From an uncultured bacterium (GTDB lineage: Bacteria > Acidobacteriota > Vicinamibacteria > Vicinamibacterales > Vicinamibacteraceae), in assembly GCA_966211945.1 (NCBI GenBank), contig CBIHOS010000005.1, positions 13,665-77,664 on the forward strand: a stretch of DNA of 64,000 bases, in the 5' to 3' direction. The position numbers were made by a program, and so were the translations under genes. Below, piece after piece: positions 1-64,000 of the stretch. How positions within the stretch are numbered: position 1 is the stretch's first letter; each line of letters begins with the position of its first letter. The notes below the pieces were generated by a model that ran no database searches, was not told the DNA's origin, and worked only from the letters and a program-made list of their open reading frames with translations.

Positions 1-15
1 ACCCGTTTCCGCCCC

Positions 16-1782
16 TCAGTAAATGTCCGGCTCAGGCGTCGGGTCGCCGCGCTCGAGGAACGCGAAGTCGCAGCCGCTCGGCGCCTGCGACGTCTGCTCC
101 AGGAACAGCCGGCTGTAGCCTCGCCCGTAGCGCCTGGGCGGAGGGGTCCAGGCGGCGCGCCGCGTCGCCAGCTCTTCGTCGCTCACGTGCAGGTGGAGCC
201 GTCGCGCTGCCACGTCGAGCTCGATGGCGTCGCCGTCGCGCACGAACGCCAGCGGTCCACCGATGGCCGACTCCGGCGCCACGTGCAGCACGCAGGTACC
301 GTAGCTGGTGCCCGACATTCGCGCGTCGGAGATGCGCACCATGTCGCGCACGCCCTGCTGCAGGAGCTTCTTCGGGATGGGCAGCATGCCCCACTCCGGC
401 ATGCCCGGCGCCCCGACCGGTCCCGCGTTTCGGAGCACCAGCACGTGGTCGGCCGTCACCGCGAGCGCCGGATCGTCGATCCGCGCCTTGAGGTCGGCGT
501 AGTCGGCAAAGACGAGCGCCGGCCCTGTGTGCTGCAGCAGTTGCGGTTCGGCCGCGGTCGGCTTGATCACGCAGCCATCCGGCGCCAGGTTGCCGCGCAG
601 CACGAACGTGCCGCCGGCGCGGGCGAGCGGCCGCTCGATCGGGCGGATCACGTCGTCGGACAACACCTCGGCGCCGGCGATCGCCTCGCCGAGCGTCACG
701 CCCGCAACCGTCAGGCAGTCCAGCGCGAGGTGCTCGCGCAGCCGCGTGAGCAGGGCGCGCACGCCGCCGGCGTCGTGGAAGTCCTCCATGAGGAACTCGC
801 CGGCCGGCCGCAGGTTGGCAAGCACCGGCACCACGCGCGACATCGCGTCGAAGTCGTCGATCGACAGCGGCACACCGGCCCGCCGCGCCATCGCGATGAG
901 GTGGATGATGGCGTTTGTCGAGCCGCACAGCGCCATGTCCGCGACGATGCCGTTGCGGAACGCGCTGGCCGTCAGGATGCGCGACGGCCGCAGGTCCTCC
1001 CACACGAGATCGACGGCCCGCCGGCCGCAGGCCGACGCCATGCGGCTGTGCGCGGCATGCACCGCGGGAATCGTCGCTGCGCCTGGCAGCGTCATGCCCA
1101 GCGCCTCGGTGATCGACGCCATGGTGGACGCCGTGCCCATCGTCATGCAGGTGCCGCTCGAGCGGGCGATGCCCTCCTCGACGAGGCGCATCGCGCAGTC
1201 GTCGAGGTTGCCGGCCTTGCGCTCGGCCCAGTACTTCCAGACGTCGGTGCCGCTGCCGAGGCGTTCGGTGCGGTAGCGGCCCGCCAGCATCGGCCCGGCC
1301 GGCATGAAGATCGCCGGCAGATCGGCGGAGATGGCGCCCATCAGGAGCCCGGGCACCGTCTTGTCGCAGCCGCCCATCAGCACCACGCCGTCGATCGGAT
1401 GGGCCCGCAACACCTCCTCGACTTCGAGGGCGAGCAGGTTCCGGTGGAACATCGCCGTCGGCTTGACGAACATCTCCGACAGCGACAGCACCGGCATCTC
1501 GACGGGGAAGCCGCCGGCCTGCCACACGCCGCGCTTGACGTCCTCCACACGCTCCGGGAAGTGCCCGTGGCACTGCTGCAGGTCGCTCCACGTGTTGAGG
1601 AGGGCGATGACCGGCTTGCCCTCCGCATCGTCGGCCGCGTACCCCATCTGCCTGAGGCGGCTGCGGTGGCCGAAGCTGCGGAGATCGTCGGGCGCGAACC
1701 AGCGTTGCGAGCGGAGGTCGCTCACCGCGCGGCGGGCAGGTCGTGCCGGTCCGGTCGAGGCCGTGTCACGTGCGTCGGTCAT
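16..1782 (-). CDS. IlvD/Edd-family dehydratase, sugar-acid (L-arabinonate/D-xylonate dehydratase-like) subgroup
   Basis: Motifs NTWSDLQQCH, GGCDKTVPG, GTCMTMGTASTM, SDARMSGTSYG, HVAPE. Start re-picked at the ATG at 1782 (MTDARD...). Confidence 0.9.
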   Translation of the reverse strand: MTDARDTASTGPARPARRAVSDLRSQRWFAPDDLRSFGHRSRLRQMGYAADDAEGKPVIALLNTWSDLQQCHGHFPERVEDVKRGVWQAGGFPVEMPVLSLSEMFVKPTAMFHRNLLALEVEEVLRAHPIDGVVLMGGCDKTVPGLLMGAISADLPAIFMPAGPMLAGRYRTERLGSGTDVWKYWAERKAGNLDDCAMRLVEEGIARSSGTCMTMGTASTMASITEALGMTLPGAATIPAVHAAHSRMASACGRRAVDLVWEDLRPSRILTASAFRNGIVADMALCGSTNAIIHLIAMARRAGVPLSIDDFDAMSRVVPVLANLRPAGEFLMEDFHDAGGVRALLTRLREHLALDCLTVAGVTLGEAIAGAEVLSDDVIRPIERPLARAGGTFVLRGNLAPDGCVIKPTAAEPQLLQHTGPALVFADYADLKARIDDPALAVTADHVLVLRNAGPVGAPGMPEWGMLPIPKKLLQQGVRDMVRISDARMSGTSYGTCVLHVAPESAIGGPLAFVRDGDAIELDVAARRLHLHVSDEELATRRAAWTPPPRRYGRGYSRLFLEQTSQAPSGCDFAFLERGDPTPEPDIY

Positions 1783-1830
1783 GGCGGCAGGCTGGCAAAA
1801 ACGGTCGCGGAAGTCTACGCTAACCGCCTC

Positions 1831-3549
1831 TTGAGTCCACTTCCGATCCTGGCGGTCGCGCTCGCGCTCGTGATCACCGGCGTGCTGGTCCTCCGGCTGC
1901 ACGCGTTCCTCACGTTGATCGTCGCGGCGCTCGCCGTGGCGGCGCTCACGCCCGCCTCGTCGATCGAGCGCTACGAACTCACCCGCGAAGGCGTGCGGAT
2001 CGACCGTGTCACCGACAACGGCCGGCTGCTTCACGTCACCGCGCGGCAGGGGCAGCTCTCGACGACCACCACCTACGACGTCTATCGGCTGGGCAAGGGA
2101 CGCCAGAGGCCGACCCGTCTCGGCACCGCCACCGTCGCGCCGGCCGCGTCGCCGTCCGGTCGCCCCGTTGGCGACGTCGTCCTCGTCGGCGAGGTCGTCG
2201 CAGGCACGACGATCTCCGCTGAAGACTGGGTCACGACGTCGACCGTCGCGCGCACCGCGTCGCGCCTGGCCGGAGAGACGATCGGGCGTCGTGTCGCGGA
2301 GGGGTTCGGCCGGACCGCGCTCGACATCGGCATCCTCATCGCGATGGCCTCCATCCTCGGAGGCTGCCTCATGGCCGCCCGCGGCGCCGAACGCATCGTC
2401 GTCTCGCTGCGACGGGGCCTCGGCGCCTCGCGCACGCCGCTCGCGTTCCTCGCCAGCGGCTTCCTGCTCGGCATTCCAATCTTCGCCGAGGCCGTCTTCT
2501 ATCTGCTGCTCCCGCTCGCCAAGGCGATGTGGCAGGACACCCGCAAGCGCTACGTCCTCTTCGTGCTCGCCATCGTCGCCGGCGCGACGATGACGCATTC
2601 GCTCGTCCCGCCAACGCCAGGCCCGCTCTTTGTGGCCGATGCGATGGGCATCAGCATCGCGTTGATGATGCAGCAGGGGATGATCGTCGCGGCGCTGGCG
2701 GCGCTGGCCGGCTATTCATACGCCCTGTACGCCGATCGGCGGTGGGGCGGCGAGGTCCACCCCGTCCTCGCCGGCGAGGGCGCCGTGCCGGTCGGAGACG
2801 ACGCGCCGGTCGTCATCAAGCCGCGGCTGCCGCCGCTGATGCTGTCGCTGCTGCCGATTCTGCTGCCCGTCGTCCTCATCAGTGCCGAGTCGGCACTGGG
2901 CACCTCCACTCATGGCCTGCCGGCCTGGGTCGTGACGGCCATCCATGTCCTCGGCGACAAGAACCTGGCCCTCACCGTGTCGGCGGGCTGTGCGCTTGCG
3001 CTGCTCTACGCATATGCGCCGATTCCGCTGTCGGCGGGATCGACCCCGGCAGCACAGTCTGCGGCGCGCGCCGACGCGATTCGCCGAACGGTGCGCGAAG
3101 GTGTGGTCGAGGCCGGCGAGATCATCCTGGTCATCGCCGGTGGTGGCGCACTCGGTGCGGTCCTCCGGCAGGCCGGCATGGCCGAACTCGCGGCCGCAAC
3201 CGTTCCGGAGCACAAGCTGTTGCTGCTGCCGATCGCCTGGGGCATCACCGCCCTCGTGCGCATCGCGCAGGGCAGCGCCACTGTCGCGATGATCACCGCG
3301 GTCGGCATCATCGGACCGATCGCGCTGGCGAGCCAGCTGCCGTACCACCCGGTGTACGTCGCCGTGGCGATCGGGTGCGGATCGAAGGTCGGCATGTGGA
3401 TGAACGACAGCGGCTTCTGGGTCATCTCGCGGATGAGCGGGATGACCGAAGCGCAGACGTTGAAGACCGCGAGCGCGATGGTCTTCGTGGAAGGGTGCGC
3501 CGGGCTGGTCGTGACCGTTGTGCTCGCGCTCGTCTGGCCGCGGCTGTGA
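1831..3549 (+). CDS. GntP-family gluconate/sugar-acid:H+ symporter with an inserted soluble domain
   Basis: LRLHAFLTL N-terminus, THSLVPPTPGP, RIAQGSATVAMITA, WMNDSGFWVI. TTG start at 1831 inferred; divergent from the dehydratase. Confidence 0.85.
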   Translation: MSPLPILAVALALVITGVLVLRLHAFLTLIVAALAVAALTPASSIERYELTREGVRIDRVTDNGRLLHVTARQGQLSTTTTYDVYRLGKGRQRPTRLGTATVAPAASPSGRPVGDVVLVGEVVAGTTISAEDWVTTSTVARTASRLAGETIGRRVAEGFGRTALDIGILIAMASILGGCLMAARGAERIVVSLRRGLGASRTPLAFLASGFLLGIPIFAEAVFYLLLPLAKAMWQDTRKRYVLFVLAIVAGATMTHSLVPPTPGPLFVADAMGISIALMMQQGMIVAALAALAGYSYALYADRRWGGEVHPVLAGEGAVPVGDDAPVVIKPRLPPLMLSLLPILLPVVLISAESALGTSTHGLPAWVVTAIHVLGDKNLALTVSAGCALALLYAYAPIPLSAGSTPAAQSAARADAIRRTVREGVVEAGEIILVIAGGGALGAVLRQAGMAELAAATVPEHKLLLLPIAWGITALVRIAQGSATVAMITAVGIIGPIALASQLPYHPVYVAVAIGCGSKVGMWMNDSGFWVISRMSGMTEAQTLKTASAMVFVEGCAGLVVTVVLALVWPRL

Positions 3550-3619
3550 GTCGCGCCGCTCCGACGGCGTTCGTCACGCGCGGCATCCACGCATCGGCAC
3601 GGCAACGCGCCGACGCACG

Positions 3620-6600
3620 TCAACGCCGCCGGTAGCCGTCGCTCGCTTCGCCAATCATTCCGCGCTCGACCAGGCGATCGATGGCCGCGTCCAGCGCGGC
3701 CGACAACGTCGAGCCGATCCGCTCGAACCCGAGGGCCGCCCGCGCTGCCGCCAGGACGGACTCGCGCCTCACACCGGTTCCCGGCGAGAGCGTCGCCAGG
3801 ACCGCGGCGTCGAACTCTTCGGGCGCAATCCGCTCCGCACCGATTCCGGTACCCGCGCGGTCGCGTACGGCGCAGATCGACGGGTCGGCCCACAGGAATG
3901 CACCGCGCGTGGAGATCGCCCCAGCCGCGCCCGCGCCTGCGATCGCGCCCTGCACCCGTTCGCGGATGCGCGCGCCGACGCGCTGGTCCCAGAACGATGC
4001 GACGCGCGTCACGACGTCGTCCTCGTGGACCGGCGACTCCTCGGCGACGATCGCGGTGACGATGCGCGTCAGTTCGCGTTCGGGACAATCGAGGACCGTC
4101 TCGCCAGGCACTGACGAGGGACGCTGGGATTTCACGTACGGACGCGCTTCCGTTACGGGTGGCGGTGCCGGAGCGGCGGGCGGGCGCGCGCTGGCGGCCT
4201 CCGTGGCCGGCGGCTCCTTGTCGAGCGACAGGTCGACGATGTCGGGAATCGCCGCGGCGGCCTCGCGCGCCGTCCGCGCCTCGGCCTGGGCGTGCGCGAT
4301 GGCGGCCGTCAGTCGTTCCAGCTGGCCGTGCCGGTCCTTGAACCAGTCGGTGCTCCACAGGCGAAGGATTCGCCAGCCGCGGGCTTCCAGCACCTGCTGG
4401 CGCAGGCGATCGCGATCGCGGGCGGTGTCCGAGGAGTGGTAGGCGACACCGTCGCATTCGATGCCGAGCAGGAAGCGGCCGGGCGCATCGGGGTCGCGCA
4501 CGCCGATGTCGATGCGGTAGCCGGCGACGCCGACCTGCGGTTCGACCAGGAAGCCACGGCGCTGCAGGTCCTGCACCACCTCGCGTTCGAACGGCGATTC
4601 GGTGGCTGCGGCGCGGGTCACCGACGGGTGGTCGAGGCGGCCGGACTCGGCGTAGTCGAGGAAGGCCTCGAGCAGCGGCCCGCCCCGCGACTGCCCGCCG
4701 TGGATGTCGCCAGCCCGCATCGACGAGAACACGCGCATGGCGCGACGCGCGCGCGTGGTGATGACGTTGAGCCGGCGCCAGCCGTTGTCGCCGTTGAGCG
4801 GCCCGAACTGCTGGCGCAGGCGTCCGTCGCGGCCCTTCGCGTACGTCACGCTGAGAAAGATGACGTCGCGCTCGTCGCCCTGGATGTTCTCGAGGTTCTT
4901 GACGAAGAACGGCTCGTCGCGACTGCGGTCGAAGAACGGCTCGATCGCCGGATCGGCGCGGCGCCGCTCTTCGAGCAAGTCCTGGATGGCCAGTTGCTGG
5001 CGGAGGTTGAACGTGCCGACGCCGAGCGAGCGTGGCGTCCGCCCAGCCGCCGTCGCCGCCAGCTGCTCGCGCGCGAACGCGACCACTGCATCGGCCACCC
5101 GTCGCGCTTCGGCCAGGTTGAGGCCCTTGCCTTCGTAGACGCCGTCGCTCACGTGCTCGAGCCGCAGACCGTGCGTGTCCGACAACGGTTCCACGCTCGG
5201 GAACGTCAGCAGGTCGCCGTCGTAGAAGGTGACGTTCGAGAACGAGATGAGCGACTCGTGGGCGCTGCGGTAGTGCCACGTGAGACGGCTCATCGGCACG
5301 CCGCAGCCCATGAACGCCTCGAGGATGCTCTCGGCGTCCGGGAGCGGCAGGGCCTCGTCCTCGTCGATTGGCGGCGCGTCCGGCGCCGCCGCGAAGAAGC
5401 TCGTCGGCGGCAACTGCTTCGGGTCGCCGACCACGACGAGCTGTCGGCCCCTCGCGACCGATCCGACGGCGTCTTCCGGCGGCAGCTGCGACGCCTCGTC
5501 GAAGACCACGAGGTCGAAGGACGGCGCGTCGCCGCGGGTGAACTGCGCGACCGAGAGCGGGCTCATGAGGAAGACCGGCTTGATCGCCCTCACGGCCGCA
5601 TCGGCCAGGCGCAGCGTCTCGCGTATCGGCCGATGGTTGCGCTGCTTGGCCATCTCGCGACGCAGGATGGGCATGGCCTGATCGACGTCGTCTTCGCGCA
5701 AGCGTGTCTGCACGCGGCCGCGCAGCGTGGCGACGAGGCGGGCGCGGTTGGCGATCAGCACCTGCCGGTCGAGCGCCTGGAACTCGCGCACGCGCTGGTC
5801 GTGCGTGAGTGCCTGGAAGCGGGCGAGCGGCGGCCGTTCGGCGACGGCCCGGGCCAGCCACGCGAACCAGAACGTGCGAAGGAACGCGCGCGGCAGGTCG
5901 GCCATCGTCGCGCCGTCGGCCGCGGCGAGCGCCGGCGCGGCGACGGTCTCGCGGACGTCCTGCCTCGCGGCCACGTACCCGCCCCAGCGCCCCGCCAGCG
6001 CTGCGTGCTCGACCAGGCCTCGCAGCCGCGTGCCGAGTTCACCGAACGCCAGCGCGGCAAGCGCCGTCGTGCCGCCGTCCCACTGCACCAGGGCGGCGAA
6101 CGTATCGAGGCGCGCCGACAGACCGCCCACCGCCTCCTCGAGCCGGACGACGGCCGACAGGTCGACGTCGCCACGTGCCGCAACGGCCATCGCCGTGTCG
6201 TCGAACTCGCCGCGGCCGTACGCCGCCCGGAACTCGACGGCCCACGCGGCAAACGCATCGAGCCCGTCGGCCGACGACGAGGCGCCCCGCCAGTGGCTGC
6301 CGAACAGCGCCGTGGCGCGCGGTGTCAGCGCTGCGAGCCGGTCGTTGGCCTGCCGCACCGCCGCCACCGCCTTCAGGTCGTGCGCCTGCTCGGCATACGA
6401 GGACGGCGTGTACGCCGGCAGCCGATACGTCAGCCAGCGCTGACGGATCGCGCGCTGTCTGGAGTCGAGCCACCAGAACCACGTGCCCAGCAGGCCGGCG
6501 TGCTCCTCCATGTAGCCGATGTCGGCGCCGTGGTCGCCATCGCGGGCTTCCGGCGTGAAGCGCGCCGCCACCGACTGCTCGAGGCGCTGCGCCTCGCGCA

Positions 6601-8443
6601 CCGCTGCGGTGATCGCGGCGGCGTCAGGCGGTACGGCGTCCCACTCGCTGGAACGCAGGATGTCGACCGACGCGCCCGGGCTTCGCCGGAGCAGGTCAGC
6701 CGCGGCGAGCACGCCGTCGAGGCCGGACACCGAGGTCAGTGTCGGCACGCCGATCAGACGGCTGGCCTCGGCGGCAAGCCCTTCGACGTCCGCCACGGCG
6801 CGCGCGGCGTCGCGCGCGGCGTCCACGACCGCATCGAGCTGGTCCTGCGGATAGAAGGTGCGGGTCGTGTCCCGCCACGGATGCGTGCGAGGGTCGCCCG
6901 CTGCCTCCGCCGCGCTGGCCAGCGCCTGCAGGCGCGAGCGCGCGTCGTCCAGTTGGGGCCGGGTGATCGCGGCGACGTCGAGATCGCACGGCAGCCGCGG
7001 CGCGTCGAGCACGTGCGCCAGCTCGCCGTAGCCGCCGTACGGTGTGACCTGCAGCGCGCCGAACGGCGCGTGGAGCGCCTCGACGTACGCGCCGAGCGCC
7101 GATCTGACCTCGCGCAGGGCAGCGCCGTGATCGGGCGCGTCCGGCGCCGGCTGCAGCGACGCGTCGAGGGCGCCGGCGATGCTGCGGATGACCTCGCGCT
7201 TGCTCGCCTTGGTGGAATGGAGCTCGAGGCAGAATTCACCCAGGCCGGCCTCCTGCAGCCGCCGGTGCACGACGTCGAGGGCGGCCATCTTCTCGGCCAC
7301 GAAGAGCACGCTCTTGCCGCCGTGCAGGGCCTGCGCGATGAGGTTCGTGATCGTCTGAGACTTGCCGGTGCCCGGCGGACCTTCGACCACGAGGTCGTAG
7401 CCGCGATCGGCGGCCGCGAGCGCGCGCTGCTGGCTGCCGTCGGCGTCCACGACGTGCGCACCGCGTTCCGGCGGGTAGGACTCGTCCAGCCGCGCCTGCC
7501 GGACGTCGTCGGGCAGACCGAGCCCGCCGCCGGGCACGCTGCCGCGCCGCGTGATCAGCTGGGTGACCAGGCGATGCGCCGTCAGCGGGCCGGCGTTGGC
7601 CTCGAGATCCTTGTACATGACCAGCTTCTGGAACGCGAAGAGTCCGAGGAAGACGTCTGTCGTCAGGGTCCACGGCCGATTGGCCCGGGCGGCGGGCAGC
7701 CTGGCGATCACGGCCTGGACCTCCGCGAGGAACGGCTGGAGGCTCGTCTCGGCGTCCGACGGCAGATCGGGCAGGGACACGTCGTGCTGGCGCCGGAGCA
7801 GTTCGACGAGCGCCGGGTTGACCATCGGCTCGTCGTCGCCCGGTTCGAGCACGAACGGACTGCGGGCCGATTCACGGCGCAGCGACACCGGTACGAGCAC
7901 GAGCGGCGCCCGGAACACCTCGTCGGACGCCTCCGCCTCCGTGTAGTGCAGCAGGCCGAGGGTCAGGAAGAGCGTGTTGACGCCCTGCTCCTCGACCGAC
8001 AACCGCGCCTGCTCCTCGATGCGGCGCAGCGAGCGATCGAGCGCCTCGGCATCCAGCGTGGTCTGGAGCACGGTGTCCGTGTGCGCGCCCTGGAGTGTGT
8101 CCGGCGTGTAGGCCGCGATGGCGGCTCCGCCGGTCACGTGCTCCTCGCCGGCGAACGGGTCCTCGCCGTCGGCAGTGGCCGACCCGGTCGGCTCGGTCGG
8201 CCTACTCGACCCCGTGGGCCCGGCCGCCGCCGTCCGGGCCGCCACGGCGAAAGTCAGCGCCCGCTCCTCGTGCACGAGCAGCCGATAGATCTCGGCCGGC
8301 AGTTCGTCGACGATGGCGACGGTCGAGACCTTGAGGGGGCGAAAGTTCAGGGCCCGGTTGCGCCGGGTGAGGTCGAGCAGCTGCCGCTTCCAGGTTCCCA
8401 CTGCCTCCTGGACCTTCGCCTGAACGTGATCCTGGCTGGCCAC
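3620..8443 (-). CDS. DUF4011 - SF1 (UPF1-like) helicase - Vsr/MTES_1575-like endonuclease - DUF3320-like wHTH protein (Hhe-type)
   Basis: N-terminal WKRQLLDLTRRNRALNF; Walker A GPPGTGKSQT (7358-7381); VVFDEASQ, VVGDPKQLPP, HYRS, NIQGDERD, NVITTRAR; C-terminal ESPFEREV...IECDGVAYHS...RDRLRQQVLEARGW. GTG start at 8443 (8482 is an alternative). Confidence 0.85.
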   Translation of the reverse strand: MASQDHVQAKVQEAVGTWKRQLLDLTRRNRALNFRPLKVSTVAIVDELPAEIYRLLVHEERALTFAVAARTAAAGPTGSSRPTEPTGSATADGEDPFAGEEHVTGGAAIAAYTPDTLQGAHTDTVLQTTLDAEALDRSLRRIEEQARLSVEEQGVNTLFLTLGLLHYTEAEASDEVFRAPLVLVPVSLRRESARSPFVLEPGDDEPMVNPALVELLRRQHDVSLPDLPSDAETSLQPFLAEVQAVIARLPAARANRPWTLTTDVFLGLFAFQKLVMYKDLEANAGPLTAHRLVTQLITRRGSVPGGGLGLPDDVRQARLDESYPPERGAHVVDADGSQQRALAAADRGYDLVVEGPPGTGKSQTITNLIAQALHGGKSVLFVAEKMAALDVVHRRLQEAGLGEFCLELHSTKASKREVIRSIAGALDASLQPAPDAPDHGAALREVRSALGAYVEALHAPFGALQVTPYGGYGELAHVLDAPRLPCDLDVAAITRPQLDDARSRLQALASAAEAAGDPRTHPWRDTTRTFYPQDQLDAVVDAARDAARAVADVEGLAAEASRLIGVPTLTSVSGLDGVLAAADLLRRSPGASVDILRSSEWDAVPPDAAAITAAVREAQRLEQSVAARFTPEARDGDHGADIGYMEEHAGLLGTWFWWLDSRQRAIRQRWLTYRLPAYTPSSYAEQAHDLKAVAAVRQANDRLAALTPRATALFGSHWRGASSSADGLDAFAAWAVEFRAAYGRGEFDDTAMAVAARGDVDLSAVVRLEEAVGGLSARLDTFAALVQWDGGTTALAALAFGELGTRLRGLVEHAALAGRWGGYVAARQDVRETVAAPALAAADGATMADLPRAFLRTFWFAWLARAVAERPPLARFQALTHDQRVREFQALDRQVLIANRARLVATLRGRVQTRLREDDVDQAMPILRREMAKQRNHRPIRETLRLADAAVRAIKPVFLMSPLSVAQFTRGDAPSFDLVVFDEASQLPPEDAVGSVARGRQLVVVGDPKQLPPTSFFAAAPDAPPIDEDEALPLPDAESILEAFMGCGVPMSRLTWHYRSAHESLISFSNVTFYDGDLLTFPSVEPLSDTHGLRLEHVSDGVYEGKGLNLAEARRVADAVVAFAREQLAATAAGRTPRSLGVGTFNLRQQLAIQDLLEERRRADPAIEPFFDRSRDEPFFVKNLENIQGDERDVIFLSVTYAKGRDGRLRQQFGPLNGDNGWRRLNVITTRARRAMRVFSSMRAGDIHGGQSRGGPLLEAFLDYAESGRLDHPSVTRAAATESPFEREVVQDLQRRGFLVEPQVGVAGYRIDIGVRDPDAPGRFLLGIECDGVAYHSSDTARDRDRLRQQVLEARGWRILRLWSTDWFKDRHGQLERLTAAIAHAQAEARTAREAAAAIPDIVDLSLDKEPPATEAASARPPAAPAPPPVTEARPYVKSQRPSSVPGETVLDCPERELTRIVTAIVAEESPVHEDDVVTRVASFWDQRVGARIRERVQGAIAGAGAAGAISTRGAFLWADPSICAVRDRAGTGIGAERIAPEEFDAAVLATLSPGTGVRRESVLAAARAALGFERIGSTLSAALDAAIDRLVERGMIGEASDGYRRR

Positions 8444-8529
8444 CGCCGCATGGTACCCGGCGTTGCCTCCGTTCGGACGCATCTGGCCGGACGTTCACCG
8501 TACAGGACCCACCTCTCCCGGAGTCGAAT

Positions 8530-9489
8530 GTGCGGATCAGTCGTGCCCTCTCGCTGTCGTTGATTGCCCTGGCCGTTTCAGCCTCTTTCAGCCAGCCGGT
8601 GTTCGCCCAGAATGCAGCCGCCCTCAAGAAGGCGTTCGAGGGGCGGGAAGTGACCGTGTTGCTGGACATGCCGGCCAGCCACAAGGGCGTCGACCTGTAC
8701 CTCCAGCAGGAGCCGGAGATCAACTTCGCCGACTACGCCGAGCGGACCAAGGACTTCGGCGTGTCGCTCCGCAAGGAGGACCGCGTGATGGTCACGCTCA
8801 TCAAGGTGAACAAGAAGAACATCGAGATTCACCTGGGCGGCGGCGGCTACGGCACGTTCGGCGACGATTCCGGATACGTCTCGCCGACCTACGTTGGCAA
8901 GTCGAGCCGCGAGCGCGACCTCGAGAAGGAGCGCAACCGCACCACTGACGGCAGCCGGAGACGACAGATCGATCGTGAGCTGGGCTACCTGCGCGACGCG
9001 CGTGAGCGCGAGCAGCGGGCCAACCAGCGCGAGGCCGAGGCGTTGTCGGCGATCAAGAAGTCCGAAGTCGCGAGCAAGCGGCTCGATGGCGGCTCCCGGT
9101 TCAACATCTGGTACGCGGACAAGCGCCTCGAGCAGTGGACGCCGACGCCCGAGGAGCTGATGTACTCGCTGGCCAAGTACCTCGACTTCGGCGACGGGCG
9201 CAACGGCGACGGCGTGCCTGGCCTGTCGCGCGGGGCGCCTGCCCGGCTGAACCTCGCCGACAACGGCCGGAACCAGGCGTCGCAGGACGTCGAGACCGCC
9301 GCCCTGTCGCTGCGACGCGGCCAGAGCACCGAGGACGTGCACGACCTGCTCGGCCGGCCGACGCGCCGCCGTTCGAGCAAGCAGGGCGATCTCGAGGCCG
9401 TCATCGAGACCTGGGAGACCACCGACAGCGTCACCGAGGTGACCTTCGTCGGCGGCGTCGTCGTGAAGTTCACATCGTCGAGCAAGTGA
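8530..9489 (+). CDS. Secreted hypothetical protein with a coiled-coil core and a C-terminal SmpA/OmlA(BamE)-like domain
   Basis: Signal peptide ending ...PVFA-Q; C-terminus LRRGQSTEDVHDLLGRP...VTFVGGVV; paralogue of the next gene. Confidence 0.65.
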   Translation: MRISRALSLSLIALAVSASFSQPVFAQNAAALKKAFEGREVTVLLDMPASHKGVDLYLQQEPEINFADYAERTKDFGVSLRKEDRVMVTLIKVNKKNIEIHLGGGGYGTFGDDSGYVSPTYVGKSSRERDLEKERNRTTDGSRRRQIDRELGYLRDAREREQRANQREAEALSAIKKSEVASKRLDGGSRFNIWYADKRLEQWTPTPEELMYSLAKYLDFGDGRNGDGVPGLSRGAPARLNLADNGRNQASQDVETAALSLRRGQSTEDVHDLLGRPTRRRSSKQGDLEAVIETWETTDSVTEVTFVGGVVVKFTSSSK

Positions 9490-10352
9490 TGCGCCTCGCA
9501 GGGCGGTGCCTCGGCGCCGGCTGGCTGACCGTACTGCTGGCCGCCGGGCCCGCGTCCGCGCAGCCCGCCGGCGCGGCCGCCGCGCTGAAGGCCGCGCTCG
9601 AGGGCCGGCAGGTCACGGTGCTGATCGACATGCCTGCCACGTCCGGTGGAGTCGATCTGTACCCGCAGCGCGAGCCCGACATCGACGCAGCCACCCACGG
9701 GCTCCGCCTGAAGACGATGGGCACGGCGATCCGCCGAGGCGACCGCGTGCCGATCACGCTGATCAAGGTCAACAAGAAGAACATCGAGGTGCAGCTCGCC
9801 GGCGGCGGCTACGGCACGCGTGGAGACGACGTGGCGATCCTCGTGCCCATCATCGCGTCCAAGACGACCCGCGAGCGCGACCTCGAGCGAGAGCGCGATC
9901 GGGCGCGCGACCCGGCGCGCCGGCGCGAGCTCGAACAGGAGTTGCGCGGGCTGGCGGACGACCGTCAGCGCGACGCCGTGGCGGCCAACCAGCGGGCGGA
10001 ACTTGCGCACGCGGTCAAGCAGGCCGAGATCGCCCGCAAGCGCCTCGAGAAGGGCTCGCGTTTCAACGTCTGGTATCCCGACAAGCGGCTGGAGCAGTGG
10101 GTGCCGTCGCCGGAAGATTTCCGGCAGGCGCTGTCGCAGTACGTGAGCTTCAGCGATCCGCGGCTGGCATCGCTGCGTCGCGGCATGAAGGTGGCCGACG
10201 TCTACAGCCTGCTCGGGTTCCCCGACCGCCGGCGCCCGACGCGCGAGGGCGAGTTCACGGCCAGCGTCGAGAACTGGGGCACACGTACCGGGGCGATCGA
10301 GATTACATTCGTCGACGGCCTCGTCGTGAAGGTCACATCATCGAGCAAGTGA
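9489..10352 (+). CDS. Secreted hypothetical protein, tandem paralogue of 8530-9489
   Basis: ATG overlaps the upstream TGA; shared motifs LIKVNKKNIE, GGGYGT, GSRFN(I/V)WY.DKRLEQW.P.PE, and the TSSSK C-terminus. Confidence 0.7.
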   Translation: MRLAGRCLGAGWLTVLLAAGPASAQPAGAAAALKAALEGRQVTVLIDMPATSGGVDLYPQREPDIDAATHGLRLKTMGTAIRRGDRVPITLIKVNKKNIEVQLAGGGYGTRGDDVAILVPIIASKTTRERDLERERDRARDPARRRELEQELRGLADDRQRDAVAANQRAELAHAVKQAEIARKRLEKGSRFNVWYPDKRLEQWVPSPEDFRQALSQYVSFSDPRLASLRRGMKVADVYSLLGFPDRRRPTREGEFTASVENWGTRTGAIEITFVDGLVVKVTSSSK

Positions 10353-10428
10353 TGCGAGCCACGCCGCAATGGACGGGGAAACACGTCACGGCCGGCGGCG
10401 CTGGACGTCGGTCGTCACGGCGGGGCAA

Positions 10429-10989
10429 TCAGAACATGCCCAGCGCGATCTTGGCGTCCTCCGACATCAGGTCCTTGGTCCACGCCGGCTCCCACACGAC
10501 GTCGACGAACGCGTCGGTGACGCCCTCGAGCGCCTTCACCTTGTAGCGGACCTCACTCGGCAGCTGCTGCGCAGACGGGCAGGCCGGCGACGTGAGGGTC
10601 ATGTCGACCTTCACGCGGCTGTCGGCATCTGCCTCGATCCTGTAGATCAGGCCGAGCTCGTAGATGTTGACCGGGATCTCCGGGTCGTAGACCGTGCTGA
10701 TCGCTTCGACGATCTTCGGCGTGAGCTCCGCGGTGCGGCCCTCGTCCTTCGGCCCGATCTGCGACGCGGCGCCTCCGGCCGGTGCCGGCGGCGGCTCGAG
10801 CAGCGCGCCGACGTCTAGGCCGTACGCGCCCGGCTGCGGCACGTCTGGCGCTTCGACCTCCATGGCGGCGAGCGGGTTGTCGGCAGCAACGGACGGTGCG
10901 GACGCCGTCTCCGGCGCCACGGCCGGCCTCGGCGCTGCGGGTTCCGGCGTGGACGCCTGCGGGTCGGATTTCTTGAAGAAGGAGAACAT
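10429..10989 (-). CDS. sufT: SufT (DUF59/MIP18) Fe-S assembly protein with a Pro/Ala-rich N-terminal extension
   Basis: TVYDPEIPVNIYELGLIY, MTLTSPACP, VVWEPAWTKD; last gene of the suf operon. Confidence 0.85.
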   Translation of the reverse strand: MFSFFKKSDPQASTPEPAAPRPAVAPETASAPSVAADNPLAAMEVEAPDVPQPGAYGLDVGALLEPPPAPAGGAASQIGPKDEGRTAELTPKIVEAISTVYDPEIPVNIYELGLIYRIEADADSRVKVDMTLTSPACPSAQQLPSEVRYKVKALEGVTDAFVDVVWEPAWTKDLMSEDAKIALGMF

Positions 10990-11019
10990 CGCTTGCCTCA
11001 ATTCACAAATTCTCCGCGT

Positions 11020-11460
11020 TCACTCTGTGCTCACCGTCGCCGCGGCGCCGTCCATGGCGGCCAGCAGCGCGTGCCAGGCCAGCATGGCGCACTTCACGCG
11101 CGACGGGAACTCCTTGACGCCGGTCAGGGCCACGAGCTTGCCGAGTGCTTCGTCGTCGGGCTCCACCTTGCCGGTGACGGCGTCCTGGAACAGCGCGAAC
11201 AGCGCATGCGCCTCGGCCGTCGTCCTGCCGGTCACGGCCTCGGTCATCAGCGACGCCGAGGCCTTGCTGATCGCGCAGCCGGTGCCGACGAACCGCGCTT
11301 CCTCGACCCGCTCACCCGACATGCGTACGTAGACGCTGACGCGATCGCCGCACATCGGGTTGTGGCCCGCCGCCTGCGACGCGCCCTCGAGCGTGCCGAA
11401 ATTGCGCGGCCGCTTGTTGTGGTCGAGGATGACTTCCTGGTACAGGTCGCGAAGATCCAT
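11020..11460 (-). CDS. sufU: SufU-type Fe-S scaffold/sulfur-transfer protein
   Basis: DLYQEVILDH, HNPMCGD, GCAISKASAS, RVKCAMLAW. Confidence 0.92.
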   Translation of the reverse strand: MDLRDLYQEVILDHNKRPRNFGTLEGASQAAGHNPMCGDRVSVYVRMSGERVEEARFVGTGCAISKASASLMTEAVTGRTTAEAHALFALFQDAVTGKVEPDDEALGKLVALTGVKEFPSRVKCAMLAWHALLAAMDGAAATVSTE

Positions 11461-11472
11461 GGTCGTCCGTTG

Positions 11473-11556
11473 GTAGGGCGCGTTCCCCGGCTTGTCCGCC
11501 GGAGCCTCGACGAAGGTGCGACGCGCCTGTCAGGCGCCTCGGGGAGGCGCCCCTAC
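11473..11556. repeat. GTAG-family REP doublet (REPIN-like) enclosing a second dispersed repeat
   Basis: GTAGGGCGCG at 11473; inverted GGCGCCTCGGGGAGGCGCCCCTAC ending at 11556; internal 11491-11516 resembles the reverse complement of 17467-17493. Confidence 0.7.
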
Positions 11557-11558
11557 CT

Positions 11559-12776
11559 TCATGAAAAGAACTGCTGCACGCGGCGGACGCTCCCGATGAG
11601 CGCCTCGACGTCGTCGTGCGTGTTGTAGAGCGCGAAGGACGCCCGGACCGTTGCCGGGACGCCGAAGAAATCCATCACCGGCTGCGCGCAGTGTTGTCCG
11701 GTGCGCACGGCCACGCCGTCCTGGTCCAGGAACGTCCCGACATCGTGCGGATGCACGTCGCCCACCAGGAACGACACGACGCCGGCCCGCGCCGGCGCCT
11801 CCCCCATCAGGCGCACGCCGTCGATCGCGGCGAGTTCTCTCGCGGCGTGCTCGACGAGCGCGTGCTCGTGCGCCGCAATCTCGCGCAGGTCGAAGCGCGA
11901 GAGGAAGTCGATCGCGGCGCCGAACCCCACCACGCCGGCGATGTTCGGCGTACCCGCCTCGAACTTGTACGGCACCTGGTTGTACTCGGTGCGCTCGAAG
12001 GTCACCGACGCGATCATGTCGCCGCCGCCCATCCAGGGCGGCATCGACTCGAGCAGCGCCCGGCGGCCGTACAACGCGCCGATGCCGGTCGGGCCGTACA
12101 TCTTGTGGGCCGAACAGGCGTAGAAGTCGCAGTCGAGCGCCTGGACGTCCACCGGCAGGTGCGGCGCCGCCTGCGCGCCGTCGACCAGCACCGGGATGCC
12201 GCGTGCCTTCGCCAGCCGGATGATCGTCTCGATCGGGTTGACCGTGCCGAGCGCGTTCGACACGTGGATCATCGACACGATCGCCGTGCGCGGGCCGAGC
12301 AGCTGCTCGTAGGCCGCCATGTCGAGCACGCCCTGCGCGTCCATCGGCACGACCTTCAGCACCGCCCCGGTCTGCTCGGCGACGATCTGCCACGGCACGA
12401 TGTTGGAGTGGTGCTCCATGCGCGACACGAGGATCTCGTCGCCCGGCTTCAGGCGCGGCCGCGCGAAACTGTACGCGACCAGGTTGAGCGCCTCGGTGCA
12501 GCCGCGCGTGAAGACGATCTCGGCCGACTCGCGCGCGTTGAAGAAGCGGGCAATCCGATCGCGGGCGCCTTCGTAGGCGCGCGTCGCGCGCTCGCTCAGC
12601 AGGTGCGTCGCGCGGTGGATGTTGGCGTTGTCGGTGCGGTAGTAGTGGTCCAGCGCCTCGAGGACCGACAACGGCTTCTGCGTCGTGTTGGCGTTGTCGA
12701 GATAGACGAGGGGCTTGCCGTGGACCTGCTGGTCCAGGATCGGGAACTCACGACGTATCGCAGCAGCGTCGAACAT
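11559..12776 (-). CDS. sufS: SufS cysteine desulfurase (group II)
   Basis: LVYLDNANTTQKP, EHHSNIVPWQ, CSAHKMYGPTG (PLP Lys), RTGQHCAQP. Confidence 0.95.
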   Translation of the reverse strand: MFDAAAIRREFPILDQQVHGKPLVYLDNANTTQKPLSVLEALDHYYRTDNANIHRATHLLSERATRAYEGARDRIARFFNARESAEIVFTRGCTEALNLVAYSFARPRLKPGDEILVSRMEHHSNIVPWQIVAEQTGAVLKVVPMDAQGVLDMAAYEQLLGPRTAIVSMIHVSNALGTVNPIETIIRLAKARGIPVLVDGAQAAPHLPVDVQALDCDFYACSAHKMYGPTGIGALYGRRALLESMPPWMGGGDMIASVTFERTEYNQVPYKFEAGTPNIAGVVGFGAAIDFLSRFDLREIAAHEHALVEHAARELAAIDGVRLMGEAPARAGVVSFLVGDVHPHDVGTFLDQDGVAVRTGQHCAQPVMDFFGVPATVRASFALYNTHDDVEALIGSVRRVQQFFS

Positions 12777-12790
12777 TCGCACCAGGCCAA

Positions 12791-12908
12791 CGGGCTAAGG
12801 GGCTTCAGGCTACGGGCTACCTGTGGCAACGCAGCCTGTGTAAGCAGCCTGCAGCCCGAAGTCTGCAGCCTGCGCGTCGAACAGGGCGCCTCAGAGAGGC
12901 GCCCCTAC
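12791..12908. repeat. Inverted degenerate heptamer array plus a GTAG REP hairpin
   Basis: GGCT(A/T) units facing (A)GCCTGC units at 12791-12872; GGCGCCTCAGAGAGGCGCCCCTAC ending at 12908. Confidence 0.6.
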
Positions 12909-14207
12909 CTACTCTCTGATCGGCAACCGCGCCAGCAGCACCTGCTCGAGCGCGTGGCGCACCGAGTCGATGCGGATGTTCTCCACCACCGACTCGGCGA
13001 ATGCGTGGACCAGCAGGGCGCGCGCATCGTCTTTGCCGATGCCGCGGGCCCGCAGGTAGAACAGCGACTCCTCGCTCAACTGGCCGACCGTCGCGCCGTG
13101 CGTGCACTTGACGTCGTCGGCGAAGATCTCGAGCTGCGGCTTGGTGTCGATCGTCGCGTCGTCCGACAGCAGCAGCACCTGGTTGGTCTGCTTCGCGTCG
13201 GTCTTCTGCGCGTCCTCGCGGACGAAGATCTTGCCGTTGAAGACGCCGCGGCTGCGGCCGTCGAGCACGCCCTTGTAGATCTCGTAGCTGTGACAGTGCG
13301 GCTTGGCGTGGTCGATGGCGGTGTGGTTGTCGACGAGCCGGTCGCCGTCGGCCAGGTACAGGCCGTTCACCGTGCACTCGATGCCTTCGCCGTCGAGCGT
13401 CGCGTTGATGTCGTTGCGCGTCAGCAGTCCGCCCAGCGAGATGTTGTGGGTGGCAAACACCGACGCCTTCGCCAGGTGCATGTGCGTGCTCGACACGTGC
13501 TGCGCCTTCACGCTCTCGCGGTTGACCTTGTAGTGGTCGACGTGGGCGCCCTCGGCCGACAGCACTTCGGTCAGCGCGTTGACCACGTAGCGGCGGTCGG
13601 CTCCGGCAAAGCTCTCGACCAGCGACACCTGGCTGTTCTCGGCCGCGACCACCAGCGTACGCGGATACGACGCGCCCGCACCGGTCGAGAAGTACAGCAC
13701 GTGGATCGGCGCCTCGACAACGACGTTGCGGTCGACGATGACCACGATGCCGTCGGTGAACCAGGCGTCGTTGAGCGCGGTGAAGCCGTGCTGGCGGAAC
13801 TGCACCGCGGTGCCGAGGTGGCGCTGCAGCAGCTGCGGATCCGTCTCGAGCACCGAGCGAAGGTCGCTGACGCGGACGCCGGCCGGCAGGTCGCGCAGGC
13901 GCGACAGGCGCGGTGCGTAGCGGCCGTCGACGAACACGAGCTGTGGACCGTCGAACGCGCGGAACAGGAACGCCTCGACGAGCGCGGCGTCGGCCTCGGT
14001 CGTCGCCACGGGCTGGCCCGGCACCTCGGCGACCGCGGTCACCGGCGTGAACCGCCACTCCTCGTGGCGTGTCGTCGGCAGGCCTTCGTCGCGATAGGTG
14101 GCGGCGGCGCGCGCCCGGCTGGCGCGCAGCCACTCGGGCTCGCCGGGGCGGGCGGTGAACTCGTCGAACCCCGTCAACAGGGAATCCTGGGCAGCAGTGA
14201 GTGACAT
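12909..14207 (-). CDS. sufD: SufD Fe-S assembly protein
   Basis: EEWRFTPV, FNGKIFVREDAQKTDAKQTN, KPQLEIFADDVKCTHGATVG. Start re-picked at MSLTAAQ. Confidence 0.93.
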   Translation of the reverse strand: MSLTAAQDSLLTGFDEFTARPGEPEWLRASRARAAATYRDEGLPTTRHEEWRFTPVTAVAEVPGQPVATTEADAALVEAFLFRAFDGPQLVFVDGRYAPRLSRLRDLPAGVRVSDLRSVLETDPQLLQRHLGTAVQFRQHGFTALNDAWFTDGIVVIVDRNVVVEAPIHVLYFSTGAGASYPRTLVVAAENSQVSLVESFAGADRRYVVNALTEVLSAEGAHVDHYKVNRESVKAQHVSSTHMHLAKASVFATHNISLGGLLTRNDINATLDGEGIECTVNGLYLADGDRLVDNHTAIDHAKPHCHSYEIYKGVLDGRSRGVFNGKIFVREDAQKTDAKQTNQVLLLSDDATIDTKPQLEIFADDVKCTHGATVGQLSEESLFYLRARGIGKDDARALLVHAFAESVVENIRIDSVRHALEQVLLARLPIRE

Positions 14208-14216
14208 CGTCGATTT

Positions 14217-14280
14217 GTAGGGCCCGCTCGCCGCGCGGGCCATCTGAACATCTGGCCTACAGCCTGCGGCCTGCAGGCTG
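14217..14280. repeat. GTAG REP hairpin followed by GCCT(A/G)C(A/G) heptamers
   Basis: GTAGGGCCCGCTCGCCGCGCGGGCC at 14217-14241, then gcctaca-gcctgcg-gcctgca. Confidence 0.55.
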
Positions 14281-14291
14281 CGTGAAGCGTT

Positions 14292-15047
<756 letters not shown>

Positions 15048-15067
15048 GTTCGTGTATCGCGCCGGCG

Positions 15068-16510
15068 CTAACCGACGCTGCCCTCGAGAGAGATGCCGAG
15101 GAGCTTCTGCGCCTCGACGGCGAACTCCATCGGGAGCTCACGGAAGACTTCCTTGCAGAAGCCGTTGACGATGATGTTGACCGCGTCCTCGGTCGAGATG
15201 CCGCGCTGGCGGCAGTAGAAGATCTGGTCCTCGCCGATCTTCGACGTCGACGCCTCGTGTTCCACCGTCGACGAGGTGTTCTTCACCTCGATGTACGGGA
15301 ACGTGTGGGCGCCGCAGCGATCGCCGATCAGCAGCGAGTCGCACTGCGAGTAGTTGCGCGAGCCGGCGGCGCCCTTGGCGATCTTCACGAGCCCGCGATA
15401 GGTGTTCTGGCCCTTGCCGGCCGAGATGCCCTTGCTGACGATGGTGCTCCGGGTGTTGCGCCCCAGGTGCACCATCTTGGTGCCGGTGTCGGCCTGCTGC
15501 CGGTTGTTGGTCACGGCCACCGAGTAGAACTCGCCGACGGCGTTGTCGCCCTGCAGGATGCAGCTCGGGTACTTCCAGGTGATCGCCGAGCCGGTCTCCA
15601 CCTGCGTCCACGTGATCTTGGCGTCGGTCATCGCCTTGCCGCGCTTGGTCACGAAGTTGAAGATGCCGCCCTTGCCGTCCTTGTCGCCCGGATACCAGTT
15701 CTGGACCGTCGAGTACTTGATCGTCGCCCGGGCGAGCGCCACGAGCTCGACGACCGCGGCGTGCAGCTGGTGCTCGTCGCGCATCGGCGCCGTGCAGCCT
15801 TCGAGGTAGCTCACGTGGGCGCCCTCGTCGGCGATGATCAGCGTCCGCTCGAACTGGCCGGTGCCCTTGGCGTTGATCCGGAAGTACGTCGAGAGCTCCA
15901 TCGGGCAGCGCACGCCCTTGGGGACGTAGACGAAGGAGCCGTCGCTGAACACGGCGGAGTTCAGCGCCGCGTAGAAGTTGTCGGTGTGCGGCACGACCGA
16001 ACCGACGTACTTGCGCACCAGATCGGGGTGCTCGCGCACCGCTTCGGAGAACGAGCAGAAGATGATGCCGAGCTCGGCCAGCTTCTCCTTGAAGGTCGTC
16101 GCGACCGACACGCTGTCGAAGACGGCGTCAACGGCGACGCCGGCCAGCGCCATCTGCTCGGCGAGCGGAATGCCGAGCTTGTCGAACGTCGCCCGCACCT
16201 CCGGGTCGACCTCATCCAGGCTGTTGAGCTGCTTCTTCGGCTTCGGCGCGGAGTAATAGCTGATGCTCTGGAAGTCGACGGGCGGGTAGTGCACGTTCGA
16301 CCATTCCGGGTAGCTCATCTTCTGCCACGCGCGGAACGACTTGAGGCGCCAGTCGAGCATCCACTCGGGCTCCTTCTTGCGGCGCGAGATCTCGCGAACC
16401 GTCGACTCGTCCAGTCCCGGCGGCAGCGTATCGGCCTCGACCTCGGTCGTGAAGCCGTACTTGTAGTCCTGGGTGGCGAGTTGTTCGATGGTGTCTGTGG
16501 ACGTACTCAT
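15068..16510 (-). CDS. sufB: SufB Fe-S assembly scaffold
   Basis: [52 protein letters not shown]. Confidence 0.96.
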
Positions 16511-16621
16511 GTGTGGTCCTTCTGGGTTGGCTTCGAAGAGCCCCATCCCGGAATGGTTGCGGTGGAATGCCGCCGCGGCTGGCCGCCATGGCGAGCGCCG
16601 ACGTACCCGCCGAACCTTCCT

Positions 16622-16650
16622 AATATACGACTTACGCGGTCGGTCATCAA
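16622..16650 (-). promoter_or_regulatory. sigma70-like suf promoter overlapped by an IscR type-1-like operator
   Basis: Minus strand reads TTGATG-N17-TATATT; within it AT-N4-GAC-N7-GTC-N4-AT (16623-16647). Confidence 0.65.
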
Positions 16651-16833
16651 GGTGCAGCCGATCTGCAAGTGGCTGACCCGGAAGAAGTTAGCGCCTCGAA
16701 GTTGAGACCAGTCGCAAGATTGAAGGGACCGCAGTACGGCCACCGAGGACGTGTGTGGGGGAGCCGCGGCCCCGGCAGGCCGGCGGGAGTCGGCCGCCAG
16801 ACTCACAAGTCCGGCAGCCGCAAGGACTTGGCG

Positions 16834-17370
16834 CTACTGGCCGGACGAGGAAGGCGGCACCAGCCCCTTCACCCGCAGGTAGGTGACAAGGTTGCCGTAG
16901 TGCTCGCTCGAGTGCGAGACGTTGATGGTCAACGCGGCGAGCCGCGGATACTTGCTGCCGAACATCTCGATGATCTCGACGCCCCTGGCGTCGTTCATCG
17001 CGTCATACACCCCGTCGCAGTAGGCGATGGAGTCCTGCAGCGCCTTCACGAGCGCGGCCTTCCCGGTTGTCTTTTCGAAATCCGTGTCCGCCTGCGGGTT
17101 CTTCTCGCCCTTGACGGCGCTGCAGATCAGGTAGTGGTCGTTGGCCAGGTGGCCGATCAGCTGCCCGAACGTCCGCACCGTGGGAACCGGCTTGAAGCCG
17201 TAGTCGGCCTCGCCCATGAGGGCAGCCGAGGCCGCGAGGTTCTTCTTCAGGCCGCCCCAGCCCGACTTCACCGCCGTTGTCCACGGGCCCGGCGCCGCCT
17301 GCGCCCACGCCACGCCCGCGCTTGTCGTCAATGCCAGCACCGCGCCGGCTGCCCATCGCATTCGCATCAT
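16834..17370 (-). CDS. Secreted DinB/YfiT-family protein
   Basis: Signal peptide (AWA-Q); FKPVPTVRTFGQLIGH and SHSSEHYGNLVTYLR; GGAGG RBS upstream. Confidence 0.8.
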   Translation of the reverse strand: MMRMRWAAGAVLALTTSAGVAWAQAAPGPWTTAVKSGWGGLKKNLAASAALMGEADYGFKPVPTVRTFGQLIGHLANDHYLICSAVKGEKNPQADTDFEKTTGKAALVKALQDSIAYCDGVYDAMNDARGVEIIEMFGSKYPRLAALTINVSHSSEHYGNLVTYLRVKGLVPPSSSGQ

Positions 17371-17466
17371 CGTTCCCTCCCTCTCGAGCGGACGCGCCAG
17401 CAGCACGCCCAGACGAGACCCGAGACGAGAGTACGGGAGCGGTTCCGACAGCGTTCCAGGGCTCCG

Positions 17467-17534
17467 CCTTCGCCAAGGCTCCGGCGCGGCAGGAACGCGG
17501 CCTCCAAGGTAGGGCCCGTTGTCCCAACGCGGCC
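17467..17534. repeat. Dispersed CCTTCGCCAAGGCTCCGGCG repeat plus a GTAG REP
   Basis: GTAGGGCCCGTTGTCCCAACGCGGCC at 17509-17534 is nearly identical to 42108-42132. Confidence 0.65.
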
Positions 17535-17539
17535 TGACA

Positions 17540-20257
17540 CTACTGCCTCATCGCGGACGCCGGGTCGGTACGGGCCGCCTGCCAGGCCGGGATGACGCCG
17601 GCGACCGCACCCGTGAGCAGCAGCACGACGGCAGCGCCCGTCAGCGTGACCGGGTCGTTCGGCTCGAGGCCGTAGAGCAGGACCTCGACAGCGCGCGACG
17701 CGTACAACGCGCCGACGGCGCCGATCGTCACGCCCGCCGCGACCAGCAGCGCCACGCGGCGGAGGACCAGCGACACCACCGAGGTCGGCGTGGCGCCGAG
17801 CGCCAGCCTCACCCCGATCTCGCTCCGTCGCCGGCTCACGGCATAGGCGGTCACGCCGTACAACCCGATGCCGGCAATGGCCAGCGCGAGGGCCCCGAAC
17901 AGGCCGGCCAGGATCGCCAGCAGGCGCTCCTGCACCATGGTGCTCTCGACCTGCCGGCTGAGGGCGACCATTTCCACGGCGAGCGGGATGCCGGCGCCTT
18001 CGATTGCCGAGGCGATCGGGCGCTCCAGCCCGTTCGCCCGCCCACCCATCGCCCGGGCGCTGAGACTGATCGTTGCGGGCAGCACCGGAATCTGCGCCAG
18101 CGGCGCGTACATGATCGGCGGCGGTGCCTCGCGGGCGTTGCGATACTGCGCGTCCTCGACGACGCCGACAATCACCGATCCATCCTCGTCGTCGCGATCG
18201 CCCTCGACGAGGCGGCCGATCGGTTCTCCCTGCGCGATGAAGCGACGGACGAAGGCCTGGTTGACGATCGTCACCTTCGGCGCCCCGGCCGCGTCGGTCT
18301 CGAGGAAGTCCCGTCCGGCCAGCAGCCGCGTGCCGTGCGTTTCGAAGTAGCCCGGCGAGACGGCGTTGGACCAGGTCATGCGCTCACGCCCCTGGCCCTG
18401 GACCGCGCGACCGTCCACCGACCCGACGCGCCAGTTCCACCCTCGGCCCGACAGCGGCGAGATCACCGCCACGGTCGTCTGTTCGACGCCCGGCACCCCG
18501 GCGACGATGCGACGCAGGCGTGCGTAGGCGTCGCCACGCCGCTCCGGCGCCATCGCATCGCGCGACAACGTCACGGTGGCGACGATGACGCGCTGCGCAT
18601 CGAACCCGAGCGGCTGCGATGCCAGGCCGGTGAACGTCCGAATCAGCAGGCCGGCGACGACGACGAGCCCGAGTGACATCGCGATCTGGGCAACGATCAG
18701 CGCCTGTGTCAGTGCTGGCGTCGCCTGGCCGGCGATGGCGCGATTCTGATCCTTGAGGGCTTCGCCGGGCGAGACGCGTGTGGCCCGCAAGGCCGGCACG
18801 ACGCCGAACAGCGGTGTCACGACCCCTGCGACGAGCACCGTGAACAGCAGCACCCGCCAGTCGAGCGAGACGTCCATCGTGTACGCCACACGCACCGTGC
18901 TCAGCTGCGACACGATCAGCCGCGCCGTCCACACCGCGAACACGAGGCCGACCGCGGCGCCGGCCATCGCGAGCAGCCAGCTCTCGATCAACATCTGGCC
19001 GACCAGTCGCGCCCGTGAGGCGCCGACAGACAGCCGCAGGCTCATCTCGGCGCGCCGTGTCCCGGCGCGTGCCAGGAGGAGATTGGCGACGTTGGCACAG
19101 GTGATGAGCAGGATTACCGCGACGACGGCCATCAGGATCATCAGCGCGTCCCGGTATCGGGCTCGCAGGCCGGACGTCCCCTGGGCGGCGGGCGCCAGGG
19201 AGAGCGGCTCGGTGAGATACCGCACCTTCTCTTCCGGCGGGTACCGATCCGGAATGGTCATCTCGCGGACCTGCGGCTGGATCTGCTGCAGTGCTCGCGT
19301 GGCTTCAGCGACCGACTGTCCGATCTGGAGGCGCACCATCACCTTCACCCACCAGTTCGAGCGGGCGTCGAGCGAGCTGCCTTCGCCGGTGATCATCGGC
19401 TCGGTGCCGAACGGGATCATGATGTCGAACCCGCGACCGACCTCCGCGCCGAAGAACGACGGCGGCATCACGCCGACGATGGTGAACGGGATGCCCTCGA
19501 TCTCCACCGGACGTGCCAGCGCGGCCACGTCGCCACCCAGCGTCCGCTCGAAGTACCGCGCACTCACCACCGCCACCGGTCCCTCGACCCCACCGCCCCG
19601 CACATCGTCGGACGCCGCGAGCGTCCGGCCGACCATCGGTGCGACGCCCATCAGCTCGAAGAACCCGCCGCTGACGTACACCACCTCGGGCCGCGCCGTG
19701 GCCCCGCCCGACGAGACGGCCATGCGATTGGGGCCGGCGAACGCGCCGACCCCGTCGAACCGCGACGCGTGCAGCCGCACCGCCTCATAGATGGGGAAGG
19801 TGTAGTCGCCACCGAGCGCGGCCGTCGCTGGCGCATCCGCCGCCGTCAGCAGTGTGAGACGGCTGGCGTGCTGGACCGGCAGTGACCGCAGCAGGAGATG
19901 GTCGACGATGGAGAAGATGGCGGTGTTGACGCCGATGCCGAGGCCCAGCGAGAGCACGGCCACGGCCGCGAAAATCGGATTGCGGCGCAGCATGCGCACG
20001 CCGACCCGCACGTCCCGCCCCGCCGCCGACAGCCAGCCCAACCCGCGTCGCTCGCGCATCGTCTCCTGGACTGCGGTGACGCTGCCCCTGCGCGCGAGCA
20101 TGTCGCGGCGCGCCTGCTCGGCCGGCACGCCCGCCGCGAGTTGATCGTCGAGCTGCAGGGCGGCCAGCGTCTCGAGTTCCTCGCGGAGATCCGCGTCGTG
20201 ACGGTCGTGCCCGAACGTCGCGGCGAGCCGCCGGGTGAATGCCCGTAGCGCCTTCAC
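17540..20257 (-). CDS. ADOP-type duplicated orphan ABC permease (two MacB/FtsX repeats)
   Basis: LGLGIGVNTAIFS, LLITCANVANLLLAR, RRSEIGVRLALGA, ARTDPASAMR; GTG start overlaps the padR stop; no ATPase partner nearby. Confidence 0.9.
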   Translation of the reverse strand: MKALRAFTRRLAATFGHDRHDADLREELETLAALQLDDQLAAGVPAEQARRDMLARRGSVTAVQETMRERRGLGWLSAAGRDVRVGVRMLRRNPIFAAVAVLSLGLGIGVNTAIFSIVDHLLLRSLPVQHASRLTLLTAADAPATAALGGDYTFPIYEAVRLHASRFDGVGAFAGPNRMAVSSGGATARPEVVYVSGGFFELMGVAPMVGRTLAASDDVRGGGVEGPVAVVSARYFERTLGGDVAALARPVEIEGIPFTIVGVMPPSFFGAEVGRGFDIMIPFGTEPMITGEGSSLDARSNWWVKVMVRLQIGQSVAEATRALQQIQPQVREMTIPDRYPPEEKVRYLTEPLSLAPAAQGTSGLRARYRDALMILMAVVAVILLITCANVANLLLARAGTRRAEMSLRLSVGASRARLVGQMLIESWLLAMAGAAVGLVFAVWTARLIVSQLSTVRVAYTMDVSLDWRVLLFTVLVAGVVTPLFGVVPALRATRVSPGEALKDQNRAIAGQATPALTQALIVAQIAMSLGLVVVAGLLIRTFTGLASQPLGFDAQRVIVATVTLSRDAMAPERRGDAYARLRRIVAGVPGVEQTTVAVISPLSGRGWNWRVGSVDGRAVQGQGRERMTWSNAVSPGYFETHGTRLLAGRDFLETDAAGAPKVTIVNQAFVRRFIAQGEPIGRLVEGDRDDEDGSVIVGVVEDAQYRNAREAPPPIMYAPLAQIPVLPATISLSARAMGGRANGLERPIASAIEGAGIPLAVEMVALSRQVESTMVQERLLAILAGLFGALALAIAGIGLYGVTAYAVSRRRSEIGVRLALGATPTSVVSLVLRRVALLVAAGVTIGAVGALYASRAVEVLLYGLEPNDPVTLTGAAVVLLLTGAVAGVIPAWQAARTDPASAMRQ

Positions 20258-20595
20258 GCCTTGCCTCCATCGGCCAGGAAGCGCGCCATGATCGCCGTCG
20301 CCTGGGCCCACTCACGCGAGGCGCGGGCCATCTCGGCGCGTCCGCTGCGGGTCAGCGTGTAGAACTTCGCCCGCCGTCCGTTCTCCGATTGTCCCCACTC
20401 GGACGCGATGGCGCCTTCCTGCTCCAGCTTGAGCAGCGCGGGGTGCAGCGTGCCGTAGTTGACCGTCAGCCGGTCGCCGCTGATCTGCTCGATGCGGCGC
20501 GCGATCCCGTATCCATGCTGCGGCCCGAGCGAGTCGAGCGTGCGGAGGATCATCAGGGCGAGCGTGCCCTGCCAGACGTCTGTCTTGCTGCCCAT
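20254..20595 (-). CDS. PadR-family transcriptional regulator (acidobacterial ADOP-associated type)
   Basis: QGTLALMILRTL, HGYGIARRIEQ, GTLHPALLKLEQEG, NGRRAKFYTLT. Confidence 0.92.
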   Translation of the reverse strand: MGSKTDVWQGTLALMILRTLDSLGPQHGYGIARRIEQISGDRLTVNYGTLHPALLKLEQEGAIASEWGQSENGRRAKFYTLTRSGRAEMARASREWAQATAIMARFLADGGKA

Positions 20596-20602
20596 GCGGT
20601 CT

Positions 20603-20649
20603 CCTATGGCCTTCCCATACTACGCAGGCTTGTATGGGGACGCAATAGG
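20603..20649. promoter_or_regulatory. Long imperfect inverted repeat touching the padR RBS (candidate PadR operator)
   Basis: Arms 20603-20620 and 20632-20649 match at 15/18 positions with an 11-nt spacer. Confidence 0.5.
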
Positions 20650-20652
20650 AGA

Positions 20653-20687
20653 GGAGGAAGTTCCCTGGACACAGGGGAACTTCCTCC
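20653..20687. terminator. Strong hairpin, possible terminator downstream of the deacetylase gene
   Basis: GGAGGAAGTTCCCTG-gaca-CAGGGGAACTTCCTCC (one bulged G); only a weak U-tract. Confidence 0.4.
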
Positions 20688-20733
20688 CGAAGTAATGCGG
20701 GAATGCTCAATGCTGAATGTCGAAAGCAATGAG

Positions 20734-20821
20734 GTAGGGACGGCTCTCCGAGCCGTCCATGGCTGCCGACCGCGTGAAACCAGACACCGCAGCGATGGAC
20801 GCCTGAGACAGGCGTCCCTAC
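20734..20821. repeat. GTAG REP doublet (REPIN-like)
   Basis: GTAGGGACGGCTCTCCGAGCCGTCC ... GGACGCCTGAGACAGGCGTCCCTAC; the right-hand CTAC overlaps the stop codon of the next gene. Confidence 0.7.
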
Positions 20822-21774
20822 CGACGCTTTCGCTGCAAATCGCGGAGCGGCCGCCAGCCGATGCGTTTGACGCCGCGCTGCTCCATCAACCGCCTCACGC
20901 TCGCATCGTCGGTGAACAGGTGGAACTCGCTGTCGCGTTCCTGCCAGCTGTTGGTGATGTGCTGCATCTCCTCACCGGCGACGGCGGGGTGGATGTAGAG
21001 CTCGGTCACGCCGGGCTTCAGTTCGCCGATGATGCGCTTCCAGTAGGCGTCCACGGCCTCGCCCTTCCGGCGCTGGTCGTGAATCAGATAGTCGGGGTAG
21101 ACGGTGCCGTCGGCATCGAGCTCGCCGCGCAGGTGACCGGCGCCCATCTTGGCCAGCAGCTCCTGGCTGCCCATGCGAATGGGCAGATCGAACTCCCTTG
21201 CCAGCGCGCGATACATCGCGTGGTAGCGCATGTCGTACTGCAGCGCGCCCATGTGCGAGTCGAGGTGCGTGATGTCGATGCCTGATGCCTTCGCCTTGGC
21301 GACCTGGGCGCGGGCCTCGGCGAGCGCCTGCTCCGGAGTGGCGTGCTTGTAGACCGACTCGATGTCCGGCCACAGATAGCCGAGCGGCGTCACCAGTCCG
21401 GCGACGCTGTCGCGGCTCGCCACCGGCCCCCATTTGTAGACCTTCCACTCGCTCGTGTGCGTGAGGTGCAGCCCGAAGTCGGCCGCCGGCGTCGCGCGCG
21501 CGTAGGCCGCGATCTCCTCGAACCACGGGCACGGCACCATGATCGTCCCGCTCGTGATCAGGCCCTTCTCCATGCCAGCCTGCGTCGCGGCGTTGGCGGC
21601 GTGGCTCATGCCGACATCGTCTGCGTTCACGATCAGCAGGATGTCGGACGCCTTGTAGCCGAGGCGCTCGGCCAGCGACCTTCCGGGCGCAGGTGTCTGC
21701 GCACCGGACCGCGTGATCATGAGCAGCAGAATCGCGATCAGCGCGCCCGCGACGAGTAGAAGGATTCGACGCAT
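20818..21774 (-). CDS. Exported ChbG/YdjC-family carbohydrate deacetylase
   Basis: Signal peptide; VNADDVGMSH, GLHLTHTSEW, THLDSHMG, ELYIHP. Confidence 0.8.
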   Translation of the reverse strand: MRRILLLVAGALIAILLLMITRSGAQTPAPGRSLAERLGYKASDILLIVNADDVGMSHAANAATQAGMEKGLITSGTIMVPCPWFEEIAAYARATPAADFGLHLTHTSEWKVYKWGPVASRDSVAGLVTPLGYLWPDIESVYKHATPEQALAEARAQVAKAKASGIDITHLDSHMGALQYDMRYHAMYRALAREFDLPIRMGSQELLAKMGAGHLRGELDADGTVYPDYLIHDQRRKGEAVDAYWKRIIGELKPGVTELYIHPAVAGEEMQHITNSWQERDSEFHLFTDDASVRRLMEQRGVKRIGWRPLRDLQRKRR

Positions 21775-21851
21775 GGCCGAAGAGGCTATACCAGGAACGC
21801 CGACTTGTCCGCCAAAGCCGAAAAGCACGAGCGGGCCCGGCCGTCACTGTC

Positions 21852-21877
21852 AGGCGCGTTCGGGGAACGCGCCCTAC
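21852..21877. repeat. GTAG REP
   Basis: GGCGCGTTCGGGGAACGCGCCCTAC hairpin. Confidence 0.6.
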
Positions 21878-21900
21878 CAGCGCGTCGCACTGCCGACTGC

Positions 21901-23328
21901 CTAAAGCGTCTTGAGATATTCGAGCAGTGCGAGCTTCGCGGCCTCCGGCAGGTCGGCGCCGTACAGGTGGCCGCGATTGGCGTTGCCGCGCAGCGTCGTG
22001 TCGAACCGCACGCCCTCGCGCTCGGCCTCCGCGCCGCGGCTCACGAAGCCGACGCGCTCCCAATCGTAGACGTCGTAGGCGCGATAGAACGTCGCCGGCC
22101 GCTCGGCCGGAAAGAGGAGCGCGCGCAGATCGGGCACCGATCCGTTGTGCAGATACGGCGCCCGCAGCCAAACGCCGTCCAGCGGCGCGTTGGCGTAGCC
22201 GTTGGTCTTGCGGAAGTGCGAGAACGCCCACGGCCGCCCGCGTCCGATCGTGTTCATGCGCGCCGCCAGGGCCGGAGTGAACGAATCGAGCCGTTCGCGG
22301 TCGGTGCCCACCTCGTCGATCGGCGTCACCTGGCCCACCTTCGCGCCGCCGAGAGCGTGGCACGACGCGCACGCGTCGGCATAGACTGCGGCGCCTTCCG
22401 CGGCGCGGGCGCGATCGATGCGGGCCTCCGGATACTTCGGCGCGGGGACGTCGAGCGCCCAGTCGGCGATGCGCTGCATCGACGGCAGATCGAGCGACTT
22501 CGGTGTCGCCCCGGCACCAATCGCCGCGCTCTTGTTGCGCTCGTCGACGAGGTCGTTGTTGCCATCCCAGTGCAGCCACAGGCCGCGCCTGGGCCGCTGG
22601 TTCCACAGCGACGGCAGGTCGACGGTGCCGACCACGGTGTCGATCGGCAGGTCGAGCAGGACCTTGTACGGATTGAACGTGTCGACCCGCCCCGGGCCGA
22701 ACGGCGGTCGCGTGTCGAACCAGGCGTTTTCCTTCGCGCGGTCGAGGATGCCGTTGCGCGCCGCCCGCACGACGAAGAGCCGGTAGGCCAGGCGCGAGAA
22801 GAAGCCGAAGTCCGGATTGACCTTGCCGATCGCGTCGATCATCGCGCCGGTTTCGAACGCCGGGCTCCTGGCGCAGGCCGTAAGGAAGCGTGCGTAGCCC
22901 TGCAGGTCCATCTGGTTGGCCGGCATCCCCACCACGACCTGCCGCGGCGCATCGGCGCGTTCGCGCAGCGTGCCGACGTGACACGTGGCGCAGTTGAGCC
23001 CGACGCGGTCGCCGCTGCCGGGCCTGTACGACGTCCCGATCGGGCGCCCATGCGCTGCGCCGTCCTGGATGAAGCCCAGGCGCTCGTAGCCGGTGCCCGG
23101 CCGCTTCGGCAGGTGCTCCGCGCACACCTCCGGCATCACCCGCCAGATCCAGTAGGGAATGCCCGATCCTTCCTCGGCACCGATCGATCCGTACTTGAAG
23201 TGCTCGACGATGTCGGGGAAGGATGGGGAGTCGTGCCGCACCGGCCCGGCGGCGCGCAGGCAGACGCTGCCCATCGCCACGAGCAGCGCGACGGGCCACC
23301 AGCAACGCAGCGCCATCCACTTACGCAT
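21901..23328 (-). CDS. Exported diheme c-type cytochrome, RoxA/MauG-related
   Basis: Signal peptide; CATCH and CASCH haem motifs; PLDGVWLRAPYLHNGSVP (CcP/MauG-type motif); GNANRGHLYG. Confidence 0.75.
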   Translation of the reverse strand: MRKWMALRCWWPVALLVAMGSVCLRAAGPVRHDSPSFPDIVEHFKYGSIGAEEGSGIPYWIWRVMPEVCAEHLPKRPGTGYERLGFIQDGAAHGRPIGTSYRPGSGDRVGLNCATCHVGTLRERADAPRQVVVGMPANQMDLQGYARFLTACARSPAFETGAMIDAIGKVNPDFGFFSRLAYRLFVVRAARNGILDRAKENAWFDTRPPFGPGRVDTFNPYKVLLDLPIDTVVGTVDLPSLWNQRPRRGLWLHWDGNNDLVDERNKSAAIGAGATPKSLDLPSMQRIADWALDVPAPKYPEARIDRARAAEGAAVYADACASCHALGGAKVGQVTPIDEVGTDRERLDSFTPALAARMNTIGRGRPWAFSHFRKTNGYANAPLDGVWLRAPYLHNGSVPDLRALLFPAERPATFYRAYDVYDWERVGFVSRGAEAEREGVRFDTTLRGNANRGHLYGADLPEAAKLALLEYLKTL

Positions 23329-23333
23329 GGCGG

Positions 23334-24647
23334 TCACGCCTGGAACGGCGCTGGTGTGAACACCGTCATGATCTGCGCGATCATCGCCTCGTGCGACGCG
23401 AAGCGGGTGACGTCGTAGCAGCCGAGCGGGTTCTCCACCGCGTTCACGAGACAGCGATTGCAGTACGTGCACGGATTGGCCGGACGGCCGACGCCCGCGG
23501 CGAACTGCTGCACCAGGTCGTTGTTGGCGATCAGGGGCCGCGCAATCGTCACGGCGTCGCAGAACTCCTGGCGGATCGCTTCACGGATGATCTCGGCGGT
23601 CTGGAAGCCGCCGGTACACAGCACCGGCACACCGACCGCCGCCTTGATTGCCCTGGCGGCCGGCAGGTTGATCCCCTCGATGCGGTCGCCGCGCGCCTCA
23701 CGCCAGCGCCGCTCGAACAACCGTTGCGTCGGCTCGAACCGGAACAGCAGATAGTTGCGCAGTGCCAGGCTGCCGCTCGACAGCAGCTGGTCGTACGTCT
23801 TGACGAGCTCGTCCACGGGGAACTCACCAGGAGGATTGCGCGGGTGCGGGAAGTAGCTGCCGCTCGACACGTGGATCGCGTCGACGCCGGCCTCGTCGAG
23901 CCAGCCGCACACCTGCACCGTGTCGGCCAGGACGTTGCCCGGCTTCTCGTCATCGTCCAGCGCGTCGTTGTGGTCCTCGGCACTGATCTTCACCTGCAGA
24001 TGGAAGTCGCTGCCGACCTCGGCGCGGATGGCGGCGACGACCTCGAGCAGGAAGCGGGCGCGTTGCCGCAGTGGCCCGCCGTAGCCGTCGGTGCGGTCGT
24101 TGATCCCGGAACTCAGGAACTGCGTGAACAGGTAGCCGTTGGCCGCGTGCAACTCGACGCCGTCGAGACCGGCCAGCCTGGCCCGACGCGCCCCGGCGGC
24201 AAACGCCGCGACGGTGGCATCGATGTCGGCCTGCGTCATCGCGGCGGCAGGAAAGCCGTGCAGCGGGTCGTCGCGGCCGGTTGAACTCAGGGCCTCGGCG
24301 TACTCGATGCCCGGGATGTCGCGCTGCCGGCCGGCGTGCGACAGCTGCATGATGAAGCGGCAGTCGTGCTCGTGCACGGCCTCGCCGAGCGCGCGCCAGA
24401 ACGGGATGCGCTCGTCGCAGTCGACCGTCGCGTAGTTGGGCACGATGCGCCCGCGGATCGTCACCGGGACGAACGACGAAATGATTGCGCCGACTCCGCC
24501 GCGCGCGAACTTGGTCTCCCAGTTGATGCGCGCCTGGTTGCCCGAGCCGTCGTAGTTGTCGAAGCGTCCGCTGACGTTGGACCGGAAGATCCGGTTCTTC
24601 ACCGTCAGGTTACGGAACGCGAGCGGTTCGAAGATCTCGTCGGCCAT
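23334..24647 (-). CDS. NADH:flavin oxidoreductase (Old Yellow Enzyme family)
   Basis: LTVKNRIFRSN, MQLSHAGRQ, DGVELHAANGYLFTQFLS, NDRTDGYGG, C-terminal CTYCNRC. Confidence 0.9.
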   Translation of the reverse strand: MADEIFEPLAFRNLTVKNRIFRSNVSGRFDNYDGSGNQARINWETKFARGGVGAIISSFVPVTIRGRIVPNYATVDCDERIPFWRALGEAVHEHDCRFIMQLSHAGRQRDIPGIEYAEALSSTGRDDPLHGFPAAAMTQADIDATVAAFAAGARRARLAGLDGVELHAANGYLFTQFLSSGINDRTDGYGGPLRQRARFLLEVVAAIRAEVGSDFHLQVKISAEDHNDALDDDEKPGNVLADTVQVCGWLDEAGVDAIHVSSGSYFPHPRNPPGEFPVDELVKTYDQLLSSGSLALRNYLLFRFEPTQRLFERRWREARGDRIEGINLPAARAIKAAVGVPVLCTGGFQTAEIIREAIRQEFCDAVTIARPLIANNDLVQQFAAGVGRPANPCTYCNRCLVNAVENPLGCYDVTRFASHEAMIAQIMTVFTPAPFQA

Positions 24648-24670
24648 TGTCGACCTCGGGGCACGTGTCG

Positions 24671-24770
24671 GCCGGGCTGGGACAGCCGGCCCTACCTGGG
24701 ACACCCACCCGATACCCGATACCCGATACCCGATATCCGGCCTACCCGGCCTACCCGGCTTACCCGGCTT
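24671..24770. repeat. GTAG REP + ACCCGAT x4 heptamers + ACCCGGC(C/T)T nonamers
   Basis: ACCCGAT units at 24707-24734 and four 9-mers at 24735-24770, read directly. Confidence 0.8.
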
Positions 24771-26709
24771 ACATCCGTTTGAGATACGCGATGAGGGCGC
24801 GCTTGTCCTCGTCGCTCAGACCGGCGCCGTACGTGTGGCCGCGATCGAGCACGAAGTCGGGCACCACGTTGTTACGCAGGAATCCCCGGAACAGCGCGTC
24901 GTCGGACAGCAGGTTGAGCACCACGCGGTTGCGGACGATGTCCGGCAGCCGCGTCGGGTCGACGCGTGCGATCAGGTCCACCGGCGTACCGGCGGGAATC
25001 TGCACCGGGCGGTCGCGCCCCATCACTTTCAGCTCGCTCGGCACGCTGGTCACGATGATCGACTGCACGCCGAGGCGCTTCTCGGGCCACAGCAGCTTCT
25101 CGACGGCGTCGTTGAACGCCGTGAGCCGCCCGCCCACCGACGGATCCTTCACGTACGTGCCGAGCGCGTTGTTGTGCAGGTAGGGCGCCGTCGCCCACAT
25201 CGACACGAGCGACGGCGTGCGGTAGTAGCCGCCGCGGTCGATGGTCACGTCGAGCGGGTCGTCGGGCTTGCGCGGGTTGTACAGCCCGTCGATCCTGCCC
25301 ACGCCCTTCAGTTGCTTGTAGGTCGTGGAGGAGAACTCCTCCCACACCTGTCCCTGCTGCGCGTTGGTCCCCATCGCGCGCGCGACGTTGGTGCCGAGGT
25401 CGCGCACCGAGTACCGCGCGTCGTCGGAGAGGAAGTTGTCGGTCAGGAAGTCCGGCTGGCGTACGGCCTGCTCGAACCAGGCGATTCGCGCCTTCGGATC
25501 GGCCGTCGGCGTCGGCGGCTGCTTGCTCGAGTGGCACGACGCGCACTCGCGCGCAAAGACCTGACCGCCCTGCGTCACCTGTTCGACCGGTTCGGTGAGA
25601 TGCCGCGCGCCGCCCTGCGCATCGGCCAGGTGCATCGGACCGATCGTCGTGAGGAAGGCTTCGGCGGCTTCCATGCGCGCCTCGGTGTTGCGCCAGTCCT
25701 CGCACTTCTCGCGTGCCTCCTGCATGCGGAACGGCTGCTGCGGCACCAGGCCCGCGACCGGATCGATGCGCGTCAGCCAGATGTCCGAGCACATGCCGAT
25801 GTTGACGTACACGCGCAGCGAGGCCCCGGCCACGCCGATCGAGTCGGCGCCGTCCTTCAGGATGTGGTGCACGGCGCGCTCGGTACCGTCGCCCATGCGC
25901 TCCATCGCGGTGGGGCGTTTGCCGAGCAGGAAGACGGCGTTGATGTTGCTCGGGTTGTGGATGTGGTCGGTCGCAAAGCGCGACGTGTCGGAGGTGCCGG
26001 GCGGCTGCCGGTTGCCCAGATGCCAGCGGAAGTCCTTCGGCGTCATCTTCAAGTTGAAGAGGCGTCCTTCTTCCCAGTACTGGTTGCCGATGGCGCCAGC
26101 CAGTTCGCTCCATCTCGGCCGTTCCGGATCGACGGGCGGATTGAGCGGGTTGAAGCCGACATGGCAGAAGCCGCACGCCATGCCGACGAGGTAGGGCGGC
26201 TGCATCTTGCCGGGATGGGTCTTGTAGGTCTCGGCGTTCCAGTTGGCGGGATCGAACTTCGGGTTCACGAAGCGGCGAAGTCCGACGATGCCGGCGGGTT
26301 TGCCGAACTCGGCTGGAAGGCTGTCCTCAGGGCAACTGTCGAGCCAGAGGCCGTACTGATCGGCAGAGGTAGCGGCGGTACAGCCCGGCTGTGTGATCGC
26401 ACCCAACTCACGGAACCGCCGGCCATGGCGGCGTGAATCCACGTAGTTCAGCAGATCGACGTTTCCGTCGGTAATCTCTGCCATTCGCGCCCAGAACTTC
26501 TCGTTGCCGCCGGTCCAGAAGTACCAGGTGTCGCGGCCGCGGCGCTCGCGCTCGGACAAGCGCGTCCCGTAGCCGTAGTCCTCTTCAGACCCGTAAGCAG
26601 GTCGTGCAGTATCGACCGGCTGGCCCTGCGGCGAGCGCGAAGCCACGAGGCCTCCCCAGCCGAGCACGATCGCCGTCAACGCCGCCCCGAAGATGCCCTG
26701 GCGCAGCAT
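24769..26709 (-). CDS. Exported diheme c-type cytochrome, RoxA/MauG-related (second, larger homologue)
   Basis: Signal peptide; CGFCH and CASCH; RTPSLVSMWATAPYLHNNALG; DRGHTYG...DKRALIAYLK. Confidence 0.72.
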   Translation of the reverse strand: MLRQGIFGAALTAIVLGWGGLVASRSPQGQPVDTARPAYGSEEDYGYGTRLSERERRGRDTWYFWTGGNEKFWARMAEITDGNVDLLNYVDSRRHGRRFRELGAITQPGCTAATSADQYGLWLDSCPEDSLPAEFGKPAGIVGLRRFVNPKFDPANWNAETYKTHPGKMQPPYLVGMACGFCHVGFNPLNPPVDPERPRWSELAGAIGNQYWEEGRLFNLKMTPKDFRWHLGNRQPPGTSDTSRFATDHIHNPSNINAVFLLGKRPTAMERMGDGTERAVHHILKDGADSIGVAGASLRVYVNIGMCSDIWLTRIDPVAGLVPQQPFRMQEAREKCEDWRNTEARMEAAEAFLTTIGPMHLADAQGGARHLTEPVEQVTQGGQVFARECASCHSSKQPPTPTADPKARIAWFEQAVRQPDFLTDNFLSDDARYSVRDLGTNVARAMGTNAQQGQVWEEFSSTTYKQLKGVGRIDGLYNPRKPDDPLDVTIDRGGYYRTPSLVSMWATAPYLHNNALGTYVKDPSVGGRLTAFNDAVEKLLWPEKRLGVQSIIVTSVPSELKVMGRDRPVQIPAGTPVDLIARVDPTRLPDIVRNRVVLNLLSDDALFRGFLRNNVVPDFVLDRGHTYGAGLSDEDKRALIAYLKRM

Positions 26710-26859
26710 GAAGTCCTCCTGACCCGCGGTGTGCGTGTACCGACAAGAACGGCGGACCGCCGCGAATCGCACACGTGTTCGCCGCCCGGTCGGCGCAGCG
26801 TTTGAGGCATTGACCCGACAACTCGCGCCGCAACCCCGCGTTCATGGGAGCTGTTTCCA

Positions 26860-28611
26860 ATGGCCAAGCGTCCGACCGCCAACACCACTCGCCGCGGCGC
26901 CGCGCCGAGAGCGGCAGCCACAACCGCGGCACCGACCTACGCAGCCACCTGTCACGCGCTACTGGTGTACGCGGCGCCGGCCGAACGCGACGACACGCGC
27001 GCGCTCGCCATTGCTGAGGTGGCCGTGCGCGATGCGATCGGCGATGGCTATTCGGTCCAACCGCTCGGTCCTGGCGCTCGTGATTTCCGCGTGACACCAG
27101 CGGGCGGCGGCGGCATCGCTCCGGGACGGGCGTGGACGCTGACGCGGAGCCTGAAGGCGCATCGCGACATCGCCGACGCCGAACCGGCGATGGAACAGCC
27201 GGGCCTCGAACCGCCTCCTGGTGTCGTCGAGGACCGCCCTGCTGCTGCCCCGCGCGACTTCAAGCCCGATGTGCCGCTGCCGTGCGCGGCCAGCAACCAC
27301 GAGTGGAGCCTCGACCTGTGCCGGGTCAAGCAGGCCTGGGCGCTGACACCGCCGACGCCGGCCGGTCGTACGCACGGCGCGGGCATCGTCGTCGGCCATC
27401 CCGACACCGGTTACACGCGGCACGCCGAGCTCTTCGACGCCCCGCCCCGCGTGCGTGTGCACGACAGCTACGACTTCGTCCTGCGCCAGCCCGATGCGGC
27501 CGATCCGCTGGAGCGCGGCAACCCCGGCCACGGCACGACCACCGCCAGCGTGATCATGAGCGGGGCCGGCGGGCCGGCGACGCCGTTCGTCTCGGGGGTG
27601 GCGCCGGCCGCGGAGCTGATCCCGATTCGCGTGACACCGCGCGTCGTGCTCCTCGGCTTCGATCGACTCGCGGAAGCGATTCGTTACGCGACCGACAAGG
27701 GCTGCCACGTCATTTCGATGAGCCTCGGCGGCGTCACGCCGTCGGGCACGCTCGAGCGCGCCGTCGAGTACGCCGTCGGCCGCGGCGTCGTGGTGCTGGC
27801 CGCGGCCGGCAACGTCTGGCCGTGGGTCGTGTACCCAGCCCGCCTCGATCACGTGATTGCCTGCGCGGCCTGCAACTGCCAGCGCCAGATCTGGGATCGC
27901 TCGGCGAGCGGCGACACCGTGGACGTGACCGCGCCCGGCGAAACCGTGTGGGTGGCGCGTCCCGGCGCTACGGCCAGCCCCGCCGACGATGTGGTGGCGT
28001 CCGGATCGGGCACGTCGTATGCGGTGGCCACGACGGCCGGTGCGTGCGCGCTGTGGCTGGCATTCCACGGCCACGACGCGCTCGCCGCGCGCTACGGTGC
28101 CGGCCAGATCGCCGCCGTCTTCAAGGAAGTGCTGATGACGCACGGCGTCGACACCCCGTCGGGCTGGCGTGCCGACCGGCACGGCGCCGGCATCCTCGAC
28201 GCCGAGAAGCTGCTGCAGGCACCGCTGCCGGCCACGCCGCCGGCAAGCGGCCTCCGCATGCGTGCCGCGGCGACTTCGCGCCCCTTGAACGACGTCGACC
28301 GCTTCCTGCCGTACTACCCGGGCGTCGATCCGGCGCGGGTGCGGCGCGGCCTCGTGCGGGTGCTCGACACCGCGGATACCGATCTGCCCGGTGTGCTCGC
28401 CGAGTACGGCGACGAGCTGCTGTTCCACGTGGCCACCAACCCGCAGGTCCGGGCGCGCGTGCTGAAGGGAGACGGCCCGAAGAAGCGGGGGCAGCTGCTG
28501 CCGTCCCGCACGGCCCGCACGGCCCGCACGGCCCGCGCCACCGCGCCCGCCGCCGCCGGCCGCCTGGCCCGCGAGGGCTCGCGTGCCCTGCTCGTCCGCA
28601 TCGGAGCCTGA
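26860..28611 (+). CDS. Cytoplasmic S8 subtilisin-like serine peptidase
   Basis: Catalytic motifs GHPDTG (D), GHGTTT (H), AAAGN (oxyanion N), GTSYA (S); no signal peptide. Confidence 0.9.
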   Translation: MAKRPTANTTRRGAAPRAAATTAAPTYAATCHALLVYAAPAERDDTRALAIAEVAVRDAIGDGYSVQPLGPGARDFRVTPAGGGGIAPGRAWTLTRSLKAHRDIADAEPAMEQPGLEPPPGVVEDRPAAAPRDFKPDVPLPCAASNHEWSLDLCRVKQAWALTPPTPAGRTHGAGIVVGHPDTGYTRHAELFDAPPRVRVHDSYDFVLRQPDAADPLERGNPGHGTTTASVIMSGAGGPATPFVSGVAPAAELIPIRVTPRVVLLGFDRLAEAIRYATDKGCHVISMSLGGVTPSGTLERAVEYAVGRGVVVLAAAGNVWPWVVYPARLDHVIACAACNCQRQIWDRSASGDTVDVTAPGETVWVARPGATASPADDVVASGSGTSYAVATTAGACALWLAFHGHDALAARYGAGQIAAVFKEVLMTHGVDTPSGWRADRHGAGILDAEKLLQAPLPATPPASGLRMRAAATSRPLNDVDRFLPYYPGVDPARVRRGLVRVLDTADTDLPGVLAEYGDELLFHVATNPQVRARVLKGDGPKKRGQLLPSRTARTARTARATAPAAAGRLAREGSRALLVRIGA

Positions 28612-28619
28612 GGCCGCAT

Positions 28620-29960
28620 GTGCCCGGCATCTGGGAGACCGACGCGGAGTGGCGCCGCCTGCGGCGTGAACTCGCCACCTGGCGAGACCATCGCCGGCAG
28701 CGCGATGCCGACGGCCAGCACCGTTCGCAGCTGGAGGGGTGTGCCGCGGTGATCGACGCCGCCCTGCAGGAGCTGCACGGGCCGATCGCCGCGATGACCG
28801 ATGCCGACCCGCGGGCCGCCGCGCATTGCCGCGTGCACGACCGCCGGCTTGCGTGGCTGCGCCGCACCTGGGACTTCTTCCGCGACCGCTTCGACCAGCG
28901 TGACGACGACGAGCTCGCGCCGCTGCTGCGCGCCGCCGACGAGATCGCCTGGAGCTGTCATCGCGAGGCGTTCGGCGCGCCGCTGGCGTCGCGGTCTGCG
29001 ACTGTCGATCCACCGCCGCTGCCGTACGTCGAGCCGCAGCTGACGCCCGAGGTCTTTCCGCGCGGGCTCGTCCCGGGTGCGCTGCGGCGCGACGTCGACG
29101 CGGTCTTCCTGCGAACCGCGCTGGAGTCGCTGCCGTTCGCGGTCGTGCGCGTGCCGGCGTCCTGCGTCACCGCGCCCTGGTGGCTCGTCCACCTCGGTCA
29201 CGAGGTCGGTCACGTCGTCGACGACCAGATCCTCGGCCATGGCGCCCGCACGGCGATCGTCGAGGAACTCGGGCTCGGCGATCCCGCCACCGAGGAATGG
29301 ACGCGATGGAGCGGCGAGCTCTTCGCGGATCTCTACGCCGTGCTCATGTTCGGTCCGTGGGCGCTGTGGGCACTCGCGACGGCCGAAGCGCGAGACGCCG
29401 ACGCCATGCGCGCGCCGCGCGACGCCTATCCGCCGCCCGTCGTCCGCCTGCTCGTGATGGCTCGCGCCTGCGACGCACTCGGCCACGGCGCCGGCCCGGT
29501 CGACGACGCGGTGCCTGCCTGGCGGGCCTTGGTCGACGGCGATCCGCAGCAGGCCGCGCGAGTGCGCGACGGCGGCCGCCTGGTCGACGCGCTGTTGTCG
29601 TCGCCGGCCGGCGCGCGCGCGTGGCAGGCGCGGACCGCGCACGAGCCGGCGCGCTGGACGCCGGCGTCCCTGCAGACGTGGGTGACGCGGATGCCGACCC
29701 GCCCCGCCGTGGCGCCCGGCAAGCCGCGGCGGCGCTGGGCCCGCGAAGTGATGGCCGCAGGCGTGCTGCGCCGTCGCGCCGCCGACGGCACCCAACCCGG
29801 CGCGTTCGACGGCGCCGCGCTCGCCAGCGATCTGCTGGCGTGGCTGCCTGCCGTGCGAGAAGCGGGCGCGCGATCCACGACGGCCGAACCGACCGTACGC
29901 ACCGCGGCCCGTGGCGCCGCGCTCGCGCAGACCTTGATGGCGGCGGAGCCGCTCACATGA
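28620..29960 (+). CDS. HExxH zincin-like putative metallopeptidase
   Basis: LGHEVGHVV, downstream ELFADLYA (candidate third ligand Glu) and YPPPVVRL; GTG start with GAGG RBS. Confidence 0.6.
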   Translation: MPGIWETDAEWRRLRRELATWRDHRRQRDADGQHRSQLEGCAAVIDAALQELHGPIAAMTDADPRAAAHCRVHDRRLAWLRRTWDFFRDRFDQRDDDELAPLLRAADEIAWSCHREAFGAPLASRSATVDPPPLPYVEPQLTPEVFPRGLVPGALRRDVDAVFLRTALESLPFAVVRVPASCVTAPWWLVHLGHEVGHVVDDQILGHGARTAIVEELGLGDPATEEWTRWSGELFADLYAVLMFGPWALWALATAEARDADAMRAPRDAYPPPVVRLLVMARACDALGHGAGPVDDAVPAWRALVDGDPQQAARVRDGGRLVDALLSSPAGARAWQARTAHEPARWTPASLQTWVTRMPTRPAVAPGKPRRRWAREVMAAGVLRRRAADGTQPGAFDGAALASDLLAWLPAVREAGARSTTAEPTVRTAARGAALAQTLMAAEPLT

Positions 29961-32263
29961 CTCCAGTCAGGTTCACGATCGCGCTGCAGTCCAAACCGGG
30001 AAGCGGTTGGGCCGCCGAGGTCCGCGACGCGCACGGGGTGACGATCGACGGATCGGTACGCACGCTCTCGCCTGTGCCCCTGCCCGATCCCGACGACGAG
30101 TTGCTGACGTTTCCGGCCTGCGCGCTGCCGCTGCCCGGCGGCACGCCGGACGCCCAGGCGCTCGAGGCGCTCGACGCCGCCAGTCTCGGTGCGTGGTACG
30201 CCAACATGGCGTCGGGACAGGCGTCCGACGGTATGCCGCGGACGTTCGGCCGGTATCTCTTCGAGCTCGTGCTCGGCACGCAGGTCTGGGCGGCGATCAC
30301 CGCGCGGGCGGCGGCCGCGCCGATCGATCTGCGAGTCGCGTGCGACCCCGCCGACTGGGCGCTGATGCGCCTGCCCTGGGAGTTGATGCACGATGGCCAG
30401 TACTTCCTGGCCGCGCGTCCCGGCCCGCTCGTGCTCATGAGCCGCGAGATCGTCGCGCCTGGTGCGCCGGCATCGCCGCGCCGCTTCGCGCCGCGCGTGC
30501 TGTTCGTCATCGGCTCGCTGGTGGGCGACACCGAGATCCGCGCCGGCGCCGAGTACCTCGGCCTGCTGCGCCGCCTGCAGGCGCTCGATCTGACCCTCGA
30601 CTGCCGCGTGCTGCGCGAGGCCACCGCGGAACGCCTGCAGGCGGCCATCGCCGACTTCCAGCCCTCGGTCGTCCACTTCATCTGCCATGGCGGCTTCCTG
30701 GAGGGTCGAGGATCGCTGCGGCTGTTGCCGTCCGACCAGGCGTTGCCGTTCCAGGACTACACGGCGCCGCAGTTGCTGAACCTCCTCGCCACCACCGACG
30801 CGGCCGGCACCGTCACGTTCCCGGCCGTCGTCGTCCTCAACGCCTGCTACAGCGCCACGCCTCCTGCGCCGGGCGTCACCGATCCGCTCGACCGGCTGGC
30901 GACGTCGGAGGTGCTCGGCAACGGATCGGGTGCGCTGCCTGTCGGACGCGGCGCGGTGCCGCTGGGCGCCGAACTTGTGGCTGGCGACGGGGCGCACGGC
31001 GGCCCGGCGCTCGTGATCGGCATGGGCGGACAGGTCGCCGACCTGGCCTGCCGGCTCTTCACGCGTCAGTTCTATCAGTCGCTGCTGCGCGGCGATCCGA
31101 CGTGGTCGGCTGCGGCCGGCCGCCGCGGCGCGTTCACCCACGGCTTCGACCCGCGCGACACGATCGACTGGGCGACGCCGGTCGTCTTCGTCGAGTCGCA
31201 GGCCGCCCTCGTCGTCGACCCGCAGGAACTCGATCTCGCCCGGCGGCGCGCCATCGTCGCGCACCAACTGCGCAGCCAGGACGATCCGGCGGCGTTCTGC
31301 GGCCGCCTGACCTACTTCGACGACTGGCGCGAGATCACGCACGCGCCGCGCGGTTCGTCGCGGCGGCTGCTCGGCATCTCGATCAGCGACACCGATCCGG
31401 AGAAGCGCGTCGGCGGGTCGCGCCTGCTCGAGGAGCTGGCGGTCGCCGCCATCCACGCCGGGCACGTGCCGTGCCTGCGCGTCCATCGCGAGGCGTCACC
31501 GGAGCGGCCGTCGGACATCTCCGGCATCGCCCGCGAGATCCTCGCCGTGGCCCTCGACGTGCGCGTCAAGTACGGCCTGCTGCCGCACGACTGGGCGCCG
31601 GAGGTCATCGACCTTCATCTGCACCTGCGCGGCACGGCGGTCGACCTGCCGCTGCCGGTCGCGCGGGCGCTCGCCATCAGCGAGGCCGACGCCTTCCGCA
31701 CCGCGTTGCAGCGCGACCTCTGGCGCATTCGCGACGAGGTCGCCGCCCACGTCACGGCGCCGGTTGGGATCCAGGGGCGTCCGCTTGTCGTGGTGCTGCT
31801 CGACGAAGTGCAGCGCTATGCCGGCGCGGCGGGCCGCTTCGTCGCCGATCTGCTGCGCGCGGGCGGGCTTGGCACCGAGCAGGATCCGATTCCGGTCGCC
31901 TTCACGTACCGGAAGGACCTGAACTACGCCGAGCCGTACGAGCAGGTGCGCAAGGCGCTCGACGCCGTCTCCAACTGGGCGATTCGCCACGAGCTGCACC
32001 CTCTGCGCGAAGCCGCCACTGACCGCTCTATCTATTTGCACCTCCTGCTCCAGCGGACGCCGCCGCTCGTACCCGCGGCCAACCTGCCCTCCGGTCAACT
32101 GGACGGCTGGCTGGGCATCATCCACAACGCGACAGACAGGGGTTACCCGTCGCAGCTGAAGAGCACCGCCCCGGCTCTGAAGATTGCCCTCATGGCCTGT
32201 CAACTCGCCAACGTCATCGTCGAGGCCGACGACGAGCGTGTGCTCGCCGGGCTGGGGAAGTGA
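29957..32263 (+). CDS. CHAT (caspase-like) protease fused to a degenerate STAND-like NTPase
   Basis: LMRLPWELM, VHFICHGG (His), VVLNACYS (Cys), FTRQFYQSLLRG; C-terminal VGGSRLLEELA (Walker A lacking Lys) and VVLLDEVQ. ATGA overlap with the upstream gene. Confidence 0.8.
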   Translation: MTPVRFTIALQSKPGSGWAAEVRDAHGVTIDGSVRTLSPVPLPDPDDELLTFPACALPLPGGTPDAQALEALDAASLGAWYANMASGQASDGMPRTFGRYLFELVLGTQVWAAITARAAAAPIDLRVACDPADWALMRLPWELMHDGQYFLAARPGPLVLMSREIVAPGAPASPRRFAPRVLFVIGSLVGDTEIRAGAEYLGLLRRLQALDLTLDCRVLREATAERLQAAIADFQPSVVHFICHGGFLEGRGSLRLLPSDQALPFQDYTAPQLLNLLATTDAAGTVTFPAVVVLNACYSATPPAPGVTDPLDRLATSEVLGNGSGALPVGRGAVPLGAELVAGDGAHGGPALVIGMGGQVADLACRLFTRQFYQSLLRGDPTWSAAAGRRGAFTHGFDPRDTIDWATPVVFVESQAALVVDPQELDLARRRAIVAHQLRSQDDPAAFCGRLTYFDDWREITHAPRGSSRRLLGISISDTDPEKRVGGSRLLEELAVAAIHAGHVPCLRVHREASPERPSDISGIAREILAVALDVRVKYGLLPHDWAPEVIDLHLHLRGTAVDLPLPVARALAISEADAFRTALQRDLWRIRDEVAAHVTAPVGIQGRPLVVVLLDEVQRYAGAAGRFVADLLRAGGLGTEQDPIPVAFTYRKDLNYAEPYEQVRKALDAVSNWAIRHELHPLREAATDRSIYLHLLLQRTPPLVPAANLPSGQLDGWLGIIHNATDRGYPSQLKSTAPALKIALMACQLANVIVEADDERVLAGLGK

Positions 32264-32267
32264 GCGC

Positions 32268-35200
32268 ATGAGGCCCGAGACGACGTTCACGCCACAGCAC
32301 GCCGCCGACCTGCTGGCCCAGGCCCGGGCCGAACTTGAACTCGAGTCGCTTGCGCGCCTGCCCACCGTCACGCTGCCGGAGACCGCGCGCTGGCTGTGCC
32401 TGGTGCCGGCATGGACGCCGGCACTCGCGGTCCGATGCGGTCTGCCGGGGTGGTCGGACGGCGCCGAGGTGGCCGTGCTCGATGCCTGGCGCGACGAAGG
32501 ACTGGTCGAGACCACGCTGACGGCGCTGGCGATCGACGATCTCGGGCAGTTCATTCCGGCGCAGCGCCTGTTCTGGATGCCCCGCGACGCCCGCCTCGCG
32601 TGGCTGTCACGCGTCCTCGCCGAGGACGGCAGCGAGCGGCTCGTGGCGCTGATGCGCAGCATCGCCCGGCGCGTCTCAACGCAGCCGCGCGATCAGCACC
32701 TGCCCCAGGCCACCTGGCGGTGGGCGACGCTGGCCGCGGTCGAACCGGGCGCGTCGCCGACGCTGGCTGCCGTGTTCGAGGCGGCGATCGACGAGGCGCT
32801 GGCAGGCAGCCGGCAGGACGATGCCTGGTTGTGGATCGAGGCGATGCAGCGCGTGGCCGACGTGACGCCCGGCGAGGCGACGACGCTGCACCAGCGTGCG
32901 GTGCGGCGGCTGGCTCTATTCGATCGACAGCGGAACGACCGCGCCTCCCTGCGGCACTATCTCGCGCGTCCGGAGCAGTTCGACGCGTGGCGCGCGCTGC
33001 TGACCGGGCCGCACGATCGATGGGCGCTGCACTACCTGGGTGGCGGCGGCGTCGGCAAGACGATGCTCATGCGGGCGCTGACGTCAGGCACCGCCGAGCA
33101 CTTTCCACCCGGCTTCGATGCACCGCCGACAGTCACGGCCCGCATCGACTTCGATCACATAAATCCGGACTATCCGGCGCGACGCCCCGGCCTGCTCTTC
33201 GCGCACCTGGCCGAGGAACTGCGGCTCAAGGACGAGACCGGGCGCGCCGCGGAGGCGTTCGCGCTGCTGTTCAGCAGGATCGCGCTGCTGCACGAAAGTC
33301 CGTCTGGCCGCTCCATCGAGCGGACCACCGTCGATCGGCCGGACGGGGGCGCGGTCGAGGACGTGCTGGACGTGTTCGTGCTGGCCTGTGAAGCGGTGGC
33401 GGCGCCGCGCGCGGCGCGCGTCGTCCTCATGCTCGACACCTGCGAGGAGCTGGCCCGCCTCGGCCCCGACGGACGGCTGCCCGAGAGCGTCGAGCGGACC
33501 TTCGAGTTGCTCGAGGCCCTGCACATGCGCATGCCTGAGCTGCGCGTCGTGCTGTGCGGCCGCCGTCCGCTCGCCGGCACGTACGCCGATGGCGACGTGG
33601 TGAGCCCGGTACTGCCACCCAGGCCCTGGATGCGCCTGCACCGGATGTTCGCGTTCTCTGAAGCGGAAGCCAACACCTACCTGTCGCGATCGGGCGTGCC
33701 CGAGCCGCTGGTTGCGCCGATCCTGGCGCGCAGCGGCGCCGCCGCCTCGTCGGCCTCGCTCGGGCTGCCGGCATCGGACGGCACCCGCCGGTACAGCCCG
33801 TTCAGCCTGTCGGTCTATGCCACGTGGGTGTCGCAGCGCGATGCCAGCGTCGACCCCGATGCGATTCTCAACGACCCGGTCGATCACTTCGTGCGCATCC
33901 GGATCCTCGACCGCATCCACAACGCCGACGTGCGGCGGGTGCTGCCGCACGTCGCCCTGCTGGGCCGCTTCGACGAAGCGACGCTGCGGCGCGCGGTCGA
34001 TCTCCACAGCGAGACCGCCGACGCGATCATCCGCGAGGTCGTCGCCCAGGAGTGGATCGACCGGCAGGCCGGCGGCTTCTGCGAGGTCGAGCCTGAACTC
34101 CGGGTGCGGCTGCTGCGCCACCTCGAGCAGGCGTCGCCCCAGGAAGTGCAGGCGGCCCGCCGTCGCGTGCTGCCGGTCCTGTGGGAGTCGCTGGACGCCG
34201 CGCCGCCGTTCGACGTGCCCGACGAACCGATCGTCCAATCGCTCGTCCAGGCGCTGTTGTCCGATCCCGGCGGCCTGCTCACCGCCTGGCGCATCGTCGA
34301 CGCACGGGTCGTGCGCGGCAGCCATGCCGCCTGGGGCGTGAGGGTGCTCGGCCGGCTGCTCGCCGACGATGCGGCGCTGGCCGCGCCGGCGATCGAGGCC
34401 GGCACGTGGGGCGCGTTCGTGACGACGTACGCCGAGTGTGCGCTGCACGAACAAGGCGCCGCGGCCACCGAGGACCTGTGGCGCCGCGCCTGGGACGGCG
34501 TCCAGCAACTGGCCGACGCCGAGGAGCGCGCGTCGGTCCTCGTGCGCGTGGCGAGCGGCGGTCTCGCGCAGGCGGTGGCGGCGGTGGACAACGGCATCGC
34601 CGTCGATCTGTGGGTGCTGCGGCTCTACAACCTGCTGTCGGATCGACACGTGCGCGTGACCGCCCCGTCGCATCTCGCGCCGGCGATCGCGGCGCTGATG
34701 GCGTGCGCCGACGCGGTCGACGCGCAGGCGGATCCGCTGGCCCCGGCGCCGCCGATGCTCGAGCGGATGGCGTCGCTGGCCGCCGAAGTCGTGCACGCTC
34801 CGGCGCGTGCGATGGCGTTGATCTGCGAAGGGCGCTTCGCTCGCCGCCGGCAGGACGCCGCGCTGGCCAGCAAGCGCTTCGTCGACGCGTTGCAGACGAT
34901 GACGGGCAGCGAGGAGCGCGAGCTGATTGCGTGCCTGCAGTGGCCGGCCTGTCTCCGTGCCGAGAGGGTGACTGGTGGACGCGCATCGGATCGGCTCGAT
35001 CCCACGGCATGGGTCACCCTCGAGGCGATGCGCGGCCTTGCGGGCCTGGAACCGATCGACGCGACGCTCGCGCGGTTCGACGGACTGCCGCCGGTCCAGG
35101 GCGCGATCTCCGCGGGCCGCCTGCAGGCGCTGAGACTCTCGCTGGCGGCCGCCATTCGCGTGCCCGACAGGTCCGATGTGACGGATCGGCCGACGCAGGC

Positions 35201-37733
35201 CCTGCCGTCGGGGGCGCAGCAGGAAGTCGCGCTGGCGTTGACGACGGCGCACCGTGCCATCCTTCCCGCCGCCGCCGTCTCGGCTCTCGAGATCATCGAG
35301 CTGGGACGGCCCGACCTCGGGTTCCGCTGGCTCGCCGAACTGACGTCGATCGCCACGAGCGCGCGCAACACCGCGGTTGCCGCGGCGATTCGCCGGGCCG
35401 AGTCCGAGGCGGCGACGCGGCTGCGCCTCGGTGATCTGCCGCCCTATGCGAGGCAGCTCGCCGCGCATGCCGAGGCGCTACCGCATCAGGATCGCGAGCG
35501 GGTCCGCGCTTTCCTGCCGCCCAACGCGTTGCCGCCGACTTCCGACGAGGCAGCCCGCACGCGGGGCGCCTGTCACGCGATGTGGCGGGCCCGAGCGGCG
35601 CTCGACGACACCGAACGGGCCGCACTGGCGGAGTGGGGCCGCCGCGTCATTCTGGCGGCCCCTGAGGACGACAGCGAGTTCGCCTCGGCCTCGGTCGCGC
35701 TCGACCTCGTGGAGTGCAGCGACCTGGGCGTCGACGCCGAAGTGGCCACGCACCTGACGCCGACCTCGCCCGAGGACTGGTGGCACCGGCACCCGGCCGC
35801 GCCGGAGCTGGCCCTGCGCGTCTGGATTCGGAGCGCCGCCCTGGGCGTGTCGCCGGGAGGCCCGACCACGGAGCTCGTGAGACGTGTTGGCGTCCGCCGC
35901 GCCGCGGCCATCGCGTCGGAGGAGGGTGAGCTGCTGGCGCTGCGGCTGCCGGGCCAGGCCTTGCGCCTGCTCGCGCTCGCCCTGACCTGGTACGAGGATG
36001 CGCACGACGCGCTCGGCATCTGGCAGGTCTCGGCGCTGCTGTCGCTGACCCGCGTGAGGGCGGGAGTCCCGCGCGAGAGCATCGATCTCGGCGCCCTCCA
36101 GGCCGCCCACGACACCGTCTTCGCGCTCCAGCAGGCGAGCGCCGGTCCTCTGGGCCTGCTGCCGTGGACTGCGCTGGCGACCGGCGCTGCGCCGCTGGCG
36201 GTGCCGCCGGCCGGGGCCGAATGGGTGCCCTGGCTGCATCGTGTGATGGCGTTACAGCAATGGGTCGTCGGTGGCGTGCGTCCCGAGGTGGTCTTCGGCG
36301 CGGGCGCGCAGCTGCCGATCGAACTGCGCGGCTGGCCCGGCGGACGCGGCGACGCGATGACGACGACCCAGTCGGGGATCACGGCGGCAGCGGCGCCGCC
36401 GGCTGCGGCACCGGCGAGCGTACCGGCCGCGATGCCGCCCGCCCCGGTGGGCGCGCCCGGGGGATCCGTGCCGCCCTCGGCCGGCCACCCCACCGTGCCC
36501 GGCCCGGCGCGCTCGCCGGCCAGAGCCGGTTCCGCGATGCGCGCCGGCGCGCTCGTCGCCGGTGCCGTGGTCACCGCCGCGCTGGCGTTGGGGGGCGCTC
36601 CTTCCTGGGCATTCGGACTGGCCATCGCGCTGCTGCTCGGCCTGCTCGCGTGGACGGTGATTTGGCTGCGCGACGATCCCGACGCCACCGTTGCGCCGCC
36701 GATCGTGTGGACGGCGCGCGTCGTGGAGGCCGGCGGCAGCAGTGCCGCCGCCCGCATCGCCGCGCTGGATCTGTCGGTGTCGATCCACGACGACCGCGGC
36801 AACGCGATCACGACCGTCCCGATGCGGGTCAGACGCACCGATGCCTTCGCCGGACTCGATGCGCTGCGGCAGCCACCGGCCGGCACGGCCCTGTCGGCCC
36901 CGCTGCCGCGCACGCCCGCGCTGAAGCGGACCTGGCTCGAAGTCGCGGTGGCCAACGCCTGGCCCTGCTGGGAGGCGCTTCTGTGGTCCGGCCTGCTCGA
37001 TCGAGACCGGCTGTACCCGTCGGTCGTGCGGCGCGTGCCGGCGGCGCGCGCGGCCAGGCCCCTGGAACCGGCGACGGGAGGCGTGTGGAGCGTCGCGACC
37101 GTGTCCGCCTCGTCGAGCGACGAGCGCCAGGCGCTGTACGCGTGGGAACCCGCGACCCGCGCCGGGCACGTGCGGACGCGCCCGATCGCTGCCGAGGCGG
37201 TGCGCGCCGGCATGCCCGAGGACGGCGTCCAGGTCGCGCACGTCATCGCGCTGCCGGTCGACACGCCGCAGGGGCTGTTCTTCGAGGTGTCGAGCGGCGA
37301 CGCGGCCCAGTACAAGGAGACGCTCGAGTCACTTGCGGTCGATCGCGGCACGCTCTTCGACGCGTCACGGATCACGCACGCGTTCCCAGACGTGGCGTGC
37401 GTGCTGATCCAGCCGCCGAGGCGCCCGTCGCTCGACCTGACGCCGGCCGCCCGCGAAACGTGCGCGCAGCTGCGGGTGATTGGCGCGGCCCTCGCCGAGC
37501 ACGGCGTGTCGCTCGTCGTCGTGCTGCCGCCGCTCGACGGAGAGCTCGGCGCCGACCTCGTGCGGCTGCTGGGGCGACGTCTGGCGGGCCTGCGCGCCGG
37601 CCGCACCATCGATCCGCACGAGTTCGTCACGCGCGCCCGCGAGATCACGATGGCGCACGCGCAACGTGTGCTGCCGCGCGATGCCGCCATCGAGCTGGCG
37701 CTGCAGATCGCCGTGTACGCGGCGCGGGCATGA
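32268..37733 (+). CDS. Large STAND (AAA_16/NACHT-like) NTPase with helical repeats, a two-helix membrane hairpin and a C-terminal pseudo-CHAT domain
   Basis: Walker A GGGGVGKT (33039-33062), Walker B LMLDTCEE, VVLCGR; hydrophobic hairpin ~36546-36669; degenerate CHAT-like tail. Confidence 0.75.
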   Translation: MRPETTFTPQHAADLLAQARAELELESLARLPTVTLPETARWLCLVPAWTPALAVRCGLPGWSDGAEVAVLDAWRDEGLVETTLTALAIDDLGQFIPAQRLFWMPRDARLAWLSRVLAEDGSERLVALMRSIARRVSTQPRDQHLPQATWRWATLAAVEPGASPTLAAVFEAAIDEALAGSRQDDAWLWIEAMQRVADVTPGEATTLHQRAVRRLALFDRQRNDRASLRHYLARPEQFDAWRALLTGPHDRWALHYLGGGGVGKTMLMRALTSGTAEHFPPGFDAPPTVTARIDFDHINPDYPARRPGLLFAHLAEELRLKDETGRAAEAFALLFSRIALLHESPSGRSIERTTVDRPDGGAVEDVLDVFVLACEAVAAPRAARVVLMLDTCEELARLGPDGRLPESVERTFELLEALHMRMPELRVVLCGRRPLAGTYADGDVVSPVLPPRPWMRLHRMFAFSEAEANTYLSRSGVPEPLVAPILARSGAAASSASLGLPASDGTRRYSPFSLSVYATWVSQRDASVDPDAILNDPVDHFVRIRILDRIHNADVRRVLPHVALLGRFDEATLRRAVDLHSETADAIIREVVAQEWIDRQAGGFCEVEPELRVRLLRHLEQASPQEVQAARRRVLPVLWESLDAAPPFDVPDEPIVQSLVQALLSDPGGLLTAWRIVDARVVRGSHAAWGVRVLGRLLADDAALAAPAIEAGTWGAFVTTYAECALHEQGAAATEDLWRRAWDGVQQLADAEERASVLVRVASGGLAQAVAAVDNGIAVDLWVLRLYNLLSDRHVRVTAPSHLAPAIAALMACADAVDAQADPLAPAPPMLERMASLAAEVVHAPARAMALICEGRFARRRQDAALASKRFVDALQTMTGSEERELIACLQWPACLRAERVTGGRASDRLDPTAWVTLEAMRGLAGLEPIDATLARFDGLPPVQGAISAGRLQALRLSLAAAIRVPDRSDVTDRPTQALPSGAQQEVALALTTAHRAILPAAAVSALEIIELGRPDLGFRWLAELTSIATSARNTAVAAAIRRAESEAATRLRLGDLPPYARQLAAHAEALPHQDRERVRAFLPPNALPPTSDEAARTRGACHAMWRARAALDDTERAALAEWGRRVILAAPEDDSEFASASVALDLVECSDLGVDAEVATHLTPTSPEDWWHRHPAAPELALRVWIRSAALGVSPGGPTTELVRRVGVRRAAAIASEEGELLALRLPGQALRLLALALTWYEDAHDALGIWQVSALLSLTRVRAGVPRESIDLGALQAAHDTVFALQQASAGPLGLLPWTALATGAAPLAVPPAGAEWVPWLHRVMALQQWVVGGVRPEVVFGAGAQLPIELRGWPGGRGDAMTTTQSGITAAAAPPAAAPASVPAAMPPAPVGAPGGSVPPSAGHPTVPGPARSPARAGSAMRAGALVAGAVVTAALALGGAPSWAFGLAIALLLGLLAWTVIWLRDDPDATVAPPIVWTARVVEAGGSSAAARIAALDLSVSIHDDRGNAITTVPMRVRRTDAFAGLDALRQPPAGTALSAPLPRTPALKRTWLEVAVANAWPCWEALLWSGLLDRDRLYPSVVRRVPAARAARPLEPATGGVWSVATVSASSSDERQALYAWEPATRAGHVRTRPIAAEAVRAGMPEDGVQVAHVIALPVDTPQGLFFEVSSGDAAQYKETLESLAVDRGTLFDASRITHAFPDVACVLIQPPRRPSLDLTPAARETCAQLRVIGAALAEHGVSLVVVLPPLDGELGADLVRLLGRRLAGLRAGRTIDPHEFVTRAREITMAHAQRVLPRDAAIELALQIAVYAARA

Positions 37734-37743
37734 GGAGGATCCG

Positions 37744-38808
37744 GTGCCGCTGCTCGACACCCTGAAGGACTGGTGGGCTCACGACGCGTCGGGGGCCGTC
37801 GTCCACGACCTTGCCGCGGCCGCCGTCACGCCGTCCGGCGACACCGGCGCGGCGTGCACGGCCGGCCTGCACTACTTCCGCCTGTGGCTCGCCGAGATGC
37901 GCGTAGCTCGCGACAAGGAGTGGTTCGCGACGCGCCATCCGGCGGTGCACGCCCTCGTCCGCCTGCGCTTCGGCGACGTCATGGTGGAACTGCCGACGAT
38001 CGCCGGCCCGATGTCGCTGCCCGGACTCGATGAGGCGCACCTCGGCGACGTCGTGCAGCTCGACTACCCGCTGACGCCCCTGCTTCCCTACAACGGCGGC
38101 ATCGTCGAAGTCGCGGCCGGACTGGTGGCGCTCGAGGGCGGCCGCGTGCTCGGCGAGTTCATCGGCGCGATCGAGACCGTGACGTCCGTGCTCGCGCAGC
38201 CGCCGCTGTCGACGGCACTCGCGGCGGTCGGCCCCGTGACGAGCGCCGTGCAGACGCTGTTCGGCGCGGGCAAGGGGCGTCAGCACCTGGGCCTGCACGT
38301 GGCGTATGCCGGCGCCGGCGCGCCACAGGCGCTGCACGCCGGCTACCTTGCGGTCGTGCGGCGGGCGGCCGCGCCGATCGACGCTGCAGCGCTGCGCGTC
38401 GAGACGGGCCGTCTTCGGCTGCGCGGAGAGCCGCTCGACGGCGCGGACTCGATGCTGTTCAGAATCGAACGGATGACCGAGCGCGATGACTGGGACAGTC
38501 TCGCGACCATCGCGCGTCCGTTCAGGGACGCGCTCACCGCGCTGGCGCACCGCGACGAGACGATGGCCGAGGCGCTGGTGCGGCGGGCCGTGCTCGAGGC
38601 GTACTCGTCTCCCGACTTGACCCGCGCCGATCGGCCGCGCGTGTGCGCGGAGATCAAGCGCACCTACCAGGACGCGCGCGACGCCGGGCTCGGTCTCGAG
38701 CGGAGTGCGACGTCGCTGTCGCAGGCGATGGCCGCGGCGCTGCCGGCCGCGACGCTGGCGCGGCAGGCGCCGCCGACCCTGTCGTCCTTGCTGGACCTGA
38801 CCACGTGA
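37744..38808 (+). CDS. Hypothetical protein in the protease operon (candidate effector or substrate)
   Basis: GAGGAGG RBS + GTG; beta-rich N-half, amphipathic/hydrophobic central helices, helical tail; no family recognised. Confidence 0.65.
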   Translation: MPLLDTLKDWWAHDASGAVVHDLAAAAVTPSGDTGAACTAGLHYFRLWLAEMRVARDKEWFATRHPAVHALVRLRFGDVMVELPTIAGPMSLPGLDEAHLGDVVQLDYPLTPLLPYNGGIVEVAAGLVALEGGRVLGEFIGAIETVTSVLAQPPLSTALAAVGPVTSAVQTLFGAGKGRQHLGLHVAYAGAGAPQALHAGYLAVVRRAAAPIDAAALRVETGRLRLRGEPLDGADSMLFRIERMTERDDWDSLATIARPFRDALTALAHRDETMAEALVRRAVLEAYSSPDLTRADRPRVCAEIKRTYQDARDAGLGLERSATSLSQAMAAALPAATLARQAPPTLSSLLDLTT

Positions 38809-38820
38809 GCGGAGAGTGAC

Positions 38821-39624
38821 ATGGCCAAGAAAGCCCTGTGTGTCGGCATCAACGACTACCCGTACGACGGGTCCGATCTCAATGGATGCGTCAACGACGC
38901 GAACGCATGGGCCGCCGTGCTGAAGGAGCTCTACGGCTTTGCGGACGTCGCGCTGCTGCTGGATGCCGAGGCCACCCGCGTCCGGATGCTCGACGGCCTG
39001 AAGACGCTGCTGGCCGGCGCCGCCGCCGGCGACGTGCTCGTCTTCACCAACTCCTCGCACGGCTCGTACAAGGCCGACACCGACGGCGACGAGGAGAAGT
39101 ACGACGAGATCCTCTGCCCGTACGACATCGCCGACAACGACATCGCCGACGATGACCTCAGGCAGCTGTTCGCGAACCTGCCGGCCGGCGTCCACCTGAC
39201 GGTGGTCCTCGACAACTGCCATTCGGGCACCGCGACGCGCGCTTCCGTTTCCGACATCATTCCCGGGCTGCGGACGCCGGACGACCGGCGCGTGCGGTTC
39301 CTCAGCCCGGCGCTGCGCGGCGGCAAGGTGCTCGAGAACCCGTGGGCGGCCAAGCCGAAGCGGCAGATCGCGCATCCCGAGTCCGCGATGAAGGAGGTGC
39401 TGCTCTCCGGCTGCACCGACAAGCAGTACTCCTACGACGCCAGCATCGAGGGCACCTACCACGGGGCGATGACCTTCTACGCGATCAAGGCGATTCGCGA
39501 ATCGCCCGGGCTGCTCACGTACAATCGCCTGCACAAGCGCATCGCGAGTCTGATCGAGGACTATCCGCAGAATCCGCAGCTGGAGGGCAGCAGCGCCAAC
39601 AAGCGGCGGAAGCTGTTCACCTGA
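38821..39624 (+). CDS. Peptidase C14 metacaspase/orthocaspase
   Basis: KKALCVGINDY, LNGCVNDA, SSHGS (His), LDNCHSG (Cys), GAMTFY, QNPQLEG. Confidence 0.93.
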   Translation: MAKKALCVGINDYPYDGSDLNGCVNDANAWAAVLKELYGFADVALLLDAEATRVRMLDGLKTLLAGAAAGDVLVFTNSSHGSYKADTDGDEEKYDEILCPYDIADNDIADDDLRQLFANLPAGVHLTVVLDNCHSGTATRASVSDIIPGLRTPDDRRVRFLSPALRGGKVLENPWAAKPKRQIAHPESAMKEVLLSGCTDKQYSYDASIEGTYHGAMTFYAIKAIRESPGLLTYNRLHKRIASLIEDYPQNPQLEGSSANKRRKLFT

Positions 39625-39638
39625 GGACACGGTCGCCC

Positions 39639-41300
39639 GTGTACACGCTGGACGGTCGCCAGAAGAAGGCCCTGCACGCGGCGCTGCTCGCGGCATTCCC
39701 GCGCCACGCGTCGCTCGAGCAGCTGGTCCTGTTCCACCTCGACACGCATCTCGCGGTCGTGGCGGGCGAAGGACCGCTGACCGACGTCGTCTTCCGCCTG
39801 ATGGACTGGGCCGAGGCGCAGGGCCGCCTGGATGCGCTCGTCAACGGCGCGCGCGACGAGAACCCGGAGAACCCGCAGCTCATCGCCTTCGAGCGGCTGG
39901 TGCTGGAGGCCCGCGACACACGCCCGCAGGATTCGGCGCTGCGGCAGTTCGCCGAGCGTGTGCAGCTGGCGCCGGTGATGCCTGCCGATCCGGATCTCGA
40001 GAAGCGCGTCTTCCGGGCGGGCTTTTCGGACATCGCGCAGTGGCGGGCCCGGCTCGGTCAGGCGGAGCTGGCCGTGTGCCGCATCGAGGCGCCGGCGTGG
40101 CGCGCCCTCGGCACCGGCTTTCTGGTCGGGCCCGATCTGGTCGTGACCAACCGGCATGTCGTGGACGCGCTCGCGTCCGATCCGGCGCCGCCGCTGGTGG
40201 CGCGCTTCGACTTCAAGGTCTCGCCCGACGGCACGCGGCTCCGCGAGGGCCGGACCTTCGGCCTGGCCCGCGACTGGCTCGTGGCGAGCAGCCCGGTTGC
40301 CGAGCTCGACTTCGCAGTGGTGCGGCTCGACGCCCGTGCCGGCGACCTCGCTCCGGGTGGAACGTCGGGCGCGCCGCCGCGCGGCTGGATCACGCCGGCC
40401 TGGCGCGACCTCGAAGCCGACGAGACGCTGTTCGTGATCCAGCACCCGCAGGGGGACGCGCTGAAGCTGGCGGCCGGGCGCTTCGATCGGCGCGAGCCGA
40501 CTAGGCTGCGCTACCGCGTGGACACCGAGCCCGGTTCGTCGGGATCGCCGTGCTTCACCGCGCAGCTCGAGCTCGTCGCCCTGCACCGCGGCGCCGCCGA
40601 GGGGGCTGCCAACCAGGGCGTGCCGTTCGACGCCATCGTCGCGGCCCTGCCGGATGCCGTGCGCGCGTCGATGCAGCCGTTCGTGGTCACCGTGCCGGCG
40701 ACCGACAGCGCGCCCGACACGGACGCGCCGGCCCGTGCCGGTGTGGAGCGCCTGCCCAACGCGCCGCTCACGCCGGCGGCATCGACGGCGGCGCGGCGCC
40801 GGCCGGTTGTCGTTGCCGCGGCGATGCTGGTGGTGGCGCTCACGGGTGCCGTGGCGTGGTGGCGCCCGTGGACGGCGGCAGGCGGCACGCGATCGCCCAC
40901 GCCGCCGCCGATCGCGGTGCGGGAGATCTCGGTGCCCTTCGAATGGGCGCGCGTGGCGGACACTCGCGGTTCGTGCGAGTCGGCTGGAGGTGTGACGCGG
41001 GCGCTCTACCGCGGGCAGTCGCAGGGCGCCTGGCCGGCCACCAGGGGACAGCGGGCCCGCGAGTTGCTGCTCGTTGCCTACCAGACGGTGGCCATCGAGC
41101 AGGTGACCGCGTCGATGGCCGGCAACAGCGAGGCGCTGAGCGTCCTGGGCGGCACGGCCAACCGCGACGTTGCGCGCAAGCTGCAGTTCCCGGCCGCCGT
41201 CACCGCGCCGGTCGTCGTCGTCGCCTGCGTCCGGACGCCGCTGCCCGCGCCCGAGGCGCCGCCGTTCCGTGTGTCGACCTGGAGGGAGGTCACGCCATGA
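39639..41300 (+). CDS. EAD1 - trypsin-like (S1) serine peptidase - transmembrane helix - extracytoplasmic domain
   Basis: N-terminal LHAALLAAFP...LEQLV...VVFRLMDWAEAQGRLDALVNGARDENPENPQL (EAD1-like); TNRHVV (H), LDFAVV (D), PGSSGSP (S); TM ~40806-40860. Confidence 0.8.
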   Translation: MYTLDGRQKKALHAALLAAFPRHASLEQLVLFHLDTHLAVVAGEGPLTDVVFRLMDWAEAQGRLDALVNGARDENPENPQLIAFERLVLEARDTRPQDSALRQFAERVQLAPVMPADPDLEKRVFRAGFSDIAQWRARLGQAELAVCRIEAPAWRALGTGFLVGPDLVVTNRHVVDALASDPAPPLVARFDFKVSPDGTRLREGRTFGLARDWLVASSPVAELDFAVVRLDARAGDLAPGGTSGAPPRGWITPAWRDLEADETLFVIQHPQGDALKLAAGRFDRREPTRLRYRVDTEPGSSGSPCFTAQLELVALHRGAAEGAANQGVPFDAIVAALPDAVRASMQPFVVTVPATDSAPDTDAPARAGVERLPNAPLTPAASTAARRRPVVVAAAMLVVALTGAVAWWRPWTAAGGTRSPTPPPIAVREISVPFEWARVADTRGSCESAGGVTRALYRGQSQGAWPATRGQRARELLLVAYQTVAIEQVTASMAGNSEALSVLGGTANRDVARKLQFPAAVTAPVVVVACVRTPLPAPEAPPFRVSTWREVTP

Positions 41301-42085
41301 GACCGCTTCGCCTGGTGTCGCTCGCCATACCGTTCGCGCTGCTGCTGGCGTGCCGCGATGAACCGCCCGCACCGCCGCCGGCCGCGCCCGAGGCGACCGC
41401 GGTGCTGTTCGGCCGCGTCCTCGGCTCCGATCACACGGCGGCCGTGCCTGCCGACTGGCAGGCGCGGGTGACGGCGGAGTACGAGGACGGCACCAGCGTG
41501 GCGCCGCGCGATCGCGACAGCAATGGCGACCTGTTCGCGTTCAAGGTGGTGCCAGGCAAGCGGGTGCGCCTCTACTTCGAGGCGGTGCCGTACCAGGCGG
41601 CGGTCAGCGAGGCGTTCGACGTGACGTCAGAGCGCAGTTACGCGTTTCGCGTCCCCGACATCGTGATGGACCGCATCCGCTGGACGATGGCGTTGTTTGC
41701 CAAGGGCAACGGCGAAGCGTTCGGCCGGAATCTGGAAGCGCAGGCGGCCGTGGCCGAGAAGACGGGCTCGGCGGACATCTTCCGCGCCAACCTGGAGTTC
41801 CTCCGGAAGGCCTCTGCGCGGTTCCCGGACTGCATGCGCAAGCTCGAGGCGTTCGAGCGCACGCCGCGCGGCGTCGCCTTGACCCGCCAGGCCGAGGCGC
41901 GCGGAGTGCCGGTGTCGCTGCTGCAGACGCTTGTCGCATCGCCAGCCCGCGCGGCGCAGGAGGAGCCGGAGGCACTGCGCACGCTGGCCGCCAATCCGCG
42001 ACTGGCGCGGTCGCTCCGCAACGAGGCGACCCGCGCGCTTGCTGCCGTACCCACGTTGCCCTCGCCCACACGCCCGAACAGGTAG
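41297..42085 (+). CDS. Putative lipoprotein, last gene of the protease operon
   Basis: MRPLRLVSLAIPFALLLA-C lipobox-like signal; ATGA overlap with the upstream gene. Confidence 0.7.
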   Translation: MRPLRLVSLAIPFALLLACRDEPPAPPPAAPEATAVLFGRVLGSDHTAAVPADWQARVTAEYEDGTSVAPRDRDSNGDLFAFKVVPGKRVRLYFEAVPYQAAVSEAFDVTSERSYAFRVPDIVMDRIRWTMALFAKGNGEAFGRNLEAQAAVAEKTGSADIFRANLEFLRKASARFPDCMRKLEAFERTPRGVALTRQAEARGVPVSLLQTLVASPARAAQEEPEALRTLAANPRLARSLRNEATRALAAVPTLPSPTRPNR

Positions 42086-42132
42086 GGCGCGCCGCCTCCG
42101 CAGGAAGGTAGGCCCGTTGTCCCAACGCGGCC
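42082..42132. repeat. Two GTAG REP-like units
   Basis: GTAG at 42082 overlaps the stop codon; 42108-42132 matches 17509-17534. Confidence 0.65.
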
Positions 42133-42139
42133 CGACGTA

Positions 42140-42442
42140 TCACGACGACGGCGGCGTGTATCCGTCGACGATCAGCGCCTTGCCGACCGAGTTGGCCTGC
42201 CGCACCCGCAGCGCGTCCTGGTAGTCGTCAGAGAAGTACCAGGCCTTGGCGGCGTCGACAGACGCGAACTCGACGACGACGATCCGCTGCGGGTTCCAGT
42301 CGCCTTCGAGCGTCGTGACCTCGCCGCCGCGCACGACGAAGCGGCCGCCGTGCCGCGCGACGCTGGCCCCGGCCAGGTCGCGGTAGGCCGCATAGGGCTC
42401 GGAGTTGGTGATGGTGACTTCGACGATGACGAAGGCGCTCAT
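42140..42442 (-). CDS. DUF1330-family protein
   Basis: YAAYRDLAGASVARHGGRFVVRGG, VVVEFASVDAAKAWYFSDDYQ. Confidence 0.88.
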   Translation of the reverse strand: MSAFVIVEVTITNSEPYAAYRDLAGASVARHGGRFVVRGGEVTTLEGDWNPQRIVVVEFASVDAAKAWYFSDDYQDALRVRQANSVGKALIVDGYTPPSS

Positions 42443-42450
42443 ACAAGCAG

Positions 42451-42506
42451 ATCGGGCATCGGGTATCGGGTATCGGGTATCGGGTATCGGGTACCGGGTA
42501 CCGGGC
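42451..42506. repeat. Heptamer tandem array A(T/C)CGGG(T/C) x8
   Basis: Read directly; reverse complement of the ACCCGAT/ACCCGGT arrays at 24707 and 55930. Confidence 0.9.
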
Positions 42507-42508
42507 GA

Positions 42509-43336
42509 TTATGACGCCAGCGAGTCCGGCGCGGTTGCTGGTGTCGCTGCAACCGGAGTCGCATCTTCGTAGCCGAGTTCGCGGGAGATGGCCAGAGCGG
42601 TCTGGAGTACCCGTGCAGCGATCTCGTCGATCGATTCGGCTGTGATCCGATCGGTGTTGCCCGAGACGCTGACGGCGGCGACGACGCGGCCATCGCGGTT
42701 CCAGACCGGTGCACCGATACAGCGGCCGCCGAGCTCTTCCTCCTGGTCGTCGAGCGCATAGCCGGCGGCCCGGACGCGCGCCAACTCCTGCTTCAGGCGG
42801 GCCGGCGAAACGATCGTGTACTCGTTGTGGCGCAGCAGGCCTCGCTCGGCAATCAAGCGGTCGACGTCCTCCTCGACGATGTGCGCGATCAGGCACTTGC
42901 CGAGACTCGTGCAGTGCGCGTCCATGCGCTTGCCCACCCAGGTCGCGATGCGATGCACGCCCGGACGATCGACCTTGGCGACGATCGTCACCTCGTCGCG
43001 TTCGAGCACAGCCAGGTGCGCGGTCATGCGCGTGTCGGCGACGAGCGACCGGAGCATCGGCGTCGCCCGCTCCCGCAGGACCACGCTGTCCAGCGTCATC
43101 CCGGCGATGTCCACGAGCTTGAGACCGGTCACGTAGCGCCCGGTGGCCTCCTCGCGCTGCAGATAGCCCTCGCGCTCGAGCGTCAGCACCAGAGTGTGGA
43201 CCGAGCTCTTCGGGAAGTCGAAGTACCGGGTCAGCTGCGCGAACGTCAGGCCGCGCCGCGACCGGGAGATCCGCTCGAGGATGGCAAGACCCCGCTGCAG
43301 GGCCGGGACCGACGGTGTCTTGGAGGCTCGCATCAT
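42509..43336 (-). CDS. IclR-family transcriptional regulator
   Basis: VPALQRGLAILE, PKSSVHTLVLTL, HCTSLGKCL, GYALDDQEEELGGRCIGAPV. Confidence 0.93.
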   Translation of the reverse strand: MMRASKTPSVPALQRGLAILERISRSRRGLTFAQLTRYFDFPKSSVHTLVLTLEREGYLQREEATGRYVTGLKLVDIAGMTLDSVVLRERATPMLRSLVADTRMTAHLAVLERDEVTIVAKVDRPGVHRIATWVGKRMDAHCTSLGKCLIAHIVEEDVDRLIAERGLLRHNEYTIVSPARLKQELARVRAAGYALDDQEEELGGRCIGAPVWNRDGRVVAAVSVSGNTDRITAESIDEIAARVLQTALAISRELGYEDATPVAATPATAPDSLAS

Positions 43337-43376
43337 GCACGCTCCCGGGCGAACCGCGACGACACGGCCGCCGTTG

Positions 43377-43398
43377 CGTGTCCACCACGCTGGACACG
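43377..43398. promoter_or_regulatory. Palindromic operator CGTGTCCA-N6-TGGACACG (candidate IclR site)
   Basis: Perfect 8-bp inverted repeat between divergent iclR and SDR; core recurs at 47063 and 58203. Confidence 0.65.
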
Positions 43399-43462
43399 AA
43401 ATTGCGCGACGGCGTCGGTCGCGTTGACAGGGCTCGTGGGCCACCGGAGAATGCCGGCCCAC

Positions 43463-44212
43463 ATGGCTCGACTCGAAGGCAAGGGCGCGATCGTCACGGG
43501 TGCAGCGCACGGAATCGGCCGCGCGATCGCCGAATGCTTCGCCGGCCACGGCGCGCACGTCACGCTCGTCGACGTGGACGTCGCGGCCGGCGACAAGGCG
43601 GCCGCCGCGATCCGGCACACCGGCGGGCGCGCGATCTTCCATGCCGCCGACGTGTCGTCGCCGTCCGAAGTCGCCAGGGCCGTGACGGCTGCCGTCGGGG
43701 CTGCCGGGCGGCTCGACGTGCTCTGCAACAACGCGGCACACCTCGGCGAGTTCCACGCGGTGCTGGAATCGACGGCCGACGAGTGGGACAAGTGCATCCA
43801 GGTCGCCCTGCTCGGCACGCACCACTGCACGCGCGAGGTCCTGCCCCATCTGTTGGCCGCCGGTGGCGGCTCGATCGTCAACATCGTGTCCATCCAGGCC
43901 ATGGTGGGCTGCCCCACCTCAGTGGCATATACGACGACGAAGGCCGGTCTGCTCGGCTACACGCTCAGCGCCGCCTTCGACTACGGCCCGCGCAACGTGC
44001 GCGTGAACGCCCTGTGCCCCGGCCCGATCCAGACGCGCATCTCGCCTCACCCCGGCGACCCGGCTTACGACTGGCAGTGTCAGCAGACCATGCTCGGCCG
44101 TGTCGGCACCGTCACCGAGGTCGCCCACGCCGCGCTGTTCCTCGCCTCGGACGAGGCATCCTATGTCACCGGCGCCGTCATCCCTGTCGATGGCGGGTGG
44201 ACGGCCAAGTGA
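43463..44212 (+). CDS. Classical SDR-family oxidoreductase
   Basis: TGAAHGIG, CNNAA, YTTTK, VNALCPG. Alternative start at 43451. Confidence 0.92.
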   Translation: MARLEGKGAIVTGAAHGIGRAIAECFAGHGAHVTLVDVDVAAGDKAAAAIRHTGGRAIFHAADVSSPSEVARAVTAAVGAAGRLDVLCNNAAHLGEFHAVLESTADEWDKCIQVALLGTHHCTREVLPHLLAAGGGSIVNIVSIQAMVGCPTSVAYTTTKAGLLGYTLSAAFDYGPRNVRVNALCPGPIQTRISPHPGDPAYDWQCQQTMLGRVGTVTEVAHAALFLASDEASYVTGAVIPVDGGWTAK

Positions 44213-44213
44213 C

Positions 44214-46964
44214 CTACGGCGTGCCGACCAGCCGCCGGAGCTGGTCCGTGTCGAGCGTCGCCGCCGGCGTGAACGAGTCGCCTGTCGCGTAGCGCAGCAG
44301 CCCGTCGAACAGCGACAGGGCTGCCGGGAACGCCTCGTCGAAATGATCGCGGAAGCGGAGGCTCGTGACCAGCAGCCGGCCTCGACCCACCTTCGCCTCG
44401 AACGCGTAACCGATGCGTGACAGGTCCTTGGTCTTGGCGAGGAAGCTCGCCTTGGTGCGGATGCCGCCGATGATCGGTTCGAGTGCCTTGGGCGCGCGGT
44501 CGAGCACGACCGGCGTCGCGCCGTCCATGAGGTTGTAGAACTGCAGATCGGCGAAGCCCCGGTGCGGGAAGCCGGCGAGCGCGGGGTGGCGTTCGGCGAC
44601 GACGGTCCCGAGGGCGCCGCCCGCCGCCGGAAAGAAGCTCACTTCGGTGCGGTCCTGCCCGCGTGTCTGGTCCTGCATCAGCCAGACCCGCCCGCCGGCG
44701 TGCAGGTGATCCAGCGCCGCCTCGTCGAGCGTCGGCGTCAGGAGCAGCCCGTCGCCGGCCGTCATGCCGCGCGTGTCGCGCACGAAGGGGTAGAGGCGGT
44801 TGATGCCGGCCCACTTCACCGCGGACCGCACCGGCGTCGACGGCGACCCGAGCCGCGCATCGCGCGGAAACGCCCAGAACGTCCAGGCGTTGGCCTCGCC
44901 GCCGGCCACGCTGATCGACAGTTCGAGTTGCTGCGGCGCCGTCACGGTCATGGCGGGCAGCGTGATCGACGCAACCGGGCCCACGGTGCCGAGCGCCTGG
45001 CTGATCGGGATCGAATCGCCGGCCACCTTCCGACCGTCGGCGGTGAGTGCCCAGGTCAGCGGCGCGCCGGCGAGCGCCGTGGATCCATAGTTGGAGAGCA
45101 GCACGTCGACGGTTCGGGGGGCGTCGCTCCAGTACGCACGATCGCCGACCCCGGCATCGATCATCGGCAGGACGCTCGCGTTGATCGCGCGCCCCTCGGC
45201 CGGCGTGATGTGCTTGGGCTGCCAGAAGTAGTCGAACCAGCCTTCTTCCCAGGAGTCGCCTTCGCCGGTGCCGCCGGGGAAGTCGACGATCAGCCAGTAG
45301 TGGTAGCCGGTCACGTCCTGCCGCTGCCGCACGCGCTCGATCTGGTACTTGCGCCCGAGTTGCTGCAGCCGCTGCGAATTGCGGACGTAGACCGGGTAGC
45401 GGTCGGCGACGCCGTGCTCGTTCACCCAGTTCGTCTTTGCATCGAGCCAGCCTGGCAGGAAGACGCCGGTGAACTTGTCCTTCAGCGCGATGTCCGGCAG
45501 CGAGCAGTAGTACTCACCGAACTCGTGCTTCACGACCGGCAGGTCTGGCACGCCCGTGCCGTAGTGGCTCACGAGGTCAGTCGGCTTCATCACGTAGCCG
45601 TCATTGGAGAGCACGAGGCCATCCGGGTGCAGCGACTTGGCGAGCGTGTAGAACTCGGCGACCGTGTCGAGGAAGGTCTTGCGCTCGGCGTCGGTCTCGA
45701 GCCACGTGAGGTTGAACTCGTTGCCGAACGCCAGCGAGAGCAGCGACGGGCGGTTGCGGTACGCGAGCACGACATCGATCAGTTCCTGGCGCAGCAGGTC
45801 GCGGTGGGGCAGCACGTACTGCGTGTAGGCGGCCGGCAGTTCGGCCATCACGAGCAGCCCGACCTCGTCGGCGGCGCGGAAGAACTCCTCGGGCGGCGTC
45901 ATCGAGTGGAAGCGCACCGTGTTGAACCCGAAATCGCGGGCCCGCCGCAGGCGCTCGCGGTAGACATCCGGCGACGAGGGCGGGAAGCCGGTCAGCACCT
46001 CGATGTTGTCGTCGCCGTAGCCGCGCAGGTAGATCGGCGTGCCGTTCAGCAGGAGGACGTTGCCGCGCGTCGTGAACTGGCGCATCCCGAAGCGCTCGTC
46101 GAGCTGGTCGACATCCTGCCGGCCGCGCCGCAGGGTGATGCGCGCGGTGTACAGGTGCGGATCCTCGGGTGTCCACAGTCGCGCGCCAGGCATCGGCACG
46201 ACGACCGTCGCCTCGCCCTTGCCGTTGGCGGCGACGGTGATCGAGGCGCGGCCCGTGGCGCGCGGGCCGACCGCCACGCTGACCTCGCCCGAGAACGCGT
46301 TCGCCTCCCGGTTCGCGACGGACACGACGAAGCGCGCCGTGCGCTGGGTGACGTCGGGGCGCACGTACACCTGCGCGATCGCGGTGGGGCTCGTCGCGTG
46401 CAACTCGACGCTGCCGTACACCCCGCCCCAGTTGCCGATGTAGTTGAGCATCCCGGTCGGCTGATCGCCCTTCTGCTCGCGCGGTCCTTCGAGCGGCACC
46501 GCGCCGGGGTTGGCGATGCGCAGCGCCACGACGTTGCTCGATCCCGGACGGATCGCCTCGGTGACGTCGAACGCGAACGGCGCGCTGAAGCCGCGGTGAC
46601 TTCCGACCTGGCGGCCGTTGACGTACACCGTGGTCTCGCGATGCGCGCCGCCGATCCGCAGCGACACGGCCTTGCCGCGCCACGTCGCCGGCACGTCGAT
46701 GGTCCGGCGATACCAGGCGACACCGGCGTAGTCGTGGCGCAGCGTCCCCTTCGGCTCGCCGACGCCTTGCGCCTGCCAGGCTCCGGGCACGGCGATGGTG
46801 CGCGGGAAGGCCACGCTCCCCGACGCCCACCCCTGCGCCTCGCCTTCCGCTTGCGGGTCCTGCCGGAACGACCAGGTGCCGTCGAGCGGCAGGGACGCGC
46901 GCTGCGCATGGGCGAACGCGGGGACGGTGAAGAGTGCGAGCAGGGTCGCCAGCGCGAGACGCAT
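44214..46964 (-). CDS. Secreted glycoside hydrolase family 2
   Basis: Signal peptide; AWYRRTIDVP, LWTPEDPHLY, FGMRQF, RNRPSLLSLAFGNEF (acid/base), VKHEFG (nucleophile). Confidence 0.85.
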   Translation of the reverse strand: MRLALATLLALFTVPAFAHAQRASLPLDGTWSFRQDPQAEGEAQGWASGSVAFPRTIAVPGAWQAQGVGEPKGTLRHDYAGVAWYRRTIDVPATWRGKAVSLRIGGAHRETTVYVNGRQVGSHRGFSAPFAFDVTEAIRPGSSNVVALRIANPGAVPLEGPREQKGDQPTGMLNYIGNWGGVYGSVELHATSPTAIAQVYVRPDVTQRTARFVVSVANREANAFSGEVSVAVGPRATGRASITVAANGKGEATVVVPMPGARLWTPEDPHLYTARITLRRGRQDVDQLDERFGMRQFTTRGNVLLLNGTPIYLRGYGDDNIEVLTGFPPSSPDVYRERLRRARDFGFNTVRFHSMTPPEEFFRAADEVGLLVMAELPAAYTQYVLPHRDLLRQELIDVVLAYRNRPSLLSLAFGNEFNLTWLETDAERKTFLDTVAEFYTLAKSLHPDGLVLSNDGYVMKPTDLVSHYGTGVPDLPVVKHEFGEYYCSLPDIALKDKFTGVFLPGWLDAKTNWVNEHGVADRYPVYVRNSQRLQQLGRKYQIERVRQRQDVTGYHYWLIVDFPGGTGEGDSWEEGWFDYFWQPKHITPAEGRAINASVLPMIDAGVGDRAYWSDAPRTVDVLLSNYGSTALAGAPLTWALTADGRKVAGDSIPISQALGTVGPVASITLPAMTVTAPQQLELSISVAGGEANAWTFWAFPRDARLGSPSTPVRSAVKWAGINRLYPFVRDTRGMTAGDGLLLTPTLDEAALDHLHAGGRVWLMQDQTRGQDRTEVSFFPAAGGALGTVVAERHPALAGFPHRGFADLQFYNLMDGATPVVLDRAPKALEPIIGGIRTKASFLAKTKDLSRIGYAFEAKVGRGRLLVTSLRFRDHFDEAFPAALSLFDGLLRYATGDSFTPAATLDTDQLRRLVGTP

Positions 46965-47062
46965 CGGAAGAAGGTTCCTCTGGATTGGCAGGACGGACTG
47001 GCGCCGTTGTACCCCGGTCGGGCCGGACATGGCACCGCGTGGCCGGCGACAGCCACTGTCCA

Positions 47063-47078
47063 GTCCAATTAGCTGGAA
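47063..47078. promoter_or_regulatory. Second copy of the operator (GTCCA-N6-TGGAA)
   Basis: 9/10 match to the core, between divergent GH2 and six-hairpin genes. Confidence 0.5.
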
Positions 47079-47145
47079 TCTACAGCCGCGCCGGCCGCAG
47101 GTCGGGACCCTCGGGACCGCCGGCCTTGCGTACCATGCGCGGCAC

Positions 47146-49965
47146 ATGACGCTCCGGTCACTGGCCTTCCTGCCGATCGTCCTCCTTCTCGCCGCCGCCG
47201 CGCCCGATCGGGCCGGGGCACAGACGTCATCACTCGTCGTCCGTGTGTCGTGGGGGCACCGTACGCCCCGCGCTCTGCCAGTCTTCCTCGGGGTAGACGG
47301 CACGAGAGGGCTGGACGTCCGGACCGTTGCGCCACAGGCACTCGAGCGTGGCGATCGGGTCGACGGGCACGTCACGCGCACCACCGCCGGGGGCGGCGAC
47401 GTCGACGGGGTGACGCTGACGGTGGACTACCCAGGCGTGCCCTCGACGGTCACCCAGAACGTCCACATCCTCTGGACCGACCTGATTGCGGCCAGCGACG
47501 CCGACACCGCACGCCGCCTGCTCGAGGATCCGGCCTTTCGCGCCGCCGCGCCGGCGCTCACGATCCGCCTGGACGACGCCGGCACGCGCGGCTTCACGGT
47601 CACGGTGCCGCAGTTGCTCGCCGCGAAGGCCCTGTGGATTCCATCGCTGGACGTGTTCGTCTCGGCCGGCGAGCCCGCCCCGTCGTTGGACGACCACCTG
47701 CGCGCACTCGCCGCGCGCGGCGGCCAGCGCATGCTCGACCGGCTTCGCAGCGAGCCCGAGGCGACGCTGGCCCAGTACATGGCCCGCTGGGAGGACATGG
47801 GACACCCGTCCTACAGCAACCCGCAGCCGCGCGGCCCAGGCCACATCGTCGGACTCACCTGGGACAGCGCCATCCACAAGTTCGGCATCGACCGCGGCGC
47901 CGGCGTGTGGAGCGACGAGGGCAATCCGGACAGAATCCGCTTCTGGTTTGCGTTCGGCGAGATGGGCAAGGGCATCTCGTCCACGTGGAAGAGCCAGCGC
48001 CTGGCCGACGGCCTGCCCGTGATGACGACAACGTTCGAGGAGGACGGCGTCCGCTACGAAGTCGAGCAGTTCGCGTATCCGTTGCAGGGGCCGCCGTCGG
48101 AGCGGCGGGGCGACATGCCGATGGTGCTGCTGCAGCAGCTCACTGTGCGGGAACTGCGCGGCACGGCCCGTTCCCTGCCGGTGTCGATGACGCACCGGCG
48201 CCAGCAGCCACCGTACTTCGACGGCACGATCGTGCAGGAGCGGCGCGGCGCCTCGACGCTGTTCCGCGAGCGCGGTCGCGGCCACGTCCTGCTCGCCGTC
48301 GAGGGGGCCGGCGACGAGATGCCGTGGAGCGGCACCATCGACTACCAGAGCGGCCAGAACCCGCAGAAGCGGTTGGACGCCACGGTCTTCGTCGATTTGC
48401 CGGCCAACGGCATGCGCCGTCTGGTGGTCAAGCTGCCGTCGCCAGTCGTTCGCGATGCCGACGTCGCGACGCTGGCGGCGATCGACTACGCGAAGGCGCG
48501 CGAGGCGACCGTCGCCTTCTGGAACGGACTGCTGGCGCGTGGCGCCCAGTTCCGGGTGCCCGAGCCCAGGGTGAACGAGCTCGTGCGGGCGAGCCTGTGG
48601 CACGCGCTGCGCCTGCCGCGCCGCCACGGCGGCGACGGCCCGGATGTCCGGATCGACCTGCCGTACTCCAACTTCGCATACAGCCAGGTCGGGACGCCGT
48701 GGCCGGTCAACCAGGCCGTGTACGTGGACTACATGCTGTACGACCTGCGCGGCTACCACGCGATCTCGGAAGAGGAGCTGCGCGCGCAGTACCGCAACAA
48801 CCAGGAGGCGAACGGGCACGTCAGCGGCTACGCGAACTGGCACGTCTACACGCCGGCGATGCTCTACGCGGTGGCGCAGCATTACCTGCTGTCGCAGGAC
48901 CGCGCCGCGTTCGATCGCCTGCTGCCGCAATCGCTGGCGGCGATGGACTGGTGTCTGGCCCAGCTCGAACACAGCGCCGGCACCGGCGGCACCGCCCGCG
49001 GGCTGGTGGCCGGCCCGTTGAACGACCTGACCGGGCAGGGACTGTGGGCCTTCAACCAGGCGTACTTCTACGCGGGCCTCGATCTCTTCGGGCGTGCCCT
49101 CGAGCGGCACGGCCACCCGCGCGCGGCCGCCGCGCGAGACGCCGCCCGGACCCTGCGCGAGGCGATCGCGCGTGGCTTCGGTGCGGCGAGCACGCGATCG
49201 CCCCTCGTCCAGCTGCGCGATGGCACCTGGACGCCCTACGTCCCGGCCGAAGCGCTGGCGACCGGCCGGCTCCTCGACCAGTGGTACGCGACAGACGTCG
49301 ACACCGGCGCCGGCCATCTGCTGCGCCTGAAGGCGCTGCCGGCGACCGGCGTCATGGCCGACGCGCTGCTGAACGATCACGAGGACAACCTCTTCTACAA
49401 GGGCTGGGGCATCGCCAACGAGCCGGTCTACAACCAGCACGCCACGGCGTACCTGCTGCGTGACGAGCCCGAGGCGGTGGTGCGCACCTTCTACAGCTAC
49501 ATCGCGAGCGCGTTCAGCCACTCGGTGCTCGAGCCCGTCGAGCATCGCTGGACCCATGGGCAGTACTTCGGACCGCCGAGCACCGATGGCGCCTGGTTCG
49601 AGCTGTTCCGCAACATGCTGGTGCGCGAGCGTGACGATGACGCGCTGGTGATCGGGCAGGCGATACCCCGCGCGTGGCTCGGCGACGGCAAGACGATCGA
49701 GATCGAGAACGCCCCGACGTATTTCGGCCGGCTCACCGCGACGATCGAGAGCCGTGTGGCGTCCGGCGAGATCCGGGCCGACATCAGGATGCCGTCGGGC
49801 TCGCGGCCGTCCTCGCTCCTCGTGCGGTTCCGCCATCCGGACGGCGCCCGCATGCGCACGGTCACGGTCAACGGGCAACCGTGGACCGACCTCCAGGCCG
49901 ACGCCGACTTCGTCCGCATCCCGTCGCCTGCCGCCCAACGCTACGAAATCGTCGTCCGCTACTGA
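47146..49965 (+). CDS. Secreted protein with a probable (alpha/alpha)6 six-hairpin glycosidase-like domain
   Basis: Signal peptide (AGA-Q); Trp/Tyr-rich helical core (GLVAGPLNDL, NQAYFYAGL); C-terminal GQAIPRAWL...IENAPTYFG beta-sandwich. Family not assigned. Confidence 0.6.
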   Translation: MTLRSLAFLPIVLLLAAAAPDRAGAQTSSLVVRVSWGHRTPRALPVFLGVDGTRGLDVRTVAPQALERGDRVDGHVTRTTAGGGDVDGVTLTVDYPGVPSTVTQNVHILWTDLIAASDADTARRLLEDPAFRAAAPALTIRLDDAGTRGFTVTVPQLLAAKALWIPSLDVFVSAGEPAPSLDDHLRALAARGGQRMLDRLRSEPEATLAQYMARWEDMGHPSYSNPQPRGPGHIVGLTWDSAIHKFGIDRGAGVWSDEGNPDRIRFWFAFGEMGKGISSTWKSQRLADGLPVMTTTFEEDGVRYEVEQFAYPLQGPPSERRGDMPMVLLQQLTVRELRGTARSLPVSMTHRRQQPPYFDGTIVQERRGASTLFRERGRGHVLLAVEGAGDEMPWSGTIDYQSGQNPQKRLDATVFVDLPANGMRRLVVKLPSPVVRDADVATLAAIDYAKAREATVAFWNGLLARGAQFRVPEPRVNELVRASLWHALRLPRRHGGDGPDVRIDLPYSNFAYSQVGTPWPVNQAVYVDYMLYDLRGYHAISEEELRAQYRNNQEANGHVSGYANWHVYTPAMLYAVAQHYLLSQDRAAFDRLLPQSLAAMDWCLAQLEHSAGTGGTARGLVAGPLNDLTGQGLWAFNQAYFYAGLDLFGRALERHGHPRAAAARDAARTLREAIARGFGAASTRSPLVQLRDGTWTPYVPAEALATGRLLDQWYATDVDTGAGHLLRLKALPATGVMADALLNDHEDNLFYKGWGIANEPVYNQHATAYLLRDEPEAVVRTFYSYIASAFSHSVLEPVEHRWTHGQYFGPPSTDGAWFELFRNMLVRERDDDALVIGQAIPRAWLGDGKTIEIENAPTYFGRLTATIESRVASGEIRADIRMPSGSRPSSLLVRFRHPDGARMRTVTVNGQPWTDLQADADFVRIPSPAAQRYEIVVRY

Positions 49966-50107
49966 CGCCCTTCACGCCGTCGTCATAACGGATCCAATAG
50001 GCGGGACGCTCACGCGCAAACGGCGCCGCACCCGATTGATTGCCCGCAGTCGGGGTTCGAGAATGCCGAGCATCACGCGCGTCCCGCTGGAGTCTTCTGG
50101 AGGTCAC

Positions 50108-53100
50108 ATGTCTACGCTCAGGGATCTGTTCGTCCGATCCATGCTTGTGCTGCTGCTCGGCGCGCCGCTGATCGCCCAGGTCGGCACGCAGGGGTCCATC
50201 CTCGGCGCGGTTGTCGATTCATCGAAGGCCGCCCTTCCTGGCGCGACCGTCGTCGCCACCAACCTCGATACCGGCATCGCGCAGGAAGTCGTCGCCGACG
50301 CCGCCGGCAACTTCGAGATCCTCGCCCTGCCCATCGGCCCGTACTCGGTGACGGTGTCGATGGCCGGGTTCAAGACCTGGAAGGTCGAGCGGCTGGTGCT
50401 GACCGTCGGTCAGCGCAACCGTGTCTCGCCCGAACTCGAGGTCGGCAGCATCTCGGAGGAGGTCTCGGTCGAAGCCGGGCCACCGCTCCTGCAGACCGAG
50501 CGCAGCTCGGTGCAGACGGTGATCGAGATGAAGCAGATCCGCGAGCTGCCTCTCAGCACGCGCAACCCGGTGGTGCTCGTGAACCTGGTGCCCGGCATGC
50601 GGTTCACGGGCAGCGGTGGACCCGAGCGCGGGTCCACCGTGCAGGGCTTCGGCCTGCGCGGCAACCAGACGGAGTTCCAGCTGGACGGGCTCAACGCCAA
50701 CGCCGGCATGGACGAAGGCGGCATGACGATTCCCAATGTCGACACGATCGCCGAGTTCAGCGTCGAGACCTCCAGCTTCAGCGCCGAGAACGGCCGTAAC
50801 CCGCTGCAGGTCGTGATGGCGACAAAGGCCGGCACCAACGCCTTCCATGGCACGGCGTGGGAGTTCGTGCAGAACGACGCCTTCAATGCCCGCAACGCCT
50901 TCGCGGTGGCGCGTCCGGCCAAGCTCGAACGCAACCAGTTCGGCGCGACGCTCGGCGGCCCGATCGTGCGTGGCCGAACGTTCTTCTTCGGCAGTTTCGA
51001 AGCCACGCCGATCCGCCAGGAGACGATCTTCAACTCCGTCGTCGTGCAGCCGGCCATGCTCCAGGGAGACTTCTCTGGTCTCGGCAAGGCAATCATCGAC
51101 CCGCTGACCGGGCAGCCGTTTCCGGGCAACGTCATCCCCGCCAACCGCATCTCGGCGGCGTCGCGGTCCTTCTTTCCCTACGTGTTGCAGCCCAACTCGC
51201 CGGACGGACGGTTCCGCGCCGTTGCGCCGGTGGAGGACGACACGTACCAGTACACGGCGCGCGTCGATCACCAGCTGACGCGCAGCCAGCGCATCTACGG
51301 TCGCTGGGTGATGAACTCCAACGACAACGCGTCGCCGGGCTACACACCCGACATCACCTCGACGACCGAGACGCGGCAGCACAACATCGGCGTCAACTAC
51401 ACCAACTCGCTGACGTCCAACCTGCTCCTGACGGCGACCGCCGGGTATCTCAAGTCCGACAACCGCTTCACGTCGCCGGTCGTCGGCATCGACAACCTCG
51501 TGGCGCAGGCCGGCATCCAGGGCATCGGCACGGCGGGACGCGAAGACTTCGTCGGCCTGCCCAACGCAAACATCACGGGGTACACGGGCTTCTCGGCGCC
51601 GTGGGGTGTTCCCGGGCGTTTGTGGAGCGACGTCACCAACGCCAAGGTGAGCCTGACCTGGATCCGCGGGCCGCACAATCTGAGTGCGGGCTACGAGTTC
51701 AACGACCGCAGCGTCTACGGGCGCCACGGCTCGCACTCGCCGCGCGGCACCTTCGACTTCAACGGGCAGTACACCGGCGACGGCTTCGCCGACTACCTGC
51801 TCGGCCTGACGTCGGGCACGCGCCGCAACTTCCCGCTCGAGACGTTCGGTCTGGACAGCTCGCCGTACTCGGGTCTGTACGTGCAGGACTTCTGGAAGGC
51901 GCGGCAGAACCTCACGATCGGGCTCGGCCTGCGCTACGAGTACTGGCACGAGAAGTCGCTGCGCGCCGGCAATGGCGCGACGTTCGACCCGGCGATCGGC
52001 AAGGTCATCGCCGGTGTCGACGACGATGGGTCGGTGAACCTGGGGCAGCAGCCGGTGTCACCGTTCCTCGCGGCCTCGTCGCAGGGTCTGTGGGTGCCGG
52101 CCAGTGACGTCGGCATCCCGAACGGGCTGTTCAAGTCGAGCGGCAACGTCTCGCCGCGCCTCGGCATCACGTGGCGCCCCGACGTGATCCCGGACTTCGT
52201 CGTCCGCGGCGGCTATGGCCTCTACTACAACAGCTTCACCGGCAACCGCTCGGCCTCGTCGATCGTCGGCCTGCCGTACTGGACATGGGAAGCCCTCTCC
52301 TTCAGTTCGCTGAGCCTGCAGCAGTGGGAGACCGCGTGGCCGGCCGACCCGCGCACGTTCATCCAGCCGTCGGTGGGTGAGTCGCCGGCGTGGGACATCG
52401 AACCGGCCCGCTCGCACCAGTTCAACGTGTCGGTGCAGAAGGGCATGCCCTGGAACTCGGCGCTGACCGTGTCGTACGTCGGCGTGCGGCTGCGCGACCA
52501 GGTGTCGCTGTTCCCGTACAACGAGGTCGCCCCTGGCGCGTACACCAACCTGCAGGCGGCCAAGCCGTACCCGGCCTTCGGCGAGATCAACGTGCTCGAG
52601 AATCGCGGATCGGCCGATTACAACGCGCTGCAGATCAAGTGGGATCGCCGCTTCTCCGACGGCTTCTCGTTCGCCGGGTCGTACTCACTGGCGAAGGACA
52701 CGGCCGACACCGTCGCCGACGACGAGACCGGCCGCATCCAGCCGTTCACGCCGGAAGGCTATCAGCGCGGCCGCTCGCCGAACGACAGGCGCCACATGCT
52801 CTGGATCAACGCCGTGTACGAGCTGCCGTTCGGCCGCGACAAGCGGTTCCTCAACACGCTGCACCCGGTCGCCAATGCGTTCATCGGCGGCTGGCAGCTG
52901 AGCGGCATCAACAGCTTCGTCTCCGGTGCGCCGCGCACCATCACCGTGCCAGGCGCGACGCTCGGCAACGGCTGGGGCACGCGCGCCAACCTGACGGGCG
53001 ATCCGAACGTCTCCGATCCGTCTGCGACGCAGTGGTTCAACACGGCGGCGTTCTCGGCGCCGGGGCAGTACGCCTACGGCAACTCGCCCATCGGCGTCAT

Positions 53101-53317
53101 CGAAGGGCCGGCGACGCACATCCTGGACCTCGGGCTGATGAAGAACTTCTCGCTCGGCGGCAGCAAGTACATCCAGGTGCGCGCCGAGGCCTACAACGCG
53201 CTCAACAAGAAGAACCTCGGCAACCCGGGCACGACGCTCGGCACCGCCAACTTCGGGCGCATCCTGAGCGCCGGCGCCGCGCGGACGATGCAGTTCGGCG
53301 TCAAACTGTCGTTCTAG
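50108..53317 (+). CDS. TonB-dependent receptor (Oar-like, carboxypeptidase-regulatory-like N-terminal domain)
   Basis: GGAGGT RBS; GSILGAVVDSSKAALPGATV, FQLDGLN, KAGTNAFHGTAWEF, C-terminal QFGVKLSF. Confidence 0.92.
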   Translation: MSTLRDLFVRSMLVLLLGAPLIAQVGTQGSILGAVVDSSKAALPGATVVATNLDTGIAQEVVADAAGNFEILALPIGPYSVTVSMAGFKTWKVERLVLTVGQRNRVSPELEVGSISEEVSVEAGPPLLQTERSSVQTVIEMKQIRELPLSTRNPVVLVNLVPGMRFTGSGGPERGSTVQGFGLRGNQTEFQLDGLNANAGMDEGGMTIPNVDTIAEFSVETSSFSAENGRNPLQVVMATKAGTNAFHGTAWEFVQNDAFNARNAFAVARPAKLERNQFGATLGGPIVRGRTFFFGSFEATPIRQETIFNSVVVQPAMLQGDFSGLGKAIIDPLTGQPFPGNVIPANRISAASRSFFPYVLQPNSPDGRFRAVAPVEDDTYQYTARVDHQLTRSQRIYGRWVMNSNDNASPGYTPDITSTTETRQHNIGVNYTNSLTSNLLLTATAGYLKSDNRFTSPVVGIDNLVAQAGIQGIGTAGREDFVGLPNANITGYTGFSAPWGVPGRLWSDVTNAKVSLTWIRGPHNLSAGYEFNDRSVYGRHGSHSPRGTFDFNGQYTGDGFADYLLGLTSGTRRNFPLETFGLDSSPYSGLYVQDFWKARQNLTIGLGLRYEYWHEKSLRAGNGATFDPAIGKVIAGVDDDGSVNLGQQPVSPFLAASSQGLWVPASDVGIPNGLFKSSGNVSPRLGITWRPDVIPDFVVRGGYGLYYNSFTGNRSASSIVGLPYWTWEALSFSSLSLQQWETAWPADPRTFIQPSVGESPAWDIEPARSHQFNVSVQKGMPWNSALTVSYVGVRLRDQVSLFPYNEVAPGAYTNLQAAKPYPAFGEINVLENRGSADYNALQIKWDRRFSDGFSFAGSYSLAKDTADTVADDETGRIQPFTPEGYQRGRSPNDRRHMLWINAVYELPFGRDKRFLNTLHPVANAFIGGWQLSGINSFVSGAPRTITVPGATLGNGWGTRANLTGDPNVSDPSATQWFNTAAFSAPGQYAYGNSPIGVIEGPATHILDLGLMKNFSLGGSKYIQVRAEAYNALNKKNLGNPGTTLGTANFGRILSAGAARTMQFGVKLSF

Positions 53318-53761
53318 ATGGGATCCGGACAGGTGTACATGCTGCTGGGGCTTCTCAGCTTCAGCATGCTGGGCGTGCTCCACAAGGTCGCCGACGTGAA
53401 GCAGGGCCGCCCGCCGGCGATCAACGCGCTGCTGGCGGTCTCCTCGCTCGTCTTCGTCCTCGCGTTCGTGATGTTCGGGACCGCTGGTGGACCGGCGGCC
53501 CCTCGCCCCGTGGCGCTGATCGCGATCCCCTTCGGGATCAGCGCCTCGGTGGCGATCCTGGCCTTCCAGGCGGGCGTCAAGCACGGCAGCATCGCCACCA
53601 GCTGGCTGGCCATCAACCTGTCGGCGGGGATTCCGACCGTTGCCTCGATCTTGATCTACGACGAGCCGGTTGGCACGGCCAAGGCGCTCGCGCTGGCGCT
53701 GATTCCGGTGTCGATGTTCCTGTTGTGGCAGGACAAGAAGCAGCAGGAGCGTGGCCGGTGA
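53318..53761 (+). CDS. EamA/DMT-family half transporter
   Basis: Several hydrophobic helices; starts immediately after the TBDR stop. Confidence 0.65.
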   Translation: MGSGQVYMLLGLLSFSMLGVLHKVADVKQGRPPAINALLAVSSLVFVLAFVMFGTAGGPAAPRPVALIAIPFGISASVAILAFQAGVKHGSIATSWLAINLSAGIPTVASILIYDEPVGTAKALALALIPVSMFLLWQDKKQQERGR

Positions 53762-54201
53762 GCGATCGCCACGACGCCGGAGTGTGGCTCCGGCTGATGC
53801 TGGTGTCGTTCCTCGCCAACGGCATCGGACCGTTCGGTCTGAAGATCCTGACCGAAATGGGCCTCGCCGGCGCCTACCAGGCCCAGTACCTCCTGTACTG
53901 GTACCTGGGTGGCTTCGTCTTCGCGGCCGCCGCCTTGTGGCGCAGCGGCCTGCGCCCGACGTCGAGCGAAATGCGGCTCGGGGCGCTGATGGGCGGGTGC
54001 AGCCTGCTCGGCCAGTCGTTCACCGGCCTGGCGCTGGCCAACGGCATGCCCGGTCACGTGGTCTTTCCGATCACGACCGGCGGATCGCTGTTCCTCGTCG
54101 CCAGCGCCGGCCTGCTGTTGTTCAAGGAGAAAGTCGGGCCTTACGGGATTGCGGGCATGGTGCTGGGCATCGCCGCGCTCGTCGGGCTCAGCCTCGGCTA
54201 G
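53758..54201 (+). CDS. EamA/DMT-family half transporter (partner)
   Basis: GTGA overlap; VVFPITTGGSL...LLFKEKV...GMVLGIAALV (EamA-type C-terminus). Confidence 0.7.
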   Translation: MSDRHDAGVWLRLMLVSFLANGIGPFGLKILTEMGLAGAYQAQYLLYWYLGGFVFAAAALWRSGLRPTSSEMRLGALMGGCSLLGQSFTGLALANGMPGHVVFPITTGGSLFLVASAGLLLFKEKVGPYGIAGMVLGIAALVGLSLG

Positions 54202-54237
54202 TCGGGCCGGGCCAGCACCACCAGGGAGGGTGTCCGT

Positions 54238-54939
54238 TTGACACAACCACACGGCAGCATGGCGTCCGCAGAACGGGCGACGCCGGCCGATCTCGAACTC
54301 TTCGCGCATCTGGAAGCCGCGCTGTACACGGCGGTGATCTCCGACGCGCTCGACGACCTCGGCTACCGCCAGCAGGCGATGGCCGAGCATCTCAGGCCCA
54401 TCGGCACCGACGTCAAGTTCGCCGGCTGGGCCCGTACGATCTCGTGCATGGACACGTACCACGTGCCCGAGGACCCCTACGGCACCGAGATCGCCGCGAT
54501 CGACAGCATCCTGCCCGGCGAGGTCGTGGTGGTGTCCACCGGCGGGTCGAAGCGCAACGCGCCGTGGGGCGAACTGCTGTCGACGGCGGCCGTGGCGCGG
54601 GGAGCGCGTGGGGCCGTCGTGGACGGGCTGGTCCGCGACGTCCGACGCATCCAGGAACTGCGGTTCCCGCTTTTCGCCGCAGGGATGAAGCCGGTGGACT
54701 CCAAGGGCCGTGGCCAGGTCGTGGCGTGGAACGTGCCGGTCGAATGCGCCGGCGTGCTCGTCTCGCCGCGGGACCTGGTGTTTGCCGACCTGGACGGCGT
54801 GATCACCATTCCGGCGGCGATGGTCGGGGAGGTCGTCGCGCTGGCCACCGACAAGGTCTCGCGCGAGAATCACAGTCGCGAAGAGCTGCGCAACGGCGCG
54901 TTCCTACGCAACGTGTACGAGAAGTACGGCGTACTCTGA
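54238..54939 (+). CDS. RraA-family / HMG-CHA aldolase-like protein
   Basis: TAVISDALD, APWGELLSTAA, AVVDGLVRD, DLVFADLDGVITIP; GGAGG RBS + TTG. Confidence 0.85.
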   Translation: MTQPHGSMASAERATPADLELFAHLEAALYTAVISDALDDLGYRQQAMAEHLRPIGTDVKFAGWARTISCMDTYHVPEDPYGTEIAAIDSILPGEVVVVSTGGSKRNAPWGELLSTAAVARGARGAVVDGLVRDVRRIQELRFPLFAAGMKPVDSKGRGQVVAWNVPVECAGVLVSPRDLVFADLDGVITIPAAMVGEVVALATDKVSRENHSREELRNGAFLRNVYEKYGVL

Positions 54940-54949
54940 CGGCTTCGCT

Positions 54950-55034
54950 GAGGGCCCTGGTCATTCGGCTTCGCTGTCGGCCTTTGGCCTTCGCGGCGCC
55001 GATTGCCAAGGCCCAGGGCCCAGGGCCAAGGGCC
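54950..55034. repeat. Inverted GGCC(C/A)AG-type heptamer arms
   Basis: gccaagg-cccaggg-cccaggg-ccaaggg at 55005-55034, facing ggccctgg/ggcctttggcctt. Confidence 0.5.
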
Positions 55035-55048
55035 GAATCGATTGCTGA

Positions 55049-55891
55049 ATGATTGTCGACGTCCACACCCACGTCTGGGAGTCCGCGCACATCTCAGACG
55101 CCTTCGTCCAGGACGCGCGGATCACGGCGAACAACCCGTCGCTCGAGATCGCGGTCGATCTCGACGCGCACTGGGCCGCCATGGCACCTGTCGACAAGGC
55201 CATCGTCCTCGGCTTCCGGGCCAGCCACGTCGGCGTGCTCGTGCCCAACGAGTACGTGGCCGGATACGTGGCGCAGCACCCGGAGAAATTGATCGGCTTC
55301 TGCTCGGTGGATCCGCTGGACGAGGACGCCGTCGAGCAGTTCGAACACGCGGTCCGGACGCTTGGACTGCGCGGTCTGAAGGTTGCCCCGATCTACCAGA
55401 ACGTCCACCCGCAGGATCAGCGCTTCGTGCGCCTGATGCAGGCGGCGCTGGACCTGGACGTGCCAGTCCTGATTCACCAGGGCACGACGTTCTGCGAGAA
55501 CGTCTCGCTGGAACTCGCCAATCCCGTCCTCCTTCAGCCGCTCGCGTTGCGGTTTCCCGGCCTGCGGATGGTGATCGCGCACATGGGGCACCCGTGGGTC
55601 GCCGAGACGATGGTTCTGATCCGGAAGCACCGGCACCTGTACAGCGACATCTCGGCACTGTATTACCGCCCCTGGCAGTTCTACAACGCGTTGGTCCTGG
55701 CGATGGAGTACGGCGTGCTCGATCGACTGCTGTTCGGCACGGACTATCCGTTCACGACGCCGGCTTCGACGATCGAGGCGCTGCGCCGCGTCGACGCGAT
55801 GGTCGAGGGCACGAACCTGCCGCGGATCCCGATCGACAAGATCGAGGCGATGATCCACCGCGACGCGTTGCCGCTATTGGGGCTCACGTAG
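55049..55891 (+). CDS. Amidohydrolase_2-family metal-dependent hydrolase
   Basis: DVHTH, GLKVAPIYQ, VLIHQG, IAHMGHP, LLFGTDYP. Confidence 0.88.
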   Translation: MIVDVHTHVWESAHISDAFVQDARITANNPSLEIAVDLDAHWAAMAPVDKAIVLGFRASHVGVLVPNEYVAGYVAQHPEKLIGFCSVDPLDEDAVEQFEHAVRTLGLRGLKVAPIYQNVHPQDQRFVRLMQAALDLDVPVLIHQGTTFCENVSLELANPVLLQPLALRFPGLRMVIAHMGHPWVAETMVLIRKHRHLYSDISALYYRPWQFYNALVLAMEYGVLDRLLFGTDYPFTTPASTIEALRRVDAMVEGTNLPRIPIDKIEAMIHRDALPLLGLT

Positions 55892-55957
55892 CCTGTAGCC
55901 TACGGCCTGCAGCCTACGGCCTGCAGCCTACCCGGTACCCGGTACCCGGTACCCGGT
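55891..55957. repeat. Composite heptamer array (GCCTACG/GCCTGCA then ACCCGGT x4)
   Basis: Read directly; lies between convergent genes. Confidence 0.85.
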
Positions 55958-55959
55958 CG

Positions 55960-57111
55960 CTACGCGATCCGATACTTCCCGATCGTGGCCTCGTCCACCT
56001 CGACGCCGAGGCCGGGCGCGGTGGGGACGGCGACGTGGCCGTCGACGATCCGCAGTGGCTCGCGCACCATCGCGCGGCTCAGCGGGCCTTGTGACGCGTT
56101 GAACTCGATGAACGCGGCGTGCCGCTGGAACGCGTTGAGATGCAGCGACGCGGCAGTCAGCAGGTCCGACGACCACGAATGCGGAATCACGAGGACGTTG
56201 GCCATCTCCGCCATGTGGACGATCTTGCGCGCCACGGTGAACCCGCCGCAGCGCGTGAGGTCCGGCTGCACGACGTCGACGCGGGCCCGTTCGATCAACT
56301 CCTTGAAGCCCCATTCGGTCGCTTCCTGTTCACCGCACGCGACCAGCGTGTCGACCGCATCGGCGACGCGGCGGTAGCCGTCGTAGTCCTCGGGGTGGAG
56401 GATCTCCTCGACGAAGAACGGCGAGAACGGCTCGATCGACCGGATGGTCTGGATCGCCTGCTTCGGCGTCCGCTCGACGAACCAGCCGGTGTCCACGAGC
56501 AGGTCGCGATCGGGGCCGAGCGCCTCACGCGCCGCTTCGACCAGCCTCACGTCAAGCGAGGGGTCCTTGCCGAAGACGCCCCAGCCGAACTTCACCGCGG
56601 TGAAGCCCTCGTCGATGTAGCGGGCCGCCGCATCGCGCATCGCCTGCGGCGTCGGCCGGAACAGCGTGCTCGCGTATGCGCGCACCGAGTCGCGCCATTT
56701 GCCGCCGAGCAGCACGTGCACGGGCTGCCCGTAGGCCTTGCCCATGATGTCCCAGAGCGCGATGTCGATGGCGGAGATCGCCTGGATCGCCACGCCGCGG
56801 CGGCCGTAGTAGATGCTGCCGCGGTACATCTTGTACCAGAGGCGTTCGACTTCGAGCGGGTTCTCGCCGACGATCAGCGACGCGAGCCCGTCGAACGCCT
56901 GGATCTCGCCGTCGCTCCATTGCGGCGCCTCCACGGCGGCCTTGGCCACCGAGGCGGCGGTCTCCATGTCGGAGTAGCCGGTGATGCCGGCGTCGGTCGA
57001 GACCTTCACGAGCCCCATGTAGGTCGGGCCCGGCGGCTCCTCGTCCGTGTCGGTGCTGCGGTACAGGCCCGGCGACTTCAGGACCATGACCTCGACGTTC
57101 GTGATCTTCAT
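55960..57111 (-). CDS. Mandelate racemase/muconate lactonising enzyme-family acid-sugar dehydratase
   Basis: AISAIDIALWDIMGK, metal ligands LVDTG / FVEE / CGEQE, VQPD, IPH; KFG rather than KxK. Confidence 0.9.
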   Translation of the reverse strand: MKITNVEVMVLKSPGLYRSTDTDEEPPGPTYMGLVKVSTDAGITGYSDMETAASVAKAAVEAPQWSDGEIQAFDGLASLIVGENPLEVERLWYKMYRGSIYYGRRGVAIQAISAIDIALWDIMGKAYGQPVHVLLGGKWRDSVRAYASTLFRPTPQAMRDAAARYIDEGFTAVKFGWGVFGKDPSLDVRLVEAAREALGPDRDLLVDTGWFVERTPKQAIQTIRSIEPFSPFFVEEILHPEDYDGYRRVADAVDTLVACGEQEATEWGFKELIERARVDVVQPDLTRCGGFTVARKIVHMAEMANVLVIPHSWSSDLLTAASLHLNAFQRHAAFIEFNASQGPLSRAMVREPLRIVDGHVAVPTAPGLGVEVDEATIGKYRIA

Positions 57112-58136
57112 GAGGGGGTGACGACGTCCTGGGCGATGACGTGCAGGGTGGCGCCGCGGCGGCACGCGGCGCCGAAGTGGAGCGCGATGATCACGCCGTC
57201 GCGATGCGCGGTGATCGGGATGGGCGCCGAGGCGTGGTCCTCGAACTGGTGCAGGCGGCCGAGGAGATCGCCGGCACGCACGTCCTGGCCTACGCCGACG
57301 ACCGGCTCCCAGATGCCGTCGGCAGGACAGGGCACGTAGTCGGCCAGGTCGGGCGCCTGCACGACGCGCGGTGACGTCGCGCGGCCCGCATCGACGCGCA
57401 CGATTGGCCCCGCCAGCGCCCCCGCGTGGCGGAGGACGTTGCGGACGCCTTCGTAGGCGTGCGCGACGCCGCGGACGCTGGCGCCCTCGCCGAACCCGAA
57501 CTCGCCGCCGATCGCGATCCGGCCCTCGTCCTCGGCCTCGTCGGTCAGCAGCCCCGACGCCATCGACCGCGCGTAGAGATAGACGAACGGCGTGTCGAAC
57601 AACCGAGCCACCGCAATGGCAGCGGCCTGCCGCACCGGATCGGCCATCGGGTGCAGCGACGTGCAGATCGGGAACGATGCTTCGCGGCCGCCGGCGTGCA
57701 GGTCGATGACGATGCCGGCGTGCGGGAAGACGCGGTGCTTGACGAAGTGCGCGATGCGGCGCGAGAGGGTGCCCCGCGCCTCGCCCGGGAATGCCCGGTT
57801 CATGTTGACGCCATCGTCGGGCGCCGCCCGTGTGTGAGCCGCGCACGCGCGTTCGCTGAGCTGCGGCATCAGGATCACGCGGCCCGACATCTCCGCGGGA
57901 TCGAGGTCGTGGCAGAGCCGCTTCACGACGATCTGTCCCTCGTACTCGTTGCCGTGCGTGCCGCCGAACACGGCGACGCCGATCGGGGTGGACGGCGCGG
58001 CGCGCAGGCCGTTGATCACCGTGATCGGCACGAGCGAGAAGCCCCAACTGCCATCGAGGTGGAACGCGGCCCTGTAGTGATGCTTCCCGGGCCTGGTGAA
58101 ATCGATCGCGGCCGGGTCGATCGTCGCGGACGTCAC
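57108..58136 (-). CDS. Succinylglutamate desuccinylase/aspartoacylase (AstE/AspA) family deacylase
   Basis: GGTHGNEYEG, NMNRAFPG, IDLHAGG, C-terminal biotinyl-like VGQDVRAGDLLG. Confidence 0.85.
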   Translation of the reverse strand: MTSATIDPAAIDFTRPGKHHYRAAFHLDGSWGFSLVPITVINGLRAAPSTPIGVAVFGGTHGNEYEGQIVVKRLCHDLDPAEMSGRVILMPQLSERACAAHTRAAPDDGVNMNRAFPGEARGTLSRRIAHFVKHRVFPHAGIVIDLHAGGREASFPICTSLHPMADPVRQAAAIAVARLFDTPFVYLYARSMASGLLTDEAEDEGRIAIGGEFGFGEGASVRGVAHAYEGVRNVLRHAGALAGPIVRVDAGRATSPRVVQAPDLADYVPCPADGIWEPVVGVGQDVRAGDLLGRLHQFEDHASAPIPITAHRDGVIIALHFGAACRRGATLHVIAQDVVTPS

Positions 58137-58202
58137 GGTCGATGAGTCTACTGCGCGGCCGCCCACACAGCCGAGCCGTAGTGGCGGCCGTCGTCGGGTC
58201 TC

Positions 58203-58221
58203 GTCCAGTCGGCTGGACACG
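58203..58221. promoter_or_regulatory. Third copy of the operator (GTCCA-gtcgg-CTGGACACG)
   Basis: Identical to 43380-43398 outside the 5-nt spacer; between divergent AstE and lactonase genes. Confidence 0.62.
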
Positions 58222-58281
58222 ACACGGCGTGAAACCGTCGAGCGCGGCGCGTCGTGGCCGTCGGGTGAGTACGCTCGCCAC

Positions 58282-59439
58282 ATGGCGTTCTGGTCCGGGT
58301 TGTCGTTGGCGGTCGGTGCGGTTGCACTCGCGGCCGCCGCGGGGCGTGGTGCGGCGCCTCACGTTCGGCTGTCCCTCTACGTGGGTACCTACACCGACGG
58401 CGACAGCCGCGGCATCTACCTGATCGATCTCGACCTGGCGTCGTCGTCGTTCTCCGCGCCCAGGCTGGTGGCCGAGGCCGTCAACCCGACGTTCCTGGCG
58501 TGGCACCCGTCGTTGCCGGTGCTGTTCTCCGTGAGCGAGACCGACACCGTCGGACCCGATCGCGCCGGCGCGGTGCTCTCCTACCGCGTCGGATCGGACG
58601 GCGGGCTCACACCCCTCGGTCAAGCGTCGACCGGCGGCGCTGGAGCCTGTCAACTGTCGCTGGACGCCGCGGGAACGTATGCGCTCGTGGCCAACTACGG
58701 CGCCGGGAGCGTGGCGGTGCTCGGCGTCGACGCCGACGGCCGGGTGGTCGAGCCTGCGCGGGTCTACCCTCACACCGGCCGCGGACCGCATCCGACCAGG
58801 CAGACCCGGCCGCACGCGCATGCCATCCAGGTCGCGCCGGGCGGACGGTTCGTGCTGGCAGCCGACCTCGGCACCGACGCCCTGATGGTCTACCGGTGGG
58901 ATCCGCATGCCGGTCGGCTCACGCCACACGAGCCGGCAGTGGTGAAGGGCCGTCCCGGCGCCGGCCCGCGCCACGTCGCGTTCCACCCGGACGGGCAGAC
59001 CGCGTTCGTCGTCAACGAGCTGAACTCGACGGTGACCACTTACGCGTGGGACGGCGAGCACGGCACGCTGCGGGCCGTGTCCGAGGCGTCGACGCTACCG
59101 AGCGGGTGGACCGGCGAGAACACGACGGCGGAGGTCGAAGTGCACCCGTCGGGACGTTTCGTGTACGCCTCCAATCGCGGCCACGACAGCATCGCGATCT
59201 TCGCCGTCCAGGCCGATCGATCGCTGGTGCCGATCGGCATCCATCCGACCGGTGGCCGCACCCCTCGGCACTTCGCCCTCGACCCGACCGGTGCCTTCCT
59301 GCTCGTCGCCAACCAGGAGTCGGACACCATCGCCCTCGTCCGTGTGGACGCGAACTCCGGTGCCCTGACCGACACCGGTGCCCGTGCCTCGGTGCCTGCG
59401 CCGGTCTTCGTCGGCTTCCGTCCGTCGCCGATCCGCTGA
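58282..59439 (+). CDS. Lactonase of the 6-phosphogluconolactonase (Pgl/YbhE) beta-propeller family, probably exported
   Basis: YVGTYT, ANYGAGS, PHAHAI, GPRHVAFHP, YASNRGHDSIA, PRHFALDP; N-terminal hydrophobic leader. Confidence 0.88.
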   Translation: MAFWSGLSLAVGAVALAAAAGRGAAPHVRLSLYVGTYTDGDSRGIYLIDLDLASSSFSAPRLVAEAVNPTFLAWHPSLPVLFSVSETDTVGPDRAGAVLSYRVGSDGGLTPLGQASTGGAGACQLSLDAAGTYALVANYGAGSVAVLGVDADGRVVEPARVYPHTGRGPHPTRQTRPHAHAIQVAPGGRFVLAADLGTDALMVYRWDPHAGRLTPHEPAVVKGRPGAGPRHVAFHPDGQTAFVVNELNSTVTTYAWDGEHGTLRAVSEASTLPSGWTGENTTAEVEVHPSGRFVYASNRGHDSIAIFAVQADRSLVPIGIHPTGGRTPRHFALDPTGAFLLVANQESDTIALVRVDANSGALTDTGARASVPAPVFVGFRPSPIR

Positions 59440-59500
59440 ACCCGTGCGCGCGCACCGCTCAGCACAGCCGCACCCCGGTCCACGTTAGACTCTGTGCGGC

Positions 59501-59995
59501 ATGGCAGATGCGGCTCATCCACTCGTTGGCGTCATCATGGGCAGCCGCTCCGACTGGGACACCATGCGCGAGGCGACGCTGGTCCTCGAGCAGTTCGGCG
59601 TTCCGTTCGAGGCGCGGGTCGTGTCGGCCCATCGCACGCCCGATCTCATGCGCGAGTACGCGAACGAGGCGGAAGCCCGCGGCCTCGAAGTGATCATCGC
59701 CGGTGCCGGCGGCGCTGCGCACCTGCCCGGCATGGTCGCGGCGCAGACGCTGGTACCGGTGATTGGCGTCCCCGTGCAGAGCCGCGCCCTCAACGGCCTC
59801 GACTCCCTCCTGTCGATCGTCCAGATGCCCGGCGGCGTGCCCGTCGCGACGATGGCGATCGGGACGGCCGGCGCCCGCAACGCCGGGCTGTTCGCCGTCG
59901 AGATGGTGGCCGTCCGTCGCCCGGACGTGCGGGAGCGGCTGCGCACCTTCCGGCAAGAGCAGGAGCACAAGGTGCGCACCGAGCCGCTGGCGTGA
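59501..59995 (+). CDS. purE: N5-carboxyaminoimidazole ribonucleotide mutase
   Basis: [40 protein letters not shown]. Confidence 0.97.
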
Positions 59996-61131
59996 CTGCG
60001 CCAATCCTTCCCGGCGCCACGGTGGGCGTGCTCGGCAGCGGTCAGCTCGGGCGGATGTTCGCGATCGCGGCCCGGCGGCTCGGCTATCGCGTGCACACCT
60101 TCTCGCCCGACCAGGACTCGCCGACCGGCCAGGTGGCCGACCACGAGATCACCGCGTCGTACGACGACCTGACGGCGGTTGCGGCGTTCGCGCGCGACGT
60201 GCGCGCCGTGACCTTCGAGTTCGAGAACGTGCCGTCGGCGACTGTCGACGCGCTCGGCGGCGCCGTCGTCGTTCGACCGTCGGGGCGCGTGTTGCACACG
60301 ACGCAGCATCGCGTCCGCGAGAAGCAGTTCCTCGTCTCGGCCGGCCTGCCGGTTGCGCCCTTCGCTGTCGTCTCGACCCGTGGCGACATCGAGCGCGGGC
60401 TGGCGCGGGTCGGCGTGCCGGCGATCCTGAAGACGGCGAGCTTCGGCTACGACGGCAAGGGGCAGGTGCGTGTCACGCACGTCGACAACGGGCCGCCCGC
60501 CTGGACGGTCATCGGCGAGCGCCCGGCAGTGCTCGAAGCTGTCGTCGACTTCACCTGCGAGATCTCGGTCGTGGTGGCGCGCGGGCACGACGGCGCCACC
60601 GTGGACTACGGCGCGATCGAGAACGCGCACCGCAATCACATCCTCGACGTCTCCGTCTGGCCGGCTCGCGTGCCCGAGCAGGTCGCGCAGCGGGCGCGCG
60701 CGATTGCCCGGCAGGCCTGCGAGGCGCTCGATGTCGTCGGCGTGCTGTGCGTCGAGATGTTCGTGACCGCGGGCGGCGACGTGATCGTCAACGAGCTGGC
60801 GCCACGGCCGCACAATTCCGGGCACCTCACGATCGACGCGCATGCGACCTGTCAGTTCGAACAGCAGCTGCGTGCGGTGTGCGGCTTGCCGCTCGGCTCG
60901 ACGCGGGCGCACGGGCCGGCGGCGGCGATGGCCAACCTGCTGGGCGACGAGTGGGGCCGGGGGGAACCGGACTGGGCGGCCGCCCTGGCGATGCCTGGCG
61001 TCGAGTTGCACCTGTACGGCAAGTCCGAGCCCCGCCGCGGCCGCAAGATGGGGCACCTCACCGCGCTCGCGGACTCGCCTGACGCGGCCGAAGCTCTCGT
61101 CCGCGAGGCACGGGCTGCCCTGACCCGATAG
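59992..61131 (+). CDS. purK: N5-carboxyaminoimidazole ribonucleotide synthase
   Basis: [40 protein letters not shown]...RKMGH. Confidence 0.96.
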
Positions 61132-61156
61132 GTAGGGACGCGCCGCCGGCGCGTCC
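61132..61156. repeat. GTAG REP
   Basis: GTAGGGACGCGCCGCCGGCGCGTCC directly after the purK stop. Confidence 0.6.
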
Positions 61157-61226
61157 GATCTCGTCCCAACGGACATCACAGGGACAACCGTCTGCAGCGC
61201 GCGGCGCGGATGCCGATTCCTCCGAG

Positions 61227-61961
61227 ATGACGTCCGCGCCGCTGTCGCCGACCACGATGTGCCCGGGCTGCGGGTACGCCATGGATTCGGTCGGGCTGGC
61301 TGCACGCTACGGGCGTGTGGTGCAGGTCGACGTCTGCGACGGCTGCGGGGGGCTCTGGTTCGACCATCTGGAGAGCCAGCAACTCACACCAGGCGCGACG
61401 CTGCGCCTGCTCGAGCGCCTGACGTTGACGCCGACGCGGGCGCTCCAGCACCGCTCGCCGTGTCCACGTTGCCGGCTGACGCTGGCCGACGTGCACGACC
61501 AGCAGCGCGGCACCCGCTTCAGCTACCGCCGCTGCCCGTCGGGCCACGGCCGGTTCATCACGGCCTATCACTTCCTGCGCGAGAAGCACCTCGTGCGCGA
61601 GCTCACCACCCTCGAGATCGCGGAGGTGCGGGCCCGAGTCCAGCAGGTCAACTGCGTCAACTGCGGTGCGCCTGTGAACCTGTCGGGCGCCGTGGCCTGC
61701 GGCCACTGCGCGACGCCGATCTCGATGGTCGACCCGCAGCAGTTGCGCCGCGAGCTCGACACCCTGGCGCGGGCCGACACGCGCGATCAGTCAGTCGACC
61801 CGACGTTGCCGATCCGCTTGATGCGGGAGCGCGCCGCCGCCGAGCGTACATGGGCCGGCCTCGCGGGCGACAAGTCGTGGATCGAACAAGTGCTGGGGGC
61901 CGACGGCACCGACGGGATCGCCAGCGCCGCGATCCGGCTGCTGTCCACCCGCGTCGGATGA
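61227..61961 (+). CDS. Multi-zinc-ribbon (zf-TFIIB-like) protein
   Basis: CPGC...DVCDGCGGLWFD, CPRC...RCPSGHG, CVNCG...CGHC. Confidence 0.72.
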   Translation: MTSAPLSPTTMCPGCGYAMDSVGLAARYGRVVQVDVCDGCGGLWFDHLESQQLTPGATLRLLERLTLTPTRALQHRSPCPRCRLTLADVHDQQRGTRFSYRRCPSGHGRFITAYHFLREKHLVRELTTLEIAEVRARVQQVNCVNCGAPVNLSGAVACGHCATPISMVDPQQLRRELDTLARADTRDQSVDPTLPIRLMRERAAAERTWAGLAGDKSWIEQVLGADGTDGIASAAIRLLSTRVG

Positions 61962-62007
61962 GTGATCGCAGCACCCGCGACCATGCGATCAGCGAGCCGG
62001 AGGCACG

Positions 62008-63387
62008 TCACGCGTCCATGTCGCCGGCCAGGGGATCCGACGTCACGTGGCAGCCACGGCGCGCCGACTGGTCGAGCAGGTCGAGCACCCGTTCCTGCTG
62101 GAGCAGCGTCATGCCGAGTCGCTGCGACGACACACCGGCGCGCAGCCGGTAGTCGAAGGACAGCTGGTCGTCTCGCACCTCGGCGGCGAAATGGAGCAGG
62201 GCGACCCGGGTGTCGTCGCCAAGTGGTGTCGCGAGTTCGGCCAGGTGCGACGCCACGAAGACCAGCGCGCCGGGATGCGACGCCAGCCGCGTGATCACGG
62301 CCAGCGTGCCCTCTGCCGCATCGTGTGCGTTGGTGCCGCGAAACGGTTCGTCGATCACGGCGACTGCCGACCCGTGGTCCGACAGGGATCGGGCAAGCGC
62401 CGCGATACGACGCACCTCGGCGAGGTAGAAGCTCTCGCCGGCAGCGAGGTTGTCGCTGATGTCGATGCTGGAGAAGACCGTGCCGACCGCCGGAAACTCG
62501 AAGGCGTCTGCCGGCACGCCACACCCGGCATGCGCCAGGATCGTGGACAGTGCAACGGCCTTCAGAAACGTCGACTTCCCCGCCATGTTCGGCCCCGTGA
62601 CGAAACACACCCGCACGCGGTCGTCCAGTTGCAGGTCGTTGGCGACCGCGTTGGCCCCGAGCAATGGATGCACGAGTCTCGTCACGCGCAGCCGGGAGGA
62701 CGGCCGGGGATAGGACCACCCGTGTTCACGCGTGGCGATGCCCATGCTCGAGAGGGCGTCGATCTGCCCCACGCACTCGAGGAGTCCCGCGATCCGCGGC
62801 CTTGCGTCGCCGCGTGCTAGTTGGTCGAACTGCTGCAGGCGACCGGAGCGCTGCTGAGTGAGGGGCTGGAGCCGCCGTATCTCCGGCGAGTCCAGCAGGG
62901 CTGCGAGCTCCCCGGCGATGCCCGCGAGCAACGCATTGCCAGGATCCGCGAGGCGCTGGCGCAGGGCGGCTGCGGCGACGAGGCAGCGCGCCATGCTTGT
63001 CTGCCCCTGGCCGACATCCTTCAGGTACTGGCGATGCCACGCGCGCAGGCGCGACATGGCGGGCATGTCGGCGGGCAGCTGCCATGTCGATCCCAGGTAG
63101 GCCTCGACGCGGTCGGCGTCGCTGCCGTCCAGCATGGCGCGGAAGGCGCGCTCGTCATCCGCGAGGAGGCGGTGCGCCTGCTGCAGGGACAGGATGGCTT
63201 CGGCCAGGCGCGGCGGGCCAACGAGTCGATCGCGCAGCAGCTGCCGCCCGATGCGTGTGCGCGTCCGATCGACCAGGCTCCACAAGGTCGTGCCGTCTCG
63301 CCGCGCCGTCGTCAGCACATCGAGATCCTGCAGCGTGCTGGCGTCGATGAACAGGCGCTGCGCCTCCGCCGGTGTCGCGGCTGTCAC
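62008..63387 (-). CDS. MutS-related ATPase (domain III fragment + domain V only)
   Basis: VTGPNMAGKSTFLK, AGESFYLAEV, IDEPFRGTN, FDYRLRAGVS; no mismatch-binding domain I. Confidence 0.8.
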   Translation of the reverse strand: MTAATPAEAQRLFIDASTLQDLDVLTTARRDGTTLWSLVDRTRTRIGRQLLRDRLVGPPRLAEAILSLQQAHRLLADDERAFRAMLDGSDADRVEAYLGSTWQLPADMPAMSRLRAWHRQYLKDVGQGQTSMARCLVAAAALRQRLADPGNALLAGIAGELAALLDSPEIRRLQPLTQQRSGRLQQFDQLARGDARPRIAGLLECVGQIDALSSMGIATREHGWSYPRPSSRLRVTRLVHPLLGANAVANDLQLDDRVRVCFVTGPNMAGKSTFLKAVALSTILAHAGCGVPADAFEFPAVGTVFSSIDISDNLAAGESFYLAEVRRIAALARSLSDHGSAVAVIDEPFRGTNAHDAAEGTLAVITRLASHPGALVFVASHLAELATPLGDDTRVALLHFAAEVRDDQLSFDYRLRAGVSSQRLGMTLLQQERVLDLLDQSARRGCHVTSDPLAGDMDA

Positions 63388-64000
63388 TTCGCCCGCCCGA
63401 GGGTTTGTCCGCGATGGACGACGACCGGTGAACCTGTGGCGACGAAAGCCGAGCGCGGCGCGGCCGACAGCGCTGCCGCCAGGTGCGGCCCGTACTGCGC
63501 GACGGCAGGCCCACGGAACCAGCAGTCATCTGCGGACCAGACATCCCACGGCCGATGCTCCACCTGGTACTCCAGCGTCGTGCCATCGCGTTGGCGCGTG
63601 TAGCCCCAGTAGTGCTCCGTGATGAATTCGGCATCCGAACCCGCGGCCGGCGGCGCCGCGGCTCCGCCGACCCGCGCGCCGAGTTCGAACTCCGCGCCGA
63701 GATGCGTCCAGCCGTAGCGGACCGTGCCGCCGTGTTCCGCGCGCAGTGAAGTCTCGTGACGCATCGGCACGGCCAGGTACGGCTCGTTGTAGGCGATCCG
63801 CGCCGCCGCGGCAATCGCGGTCCGCGGCACGAGTTCGCGGATGAACACGACGGCCCGTCGGAGTTCAGGGTCGTGGCGCCGGACGTAGAAGCGCAGGTTC
63901 ACTTCCTCGAAGGTCCGGTGGAACGGTACCGGCACGCCGAACAGGCGTGTGTCGACGAACATGAAGCCGACCAGGCTGACGAGCGCCTCGCCGTCCCACG
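63384..64000 (-). CDS. YqjF/DUF2071-family protein, 5'-truncated by the window edge
   Basis: WDGEALVSLVGF, FEEVNLRFYV, FITEHYWGY, YQVEHRPW; frame stays open to 64000. Confidence 0.85.
   Translation of the reverse strand, partial: WDGEALVSLVGFMFVDTRLFGVPVPFHRTFEEVNLRFYVRRHDPELRRAVVFIRELVPRTAIAAAARIAYNEPYLAVPMRHETSLRAEHGGTVRYGWTHLGAEFELGARVGGAAAPPAAGSDAEFITEHYWGYTRQRDGTTLEYQVEHRPWDVWSADDCWFRGPAVAQYGPHLAAALSAAPRSAFVATGSPVVVHRGQTLGRAK

Follow-up and report, generated by a model that had tools for sequence, protein, structure and literature searches.

Eight-gene operon of proteases and a giant NTPase

Is the run of protease genes at positions 26860–42085 of the window (the whole 64-kb stretch of DNA analysed) a single conserved system, and what might it do? 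An initial annotation proposed a sensor-triggered protease cascade. That is still the most economical reading, but as a set the eight genes are conserved in one clade only. We read the region, with a probability of about 0.55, as an NTPase-switched proteolytic signalling system, a four-gene cassette expanded here by three proteases and a lipoprotein.

The GC3 frame plot and inspection of start codons define eight genes on the same strand (Table 1). The junctions from g1 to g8 measure +8, −4, +4, +10, +12, +14 and −4 nt, in agreement with the gaps or overlaps of at most 14 nt first described. The operon is bounded by opposite-strand genes, cytochrome c-like upstream and DUF1330 downstream; the terminator search gave two matches, below the shuffle expectation, and none at a gene boundary. 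That the arrangement is not due to chance is seen from cultured Luteitalea sp. TBR-22 and related metagenome-assembled genomes, which carry all eight genes in the same order (55–84% protein identity per gene).

Table 1. Genes of the operon, with positions in the window.
Gene	Position	Strand	Product
g1	26860..28611	+	Cytoplasmic subtilase (S8), 583 aa
g2	28620..29960	+	Mostly helical protein, HExGH...E..AD motif, 446 aa; core cassette gene
g3	29957..32263	+	CHAT protease, 768 aa; core cassette gene
g4	32268..37733	+	Giant P-loop (STAND-like) NTPase, 1821 aa; core cassette gene
g5	37744..38808	+	Member of a large unannotated family, 354 aa; core cassette gene
g6	38821..39624	+	Stand-alone C14 caspase-like peptidase, 267 aa
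g7	39639..41300	+	EAD1, trypsin-like serine peptidase and membrane segment
g8	41297..42085	+	Predicted lipoprotein, 262 aa; start overlaps g7 stop by 4 nt

Membrane segments were found in g4 (two) and g7 (one), and a signal-like N-terminus, MRPLRLVSLAIPFALLLAC with its lipobox (LLLAC), in g8 only. The EAD1 domain (Pfam), membrane anchors and lipoprotein of the initial annotation are thus all present, and its peptidase domains do lack export signals. Of the five peptidases it called intact, all (S8, HExxH, CHAT, C14 and trypsin) keep their motifs, but the zincin fold assumed for g2 is unmatched. The enzymes look active, to judge by intact dyads or triads in g1, g3, g6 and g7 and an invariant HExxH...E in g2.

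The conserved unit is a four-gene cassette

The order g2–g3–g4–g5 is shared by at least seven phyla, and anchoring on g4 recovered it from no fewer than 42 of 80 genome loci. When g5 served as the anchor, g4 was its immediate upstream neighbour at 41 of 49 metagenome loci. Of the 63 non-redundant loci with enough flank, 51 carry g2 as well as g5, 7 lack both and 5 are discordant (Fisher p = 4.5e-6, without phylogenetic correction); on this pattern the two genes appear to be gained or lost as one module. The conserved unit is the four-gene core g2–g3–g4–g5, minimally g3–g4, rather than the eight genes. The expectation that the genes would be conserved together holds for the eight-gene order within the clade; the wider unit is g2–g5 only. 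The eight-gene operon is a version of this widespread cassette seen here in Luteitalea-like soil bacteria only.

No published description of the cassette was found, and PADLOC, Pfam and NCBIfam models gave no match to g2, g5 or the window's own g4. As anticipated, PADLOC matches did not extend beyond generic CHAT and caspase domains, and the searches with Pfam, PADLOC and Foldseek revealed neither a gasdermin nor a MoxR/vWA or CRISPR component.

The CHAT protease and the giant NTPase

The g3 protein consists of an N-terminal region of ~100 aa, a CHAT domain (aa ~105–409; Pfam CHAT, 3e-16; motifs CHGG and NACYS) and a C-terminal P-loop-like domain (aa ~445–700). Its closest solved relative, found with the family profile, is PDB 8tl0 (‘CHAT domain-containing protein’, 2.7e-10). 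The catalytic His and Cys are retained in 63 of 65 family members. Neither g2 nor g5 was detected at the two loci where the dyad is lost, L026, whose flank suffices to show their absence, and L029, whose contig ends at g4 so that g5 is not assessable. The C-terminal half carries G[KRG][TS]RLL and hhhhD[DE] motifs ~130 aa apart, the same spacing as in g4, and the region aligns with the Walker A region of g4 (hhalign P = 1.8e-4). The Walker A of this domain is often degenerate across the family and reads GGS here.

In g4, an N-terminal region (aa 1–240) is followed by the NTPase (~240–700), helical repeats (~700–1400), two hydrophobic segments (aa 1423–1461, nt 36534–36650; the pair is present in most family members) and an inactive CHAT-like domain (aa ~1545–1821, nt ~36900–37730). 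The motifs GGGGVGKT and LMLDTCEE are present, and Walker A (G258...K264 T265) and Walker B (D390...E393 E394) are invariant in 24 homologues. The assignment of g4 to the STAND class, made in the initial annotation, is weak, as it derives from sub-threshold Pfam matches of homologues to AAA_16 (15 of 24) and NACHT (13 of 24), with TPR in a few. Pfam gave no match to the window's own g4, no PADLOC family model matches it at E ≤ 0.01 and no sequence relative was found in the PDB.

The C-terminus of g4 aligns with the g3 CHAT domain over 225–257 columns (hhalign 88.8–93.2%, P = 2.5e-6 to 2.9e-7), whereas five controls all gave P ≥ 0.046. The catalytic His and Cys positions are not conserved, and by these profile comparisons the g4 C-terminus is predicted to be a catalytically dead homologue of the g3 CHAT domain. 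This domain and the P-loop-like domain of g3 are two parts that the initial annotation missed.

The HExxH protein and the g5 family

The motif HEVGH...ELFAD is present in g2, and H194, E195, G197, H198, E233, A236 and D237 are invariant among 25 diverse homologues. Although the AF2 model is confident (pLDDT 86, pTM 0.87), fold and sequence searches of the PDB gave no significant match and found no zincin by fold, so the label ‘zincin-like’ derives from the invariant motif alone. We regard g2 as a putative gluzincin-type metallopeptidase of a family outside Pfam, NCBIfam and PADLOC.

The g5 family is large: at E ≤ 1e-3 it comprises 1,645 cluster representatives. The g5 protein itself matches nothing in Pfam even at E ≤ 10. 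The AF2 model of g5 (pLDDT 80, pTM 0.77) suggests a weakly C2-like β-sandwich, into which a hydrophobic helical hairpin (aa ~134–175) is inserted, and a C-terminal helical region. Foldseek against the PDB gave weak C2-domain matches only, below significance. A gasdermin was considered and rejected: none occurs among the Foldseek matches listed, Pfam is silent and the core is weakly C2-like.

The g5 domain is N-terminal in every protease fusion found, to S8 (e.g. P0264), CHAT, C25-like and C14 (e.g. P0351) proteases, and outside the cassette g5 adjoins C14 and TPR-CHAT genes or TPR-S–trypsin genes; in L108 a C14 gene follows g5. These fusions and neighbourhoods with S8, CHAT, C25-like, C14 and trypsin proteases, a gasdermin-like pattern, point to a protease partner, and we regard g5 as a candidate protease-controlled effector or adaptor. 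The strongest rival, tentative at best, is that g5 is no effector but a regulatory prodomain, adaptor or inhibitor, akin to a CARD-type adaptor or a protease inhibitor, which docks proteases on the platform, the proteases themselves being the effectors that degrade cellular targets. The invariably N-terminal, prodomain-like position in fusions would fit this, as would the weak C2 match and hydrophobic stretches that all stay below the transmembrane threshold; in the SAVED-CHAT/PCaspase system, moreover, PCaspase has a broad range of substrates and an inhibitor dedicated to it. Against it stand the conserved hydrophobic hairpin inserted in the sandwich and the make-up of most cassettes, where g5 is present with no protease besides g3, so that an output role is needed there.

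Genomic context and biological role

The most likely role of the system would be in conflict or regulated cell death. Contrary to expectation, the cassette is not embedded among known defence genes. Outside the clade its flanks vary and consist mostly of housekeeping genes: the 113 flanking ORFs span 150 Pfam families, none found in more than three, and give negligible PADLOC matches and no defence-island support, so the neighbourhood does not support an immune or cell-death role. An alternative to be weighed is a regulatory or housekeeping machine: in soil bacteria with large genomes, a membrane NTPase–protease complex could serve in protein quality control, in developmental processing or in signalling related to stress or the envelope; its lipoprotein and membrane-anchored trypsin would sense envelope state. 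Besides the lack of defence genes in the flanks, this view draws on the absence of copies from the phage and plasmid collections, on evident purifying selection on all eight genes, on a g4 repeat region that is not conspicuously hypervariable and on the stable, syntenic place of the Vicinamibacteria locus beside cytochrome c/OYE and purE/purK genes, a metabolic neighbourhood in which its inheritance looks vertical. We nevertheless consider it unlikely. The distribution is patchy and spans at least seven phyla, with unrelated surroundings; some copies adjoin TIR, toxin–antitoxin, RHS, integrase or nSTAND1 genes; g2 and g5 come and go as a module; the associations of g5 resemble those of gasdermins; and conflict systems are described with EAD1 and TPR-S partners.

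Add-on genes of the Vicinamibacteria clade

The S8, C14, EAD1–trypsin and lipoprotein genes accompany the cassette in one lineage only (L001–L012, L088, L090 and TBR-22) and are a clade-specific add-on to the core. The S8 domain of g1 (Pfam Peptidase_S8, 1.4e-28, aa 173–403; motifs DTG182, HGT224 and GTS384) has extensions of ~170 aa N-terminally, with no signal-like N-terminus, and ~100 aa C-terminally, and identity across the clade is 72–82%. The C14 peptidase g6 (Pfam Peptidase_C14, 2.1e-25; motifs SHGS and DNCHSG with His80 and Cys133) is the operon's most conserved gene (68–92% across the clade). In g7, EAD1 (2.8e-22, aa 3–84) precedes Trypsin_2 (3.6e-19, aa 158–315; motifs NRHV and GSSGSP with H174 and S301) and a membrane segment (aa 388–406), after which a ~145-aa C-terminal domain is probably extracytoplasmic; the gene is conserved in L006, L007, L008, L088 and TBR-22. 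The lipoprotein g8 has no match in Pfam, NCBIfam or PADLOC, is 68–71% identical in L002, L006, L007, L088 and TBR-22, and occurs with the cassette in this clade only, always accompanied by g7. Coupling through an EAD1 adaptor, part of the original proposal, found no counterpart: neither the operon nor the 64-kb window holds a second EAD1 as cognate partner.

That missing partner, and the confinement of the four genes to a single lineage with shared upstream synteny, would suit a core that is the whole system, the add-ons being synteny-retained neighbours uncoupled in function; we think this improbable, given one-strand junctions of at most 14 nt or overlapping, the persistence of S8 and C14 in variants without g2 and g5 (L002, L005), the continued attachment of g6–g8 while the downstream flank changes (DUF1330/IclR here, purE/purK in L002) and the occurrence of g5 elsewhere, fused to C14 and to S8 or, in unrelated systems, as a neighbour of C14 and trypsin genes.

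A proposed proteolytic switch and its relatives

In the switched signalling system that we favour, g4 would be both sensor and switch: a signal would cause its nucleotide-dependent oligomerization at the membrane and thereby gather g3 molecules. Docking may involve two contacts, between the P-loop-like domain of g3 and the g4 NTPase, and between the g3 CHAT domain and the g4 pseudo-CHAT; such like-with-like docking is suggested by the homology of the g4 C-terminus to CHAT and by the Walker-like motifs of g3 at g4 spacing. The activated CHAT domain would then cleave downstream components. The most likely output would be g5, together with g2, as a protease-released membrane-acting effector; alternatively g5 may be an adaptor handing on to further proteases. 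In Luteitalea and other Vicinamibacteria, C14, S8, the membrane-anchored EAD1–trypsin and the lipoprotein may form extra cascade tiers or inputs.

In the eukaryotic apoptosome and inflammasome, proximity on an oligomeric platform that depends on NTP activates a caspase-fold protease, and caspase-8 pairs with a catalytically dead paralogue, the pseudo-caspase cFLIP. Activation of g3 by g4 would resemble both, as it is proposed to combine an NTP-dependent platform with a dead paralogue paired with the active protease. By this analogy the protease would be CHAT rather than a canonical caspase, and Death-fold adaptors are lacking in the operon.

Bacterial gasdermins are effectors activated by proteolysis and encoded with proteases (Johnson et al., bioRxiv 10.1101/2021.06.07.447441). 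The partners of g5 (C14, CHAT, TPR-CHAT, S8 and trypsin, with a Roc GTPase nearby) recall those operons; unlike them, the cassette also encodes an HExxH protein and, as a separate gene, a giant membrane NTPase that carries a pseudo-CHAT.

A precedent comes from a bacterial immune system: in the Haliangium type III-B CRISPR/CBASS hybrid, oligomerized SAVED-CHAT activates the caspase-like PCaspase (Steens et al., bioRxiv 10.1101/2023.06.23.546230). The PADLOC SAVED_CHAT and caspase models match g3 and g6 at domain level, and the CHAT domain-containing protein 8tl0 is a further likeness. The operon, in contrast, has extra S8, trypsin and HExxH components and no SAVED domain, cyclase, Cas10 or CRISPR array, and its proposed input is a P-loop NTPase, not a cyclic oligonucleotide.

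EAD1 is described as a hallmark of NTP-dependent conflict systems in bacteria of multicellular habit (Kaur et al., eLife 2020 PMC7159879; 2021 PMC8195603). STAND-type NTPase cores, caspase, trypsin and S8 effectors, EAD1 on a trypsin effector (as in g7), TPR-S proteins (in related g5 loci) and a distribution weighted towards actinomycetes, myxobacteria, Chloroflexota and Acidobacteriota are shared, whereas MoxR, vWA, VMAP, iSTAND and GAP1 are lacking from the operon, as is an EAD1 cognate on a core component. The text of PMC7159879 lacks the word CHAT, and no such gene set is described in the passages retrieved from it for CHAT, EAD1, subtilisin and zincin. Pfam includes EAD and nSTAND families, yet none for g2, g4 or g5.

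Effectors of bacterial NLR-like systems (e.g. Avs, bNACHT and CARD-NLR gasdermin systems) are controlled by a P-loop NOD joined to a repeat sensor, in some cases by way of trypsin-like proteases and adaptor domains (e.g. PMC10312443). The cassette shares this NOD and repeat-sensor logic, but g4 matches none of the PADLOC families and no PDB sequence, is membrane-anchored with a pseudo-protease, and leaves proteolysis to a separate CHAT–NOD fusion.

The widespread four-gene cassette looks like a switch-controlled protease cascade, and its full eight-gene form is present in a cultured bacterium, Luteitalea sp. TBR-22.

Organization of the operon

At a G+C content of ~70% the raw ORF lists of the window are noisy; the models of g1–g8 were built from third-position G+C (GC3) plus inspection of start codons, and the junctions between them measure, in order, +8, -4, +4, +10, +12, +14 and -4 nt. 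Every catalytic motif is present in the eight genes, as are the HEVGH...ELFAD motif of g2 and the Walker A and B motifs of g4. Hydrophobic segments lie at residues 1423-1461 of g4 and 388-406 of g7, and g8 is the only one of the eight with a lipoprotein-type signal, in line with the earlier observation that the peptidase domains lack export signals. The eight-gene multi-protease operon was described accurately in the initial annotation, since gene models (coordinates and junctions), Pfam domains, motifs and membrane segments all agree with it.

Genes on the opposite strand flank the block: upstream lie those for a cytochrome c-like protein and an OYE flavoenzyme, and downstream those for a DUF1330 protein and an IclR regulator. 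No terminator-like site falls at a g1–g8 gene boundary (the matches found are fewer than expected from shuffled sequence), and nothing in a promoter and terminator scan of the operon exceeds shuffle expectation. DNA metagenomes confirm the assembly: of the words sampled from window positions 32268-41300 (g4–g7), several rhizosphere sets contain 55-92%, and in the best of these the contigs placed on 26500-42400 span most of the operon. From one run labelled RNA, a single 172-nt contig matches within g6, the sole such match and uninformative as transcript evidence.

Two other loci of the window are recorded here as observations in their own right. A gene ~18 kb from the operon, beyond SUF Fe-S cluster and transporter genes, encodes a protein of 1,624 aa with a helicase-nuclease architecture: DUF4011, an SF1 helicase (AAA_11/AAA_12), an MTES_1575 restriction-endonuclease-like domain and DUF3320. 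A long ORF lies directly upstream of a TonB-dependent receptor gene; its third-position G+C is high and Pfam has no match for it. Its 5' part overlaps a GH2 gene on the opposite strand, so its start is probably later.

Coordinates of genes and other features in the window and in numbered homologous loci (L)
Sequence	Feature	Position	Strand	Basis or content
Window	g1	26860-28611	+	GC3 + start-codon inspection
Window	g2	28620-29960	+	GC3 + start-codon inspection
Window	g3	29957-32263	+	GC3 + start-codon inspection
Window	g4	32268-37733	+	GC3 + start-codon inspection
Window	g5	37744-38808	+	GC3 + start-codon inspection
Window	g6	38821-39624	+	GC3 + start-codon inspection
Window	g7	39639-41300	+	GC3 + start-codon inspection
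Window	g8	41297-42085	+	GC3 + start-codon inspection
Window	172-nt contig match	39006-39177		within g6
Window	helicase-nuclease gene	3623-8494	-	1,624-aa protein
Window	long ORF	46732-49965	+	high GC3
L026	cassette variant	7121-15511		g3 lacking both CHAT catalytic residues
L029	cassette variant	1465-9750		g3 lacking both CHAT catalytic residues
L084	core locus, altered order	15396-18237		Archangium gephyra
L091	g5 without g4	4646-13006		Roc/Ras-like GTPase, TPR-S-Trypsin_2, TPR-S
L098	g5 without g4	133-3330		TPR-S
L108	g5 without g4	9974-16421		C14, TPR-CHAT

A four-gene cassette within the operon

g4 has hundreds of homologues, of which those most similar to it are from Luteitalea (Acidobacteriota, Vicinamibacteria). 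A g4 profile retrieved 80 loci from species-representative genomes, and their six-frame ORFs were searched with the eight window proteins and family HMMs. At least 42 of these 80 loci carry g2-g3-g4-g5 in the same order and orientation. Both g2 and g5 are found in 51 of the 63 non-redundant loci with enough flank, neither in 7 and only one in 5, a co-occurrence with a Fisher's exact p of 4.5e-6 (uncorrected for phylogeny). In metagenome contigs anchored on g5 and having >=1.5 kb of upstream sequence, g4 is directly upstream in 41 of 49 loci, and 2 more show the rearranged order g2-g5-g3. The hosts of the cassette belong to Acidobacteriota, Actinomycetota (including Amycolatopsis, Streptosporangium, Actinoplanes, Frankia and Kribbella), Chloroflexota, Myxococcota (Sorangium, Archangium, Byssovorax) and Planctomycetota, with further examples in Alpha- and Gammaproteobacteria genomes and in one metagenome-assembled Clostridia genome. 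The order is altered in L084 and L047, where g2 lies downstream of g4; in L084 (Archangium) a 471-aa C25/caspase-like protein occupies the g5 position.

The remaining genes, g1, g6, g7 and g8, accompany the cassette solely in a Vicinamibacteria clade (L001-L012, L088, L090), throughout which the upstream flank is syntenic. Across the clade every gene of the operon has 55-84% identity to its window counterpart, C14 (g6) being the most conserved, and all eight occur together in Luteitalea sp. TBR-22, a strain in culture (AP024452.2, ~6.206-6.227 Mb). Two clade members (L002, L005) have lost both g2 and g5 and kept S8 and C14. The expectation that the eight genes are conserved together therefore holds within this clade, whereas beyond it only the g2-g3-g4-g5 core recurs: in this one lineage the cassette has been elaborated into the eight-gene form.

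g3 and g4 share CHAT homology and a probable P-loop region

The CHAT assignment of g3 is clear (PF12770, 60.2 bits; cut-off 24), and its closest relative of solved structure is a CHAT protein (PDB: 8tl0, 2.7e-10). H244 and C297 are invariant across 25 aligned homologues, and the catalytic His and Cys are retained in 63 of 65 family members; judged by this intact dyad, g3 is predicted to be an active CHAT protease. Two loci in Anaerolineae metagenome-assembled genomes (L026, L029) encode a g3 without either catalytic residue. Neither g2 nor g5 was detected in them; the L029 contig stops at g4, hence absence of g5 is established for L026 alone. The loss of the dyad where g2 and g5 are undetected fits a dependency of output on protease.

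The C-terminal half of g3 contains the motifs G[KRG][TS]RLL and hhhhD[DE], ~130 residues apart with the same spacing as in g4, and aligns to the Walker A region of g4 (hhalign P 1.8e-4). Many g3 proteins lack the Walker lysine, and in the Vicinamibacteria clade the motif reads GGS; we read this half as a probable degenerate P-loop domain.

In g4 itself, Walker A and B are invariant across 24 aligned homologues, which places it among the P-loop NTPases and, putatively, in the STAND clade. The window protein has no Pfam match at E<=0.01; its homologues match AAA_16 (15 of 24, best 1e-9) and NACHT (13 of 24, best 5e-5), mostly sub-threshold, with weak TPR matches in a few. A sequence search of the PDB finds no relative of solved structure for either g4 or g5. 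Two hydrophobic segments, some three quarters of the way down the chain, occur in most members of the g4 family. The last ~300 residues of g4 are homologous to the CHAT domain of g3. With L-INS-i alignments hhalign gives 88.8% (P 2.5e-6 over 225 columns) against P>=0.046 for five unrelated controls, and a second run gives 93.2% (E 2.9e-7 over 257 columns); with slices of a fast global alignment the match is weak (P 0.003). The columns of the catalytic His and Cys are unconserved in g4, which identifies the domain as a pseudo-protease, and it has no conserved Cys at any position. An active CHAT peptidase at the g4 C-terminus is rejected, the dyad being missing despite the homology.

g5 is a beta-sandwich protein that keeps company with proteases

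In its AF2 model (pLDDT 80), g5 folds as a beta-sandwich into which a hydrophobic helical hairpin is inserted, with further helices at the C-terminus. Against the PDB, Foldseek finds weak similarity to C2 domains alone (E 0.02-0.1); none of 625 matches reaches E<=0.001, and no gasdermin is among the best 50 listed of the 625. As neither g5 nor g8 has a Gasdermin Pfam match even at E<=10, the identification of g5 as a gasdermin is rejected. The one significant structural match is an uncharacterised 323-aa protein of Hokovirus HKV1 (BFVD A0A1V0SF49; Foldseek E 3.2e-6, probability 1.00, TM ~0.4 over the full length); comparison of the models thus suggests that a g5-like fold exists in a virus of eukaryotes.

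A g5 profile retrieves 1,645 cluster representatives at E<=1e-3. In longer members of the family a protease domain follows an N-terminal g5 domain; the protease is S8 in P0264, CHAT in P0267, P0269 and P0328, C25-like in P0293 and P0309, and C14 in P0351 (numbered g5-family proteins). Two such fusions occupy the g5 slot within g2-g3-g4 cassettes (L048, L019). Three loci with g5 and no g4 look like separate systems that reuse it: in L108 g5 is followed by genes for a C14 protein (685 aa) and a TPR-CHAT protein (935 aa); in L091 the genes downstream encode TPR-S-Trypsin_2 and TPR-S proteins, and one ~1.7 kb upstream encodes a Roc/Ras-like GTPase; in L098 g5 is preceded by a TPR-S protein, the only partner there. 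In 43 of 50 cases bacterial gasdermins adjoin C14, CHAT or other proteases, and these proteases are often fused to TPR, NACHT or Roc (Johnson et al., 10.1101/2021.06.07.447441); the association pattern of g5 is the one reported for them. The resemblance of its fusions and neighbours to the gasdermin pattern speaks for a functional link of the operon's S8 and C14 proteases to the core, beyond mere adjacency.

g2 and the clade-specific genes

The residues H194, E195, H198, E233 and D237 of g2 are invariant, and its AF2 model is confident (pLDDT 86) and mostly helical. No significant match to a solved zincin was obtained by Foldseek, sequence or PDB profile searches, and neither Pfam nor NCBIfam holds a family for it. 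Of the proposal that g2 is zincin-like, the invariant HEVGH...ELFAD motif stands, whereas no solved zincin matches its predicted fold or its sequence.

The accessory proteins are assigned readily. g1 matches PF00082 (100.5 bits; cut-off 21.8) with DTG182, HGT224 and GTS384 present; its classification as a mycosin is rejected (TIGR03921, 136 bits; cut-off 279). g6 matches PF00656 (90.2 bits; cut-off 21.4) and has SHGS79 and DNCHSG131. g7 is a fusion of EAD1 (PF19955, 79.4 bits; cut-off 24.2) to Trypsin_2 (70.3 bits; cut-off 27.6), which bears out the EAD1 adaptor noted initially. Its cognate is missing: neither Pfam searches of sub-segments at E<=10 nor an unfiltered search with a clade HMM reveals another EAD1 in the operon proteins or elsewhere in the window. 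The EAD-system model of Kaur et al. (PMC7159879; PMC8195603) expects a cognate EAD1 on a core component. It is tight linkage, conservation in the clade and the EAD1 domain that suggest that g7 and g8 may be coupled to the core.

Comparison with known systems

In PADLOC-DB v2.0.0 the proteins g1, g2, g4, g5 and g8 are unmatched and g3, g6 and g7 have generic domain-level matches only; as had been predicted, there is no full match to an anti-phage system catalogued there. The SAVED_CHAT match of g3 is confined to the CHAT part (residues 190-435, model positions 114-293). Pfam (2025), NCBIfam (2026) and PADLOC (2023) lack any family to which g2 or g5 belongs, and no family in them matches the g4 of the window. 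The cassette is undescribed in the literature searched, which included keyword look-ups in PMC7159879 and PMC8195603, and may be described elsewhere.

In its working the cassette would resemble STAND- or sensor-controlled caspase-like systems, so far as function can be predicted from its domains. It shares sensor-controlled caspase-like logic with CARD-NLR systems, whereas no PADLOC family model matches g4. Gasdermin-protease operons are defined by a gasdermin-fold pore former, which the cassette lacks. MoxR-vWA ternary systems combine a MoxR AAA+/vWA pair with VMAP, iSTAND or FtsH, none of which occurs in g1–g8 or adjacent genes; Pfam and Foldseek tests of the operon proteins uphold the original statement that neither a MoxR/vWA pair nor a gasdermin is recognisable. 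EAD-coupled conflict systems share the EAD1-effector fusion seen in g7, whereas the cassette has neither a cognate EAD1 nor MoxR/vWA. CBASS and type III CRISPR SAVED-CHAT systems have a SAVED sensor with a cyclic-oligonucleotide synthase or Cas10; the cassette has no SAVED or cyclase, and the Pfam-annotated genes of the window, a subset of its ORFs, include neither a cyclase nor a Cas gene.

The genomic context and the missing EAD1 cognate count against an immune role, the rival reading being a membrane NTPase-protease machine for regulation or housekeeping. Some single loci do have TIR, toxin-antitoxin, RHS, integrase or nSTAND1 genes around them, others housekeeping genes. Outside Vicinamibacteria, all-against-all clustering of flanking ORFs gives no recurrent neighbour of the core; 113 flanking ORFs match 150 Pfam families, each in three ORFs at most, and Pfam and PADLOC scans of these 113 show no enrichment for a defence-island context and almost no PADLOC matches. 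Searches of phage and plasmid collections returned no match to the cassette.

Proposed mechanism and significance

From the gene set and its order, the intact catalytic residues and the domain homologies, all directly observed, we infer a mechanism in which g4 would be a membrane-anchored, nucleotide-dependent switch. g3 would be recruited to it like-with-like, P-loop domain to NTPase and CHAT to pseudo-CHAT, and activated by proximity. It could then trigger g5, together with g2, as well as the C14, S8 and trypsin proteases that accompany the cassette in the Vicinamibacteria clade. A precedent for a CHAT-to-caspase cascade comes from experiments on a bacterial immune system (Steens et al., 10.1101/2023.06.23.546230).

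The broadest reading, to which we give roughly one chance in four, is that the cassette represents a new and widespread class of regulated-death or immune system. Its membrane STAND platform would pair a CHAT protease with a built-in pseudo-CHAT, a counterpart of caspase-8/cFLIP on an apoptosome, and the g5 family (~1,600 clusters) would supply a membrane effector, released by proteases and independent of gasdermins, that several unrelated sensor systems have reused with C14, CHAT, S8 and trypsin. Direct testing is feasible, as the full operon is present in the cultured Luteitalea sp. TBR-22 and the core in tractable actinomycetes and Sorangium. Were the machine a regulatory or housekeeping one, it would instead be a new protease complex for signalling at the membrane, frequent among soil bacteria. 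If the proposed mechanism holds, a widespread, self-contained protease-switch module joins the bacterial NLR-like and caspase-like systems. Within the libraries and literature searched, two of its features would then be new in bacteria: an initiator CHAT protease with a pseudo-protease as built-in partner, and, in g5, a second protease-associated small-protein family that fills the gasdermin niche with a different fold.

Follow-up and report, generated by a model that had tools for sequence, protein, structure and literature searches.

A CHAT protease and an adjacent STAND ATPase as a possible inactive/active pair divided at the HD1/WHD hinge

Organization of the locus

The window, that is, the whole stretch of 64,000 nucleotides that was analysed, contains an operon with two adjacent genes, here named B and C, both on the forward (+) strand. 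Gene B (29957..32263), delimited by GC3 and start-codon analysis, encodes a protein of 768 residues with a CHAT protease domain and a pseudo-STAND module at the C-terminus; its ATG shares the sequence ATGA with the stop codon of the preceding gene, which encodes 446 residues. Gene C (32268..37733) encodes a protein of 1821 residues. The operon genes that were scanned code for an S8 subtilase, the unknown 446-aa protein, the CHAT protein, the STAND protein, an unknown 354-aa protein, a C14 caspase and an EAD1-trypsin protein; the B/C pair is accompanied by four further peptidases, and none of the genes scanned matched the MoxR or vWA families. The orthologous loci L001 and L002 contain a gene set identical to that of the window.

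Gene B: a CHAT protease with a degenerate STAND tail

The CHAT domain of B comprises residues 105-409 (Pfam, E 3e-16). Twenty-four homologues of B were found at 52-100% identity, of which the full-length ones have 749-777 residues and two are short entries of 632 and 437 residues; overall, the lengths of B homologues cluster at 709-777 aa. Behind the protease domain, residues 430-768 (31244..32260, + strand) form a degenerate nucleotide-binding module, NBD*-HD1, with no winged helix behind it, as defined by hhalign, the model of an orthologue and Pfam. This region is homologous to the NBD-HD1 of C, given that it aligns to C residues 215-640 over 276 colinear columns with an E value of 3.5e-5 (hhalign). 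In the model of the L002 orthologue, residues 9-256, which correspond to NBD*, match Avs3 (Z 12.8, rmsd 3.7, 182 aligned residues), and further structural matches include BrxC, Dark, CED-4 and ORC/Cdc6. Among the Pfam families, AAA_16 is matched by 7 of the 32 members of the B family, and nSTAND1 and nSTAND6 gave marginal matches only, with one member each.

The P-loop of B (31388..31420, + strand) is eroded; it ends in RVGGS and has no lysine. In alignment A2 the GK[ST] motif is absent from 25 of the 32 B orthologues, the window included, which show GG[ST] or Gx[T] instead. The remaining seven (L009, L012, L015, L016, L021, L028 and L037) retain it, so that the inactivity of the STAND module of B is lineage-dependent. 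A Walker-B-like strand, LVVVLLDEVQ (31784..31813, + strand), was located through its hhalign alignment to VVLMLDTCEE of C, and its Asp is variable across the orthologues of alignment A2. The end of HD1, the lid (32141..32236, + strand), is formed by a GxP-like G-Y-P-S, the last helix and a conserved acidic A-D-D-E tail; at least 90% of the sequences in alignment A2 retain P302 and D330, and at most loci the ADDE motif lies 8-30 residues from the end of the protein. In the hhalign alignment, residue 758 of B (query position 329 of 339) pairs with residue ~532 of C, and the internal winged helix (WHD) of C begins at ~550; the tail of B halts ~18 residues short of the counterpart of this domain. 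The first-pass annotation had noted that B stops soon after a degenerate NTPase, and this is borne out: the pseudo-NTPase that neighbours C is a genuine STAND NBD-HD1 without a WHD.

Gene C: an active STAND core preceded by an additional winged helix

The sequence of C, the family alignment, AlphaFold and structural matches define the following order: an N-terminal helix, a winged helix named here WHD', a helical domain, an active STAND NBD-HD1-WHD, a long helical region, two TM helices and a C-terminal domain. The active NBD-HD1 (33003..33902, + strand), recognized by its conservation and its structural matches, has an intact Walker A, GGGGVGKT (residue 258; 33039-33062, + strand), and an intact Walker B, VVLMLDTCEE (residue 385; 33420-33449, + strand); 63 sequences show no variation at G258, G261, G263, K264, T265 and D390-E394. 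The internal canonical WHD follows at residues ~550-622 (33915..34133, + strand), as delimited by DSSP and superposition, with helices 553-565, 570-576 and 581-592, strands 597-599 and 605-607, and helix 609-622. The core of C therefore has the STAND order of NBD, HD1 and winged helix in a single unit (AlphaFold, pLDDT 89.5). Residues 226-640 of the model match paby2304 (Z 12.9, 311 aligned, rmsd 7.7), over its NBD-lid-WHD unit C fits Cdc6/Orc1 with 314 aligned residues (rmsd 6.9), and the core also matches Avs3, NRC resistosomes and CED-4, all structural matches beginning at ~226.

WHD' (C residues ~35-120; 32370..32627, + strand) was identified from the AlphaFold model and from its homology to the internal WHD. 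The annotation had called for a structure prediction of this N-terminus, and the result was indeed a winged-helix topology at a pLDDT of 85-97: three helices (37-45, 51-57 and 67-76 by DSSP) and then a β-hairpin wing (strands 81-84 and 100-103), followed by a helix at 106-120. The order helix-helix-helix-strand-strand-helix is common to WHD' and the internal WHD. Of the 99 family representatives, 97 have WHD' at residues 1-73. With hmmscan, WHD' gave no match to Pfam WHD_MalT, HTH_77 or WHD_NWD1; these same families are its language-model neighbours at 0.75-0.87, below the 0.9 mark, and serve as leads only. Since the NBD of C has its own WHD, and structural matches span 226-640, WHD' is supernumerary in C, and B has none. 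Each of these domains occurs as one copy only within the 5.0-Mb genome, so that WHD' is not a repeated adaptor. The wing of WHD' accommodates inserts of 125-480 residues, and in some lineages sensor-type WD40, TPR and HEAT repeats sit in it, at the place where the sensor of a STAND module would be expected. Between WHD' and the NBD lies a helical 'pre' domain (C 121-245; 32628..33002, + strand; helices 122-246 in the AlphaFold model), conserved in all family members.

Relationship between WHD' and the internal WHD

The parallel between the N-terminus of C and a segment behind its own NTPase does not rise above chance in the window alone, where the two segments gave a BLASTP E value of 6.9 and a Smith-Waterman score of 20, shuffled sequences averaging 24.6; likewise, the N-terminal profile scores the internal WHD of the window at merely E 0.31. 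At the level of the family the parallel is real and specific. When 38 N-terminal segments were compared with 62 internal WHD segments by hhalign, P was 4.1e-4 over 83 colinear columns, as opposed to 0.2-0.47 for four control regions, and the alignment recovers precisely the three motif pairs noted in the first-pass annotation, whose six motifs lie at C residues 40, 69, 102, 559, 586 and 605. The N-terminal HMM matches 18 of the 62 internal WHDs at E<0.01, the best at 1.7e-7 and 1.4e-6, and in the opposite direction the internal-WHD HMM matches 5 of the 38 N-termini, the best at 4e-6 over the full length; the control regions gave 0-2 matches, the best at 1e-3. On this evidence WHD' is homologous to the STAND winged helix of its family, specifically and in both directions, a relationship evident only at family level. 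No significant similarity was detected between the 'pre' domain and the region behind the internal WHD.

Conservation of the boundary between B and C

B ends in a TGA codon (32261..32263, + strand), followed by a spacer of 4 nt and then, in another frame, by the ATG of C at 32268; the coordinates given in the annotation are right, that of the TGA included. The 38 scorable loci span Acidobacteriota, Actinomycetota, Myxococcota, Chloroflexota and Planctomycetota. In all 38, B lies directly upstream of C and the two are separate ORFs, and in 22 of them the start and stop overlap by 4 nt; the spacing varies among loci (-4, -1, 0, +2 to +6, +24 and more). In four loci B and C share one frame with a single stop between them (TGA, TGA, TAG and TAA). 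Because the frame relation, the spacing and the type of in-frame stop vary, there is no conserved recoding signal. With separate ORFs throughout and B lengths of 709-777 aa, a sequencing error, the possibility raised initially, is not the source of the stop codon of B, which on sequence evidence is genuine.

The annotation also proposed a search for fused homologues. No fused B-C or B-WHD protein was detected in the 38 loci, among the roughly 50 homologues of B (24 + 26 B-family proteins, length classes up to 3840 aa included) or among 99 C representatives taken from an exhaustive HMMER scan that had C 1-250 as its query. The fission of a tandem-STAND ancestor, which the annotation had suggested and which would amount to the splitting of a duplicated STAND core, is accordingly an argument from domain accounting only, and the 'pre' domain, which does not detectably resemble the region behind the internal WHD, lends it no help.

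A possible split switch

B stops where a WHD is due and C opens with an additional one, which makes them resemble two parts of a single switch; B and C are read as an obligate inactive/active STAND pair split at the HD1/WHD hinge. They could well be, tentatively, the two subunits of an apoptosome-like machine in which one STAND module is divided between two genes and WHD' docks B. In B, a live CHAT (caspase-like) protease is joined to a dead STAND NBD-HD1 whose end coincides with the hinge. C opens with the missing piece, WHD' plus the helical domain, ahead of its own complete active NBD-HD1-WHD; behind this come the long helical region, read as the sensor, the membrane hairpin and the C-terminal domain. 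Coupled translation yields B and C together. WHD' would then be the docking site for the NBD*-HD1 of B, comparable to a WHD that packs on the NBD of its own STAND protein, or on a neighbouring AAA+ domain in ORC; ATP-driven switching and oligomerisation of C would gather the tethered CHAT domains, which we infer to be activated by proximity, and the activated protease would cleave downstream operon proteins.

A more specific form of this idea, which seems rather unlikely, is that the HD1/WHD hinge has turned into an intermolecular joint, with the partner ATPase carrying the WHD that would close the protease-bearing pseudo-NBD. What in ordinary STAND proteins is a closed-to-open movement would thereby become the binding or release of a separate protease subunit. 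If true, this would be a split-domain coupling of sensing to the activation of a caspase-like protease across at least five bacterial phyla, and the sensor repeats in the wing of a trans-acting WHD could tune the joint. Against the docking of B on WHD' in general, the nucleotide site of B is dead in most lineages, and a nucleotide-sensing contact with a WHD is therefore not obviously needed.

The models bear on whether WHD' acts in trans or in cis. A virtual fusion, in which the B tail of the L002 orthologue was joined to C 1-239 by reading through the in-frame stop, showed no confident B:C packing in AlphaFold (pTM 0.53, junction pLDDT 46-75) and no canonical NBD-HD1-WHD assembly, its colinear matches to Cdc6, ORC, MalT and Dark having an rmsd of 14-16 Å. 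The docking in trans put forward in the first-pass annotation thus finds no backing in this model; the alignment for the B half had merely 11 rows, few of them paired, which makes the negative a weak one, and docking of B in trans is a plausible proposal. In contrast, C 1-660 alone was predicted as one confident body (pTM 0.86, pLDDT 89.5), a pTM value that implies packing of WHD' in cis on C itself and speaks against its being an orphan. The initial reading is thus supported as to the homology of WHD', the pseudo-NTPase without a WHD and the genuine stop, and not as to a fused homologue, confident docking, the orphan status or a significant similarity of the 'pre' domain to the post-WHD region.

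It is consequently a real, if doubtful, possibility that WHD' acts in cis, as a second lid, an autoinhibitory plug or a scaffold for sensor inserts on the NBD/helical domain of C, and that B binds elsewhere, the position of the gene boundary being merely historical. Apart from the difference between the two models, the repeat domains within the wing suggest a sensor platform. The B:C surface could be formed by NBD* and NBD side by side as ring neighbours, and ring contacts are predicted for published paired STAND systems (PMC8195603); alternatively, it could join CHAT to the C-terminal, CHAT-like domain of C, which shows a weak colinear alignment to CHAT (hhalign P 0.0046). This explanation takes the packing from pTM alone and does not account for the exact coincidence of the end of B with the HD1/WHD hinge in all lineages, nor for C having two WHDs and B none. 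Moreover, packing in cis and docking in trans are not mutually exclusive.

It is improbable that WHD' is a nucleic-acid-binding wHTH through which C senses foreign DNA or RNA or regulates transcription, with B irrelevant. The N-terminal segments and profile match MarR_2 (E 0.0012) and PDB 3bj6 (E 0.011), and Kaur et al. (PMC8195603) suggest nucleic-acid sensing for inactive STAND modules; nevertheless, such matches to MarR-type and other DNA-binding wHTH families are weak and spread over many of them, and WHD' has its strongest specific similarity with the STAND WHD of the family, a protein-contact domain. The nearly invariant residues of WHD' are hydrophobic or structural (W42, P47, W49 and P60) plus one Arg (R109), with no basic recognition helix, and the wing tolerates the long inserts described above. 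With hmmscan, WHD' gave no match to Pfam WHD_MalT, HTH_77 or WHD_NWD1; these same families are its language-model neighbours at 0.75-0.87, below the 0.9 mark, and serve as leads only.

Finally, that the split is an artefact or arose accidentally and recently, through an error in sequencing, as a pseudogene, or with programmed read-through or frameshift yielding one B-C protein, is extremely improbable and, as far as sequence can tell, refuted: the four same-frame loci with a lone stop are its one attraction, and against it stand the stop present at every locus with clustered B lengths, the variable frames and stops, the different frames of B and C in the window, and the predominance of the 4-nt overlap, which is typical of genes that are separate but coupled.

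Comparison with known systems

A two-gene operon in which an active STAND protein is paired with an eroded STAND fused to effectors, and for which a hetero-multimer is predicted, has been described (Kaur, Iyer, Burroughs & Aravind 2021, eLife, PMC8195603, section 15). According to that section, the pair belongs to the S29/Dap3/RNA12-like STAND clade, has GT4 or HEPN effectors and conserves an arginine finger in both partners. The present locus is similar in its adjacent STAND genes, the eroded one bearing the effector (CHAT + NBD* in B) and C being active. It differs in that the effector is CHAT and the operon includes the further peptidases; in addition, the treatment of the pair in PMC8195603 describes neither a split at the HD1/WHD hinge nor a second, N-terminal WHD in the active STAND protein. 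Among the STAND conflict systems that pair an active with an inactive member, B and C are read as a further form, set apart by the hinge split.

The iSTAND/iSTAND2 ternary systems, as outlined in PMC7159879 and PMC8195603, have an inactive STAND with N-terminal caspase-like or trypsin-like peptidases or EADs, occur in bacteria of complex life styles and are defined by a MoxR-vWA pair. B likewise has an inactive STAND behind a caspase-like peptidase, and the window operon contains an EAD1-trypsin gene; in contrast to those systems, none of the operon genes scanned matched MoxR or vWA, and the partner of B is an active STAND.

ORC/Cdc6 shares its fold class with both NBD* of B and the core of C. 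In ORC, the WHD of one subunit contacts the AAA+ domain of its neighbour, which is a precedent for a WHD touching the NBD of another chain; unlike B and C, ORC subunits each retain their WHD, and none is known to break off between lid and WHD and leave the WHD to another polypeptide. With Apaf-1/caspase-9, CED-4/CED-3 and Dark/Dronc the locus has in common, in the core of C, the NBD-HD1-WHD fold that Apaf-1, CED-4 and Dark display, and since the bound effector would be a caspase-fold protease, induced proximity offers itself as the mode of activation. Apoptosomes recruit their proteases by CARD-CARD adaptors, whereas here a dead STAND half-module bears the protease, with a WHD proposed as the adaptor; C also differs from them in being membrane-anchored.

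Organization of the operon

The window has a G+C content of ~72%, and the limits of the co-directional genes of the operon were set by third-position GC and start codons. The operon includes an S8 subtilase (26860-28611), a protein of 446 aa (28620-29960) and another of 354 aa (37744-38808), both of unknown function, gene B (29957-32263; 768 aa, with a CHAT protease domain at residues 105-409), gene C (32268-37733; 1821 aa), and a C14 caspase (38821-39624), followed by a trypsin-like protein with an EAD1 adaptor domain (region 39342-41300); the subtilase and the caspase were assigned by family scan. The stop of the 446-aa gene and the ATG of B overlap as ATGA, and the ATG of C lies 4 nt past the TGA of B (32261-32263), in a different frame. 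The gene order is identical in Luteitalea sp. TBR-22 and in one JGI metagenome contig, which makes an acidobacterium similar to Luteitalea the most likely host. Pfam showed no second EAD1 in the operon proteins scanned, B and C included. The operon is a widespread, uncharacterised multi-protease system that occurs in Acidobacteriota, Actinomycetota, Myxococcota, Chloroflexota and Planctomycetota, and its constant core is the B-C pair; an understanding of the system would therefore have to begin with the way in which B and C are joined.

Gene B ends in a degenerate STAND half-module

The last 339 residues of B have no Pfam match of their own. An alignment of this tail from 32 orthologues revealed the marks of a STAND module: the F-C-G-R helix, a hydrophobic strand ending in Asp, the L.P[FL]..ED.LAY lid helix, a GxP motif, and an acidic A-D-D-E motif near the end. 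In the window the P-loop reads V-G-G-S, having lost its lysine, and G-G-[ST] or a similar sequence is found in most orthologues; G-K-[ST] is kept in seven of the 32 (loci L009, L012, L015, L016, L021, L028 and L037), so this otherwise dead ATPase may still bind nucleotide in some lineages. Neither the B tail nor the N-terminus of C reached the threshold of any Pfam or NCBIfam family, the best result being a sub-threshold match to AAA_16 in 7 of the 32 B tails.

A profile comparison of the B tail with residues 215-640 of C, the active STAND ATPase, gave E 3.5e-5 over 276 colinear columns, and paired helix with helix, P-loop with P-loop, Walker B with Walker B and lid with lid. This significance required diverse orthologues, since nothing was found with close B homologues only. 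A search of PDB sequences with the B-tail profile gave no meaningful match. For the TBR-22 orthologue, the modeled nucleotide-binding domain (NBD*, residues 9-256 of the model) matches Avs3 over 182 residues (Z 12.8, rmsd 3.7 A), as well as BrxC, Dark, CED-4 and ORC/Cdc6. From these profile and structural matches, B consists of CHAT, NBD* and the lid domain HD1, and ends at the hinge between HD1 and the winged helix that would follow. Residue 758 of B (position 329 of the 339-residue query) aligns with approximately residue 532 of C, whose winged helix begins near 550; this agrees with the first-pass annotation, according to which the upstream gene stops soon after its degenerate NTPase.

The N-terminus of C is a second winged helix

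It had also been noticed that the N-terminus of C parallels a segment located after its own NTPase, and the six motifs quoted were all found, at residues 40, 69, 102 and 559, 586, 605. For the two sequences of the window alone the parallel does not hold (BLASTP E 6.9, not significant; best Smith-Waterman score 20 versus a shuffle mean of 24.6 in 2000 shuffles); at the family level, however, it does. An exhaustive HMMER scan with residues 1-250 of C yielded 99 representatives, nearly all of 1650-2100 aa, that match at the N-terminus, and a scan with one genome per species yielded 40 loci from five phyla. Comparison by hhalign of 38 N-terminal segments (alignment A5) with 62 internal winged-helix segments gave P 4.1e-4 over 83 colinear columns and recovered the three motif pairs, with four control regions from the same proteins at P 0.2-0.47; previously, segments taken from a full-length MAFFT alignment had given P 0.007. 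In reciprocal searches, the N-terminal HMM matched, at E<0.01, 18 of the 62 internal segments (best 1.7e-7 and 1.4e-6), and the internal HMM matched 5 of the 38 N-termini (best 4e-6, aligned over the full length), as against 0-2 matches for control regions (best 1e-3). These regions replaced a null based on shuffled sequences, which was dropped because an unrelated helical control also scored above its own shuffles.

The AlphaFold model of residues 1-660 of C (63 sequences; pLDDT 89.5, pTM 0.86) shows at residues 37-120 the order helix-helix-helix-strand-strand-helix (pLDDT 85-97), a pattern repeated at residues 553-622. The nearest neighbours of residues 30-125 in a language model are winged helices of the MalT, HTH_77 and NWD1 types (0.75-0.87), which serve as leads only. 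The homology within the family and the predicted topology together indicate that this N-terminus is, as had been expected, a winged helix (hereafter WHD', residues ~35-120), related to the internal STAND winged helix of the family.

In several lineages inserts interrupt the wing of WHD', and the winged helix can still be recognised as two halves that flank them. Microbispora hainanensis has a WD40 propeller there (L038:8804-9910; Pfam E 6e-52), the C-family protein P0092 has HEAT repeats, and P0058 and P0095 have TPR repeats; others are unknown modules of 380-410 residues. The interrupted cases also include P0113, L012:8897-10081, L020:8711-9937 and L037:8858-9997. In ordinary STAND proteins sensor repeats come after the winged helix, and the similar placement of sensor-type repeats in WHD' was counted in favor of WHD' completing B.

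Does WHD' complete B in trans?

STAND and NLR switches such as Apaf-1, plant and animal NLRs, and bacterial Avs are understood to consist of one polypeptide, whose winged helix clamps its nucleotide site. The B-C family carries a caspase-like protease on one half and a working ATPase on the other; a natural STAND cut at the hinge would, if true, be a ready-made system in which the clamp could be studied as a separable protein-protein interaction, and the dead ATPase half-module could serve as an adaptor instead of CARD or EAD domains.

The first-pass annotation interpreted WHD' as an orphan domain that completes the NTPase of B in trans. The presence of the winged helix, the point at which B is truncated and the stop codon between the genes all agree with this. 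All structural matches of the core of C span residues 226-640 (e.g., Orc1/Cdc6, 314 residues, rmsd 6.9 A), a normal NBD-lid-WHD unit that already includes a winged helix, so that C has two and B has none. Read across the gene boundary, the pieces make up precisely one STAND core, correctly ordered, and each is single-copy in the 5.0-Mb genome, two findings that were counted for completion in trans. The idea of a repeated adaptor of the EAD type was ruled out, given that WHD' is single-copy in both operon and genome.

What was not obtained is confident docking. B and C share a frame in the TBR-22 orthologue; its TGA was read as Gly, and the B tail plus residues 1-239 of C were modeled as a single chain. 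Each half folded (pLDDT 82.7 overall), with a pTM of 0.53, pLDDT of 46-75 at the junction and the B lid, and colinear matches to Cdc6, ORC, MalT and Dark at rmsd 14-16 A. This is a weak negative, since MAFFT misaligned the distant B-only rows, repeatedly placing the B lid helix (L-A-Y..L-L-H-P) on the first helix of WHD' (W-L-A-L.P.W-T), which was taken as an artefact; these rows were left out, and the B half was shallow, with 11 rows and just three distant rows paired.

We tentatively favor docking of B on C through WHD', at slightly under an even chance; that it takes place in trans is what we infer. The original observation is confirmed and its interpretation is partly supported. A somewhat less probable reading, although still a serious one, is that WHD' acts in cis and B is bound by C elsewhere. 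The pTM of C residues 1-660 modeled alone implies packing of WHD' and of the helical 'pre' domain (residues 121-245) on C itself, which would leave room for a further contact with B. Binding of nucleic acid by WHD' is improbable; MarR-like winged helices appear as weak HMM matches of this region.

The split between B and C

That the split is an artefact is scarcely credible, given that the B tail and WHD' are in separate ORFs at all 38 scorable loci, with frame relation and in-frame stops varying between loci. These comparisons indicate that the stop codon is genuine and the split real and old. The full-length B homologues found have 709-777 aa, and two further homologues are shorter, at 632 and 437 aa; the genes overlap by 4 nt at 22 loci, most others lying within 6 nt, and the four in-frame loci stop with TGA, TGA, TAG and TAA. 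Such a pattern is what would be expected of two proteins with coupled translation, and not of sequencing error or recoding; read-through or frameshifting was rejected given the variable frame and mixed stops.

The arrangement had been attributed to fission of a tandem-STAND ancestor. Fused B-C homologues were not seen in any search, longer length classes included, and fission from a fused ancestor is best worded as a suggestion. Comparison of the 'pre' domain with the segment that follows the internal winged helix gave P 0.12, and comparison of the whole N-terminal module with that winged helix plus the segment gave P 0.032, neither convincing; lacking detectable kinship in the 'pre' domain, a full tandem duplication is not borne out.

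At four loci B is in two ORFs or its CHAT part is found in fragments only: L015:7654-9965, L019:7597-9841 and L042:8004-9701, which are metagenome-assembled, and L030:7406-9440, from an isolate assembly of Nonomuraea roseola. Either the assemblies are wrong at these loci or the gene copies have decayed.

Relationship to known systems

The core of C resembles those of Apaf-1, CED-4 and Dark, and B bears a caspase-fold protease; hence, a natural model is one in which ATP would drive oligomerisation of C, gathering the CHAT domains of B. The closest arrangement described is an operon of two genes, one for an active STAND and the other for an eroded STAND that carries an effector, for which a hetero-multimer was predicted (PMC8195603); as far as the text considered goes, the B-C pair differs in the position of the break and in the extra winged helix of the active partner. 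The iSTAND ternary systems also carry peptidases on dead STAND modules, as B does, but need MoxR-vWA partners (PMC7159879), which were not detected among the operon genes scanned. No paper was found that describes a winged helix provided to a STAND protein in trans, or a split at this position combined with an additional winged helix in the active STAND.

The A-D-D-E motif of B (32225-32236, residues 757-760) lies 8-30 residues from the C-terminus, and its second Asp is conserved in at least 90% of the orthologues; R109 in WHD' is nearly invariant. A salt bridge between this acidic tail and WHD' could be predicted, as a guess. The cytoplasmic C-terminal domain of C (36663-37730, residues ~1466-1821) and the B CHAT domain show a weak colinear alignment over 126 columns, not significant alone (hhalign P 0.0046), which includes the pairs W-E-A-L-L / P-W-E-L-M and V-A-H-V-I / V-V-H-F-I.

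Follow-up and report, generated by a model that had tools for sequence, protein, structure and literature searches.

The operon studied here sets a non-enzymatic protein among genes for several proteases, and raises the question of what that protein does. Its gene, gene E (37744..38808, + strand; 354 aa, stop codon included in the coordinates), lies in a window of 64,000 nucleotides of Vicinamibacteraceae DNA. An earlier note on this DNA had proposed that the product takes the position held by gasdermins in protease loci and may be a protease-activated protein that forms pores or disrupts membranes.

Gene E is a real ORF. It runs from a GTG start at 37744 to a TGA stop that ends at 38808, with a GC3 of 0.90 in its frame. 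The ribosome-binding site AGGAGGA (37733..37739, + strand), read directly from the sequence, stands immediately past the stop of gene D and 4 nt ahead of the GTG, in agreement with the strong site described in the earlier note. The start call is correct, because homologues begin with the identical MPLLDTLKDWW. Neither a signal peptide nor a transmembrane (TM) segment was predicted for E, and the only other non-enzymatic gene, H, has a lipoprotein-like leader; the description of E as the only cytoplasmic non-enzymatic gene of the operon therefore holds as far as prediction goes.

By sequence, E belongs to a large, so far unnamed protein family. Close homologues number 60, and a profile search yielded relatives amounting to 1,639 representative clusters at 50% identity. 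These range across bacteria and archaea of several phyla, from Methanosarcina to Frankia, with a distribution that favours Actinomycetota, Acidobacteriota, Chloroflexota and Methanosarcina; culturable carriers include Microbispora hainanensis DSM 45428, Lentzea, Amycolatopsis and Frankia. Searches of E against Pfam, NCBIfam and PADLOC returned zero matches even at E=10, as did the family profile against PDB chain sequences (E<=10), and searches of the Aravind-lab conflict-system paper and of the 2026 STAND survey turned up no account of the family.

The genes around E, all on the + strand, begin with gene A (26860..28611), a mycosin-like subtilase of class S8 with intact D/H/S motifs. The next three form a cassette with E: gene B (28620..29960), unannotated, with an invariant gluzincin-like HExxH...E motif; gene C (29957..32263), a CHAT protease in which His (HFICHGG) and Cys (LNACYS) are present; and gene D (32268..37733), a P-loop NTPase of 1,821 aa. 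Behind E follow gene F (38821..39624), a caspase (Peptidase_C14) whose SHG/DNCHSG dyad is intact, and two clade-specific add-ons, gene G (39639..41300; EAD1, a trypsin-like protease and one TM helix) and gene H (41297..42085; a lipoprotein-like exported protein with no family match). The placement of E between a presumed STAND gene and a metacaspase gene, as first described, is true of this operon and specific to the Luteitalea clade: gene F is confined to close Luteitalea/Vicinamibacteraceae relatives, and distant cassettes end in gene E with no caspase behind. Programmed readthrough from E into F was considered and rejected; the two genes lie in one frame in this operon, separated by TGA plus 4 codons, but two relatives (L007 and L009) have another spacing and another frame, so the shared frame is a coincidence. 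The neighbours of the operon within the window are housekeeping and metabolic genes, with no defence island, and a promoter/terminator scan of the operon was uninformative.

Gene D carries a Walker A motif (GGGGVGKT, nt 33039–33062) and a Walker B motif (VVLMLDTCEE, nt 33420–33449), both invariant, as is a GRR motif, followed by a TM hairpin (nt 36534–36650) and a C-terminal CHAT-like domain (nt 36675–37730) without catalytic His and Cys. The model of this last domain is of low confidence (pLDDT 58), and the CHAT-like assignment is therefore based on Foldseek and motif alignment; such a pseudo-CHAT domain on the NTPase hints at caspase-like recruitment by heterodimerization. Gene D had no Pfam match, STAND models included, and its profile gave only generic P-loop/AAA+ matches in the PDB, such as midasin and ORC5, so that its designation as a STAND NTPase is no more than plausible. 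PDB sequence searches with genes B and D returned nothing beyond P-loop matches.

The AlphaFold2 model of E (pLDDT 78, pTM 0.79) bears out the layout read from the sequence in the earlier note, which was a β-rich N-terminal half, an amphipathic pair and a helical C-terminal block. An N-terminal helix (residues 3–17; 37750..37794, +) with conserved L3, L7, W10 and F/W11 leads into the first half of a β-sandwich (strands within residues 18–131; 37795..38136, +), which contains invariant Y44 and R46 and an LTPLLPYNGGxVE motif. A helical hairpin with a Pro-Pro turn (residues 134–175, as helices 134–149 and 155–175; 38143..38268, +), supported by both the model and the alignment of relatives, separates this from the second half of the modelled sandwich (strands within residues 179–244; 38278..38475, +). 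An ERDDW motif (residues 246–250; 38479..38493, +), in which R247, D248 and D249 are conserved in 95%, 90% and 93%, respectively, precedes a block of three helices (residues 254–313; 38503..38682, +) seen in model and alignment, and this block carries SPDLTRADRPRV (residues 289–300; nt 38608–38643).

The peptide highlighted in the earlier note as amphipathic corresponds to residues 137–174, that is, to the hairpin. In amphipathicity, each of its two helices ranks above 98% of shuffles; the pattern recurs across 199 relatives, and P153 is kept in 87% of relatives. No other part of the protein is as hydrophobic as the hairpin, which was modelled with low confidence (pLDDT 56–65), and 30–56% of the residues on its polar face are charged. 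A transmembrane hairpin was rejected, given that no 19-residue window of E reaches TM-grade hydrophobicity; in the relatives, the median maximum KD19 is 1.41 and only 4 of 177 reach 1.8. A β-hairpin insert of the MACPF/CDC type was rejected as well: it is the helical moment that reaches significance, and the moment at 170 degrees is low. The hairpin resembles an unremarkable pair of helices lying against a sheet, ordinary in its amphipathicity and partly charged, and not a hydrophobic membrane hairpin.

The fold itself is, in the model, a β-sandwich with weak C2-like resemblance, a hairpin insert and a three-helix block. Foldseek returned zero PDB matches at E<=0.001; the top matches were all C2 domains, but weak (E 0.014–0.3; probability up to 0.91, TM 0.3–0.52 on the C2 side), and the best 50 of 608 weak matches, mostly C2 domains, included neither a pore-forming toxin nor a gasdermin. 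The structural check on the pore-forming proposal thus gave weak C2-like similarity and no pore former among the matches listed. C2 domains are membrane-binding modules, and those of phospholipase C, PI3K and extended synaptotagmin are the best, though weak, structural matches of the N-terminal sandwich, but E has no Pfam C2 match and contains a helical insert of 42 residues as well as a helix bundle, both absent from C2 domains. The protein also has a conserved Asp cluster.

Beyond a core that spans residues 1 to about 317, E continues in a flexible linker of highly variable sequence and ends in a short tail that is conserved. The linker (residues 314–324; 38683..38715, +) is rich in indels, has the highest column entropy and falls below pLDDT 50 at residues 317–322, and it is a candidate protease-accessible site. 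The tail (residues 325–354; 38716..38805, +), marked by L325, M329 and PPTLxxLLxL, is found in 119 of 153 complete relatives, and others carry unrelated sequence or a protease domain instead. This border is also a sharp, family-wide breakpoint of homology, which in 19/153 relatives stops at profile positions 318–327 and gives way to 22–666 unrelated residues, while the N terminus is unencumbered in nearly all family members. No family-wide cleavage motif or P1 residue was found in the linkers of the 153 complete relatives. A conserved basic site was rejected, R/K occurring in 71 of 153, just as often as chance predicts, and linker motifs are specific to clades (TRG in Methanosarcinales; DRS/AL in actinomycetes).

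In bacteria and archaea alike, the E family nearly always adjoins or is fused to a protease, a link far stronger than could be seen from this operon when its protease association was first pointed out. Pairs, fusions and cassettes with a protease occur at more than 60 loci, and the partners span five protease classes (CHAT, C14, C25-like, S8 and trypsin) as well as HExxH proteins, across phyla. A conserved gene order—the HExxH metallopeptidase-like B, CHAT, a membrane-anchored P-loop NTPase with pseudo-CHAT, and E last—is present at 27 of 42 genome loci (Acidobacteriota, Actinomycetota and Chloroflexota) and in about 22 of 25 metagenome cassettes, counting contigs that extend past D. Minimal pairs comprise CHAT and E in Methanosarcinales, E with a TPR-S–trypsin, E with a C25-like protease, and B with E. 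Fusions place the E domain N-terminal to CHAT, C25-like, S8 (subtilase) or C14 (caspase) domains; all three fusion sequences that were read (P0082, P0084 and P0181) have the catalytic motifs, and the S8 domain of P0084 is homologous to gene A. E is the N-terminal module in essentially all relatives, and its domain was found solely in the E gene when all ORFs of 126 loci were searched with phmmer and HMMs. Such a breadth of partners is more readily explained if E is a substrate common to all of them than if it is an adaptor or inhibitor dedicated to one class. E is also the best-conserved cassette protein per residue (E-values against lengths), which is what one would expect if it acted as an effector and not as a sensor. 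In the three B–C–D cassettes that lack E (L079/L080 and L103), no effector replacing it was found, and the only + strand ORFs past D looked spurious.

These genomic features recall several known systems. The bacterial gasdermin (bGSDM) operons (PMC10312443, PMC10153256) likewise combine a non-enzymatic protein with an NLR-like ATPase and with proteases, one or several, whose class varies, the operon of Lysobacter consisting of four genes, two of them proteases. The active part of bGSDM is N-terminal, as predicted for E, and the C-terminal piece is dispensable or variable, but there is no similarity in sequence or fold, E being a predicted β-sandwich with helical hairpin and helix bundle and without the N-terminal Cys. 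The Pepco/Trypco1/2 and EACC1 modules are treated by Evans et al. (bioRxiv 2025.11.14.688446 = PMC12642450); in that survey, the protease partners Pepco and EACC1, both small and non-enzymatic, were shown to form pores once activated by cleavage. They resemble E as non-enzymatic partners of serine or cysteine proteases that are prevalent in actinomycetes and other multicellular prokaryotes, but E has three times their size and shows no homology to either by Pfam. The ten families surveyed there do not include E, which is set apart by name and size, and a cassette of HExxH protein, CHAT and TM-NTPase–pseudo-CHAT goes unmentioned in the text consulted. Recurrent pairing of protease and partner is shared as well with the trypsin–MBL nuclease and α/β-hydrolase zymogens, which are inert until cut and attached to varied immune sensors (PMC12799240; PMC12642450); those effectors have recognizable enzyme folds, whereas E has none. 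EAD and CARD-like adaptors (PMC7159879; PMC10312443) also stand as N-terminal non-catalytic modules ahead of protease domains, but they are small and helical, with matching copies on NTPase and effector, whereas E exceeds 320 residues, is β-rich, has no copy on D or other proteins and has no Pfam EAD match.

In its genomics, E bears the mark of effectors already known to be licensed by proteases (gasdermin, Pepco, EACC1 and MBL nuclease), which supports the effector logic of the earlier note: pairing, fusion, N-terminal module and breakpoint all match the genomics of gasdermin, Pepco and EACC1. As the likeliest role, to which we give about an even chance, E would be a latent effector that is licensed by proteolysis through the release of its N-terminal core, with action on the membrane as our best guess. 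A trigger would be sensed by the membrane-anchored NTPase D, whose C-terminal pseudo-CHAT domain would then switch on protease C, the CHAT enzyme; the additional S8, caspase and trypsin enzymes of this clade may be activated as well. A protease would cut E within the 314–324 linker, and the freed core would then act, perhaps on the membrane through sandwich and hairpin. A bolder version strikes us as possible but rather doubtful: that E is a new, eleventh and structurally distinct class of protease-gated death effector, in which a sandwich/hairpin/helix-bundle core of ~320 residues would be freed from its tail or from its own fused protease to attack the membrane, as part of a previously undescribed four-gene immune cassette, with B as a Zn-peptidase and the pseudo-CHAT domain of D serving recruitment, that extends from Methanosarcina to Frankia, and with a giant-virus structural relative over its whole length.

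A regulatory or adaptor role is a serious rival, if on our estimate an unlikely one. E would in that case bind the protease or the pseudo-CHAT domain of D and inhibit or activate it, might sense membrane state or Ca2+ through the C2-like sandwich, and would leave killing to the proteases or to TIR or metallophosphoesterase (MPE) proteins. The N-terminal place of E in fusions, the usual seat of sensor and adaptor domains, its position directly behind D in most cassettes and its weak C2-like fold matches are consistent with this, and the conserved cluster of Y44, R46, R247, D248, D249 and D296 looks like a binding surface or domain latch. At two minimal loci (L011 and L013), the pair of E and TPR-S–trypsin is followed by a separate TIR or MPE effector gene, which implies that E need not be the killer; the proteases themselves could also be the effectors. 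A single adaptor or inhibitor for five unrelated protease folds would be unusual, however, and no E-like domain occurs on D or the proteases, which argues against a homotypic adaptor of EAD or CARD type. E is, moreover, the slowest-evolving cassette protein, unlike typical sensors, and the breakpoint and variable appendix past residue 318 would be left unexplained. The same protease linkage would be expected if E were a zymogen or signalling substrate that a protease activates for some function other than one on membranes, as are MBL nuclease, α/β-hydrolase, Csx30 and CalpT; cleavage-activated enzymes provide precedent (PMC12642450, PMC12799240), and the ERDDW and DLTxxDRxR motifs hold many conserved charged residues. 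We regard this as improbable, given that no enzyme family or fold matched, that histidines are just 72–75% conserved with no invariant Ser, Cys or Lys, and that a β-sandwich with added helices does not correspond here to a known catalytic scaffold.

Still smaller is the probability that we assign to a housekeeping or developmental proteolysis cassette of morphologically complex soil prokaryotes, with E as substrate or chaperone. The metabolic surroundings of the operon in the window and the favoured lineages (Actinomycetota, Acidobacteriota, Chloroflexota and Methanosarcina) are compatible with it, but an NTPase switch, several proteases, patchy shuffled order and fusions are typical of conflict systems (PMC7159879, PMC12642450). 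The EAD1 on gene G and the TPR-S sensor domains on partner trypsins also speak against it, and one relative of E (L004) lies amid PIN, PycTM, HicB and AbiE genes in a clear defence island. There is hardly any probability left for E as a divergent gasdermin or a homologue of Pepco/Trypco, EACC1 or CATASP, a reading favoured solely by operon logic and the C-terminal tail. As the earlier note correctly stated, E has no gasdermin sequence signature: Pfam, PADLOC and NCBIfam gave no match at E=10 and the PDB no sequence match. The predicted sandwich is unlike the gasdermin sheet, no gasdermin was among the best 50 of 608 Foldseek matches and the N-terminal cysteine is absent, so that gasdermin identity is as good as refuted by sequence and by predicted fold. 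Pepco, EACC1, CATASP and EAD identities were rejected for lack of a Pfam match and for wrong size, E with its 354 aa being far above Pepco (117 aa) or the two EACC1 cleavage fragments (5.7 and 7.1 kDa) as given in the survey (PMC12642450).

Licensing of effectors by proteases is gaining recognition as a principal strategy of prokaryotic immunity, paralleling caspase–gasdermin signalling, and the survey counts ten families of such effectors (PMC12642450). By its association with proteases, E is a promising candidate for a new cell-killing protein triggered by a protease, one that is not a gasdermin, and the existence of culturable carriers makes the effector hypothesis directly testable. If E is a pore former or membrane toxin, it would represent a new fold for regulated cell death; if it is a regulator, it would represent a new protease control module.

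Gene E (37744–38808) encodes a protein of 354 residues and starts at a GTG codon 4 nt downstream of an AGGAGGA motif that lies directly 3′ of the stop codon of the upstream gene. Its third-position GC content of 0.90 (window GC, approximately 70%) identifies this as the coding frame, and homologues share the start MPLLDTLKDWW, bearing out the open reading frame and strong ribosome-binding site of the earlier note. E occupies the fifth place in a compact operon on one strand (26860–42085; intergenic distances of 4–14 nt, or 4-nt overlaps) that encodes, in order, a subtilase (A, S8), a 446-aa protein with an HEVGH motif (B, 28620–29960), a CHAT protease (C), a 1,821-aa P-loop NTPase (D), E, a caspase (F, C14), a protein with an EAD1 domain, a trypsin domain and one transmembrane helix (G, 39639–41300) and a lipoprotein-like protein (H). 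Between 26860 and 41300 the operon encodes five proteases, each of a different catalytic type (S8 subtilase, HExxH protein, CHAT, caspase C14 and trypsin). The catalytic motifs are intact in all five of these recognisable proteases; from sequence, this points to either a proteolytic cascade or multiple outputs run in parallel. E and F share one frame, with only a TGA and four codons between them (38806–38823), and a natural E–caspase fusion is known (P0181); readthrough from E into F is unlikely because spacing and frame are not kept in the relatives L007 and L009. The EAD1 domain of G is carried on a trypsin protease, and no second copy was detected on the other operon proteins; EADs have been described as operating in matched pairs (PMC7159879; PMC10312443).

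With the cutoff relaxed to an E value of 10, E still matched no model of Pfam, NCBIfam or PADLOC, and its family profile matched no PDB chain. The 60 close homologues are all annotated as 'hypothetical', the closest named ones belonging to Luteitalea (Acidobacteriota), and searching 1.84 billion representatives with a profile returned 1,639 clusters of relatives at E values ≤ 0.001 (467 at ≤ 1e-30). Across 199 family sequences Y44 is 100% conserved; the other best-conserved positions are R46, L54, P66, P115, G118, G119, L127, L182, G200, L224, L238, R247, D248, D249, A263, L292 and D296, giving the motifs LTPLLPYNGGxVE, RxERDDW and SPDLTRADRxRV.

An AlphaFold2 model built with 31 homologues as input (pLDDT 78, pTM 0.79) comprises an N-terminal helix (residues 3–17), beta strands (18–131 and 179–244) with an inserted helical hairpin (134–149 and 155–175), three helices (254–313), a low-confidence linker (317–322; pLDDT below 50) and a short C-terminal tail. 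This predicted architecture agrees with the beta-rich N-terminal half, amphipathic pair and helical C-terminal block read earlier from the sequence, the quoted amphipathic peptide corresponding to residues 137–174. The amphipathicity of both hairpin helices exceeds that of approximately 98% of shuffles, and the hairpin is the most hydrophobic segment of E; with 30–56% charged residues at polar positions it is an ordinary amphipathic pair that does not reach transmembrane-grade hydrophobicity family-wide, and neither a transmembrane segment nor a signal peptide was predicted in E. Foldseek searches of the PDB gave no match at E values ≤ 0.001. The best matches were mostly C2 domains or C2-containing proteins, including all single-domain ones (phospholipase C, PI3K and extended synaptotagmin; E values of 0.014–0.3, TM-scores ≤ 0.52 on the C2 side). 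Among viral models, one uncharacterised Hokovirus protein matched over the whole length (E value 1e-6, TM-score 0.41–0.44, 332 columns); this giant-virus protein (Hokovirus HKV1; BFVD entry A0A1V0SF49, 323 aa) has only 8% identity to E.

The placement of E between STAND and metacaspase genes holds here, but among the relatives only close Luteitalea/Vicinamibacteraceae ones (L005 and L007–L009) have F, G and H after E; the conserved unit is the cassette B–C(CHAT)–D–E rather than a position next to a caspase. The cassette, usually with E as its terminal gene, was intact in 27 of 42 loci in a scan of species-representative genomes, from Acidobacteriota, many Actinomycetota (Amycolatopsis, Lentzea, Microbispora, Nonomuraea, Pseudonocardia and Frankia) and Chloroflexota. 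A separate, independent scan that started from the B profile added 80 loci, and E follows D in approximately 22 of the 25 on contigs extending at least 1.2 kb past D. A distant cassette (L004, 13891–21053) lies in a defence island, beside PIN, PycTM, HicB-like, DpnII–MboI and AbiEi/AbiEii genes. B itself matched nothing in Pfam or the PDB and represents an unannotated, gluzincin-like family in which HExGH and a downstream Glu are invariant; a metagenome scan found 164 relatives.

In D, the Walker A and B motifs are invariant, which sustains a P-loop NTPase; the STAND label given earlier is only plausible, because no Pfam STAND model matched and a PDB profile search returned generic P-loop matches only. 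A transmembrane hairpin is predicted at residues 1423–1461 (36534–36650), between the long N-terminal part and the C-terminal domain. Six of the eight D homologues checked have one or two transmembrane helices at a comparable position, so the system is probably membrane-anchored. The C-terminal approximately 350 residues (36675–37730), in a low-confidence model (pLDDT 58), found their best PDB matches by Foldseek in TPR-CHAT, SAVED-CHAT and separase. Aligned C-termini of 12 D proteins share the CHAT-like strand motifs LHhhGxPVxT and hLQAxP and lack the catalytic His-Gly and Cys. On these matches and motifs, the C-terminus of D seems to be a pseudo-CHAT domain, a CHAT/caspase fold without the catalytic His and Cys, which could recruit the true CHAT protease.

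Proteases also accompany E outside the cassette. A CHAT protein of 700–722 aa lies directly upstream in L010 and L015 (Methanosarcinales), a C25-like peptidase directly downstream in L017, and a TPR-S–trypsin protein adjoins E in L011 and L013. An eCIS_core (DUF4157) HExxH protein stands upstream, in place of B, in L012, and B alone is the immediate protease-like neighbour in L064 and L118. In L012 (Methanosarcina), the gene just 3′ of E (11143–11631) encodes a chagasin-family (I42) cysteine-peptidase inhibitor, after which comes a gene for a thermolysin-like M4 peptidase. On the L064 contig, where no CHAT was detected, two NB-ARC-like STAND NTPases with N-terminal transmembrane helices and TPR-like C-termini lie downstream of B–E (7708–12803); the two NTPases, replacing CHAT and D, look like an alternative set of sensors for the same B–E pair. 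In the long family members E forms the N-terminal part of a fusion and a protease the C-terminal part: CHAT (P0082, P0095 and P0156), C25-like (P0107, P0121 and P0145), S8 resembling gene A (P0084) and C14 (P0181), with catalytic residues present in all three read (P0082, P0084 and P0181). In essentially every relative the E domain lies at the N-terminus. The canonical tail is present in 119 of 153 N-complete representatives, and in 19 homology ends at profile positions 318–327, the lowest-confidence, most variable and indel-rich stretch of E, followed by 22–666 unrelated residues.

Partnership of a conserved non-enzymatic protein with proteases of many unrelated classes is typical of the protease-licensed effectors already known, and the constant N-terminal place and the swappable C-terminal appendix after a floppy linker are further marks of one. 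Precedent comes from Pepco and EACC1, small non-enzymatic protease partners that Evans et al. (PMC12642450) showed to be cleavage-activated pore formers; transmembrane STAND ATPases are among the sensors to which their proteases are coupled. Given protease partners of many classes, the N-terminal place, the appendix and this precedent, we rate as best, at about an even chance, the reading that E is a latent effector that cleavage of the linker at 314–324 would license. The fusions and the breakpoint also favour it, and the interpretation given in the earlier note is thereby supported in part. Against it stand the ordinary amphipathic character of the hairpin, the absence of any known pore former from the best 50 of 608 weak Foldseek matches, and a linker in which no P1 residue is kept across the family: R/K occurs in 71 of 153, just as often as chance predicts, and the only motifs seen are clade-specific. 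For an effector, our leading guess at the target is the membrane, based on the C2-like sandwich, the conserved interfacial-type Tyr/Trp/Arg/Asp and the hydrophobicity of the hairpin.

The main competitor, possible although clearly less favoured, is that E is a regulatory or adaptor subunit. The third gene after the E and TPR-S–trypsin pair encodes a TIR protein (DVFISYRW, fibronectin-like tail) in L011 (4912–7420) and a calcineurin-like metallophosphoesterase in L013 (11069–14069); these could be the true effectors, with E the constant regulatory component. Serving five protease folds would be unusual for one adaptor, however, and D and the proteases carry no second copy of the E domain. It is unlikely that E is a zymogen or signalling substrate acting away from membranes, and somewhat less likely still that the cassette has a role outside defence: housekeeping genes flank the operon in the window, but the L004 relative sits among PIN, PycTM, HicB and AbiE genes. 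True gasdermin homology, at what had been taken for a gasdermin-like position, is very improbable; the absence of a gasdermin signature noted from sequence was confirmed in Pfam, NCBIfam, PADLOC and the PDB, and none appeared among the 50 Foldseek matches listed.

Protease-gated effectors are already known as a concept. In the databases and literature searched, the E family, its fold and the cassette of four genes, whose membrane NTPase bears the pseudo-CHAT domain, seem not to have been described, and E is absent from the ten families surveyed by Evans et al. (PMC12642450). In a plausible model of the system, D would sense a trigger and, through its pseudo-CHAT domain, would recruit or activate the CHAT protease C, and three more proteases would have been added in the Luteitalea clade.
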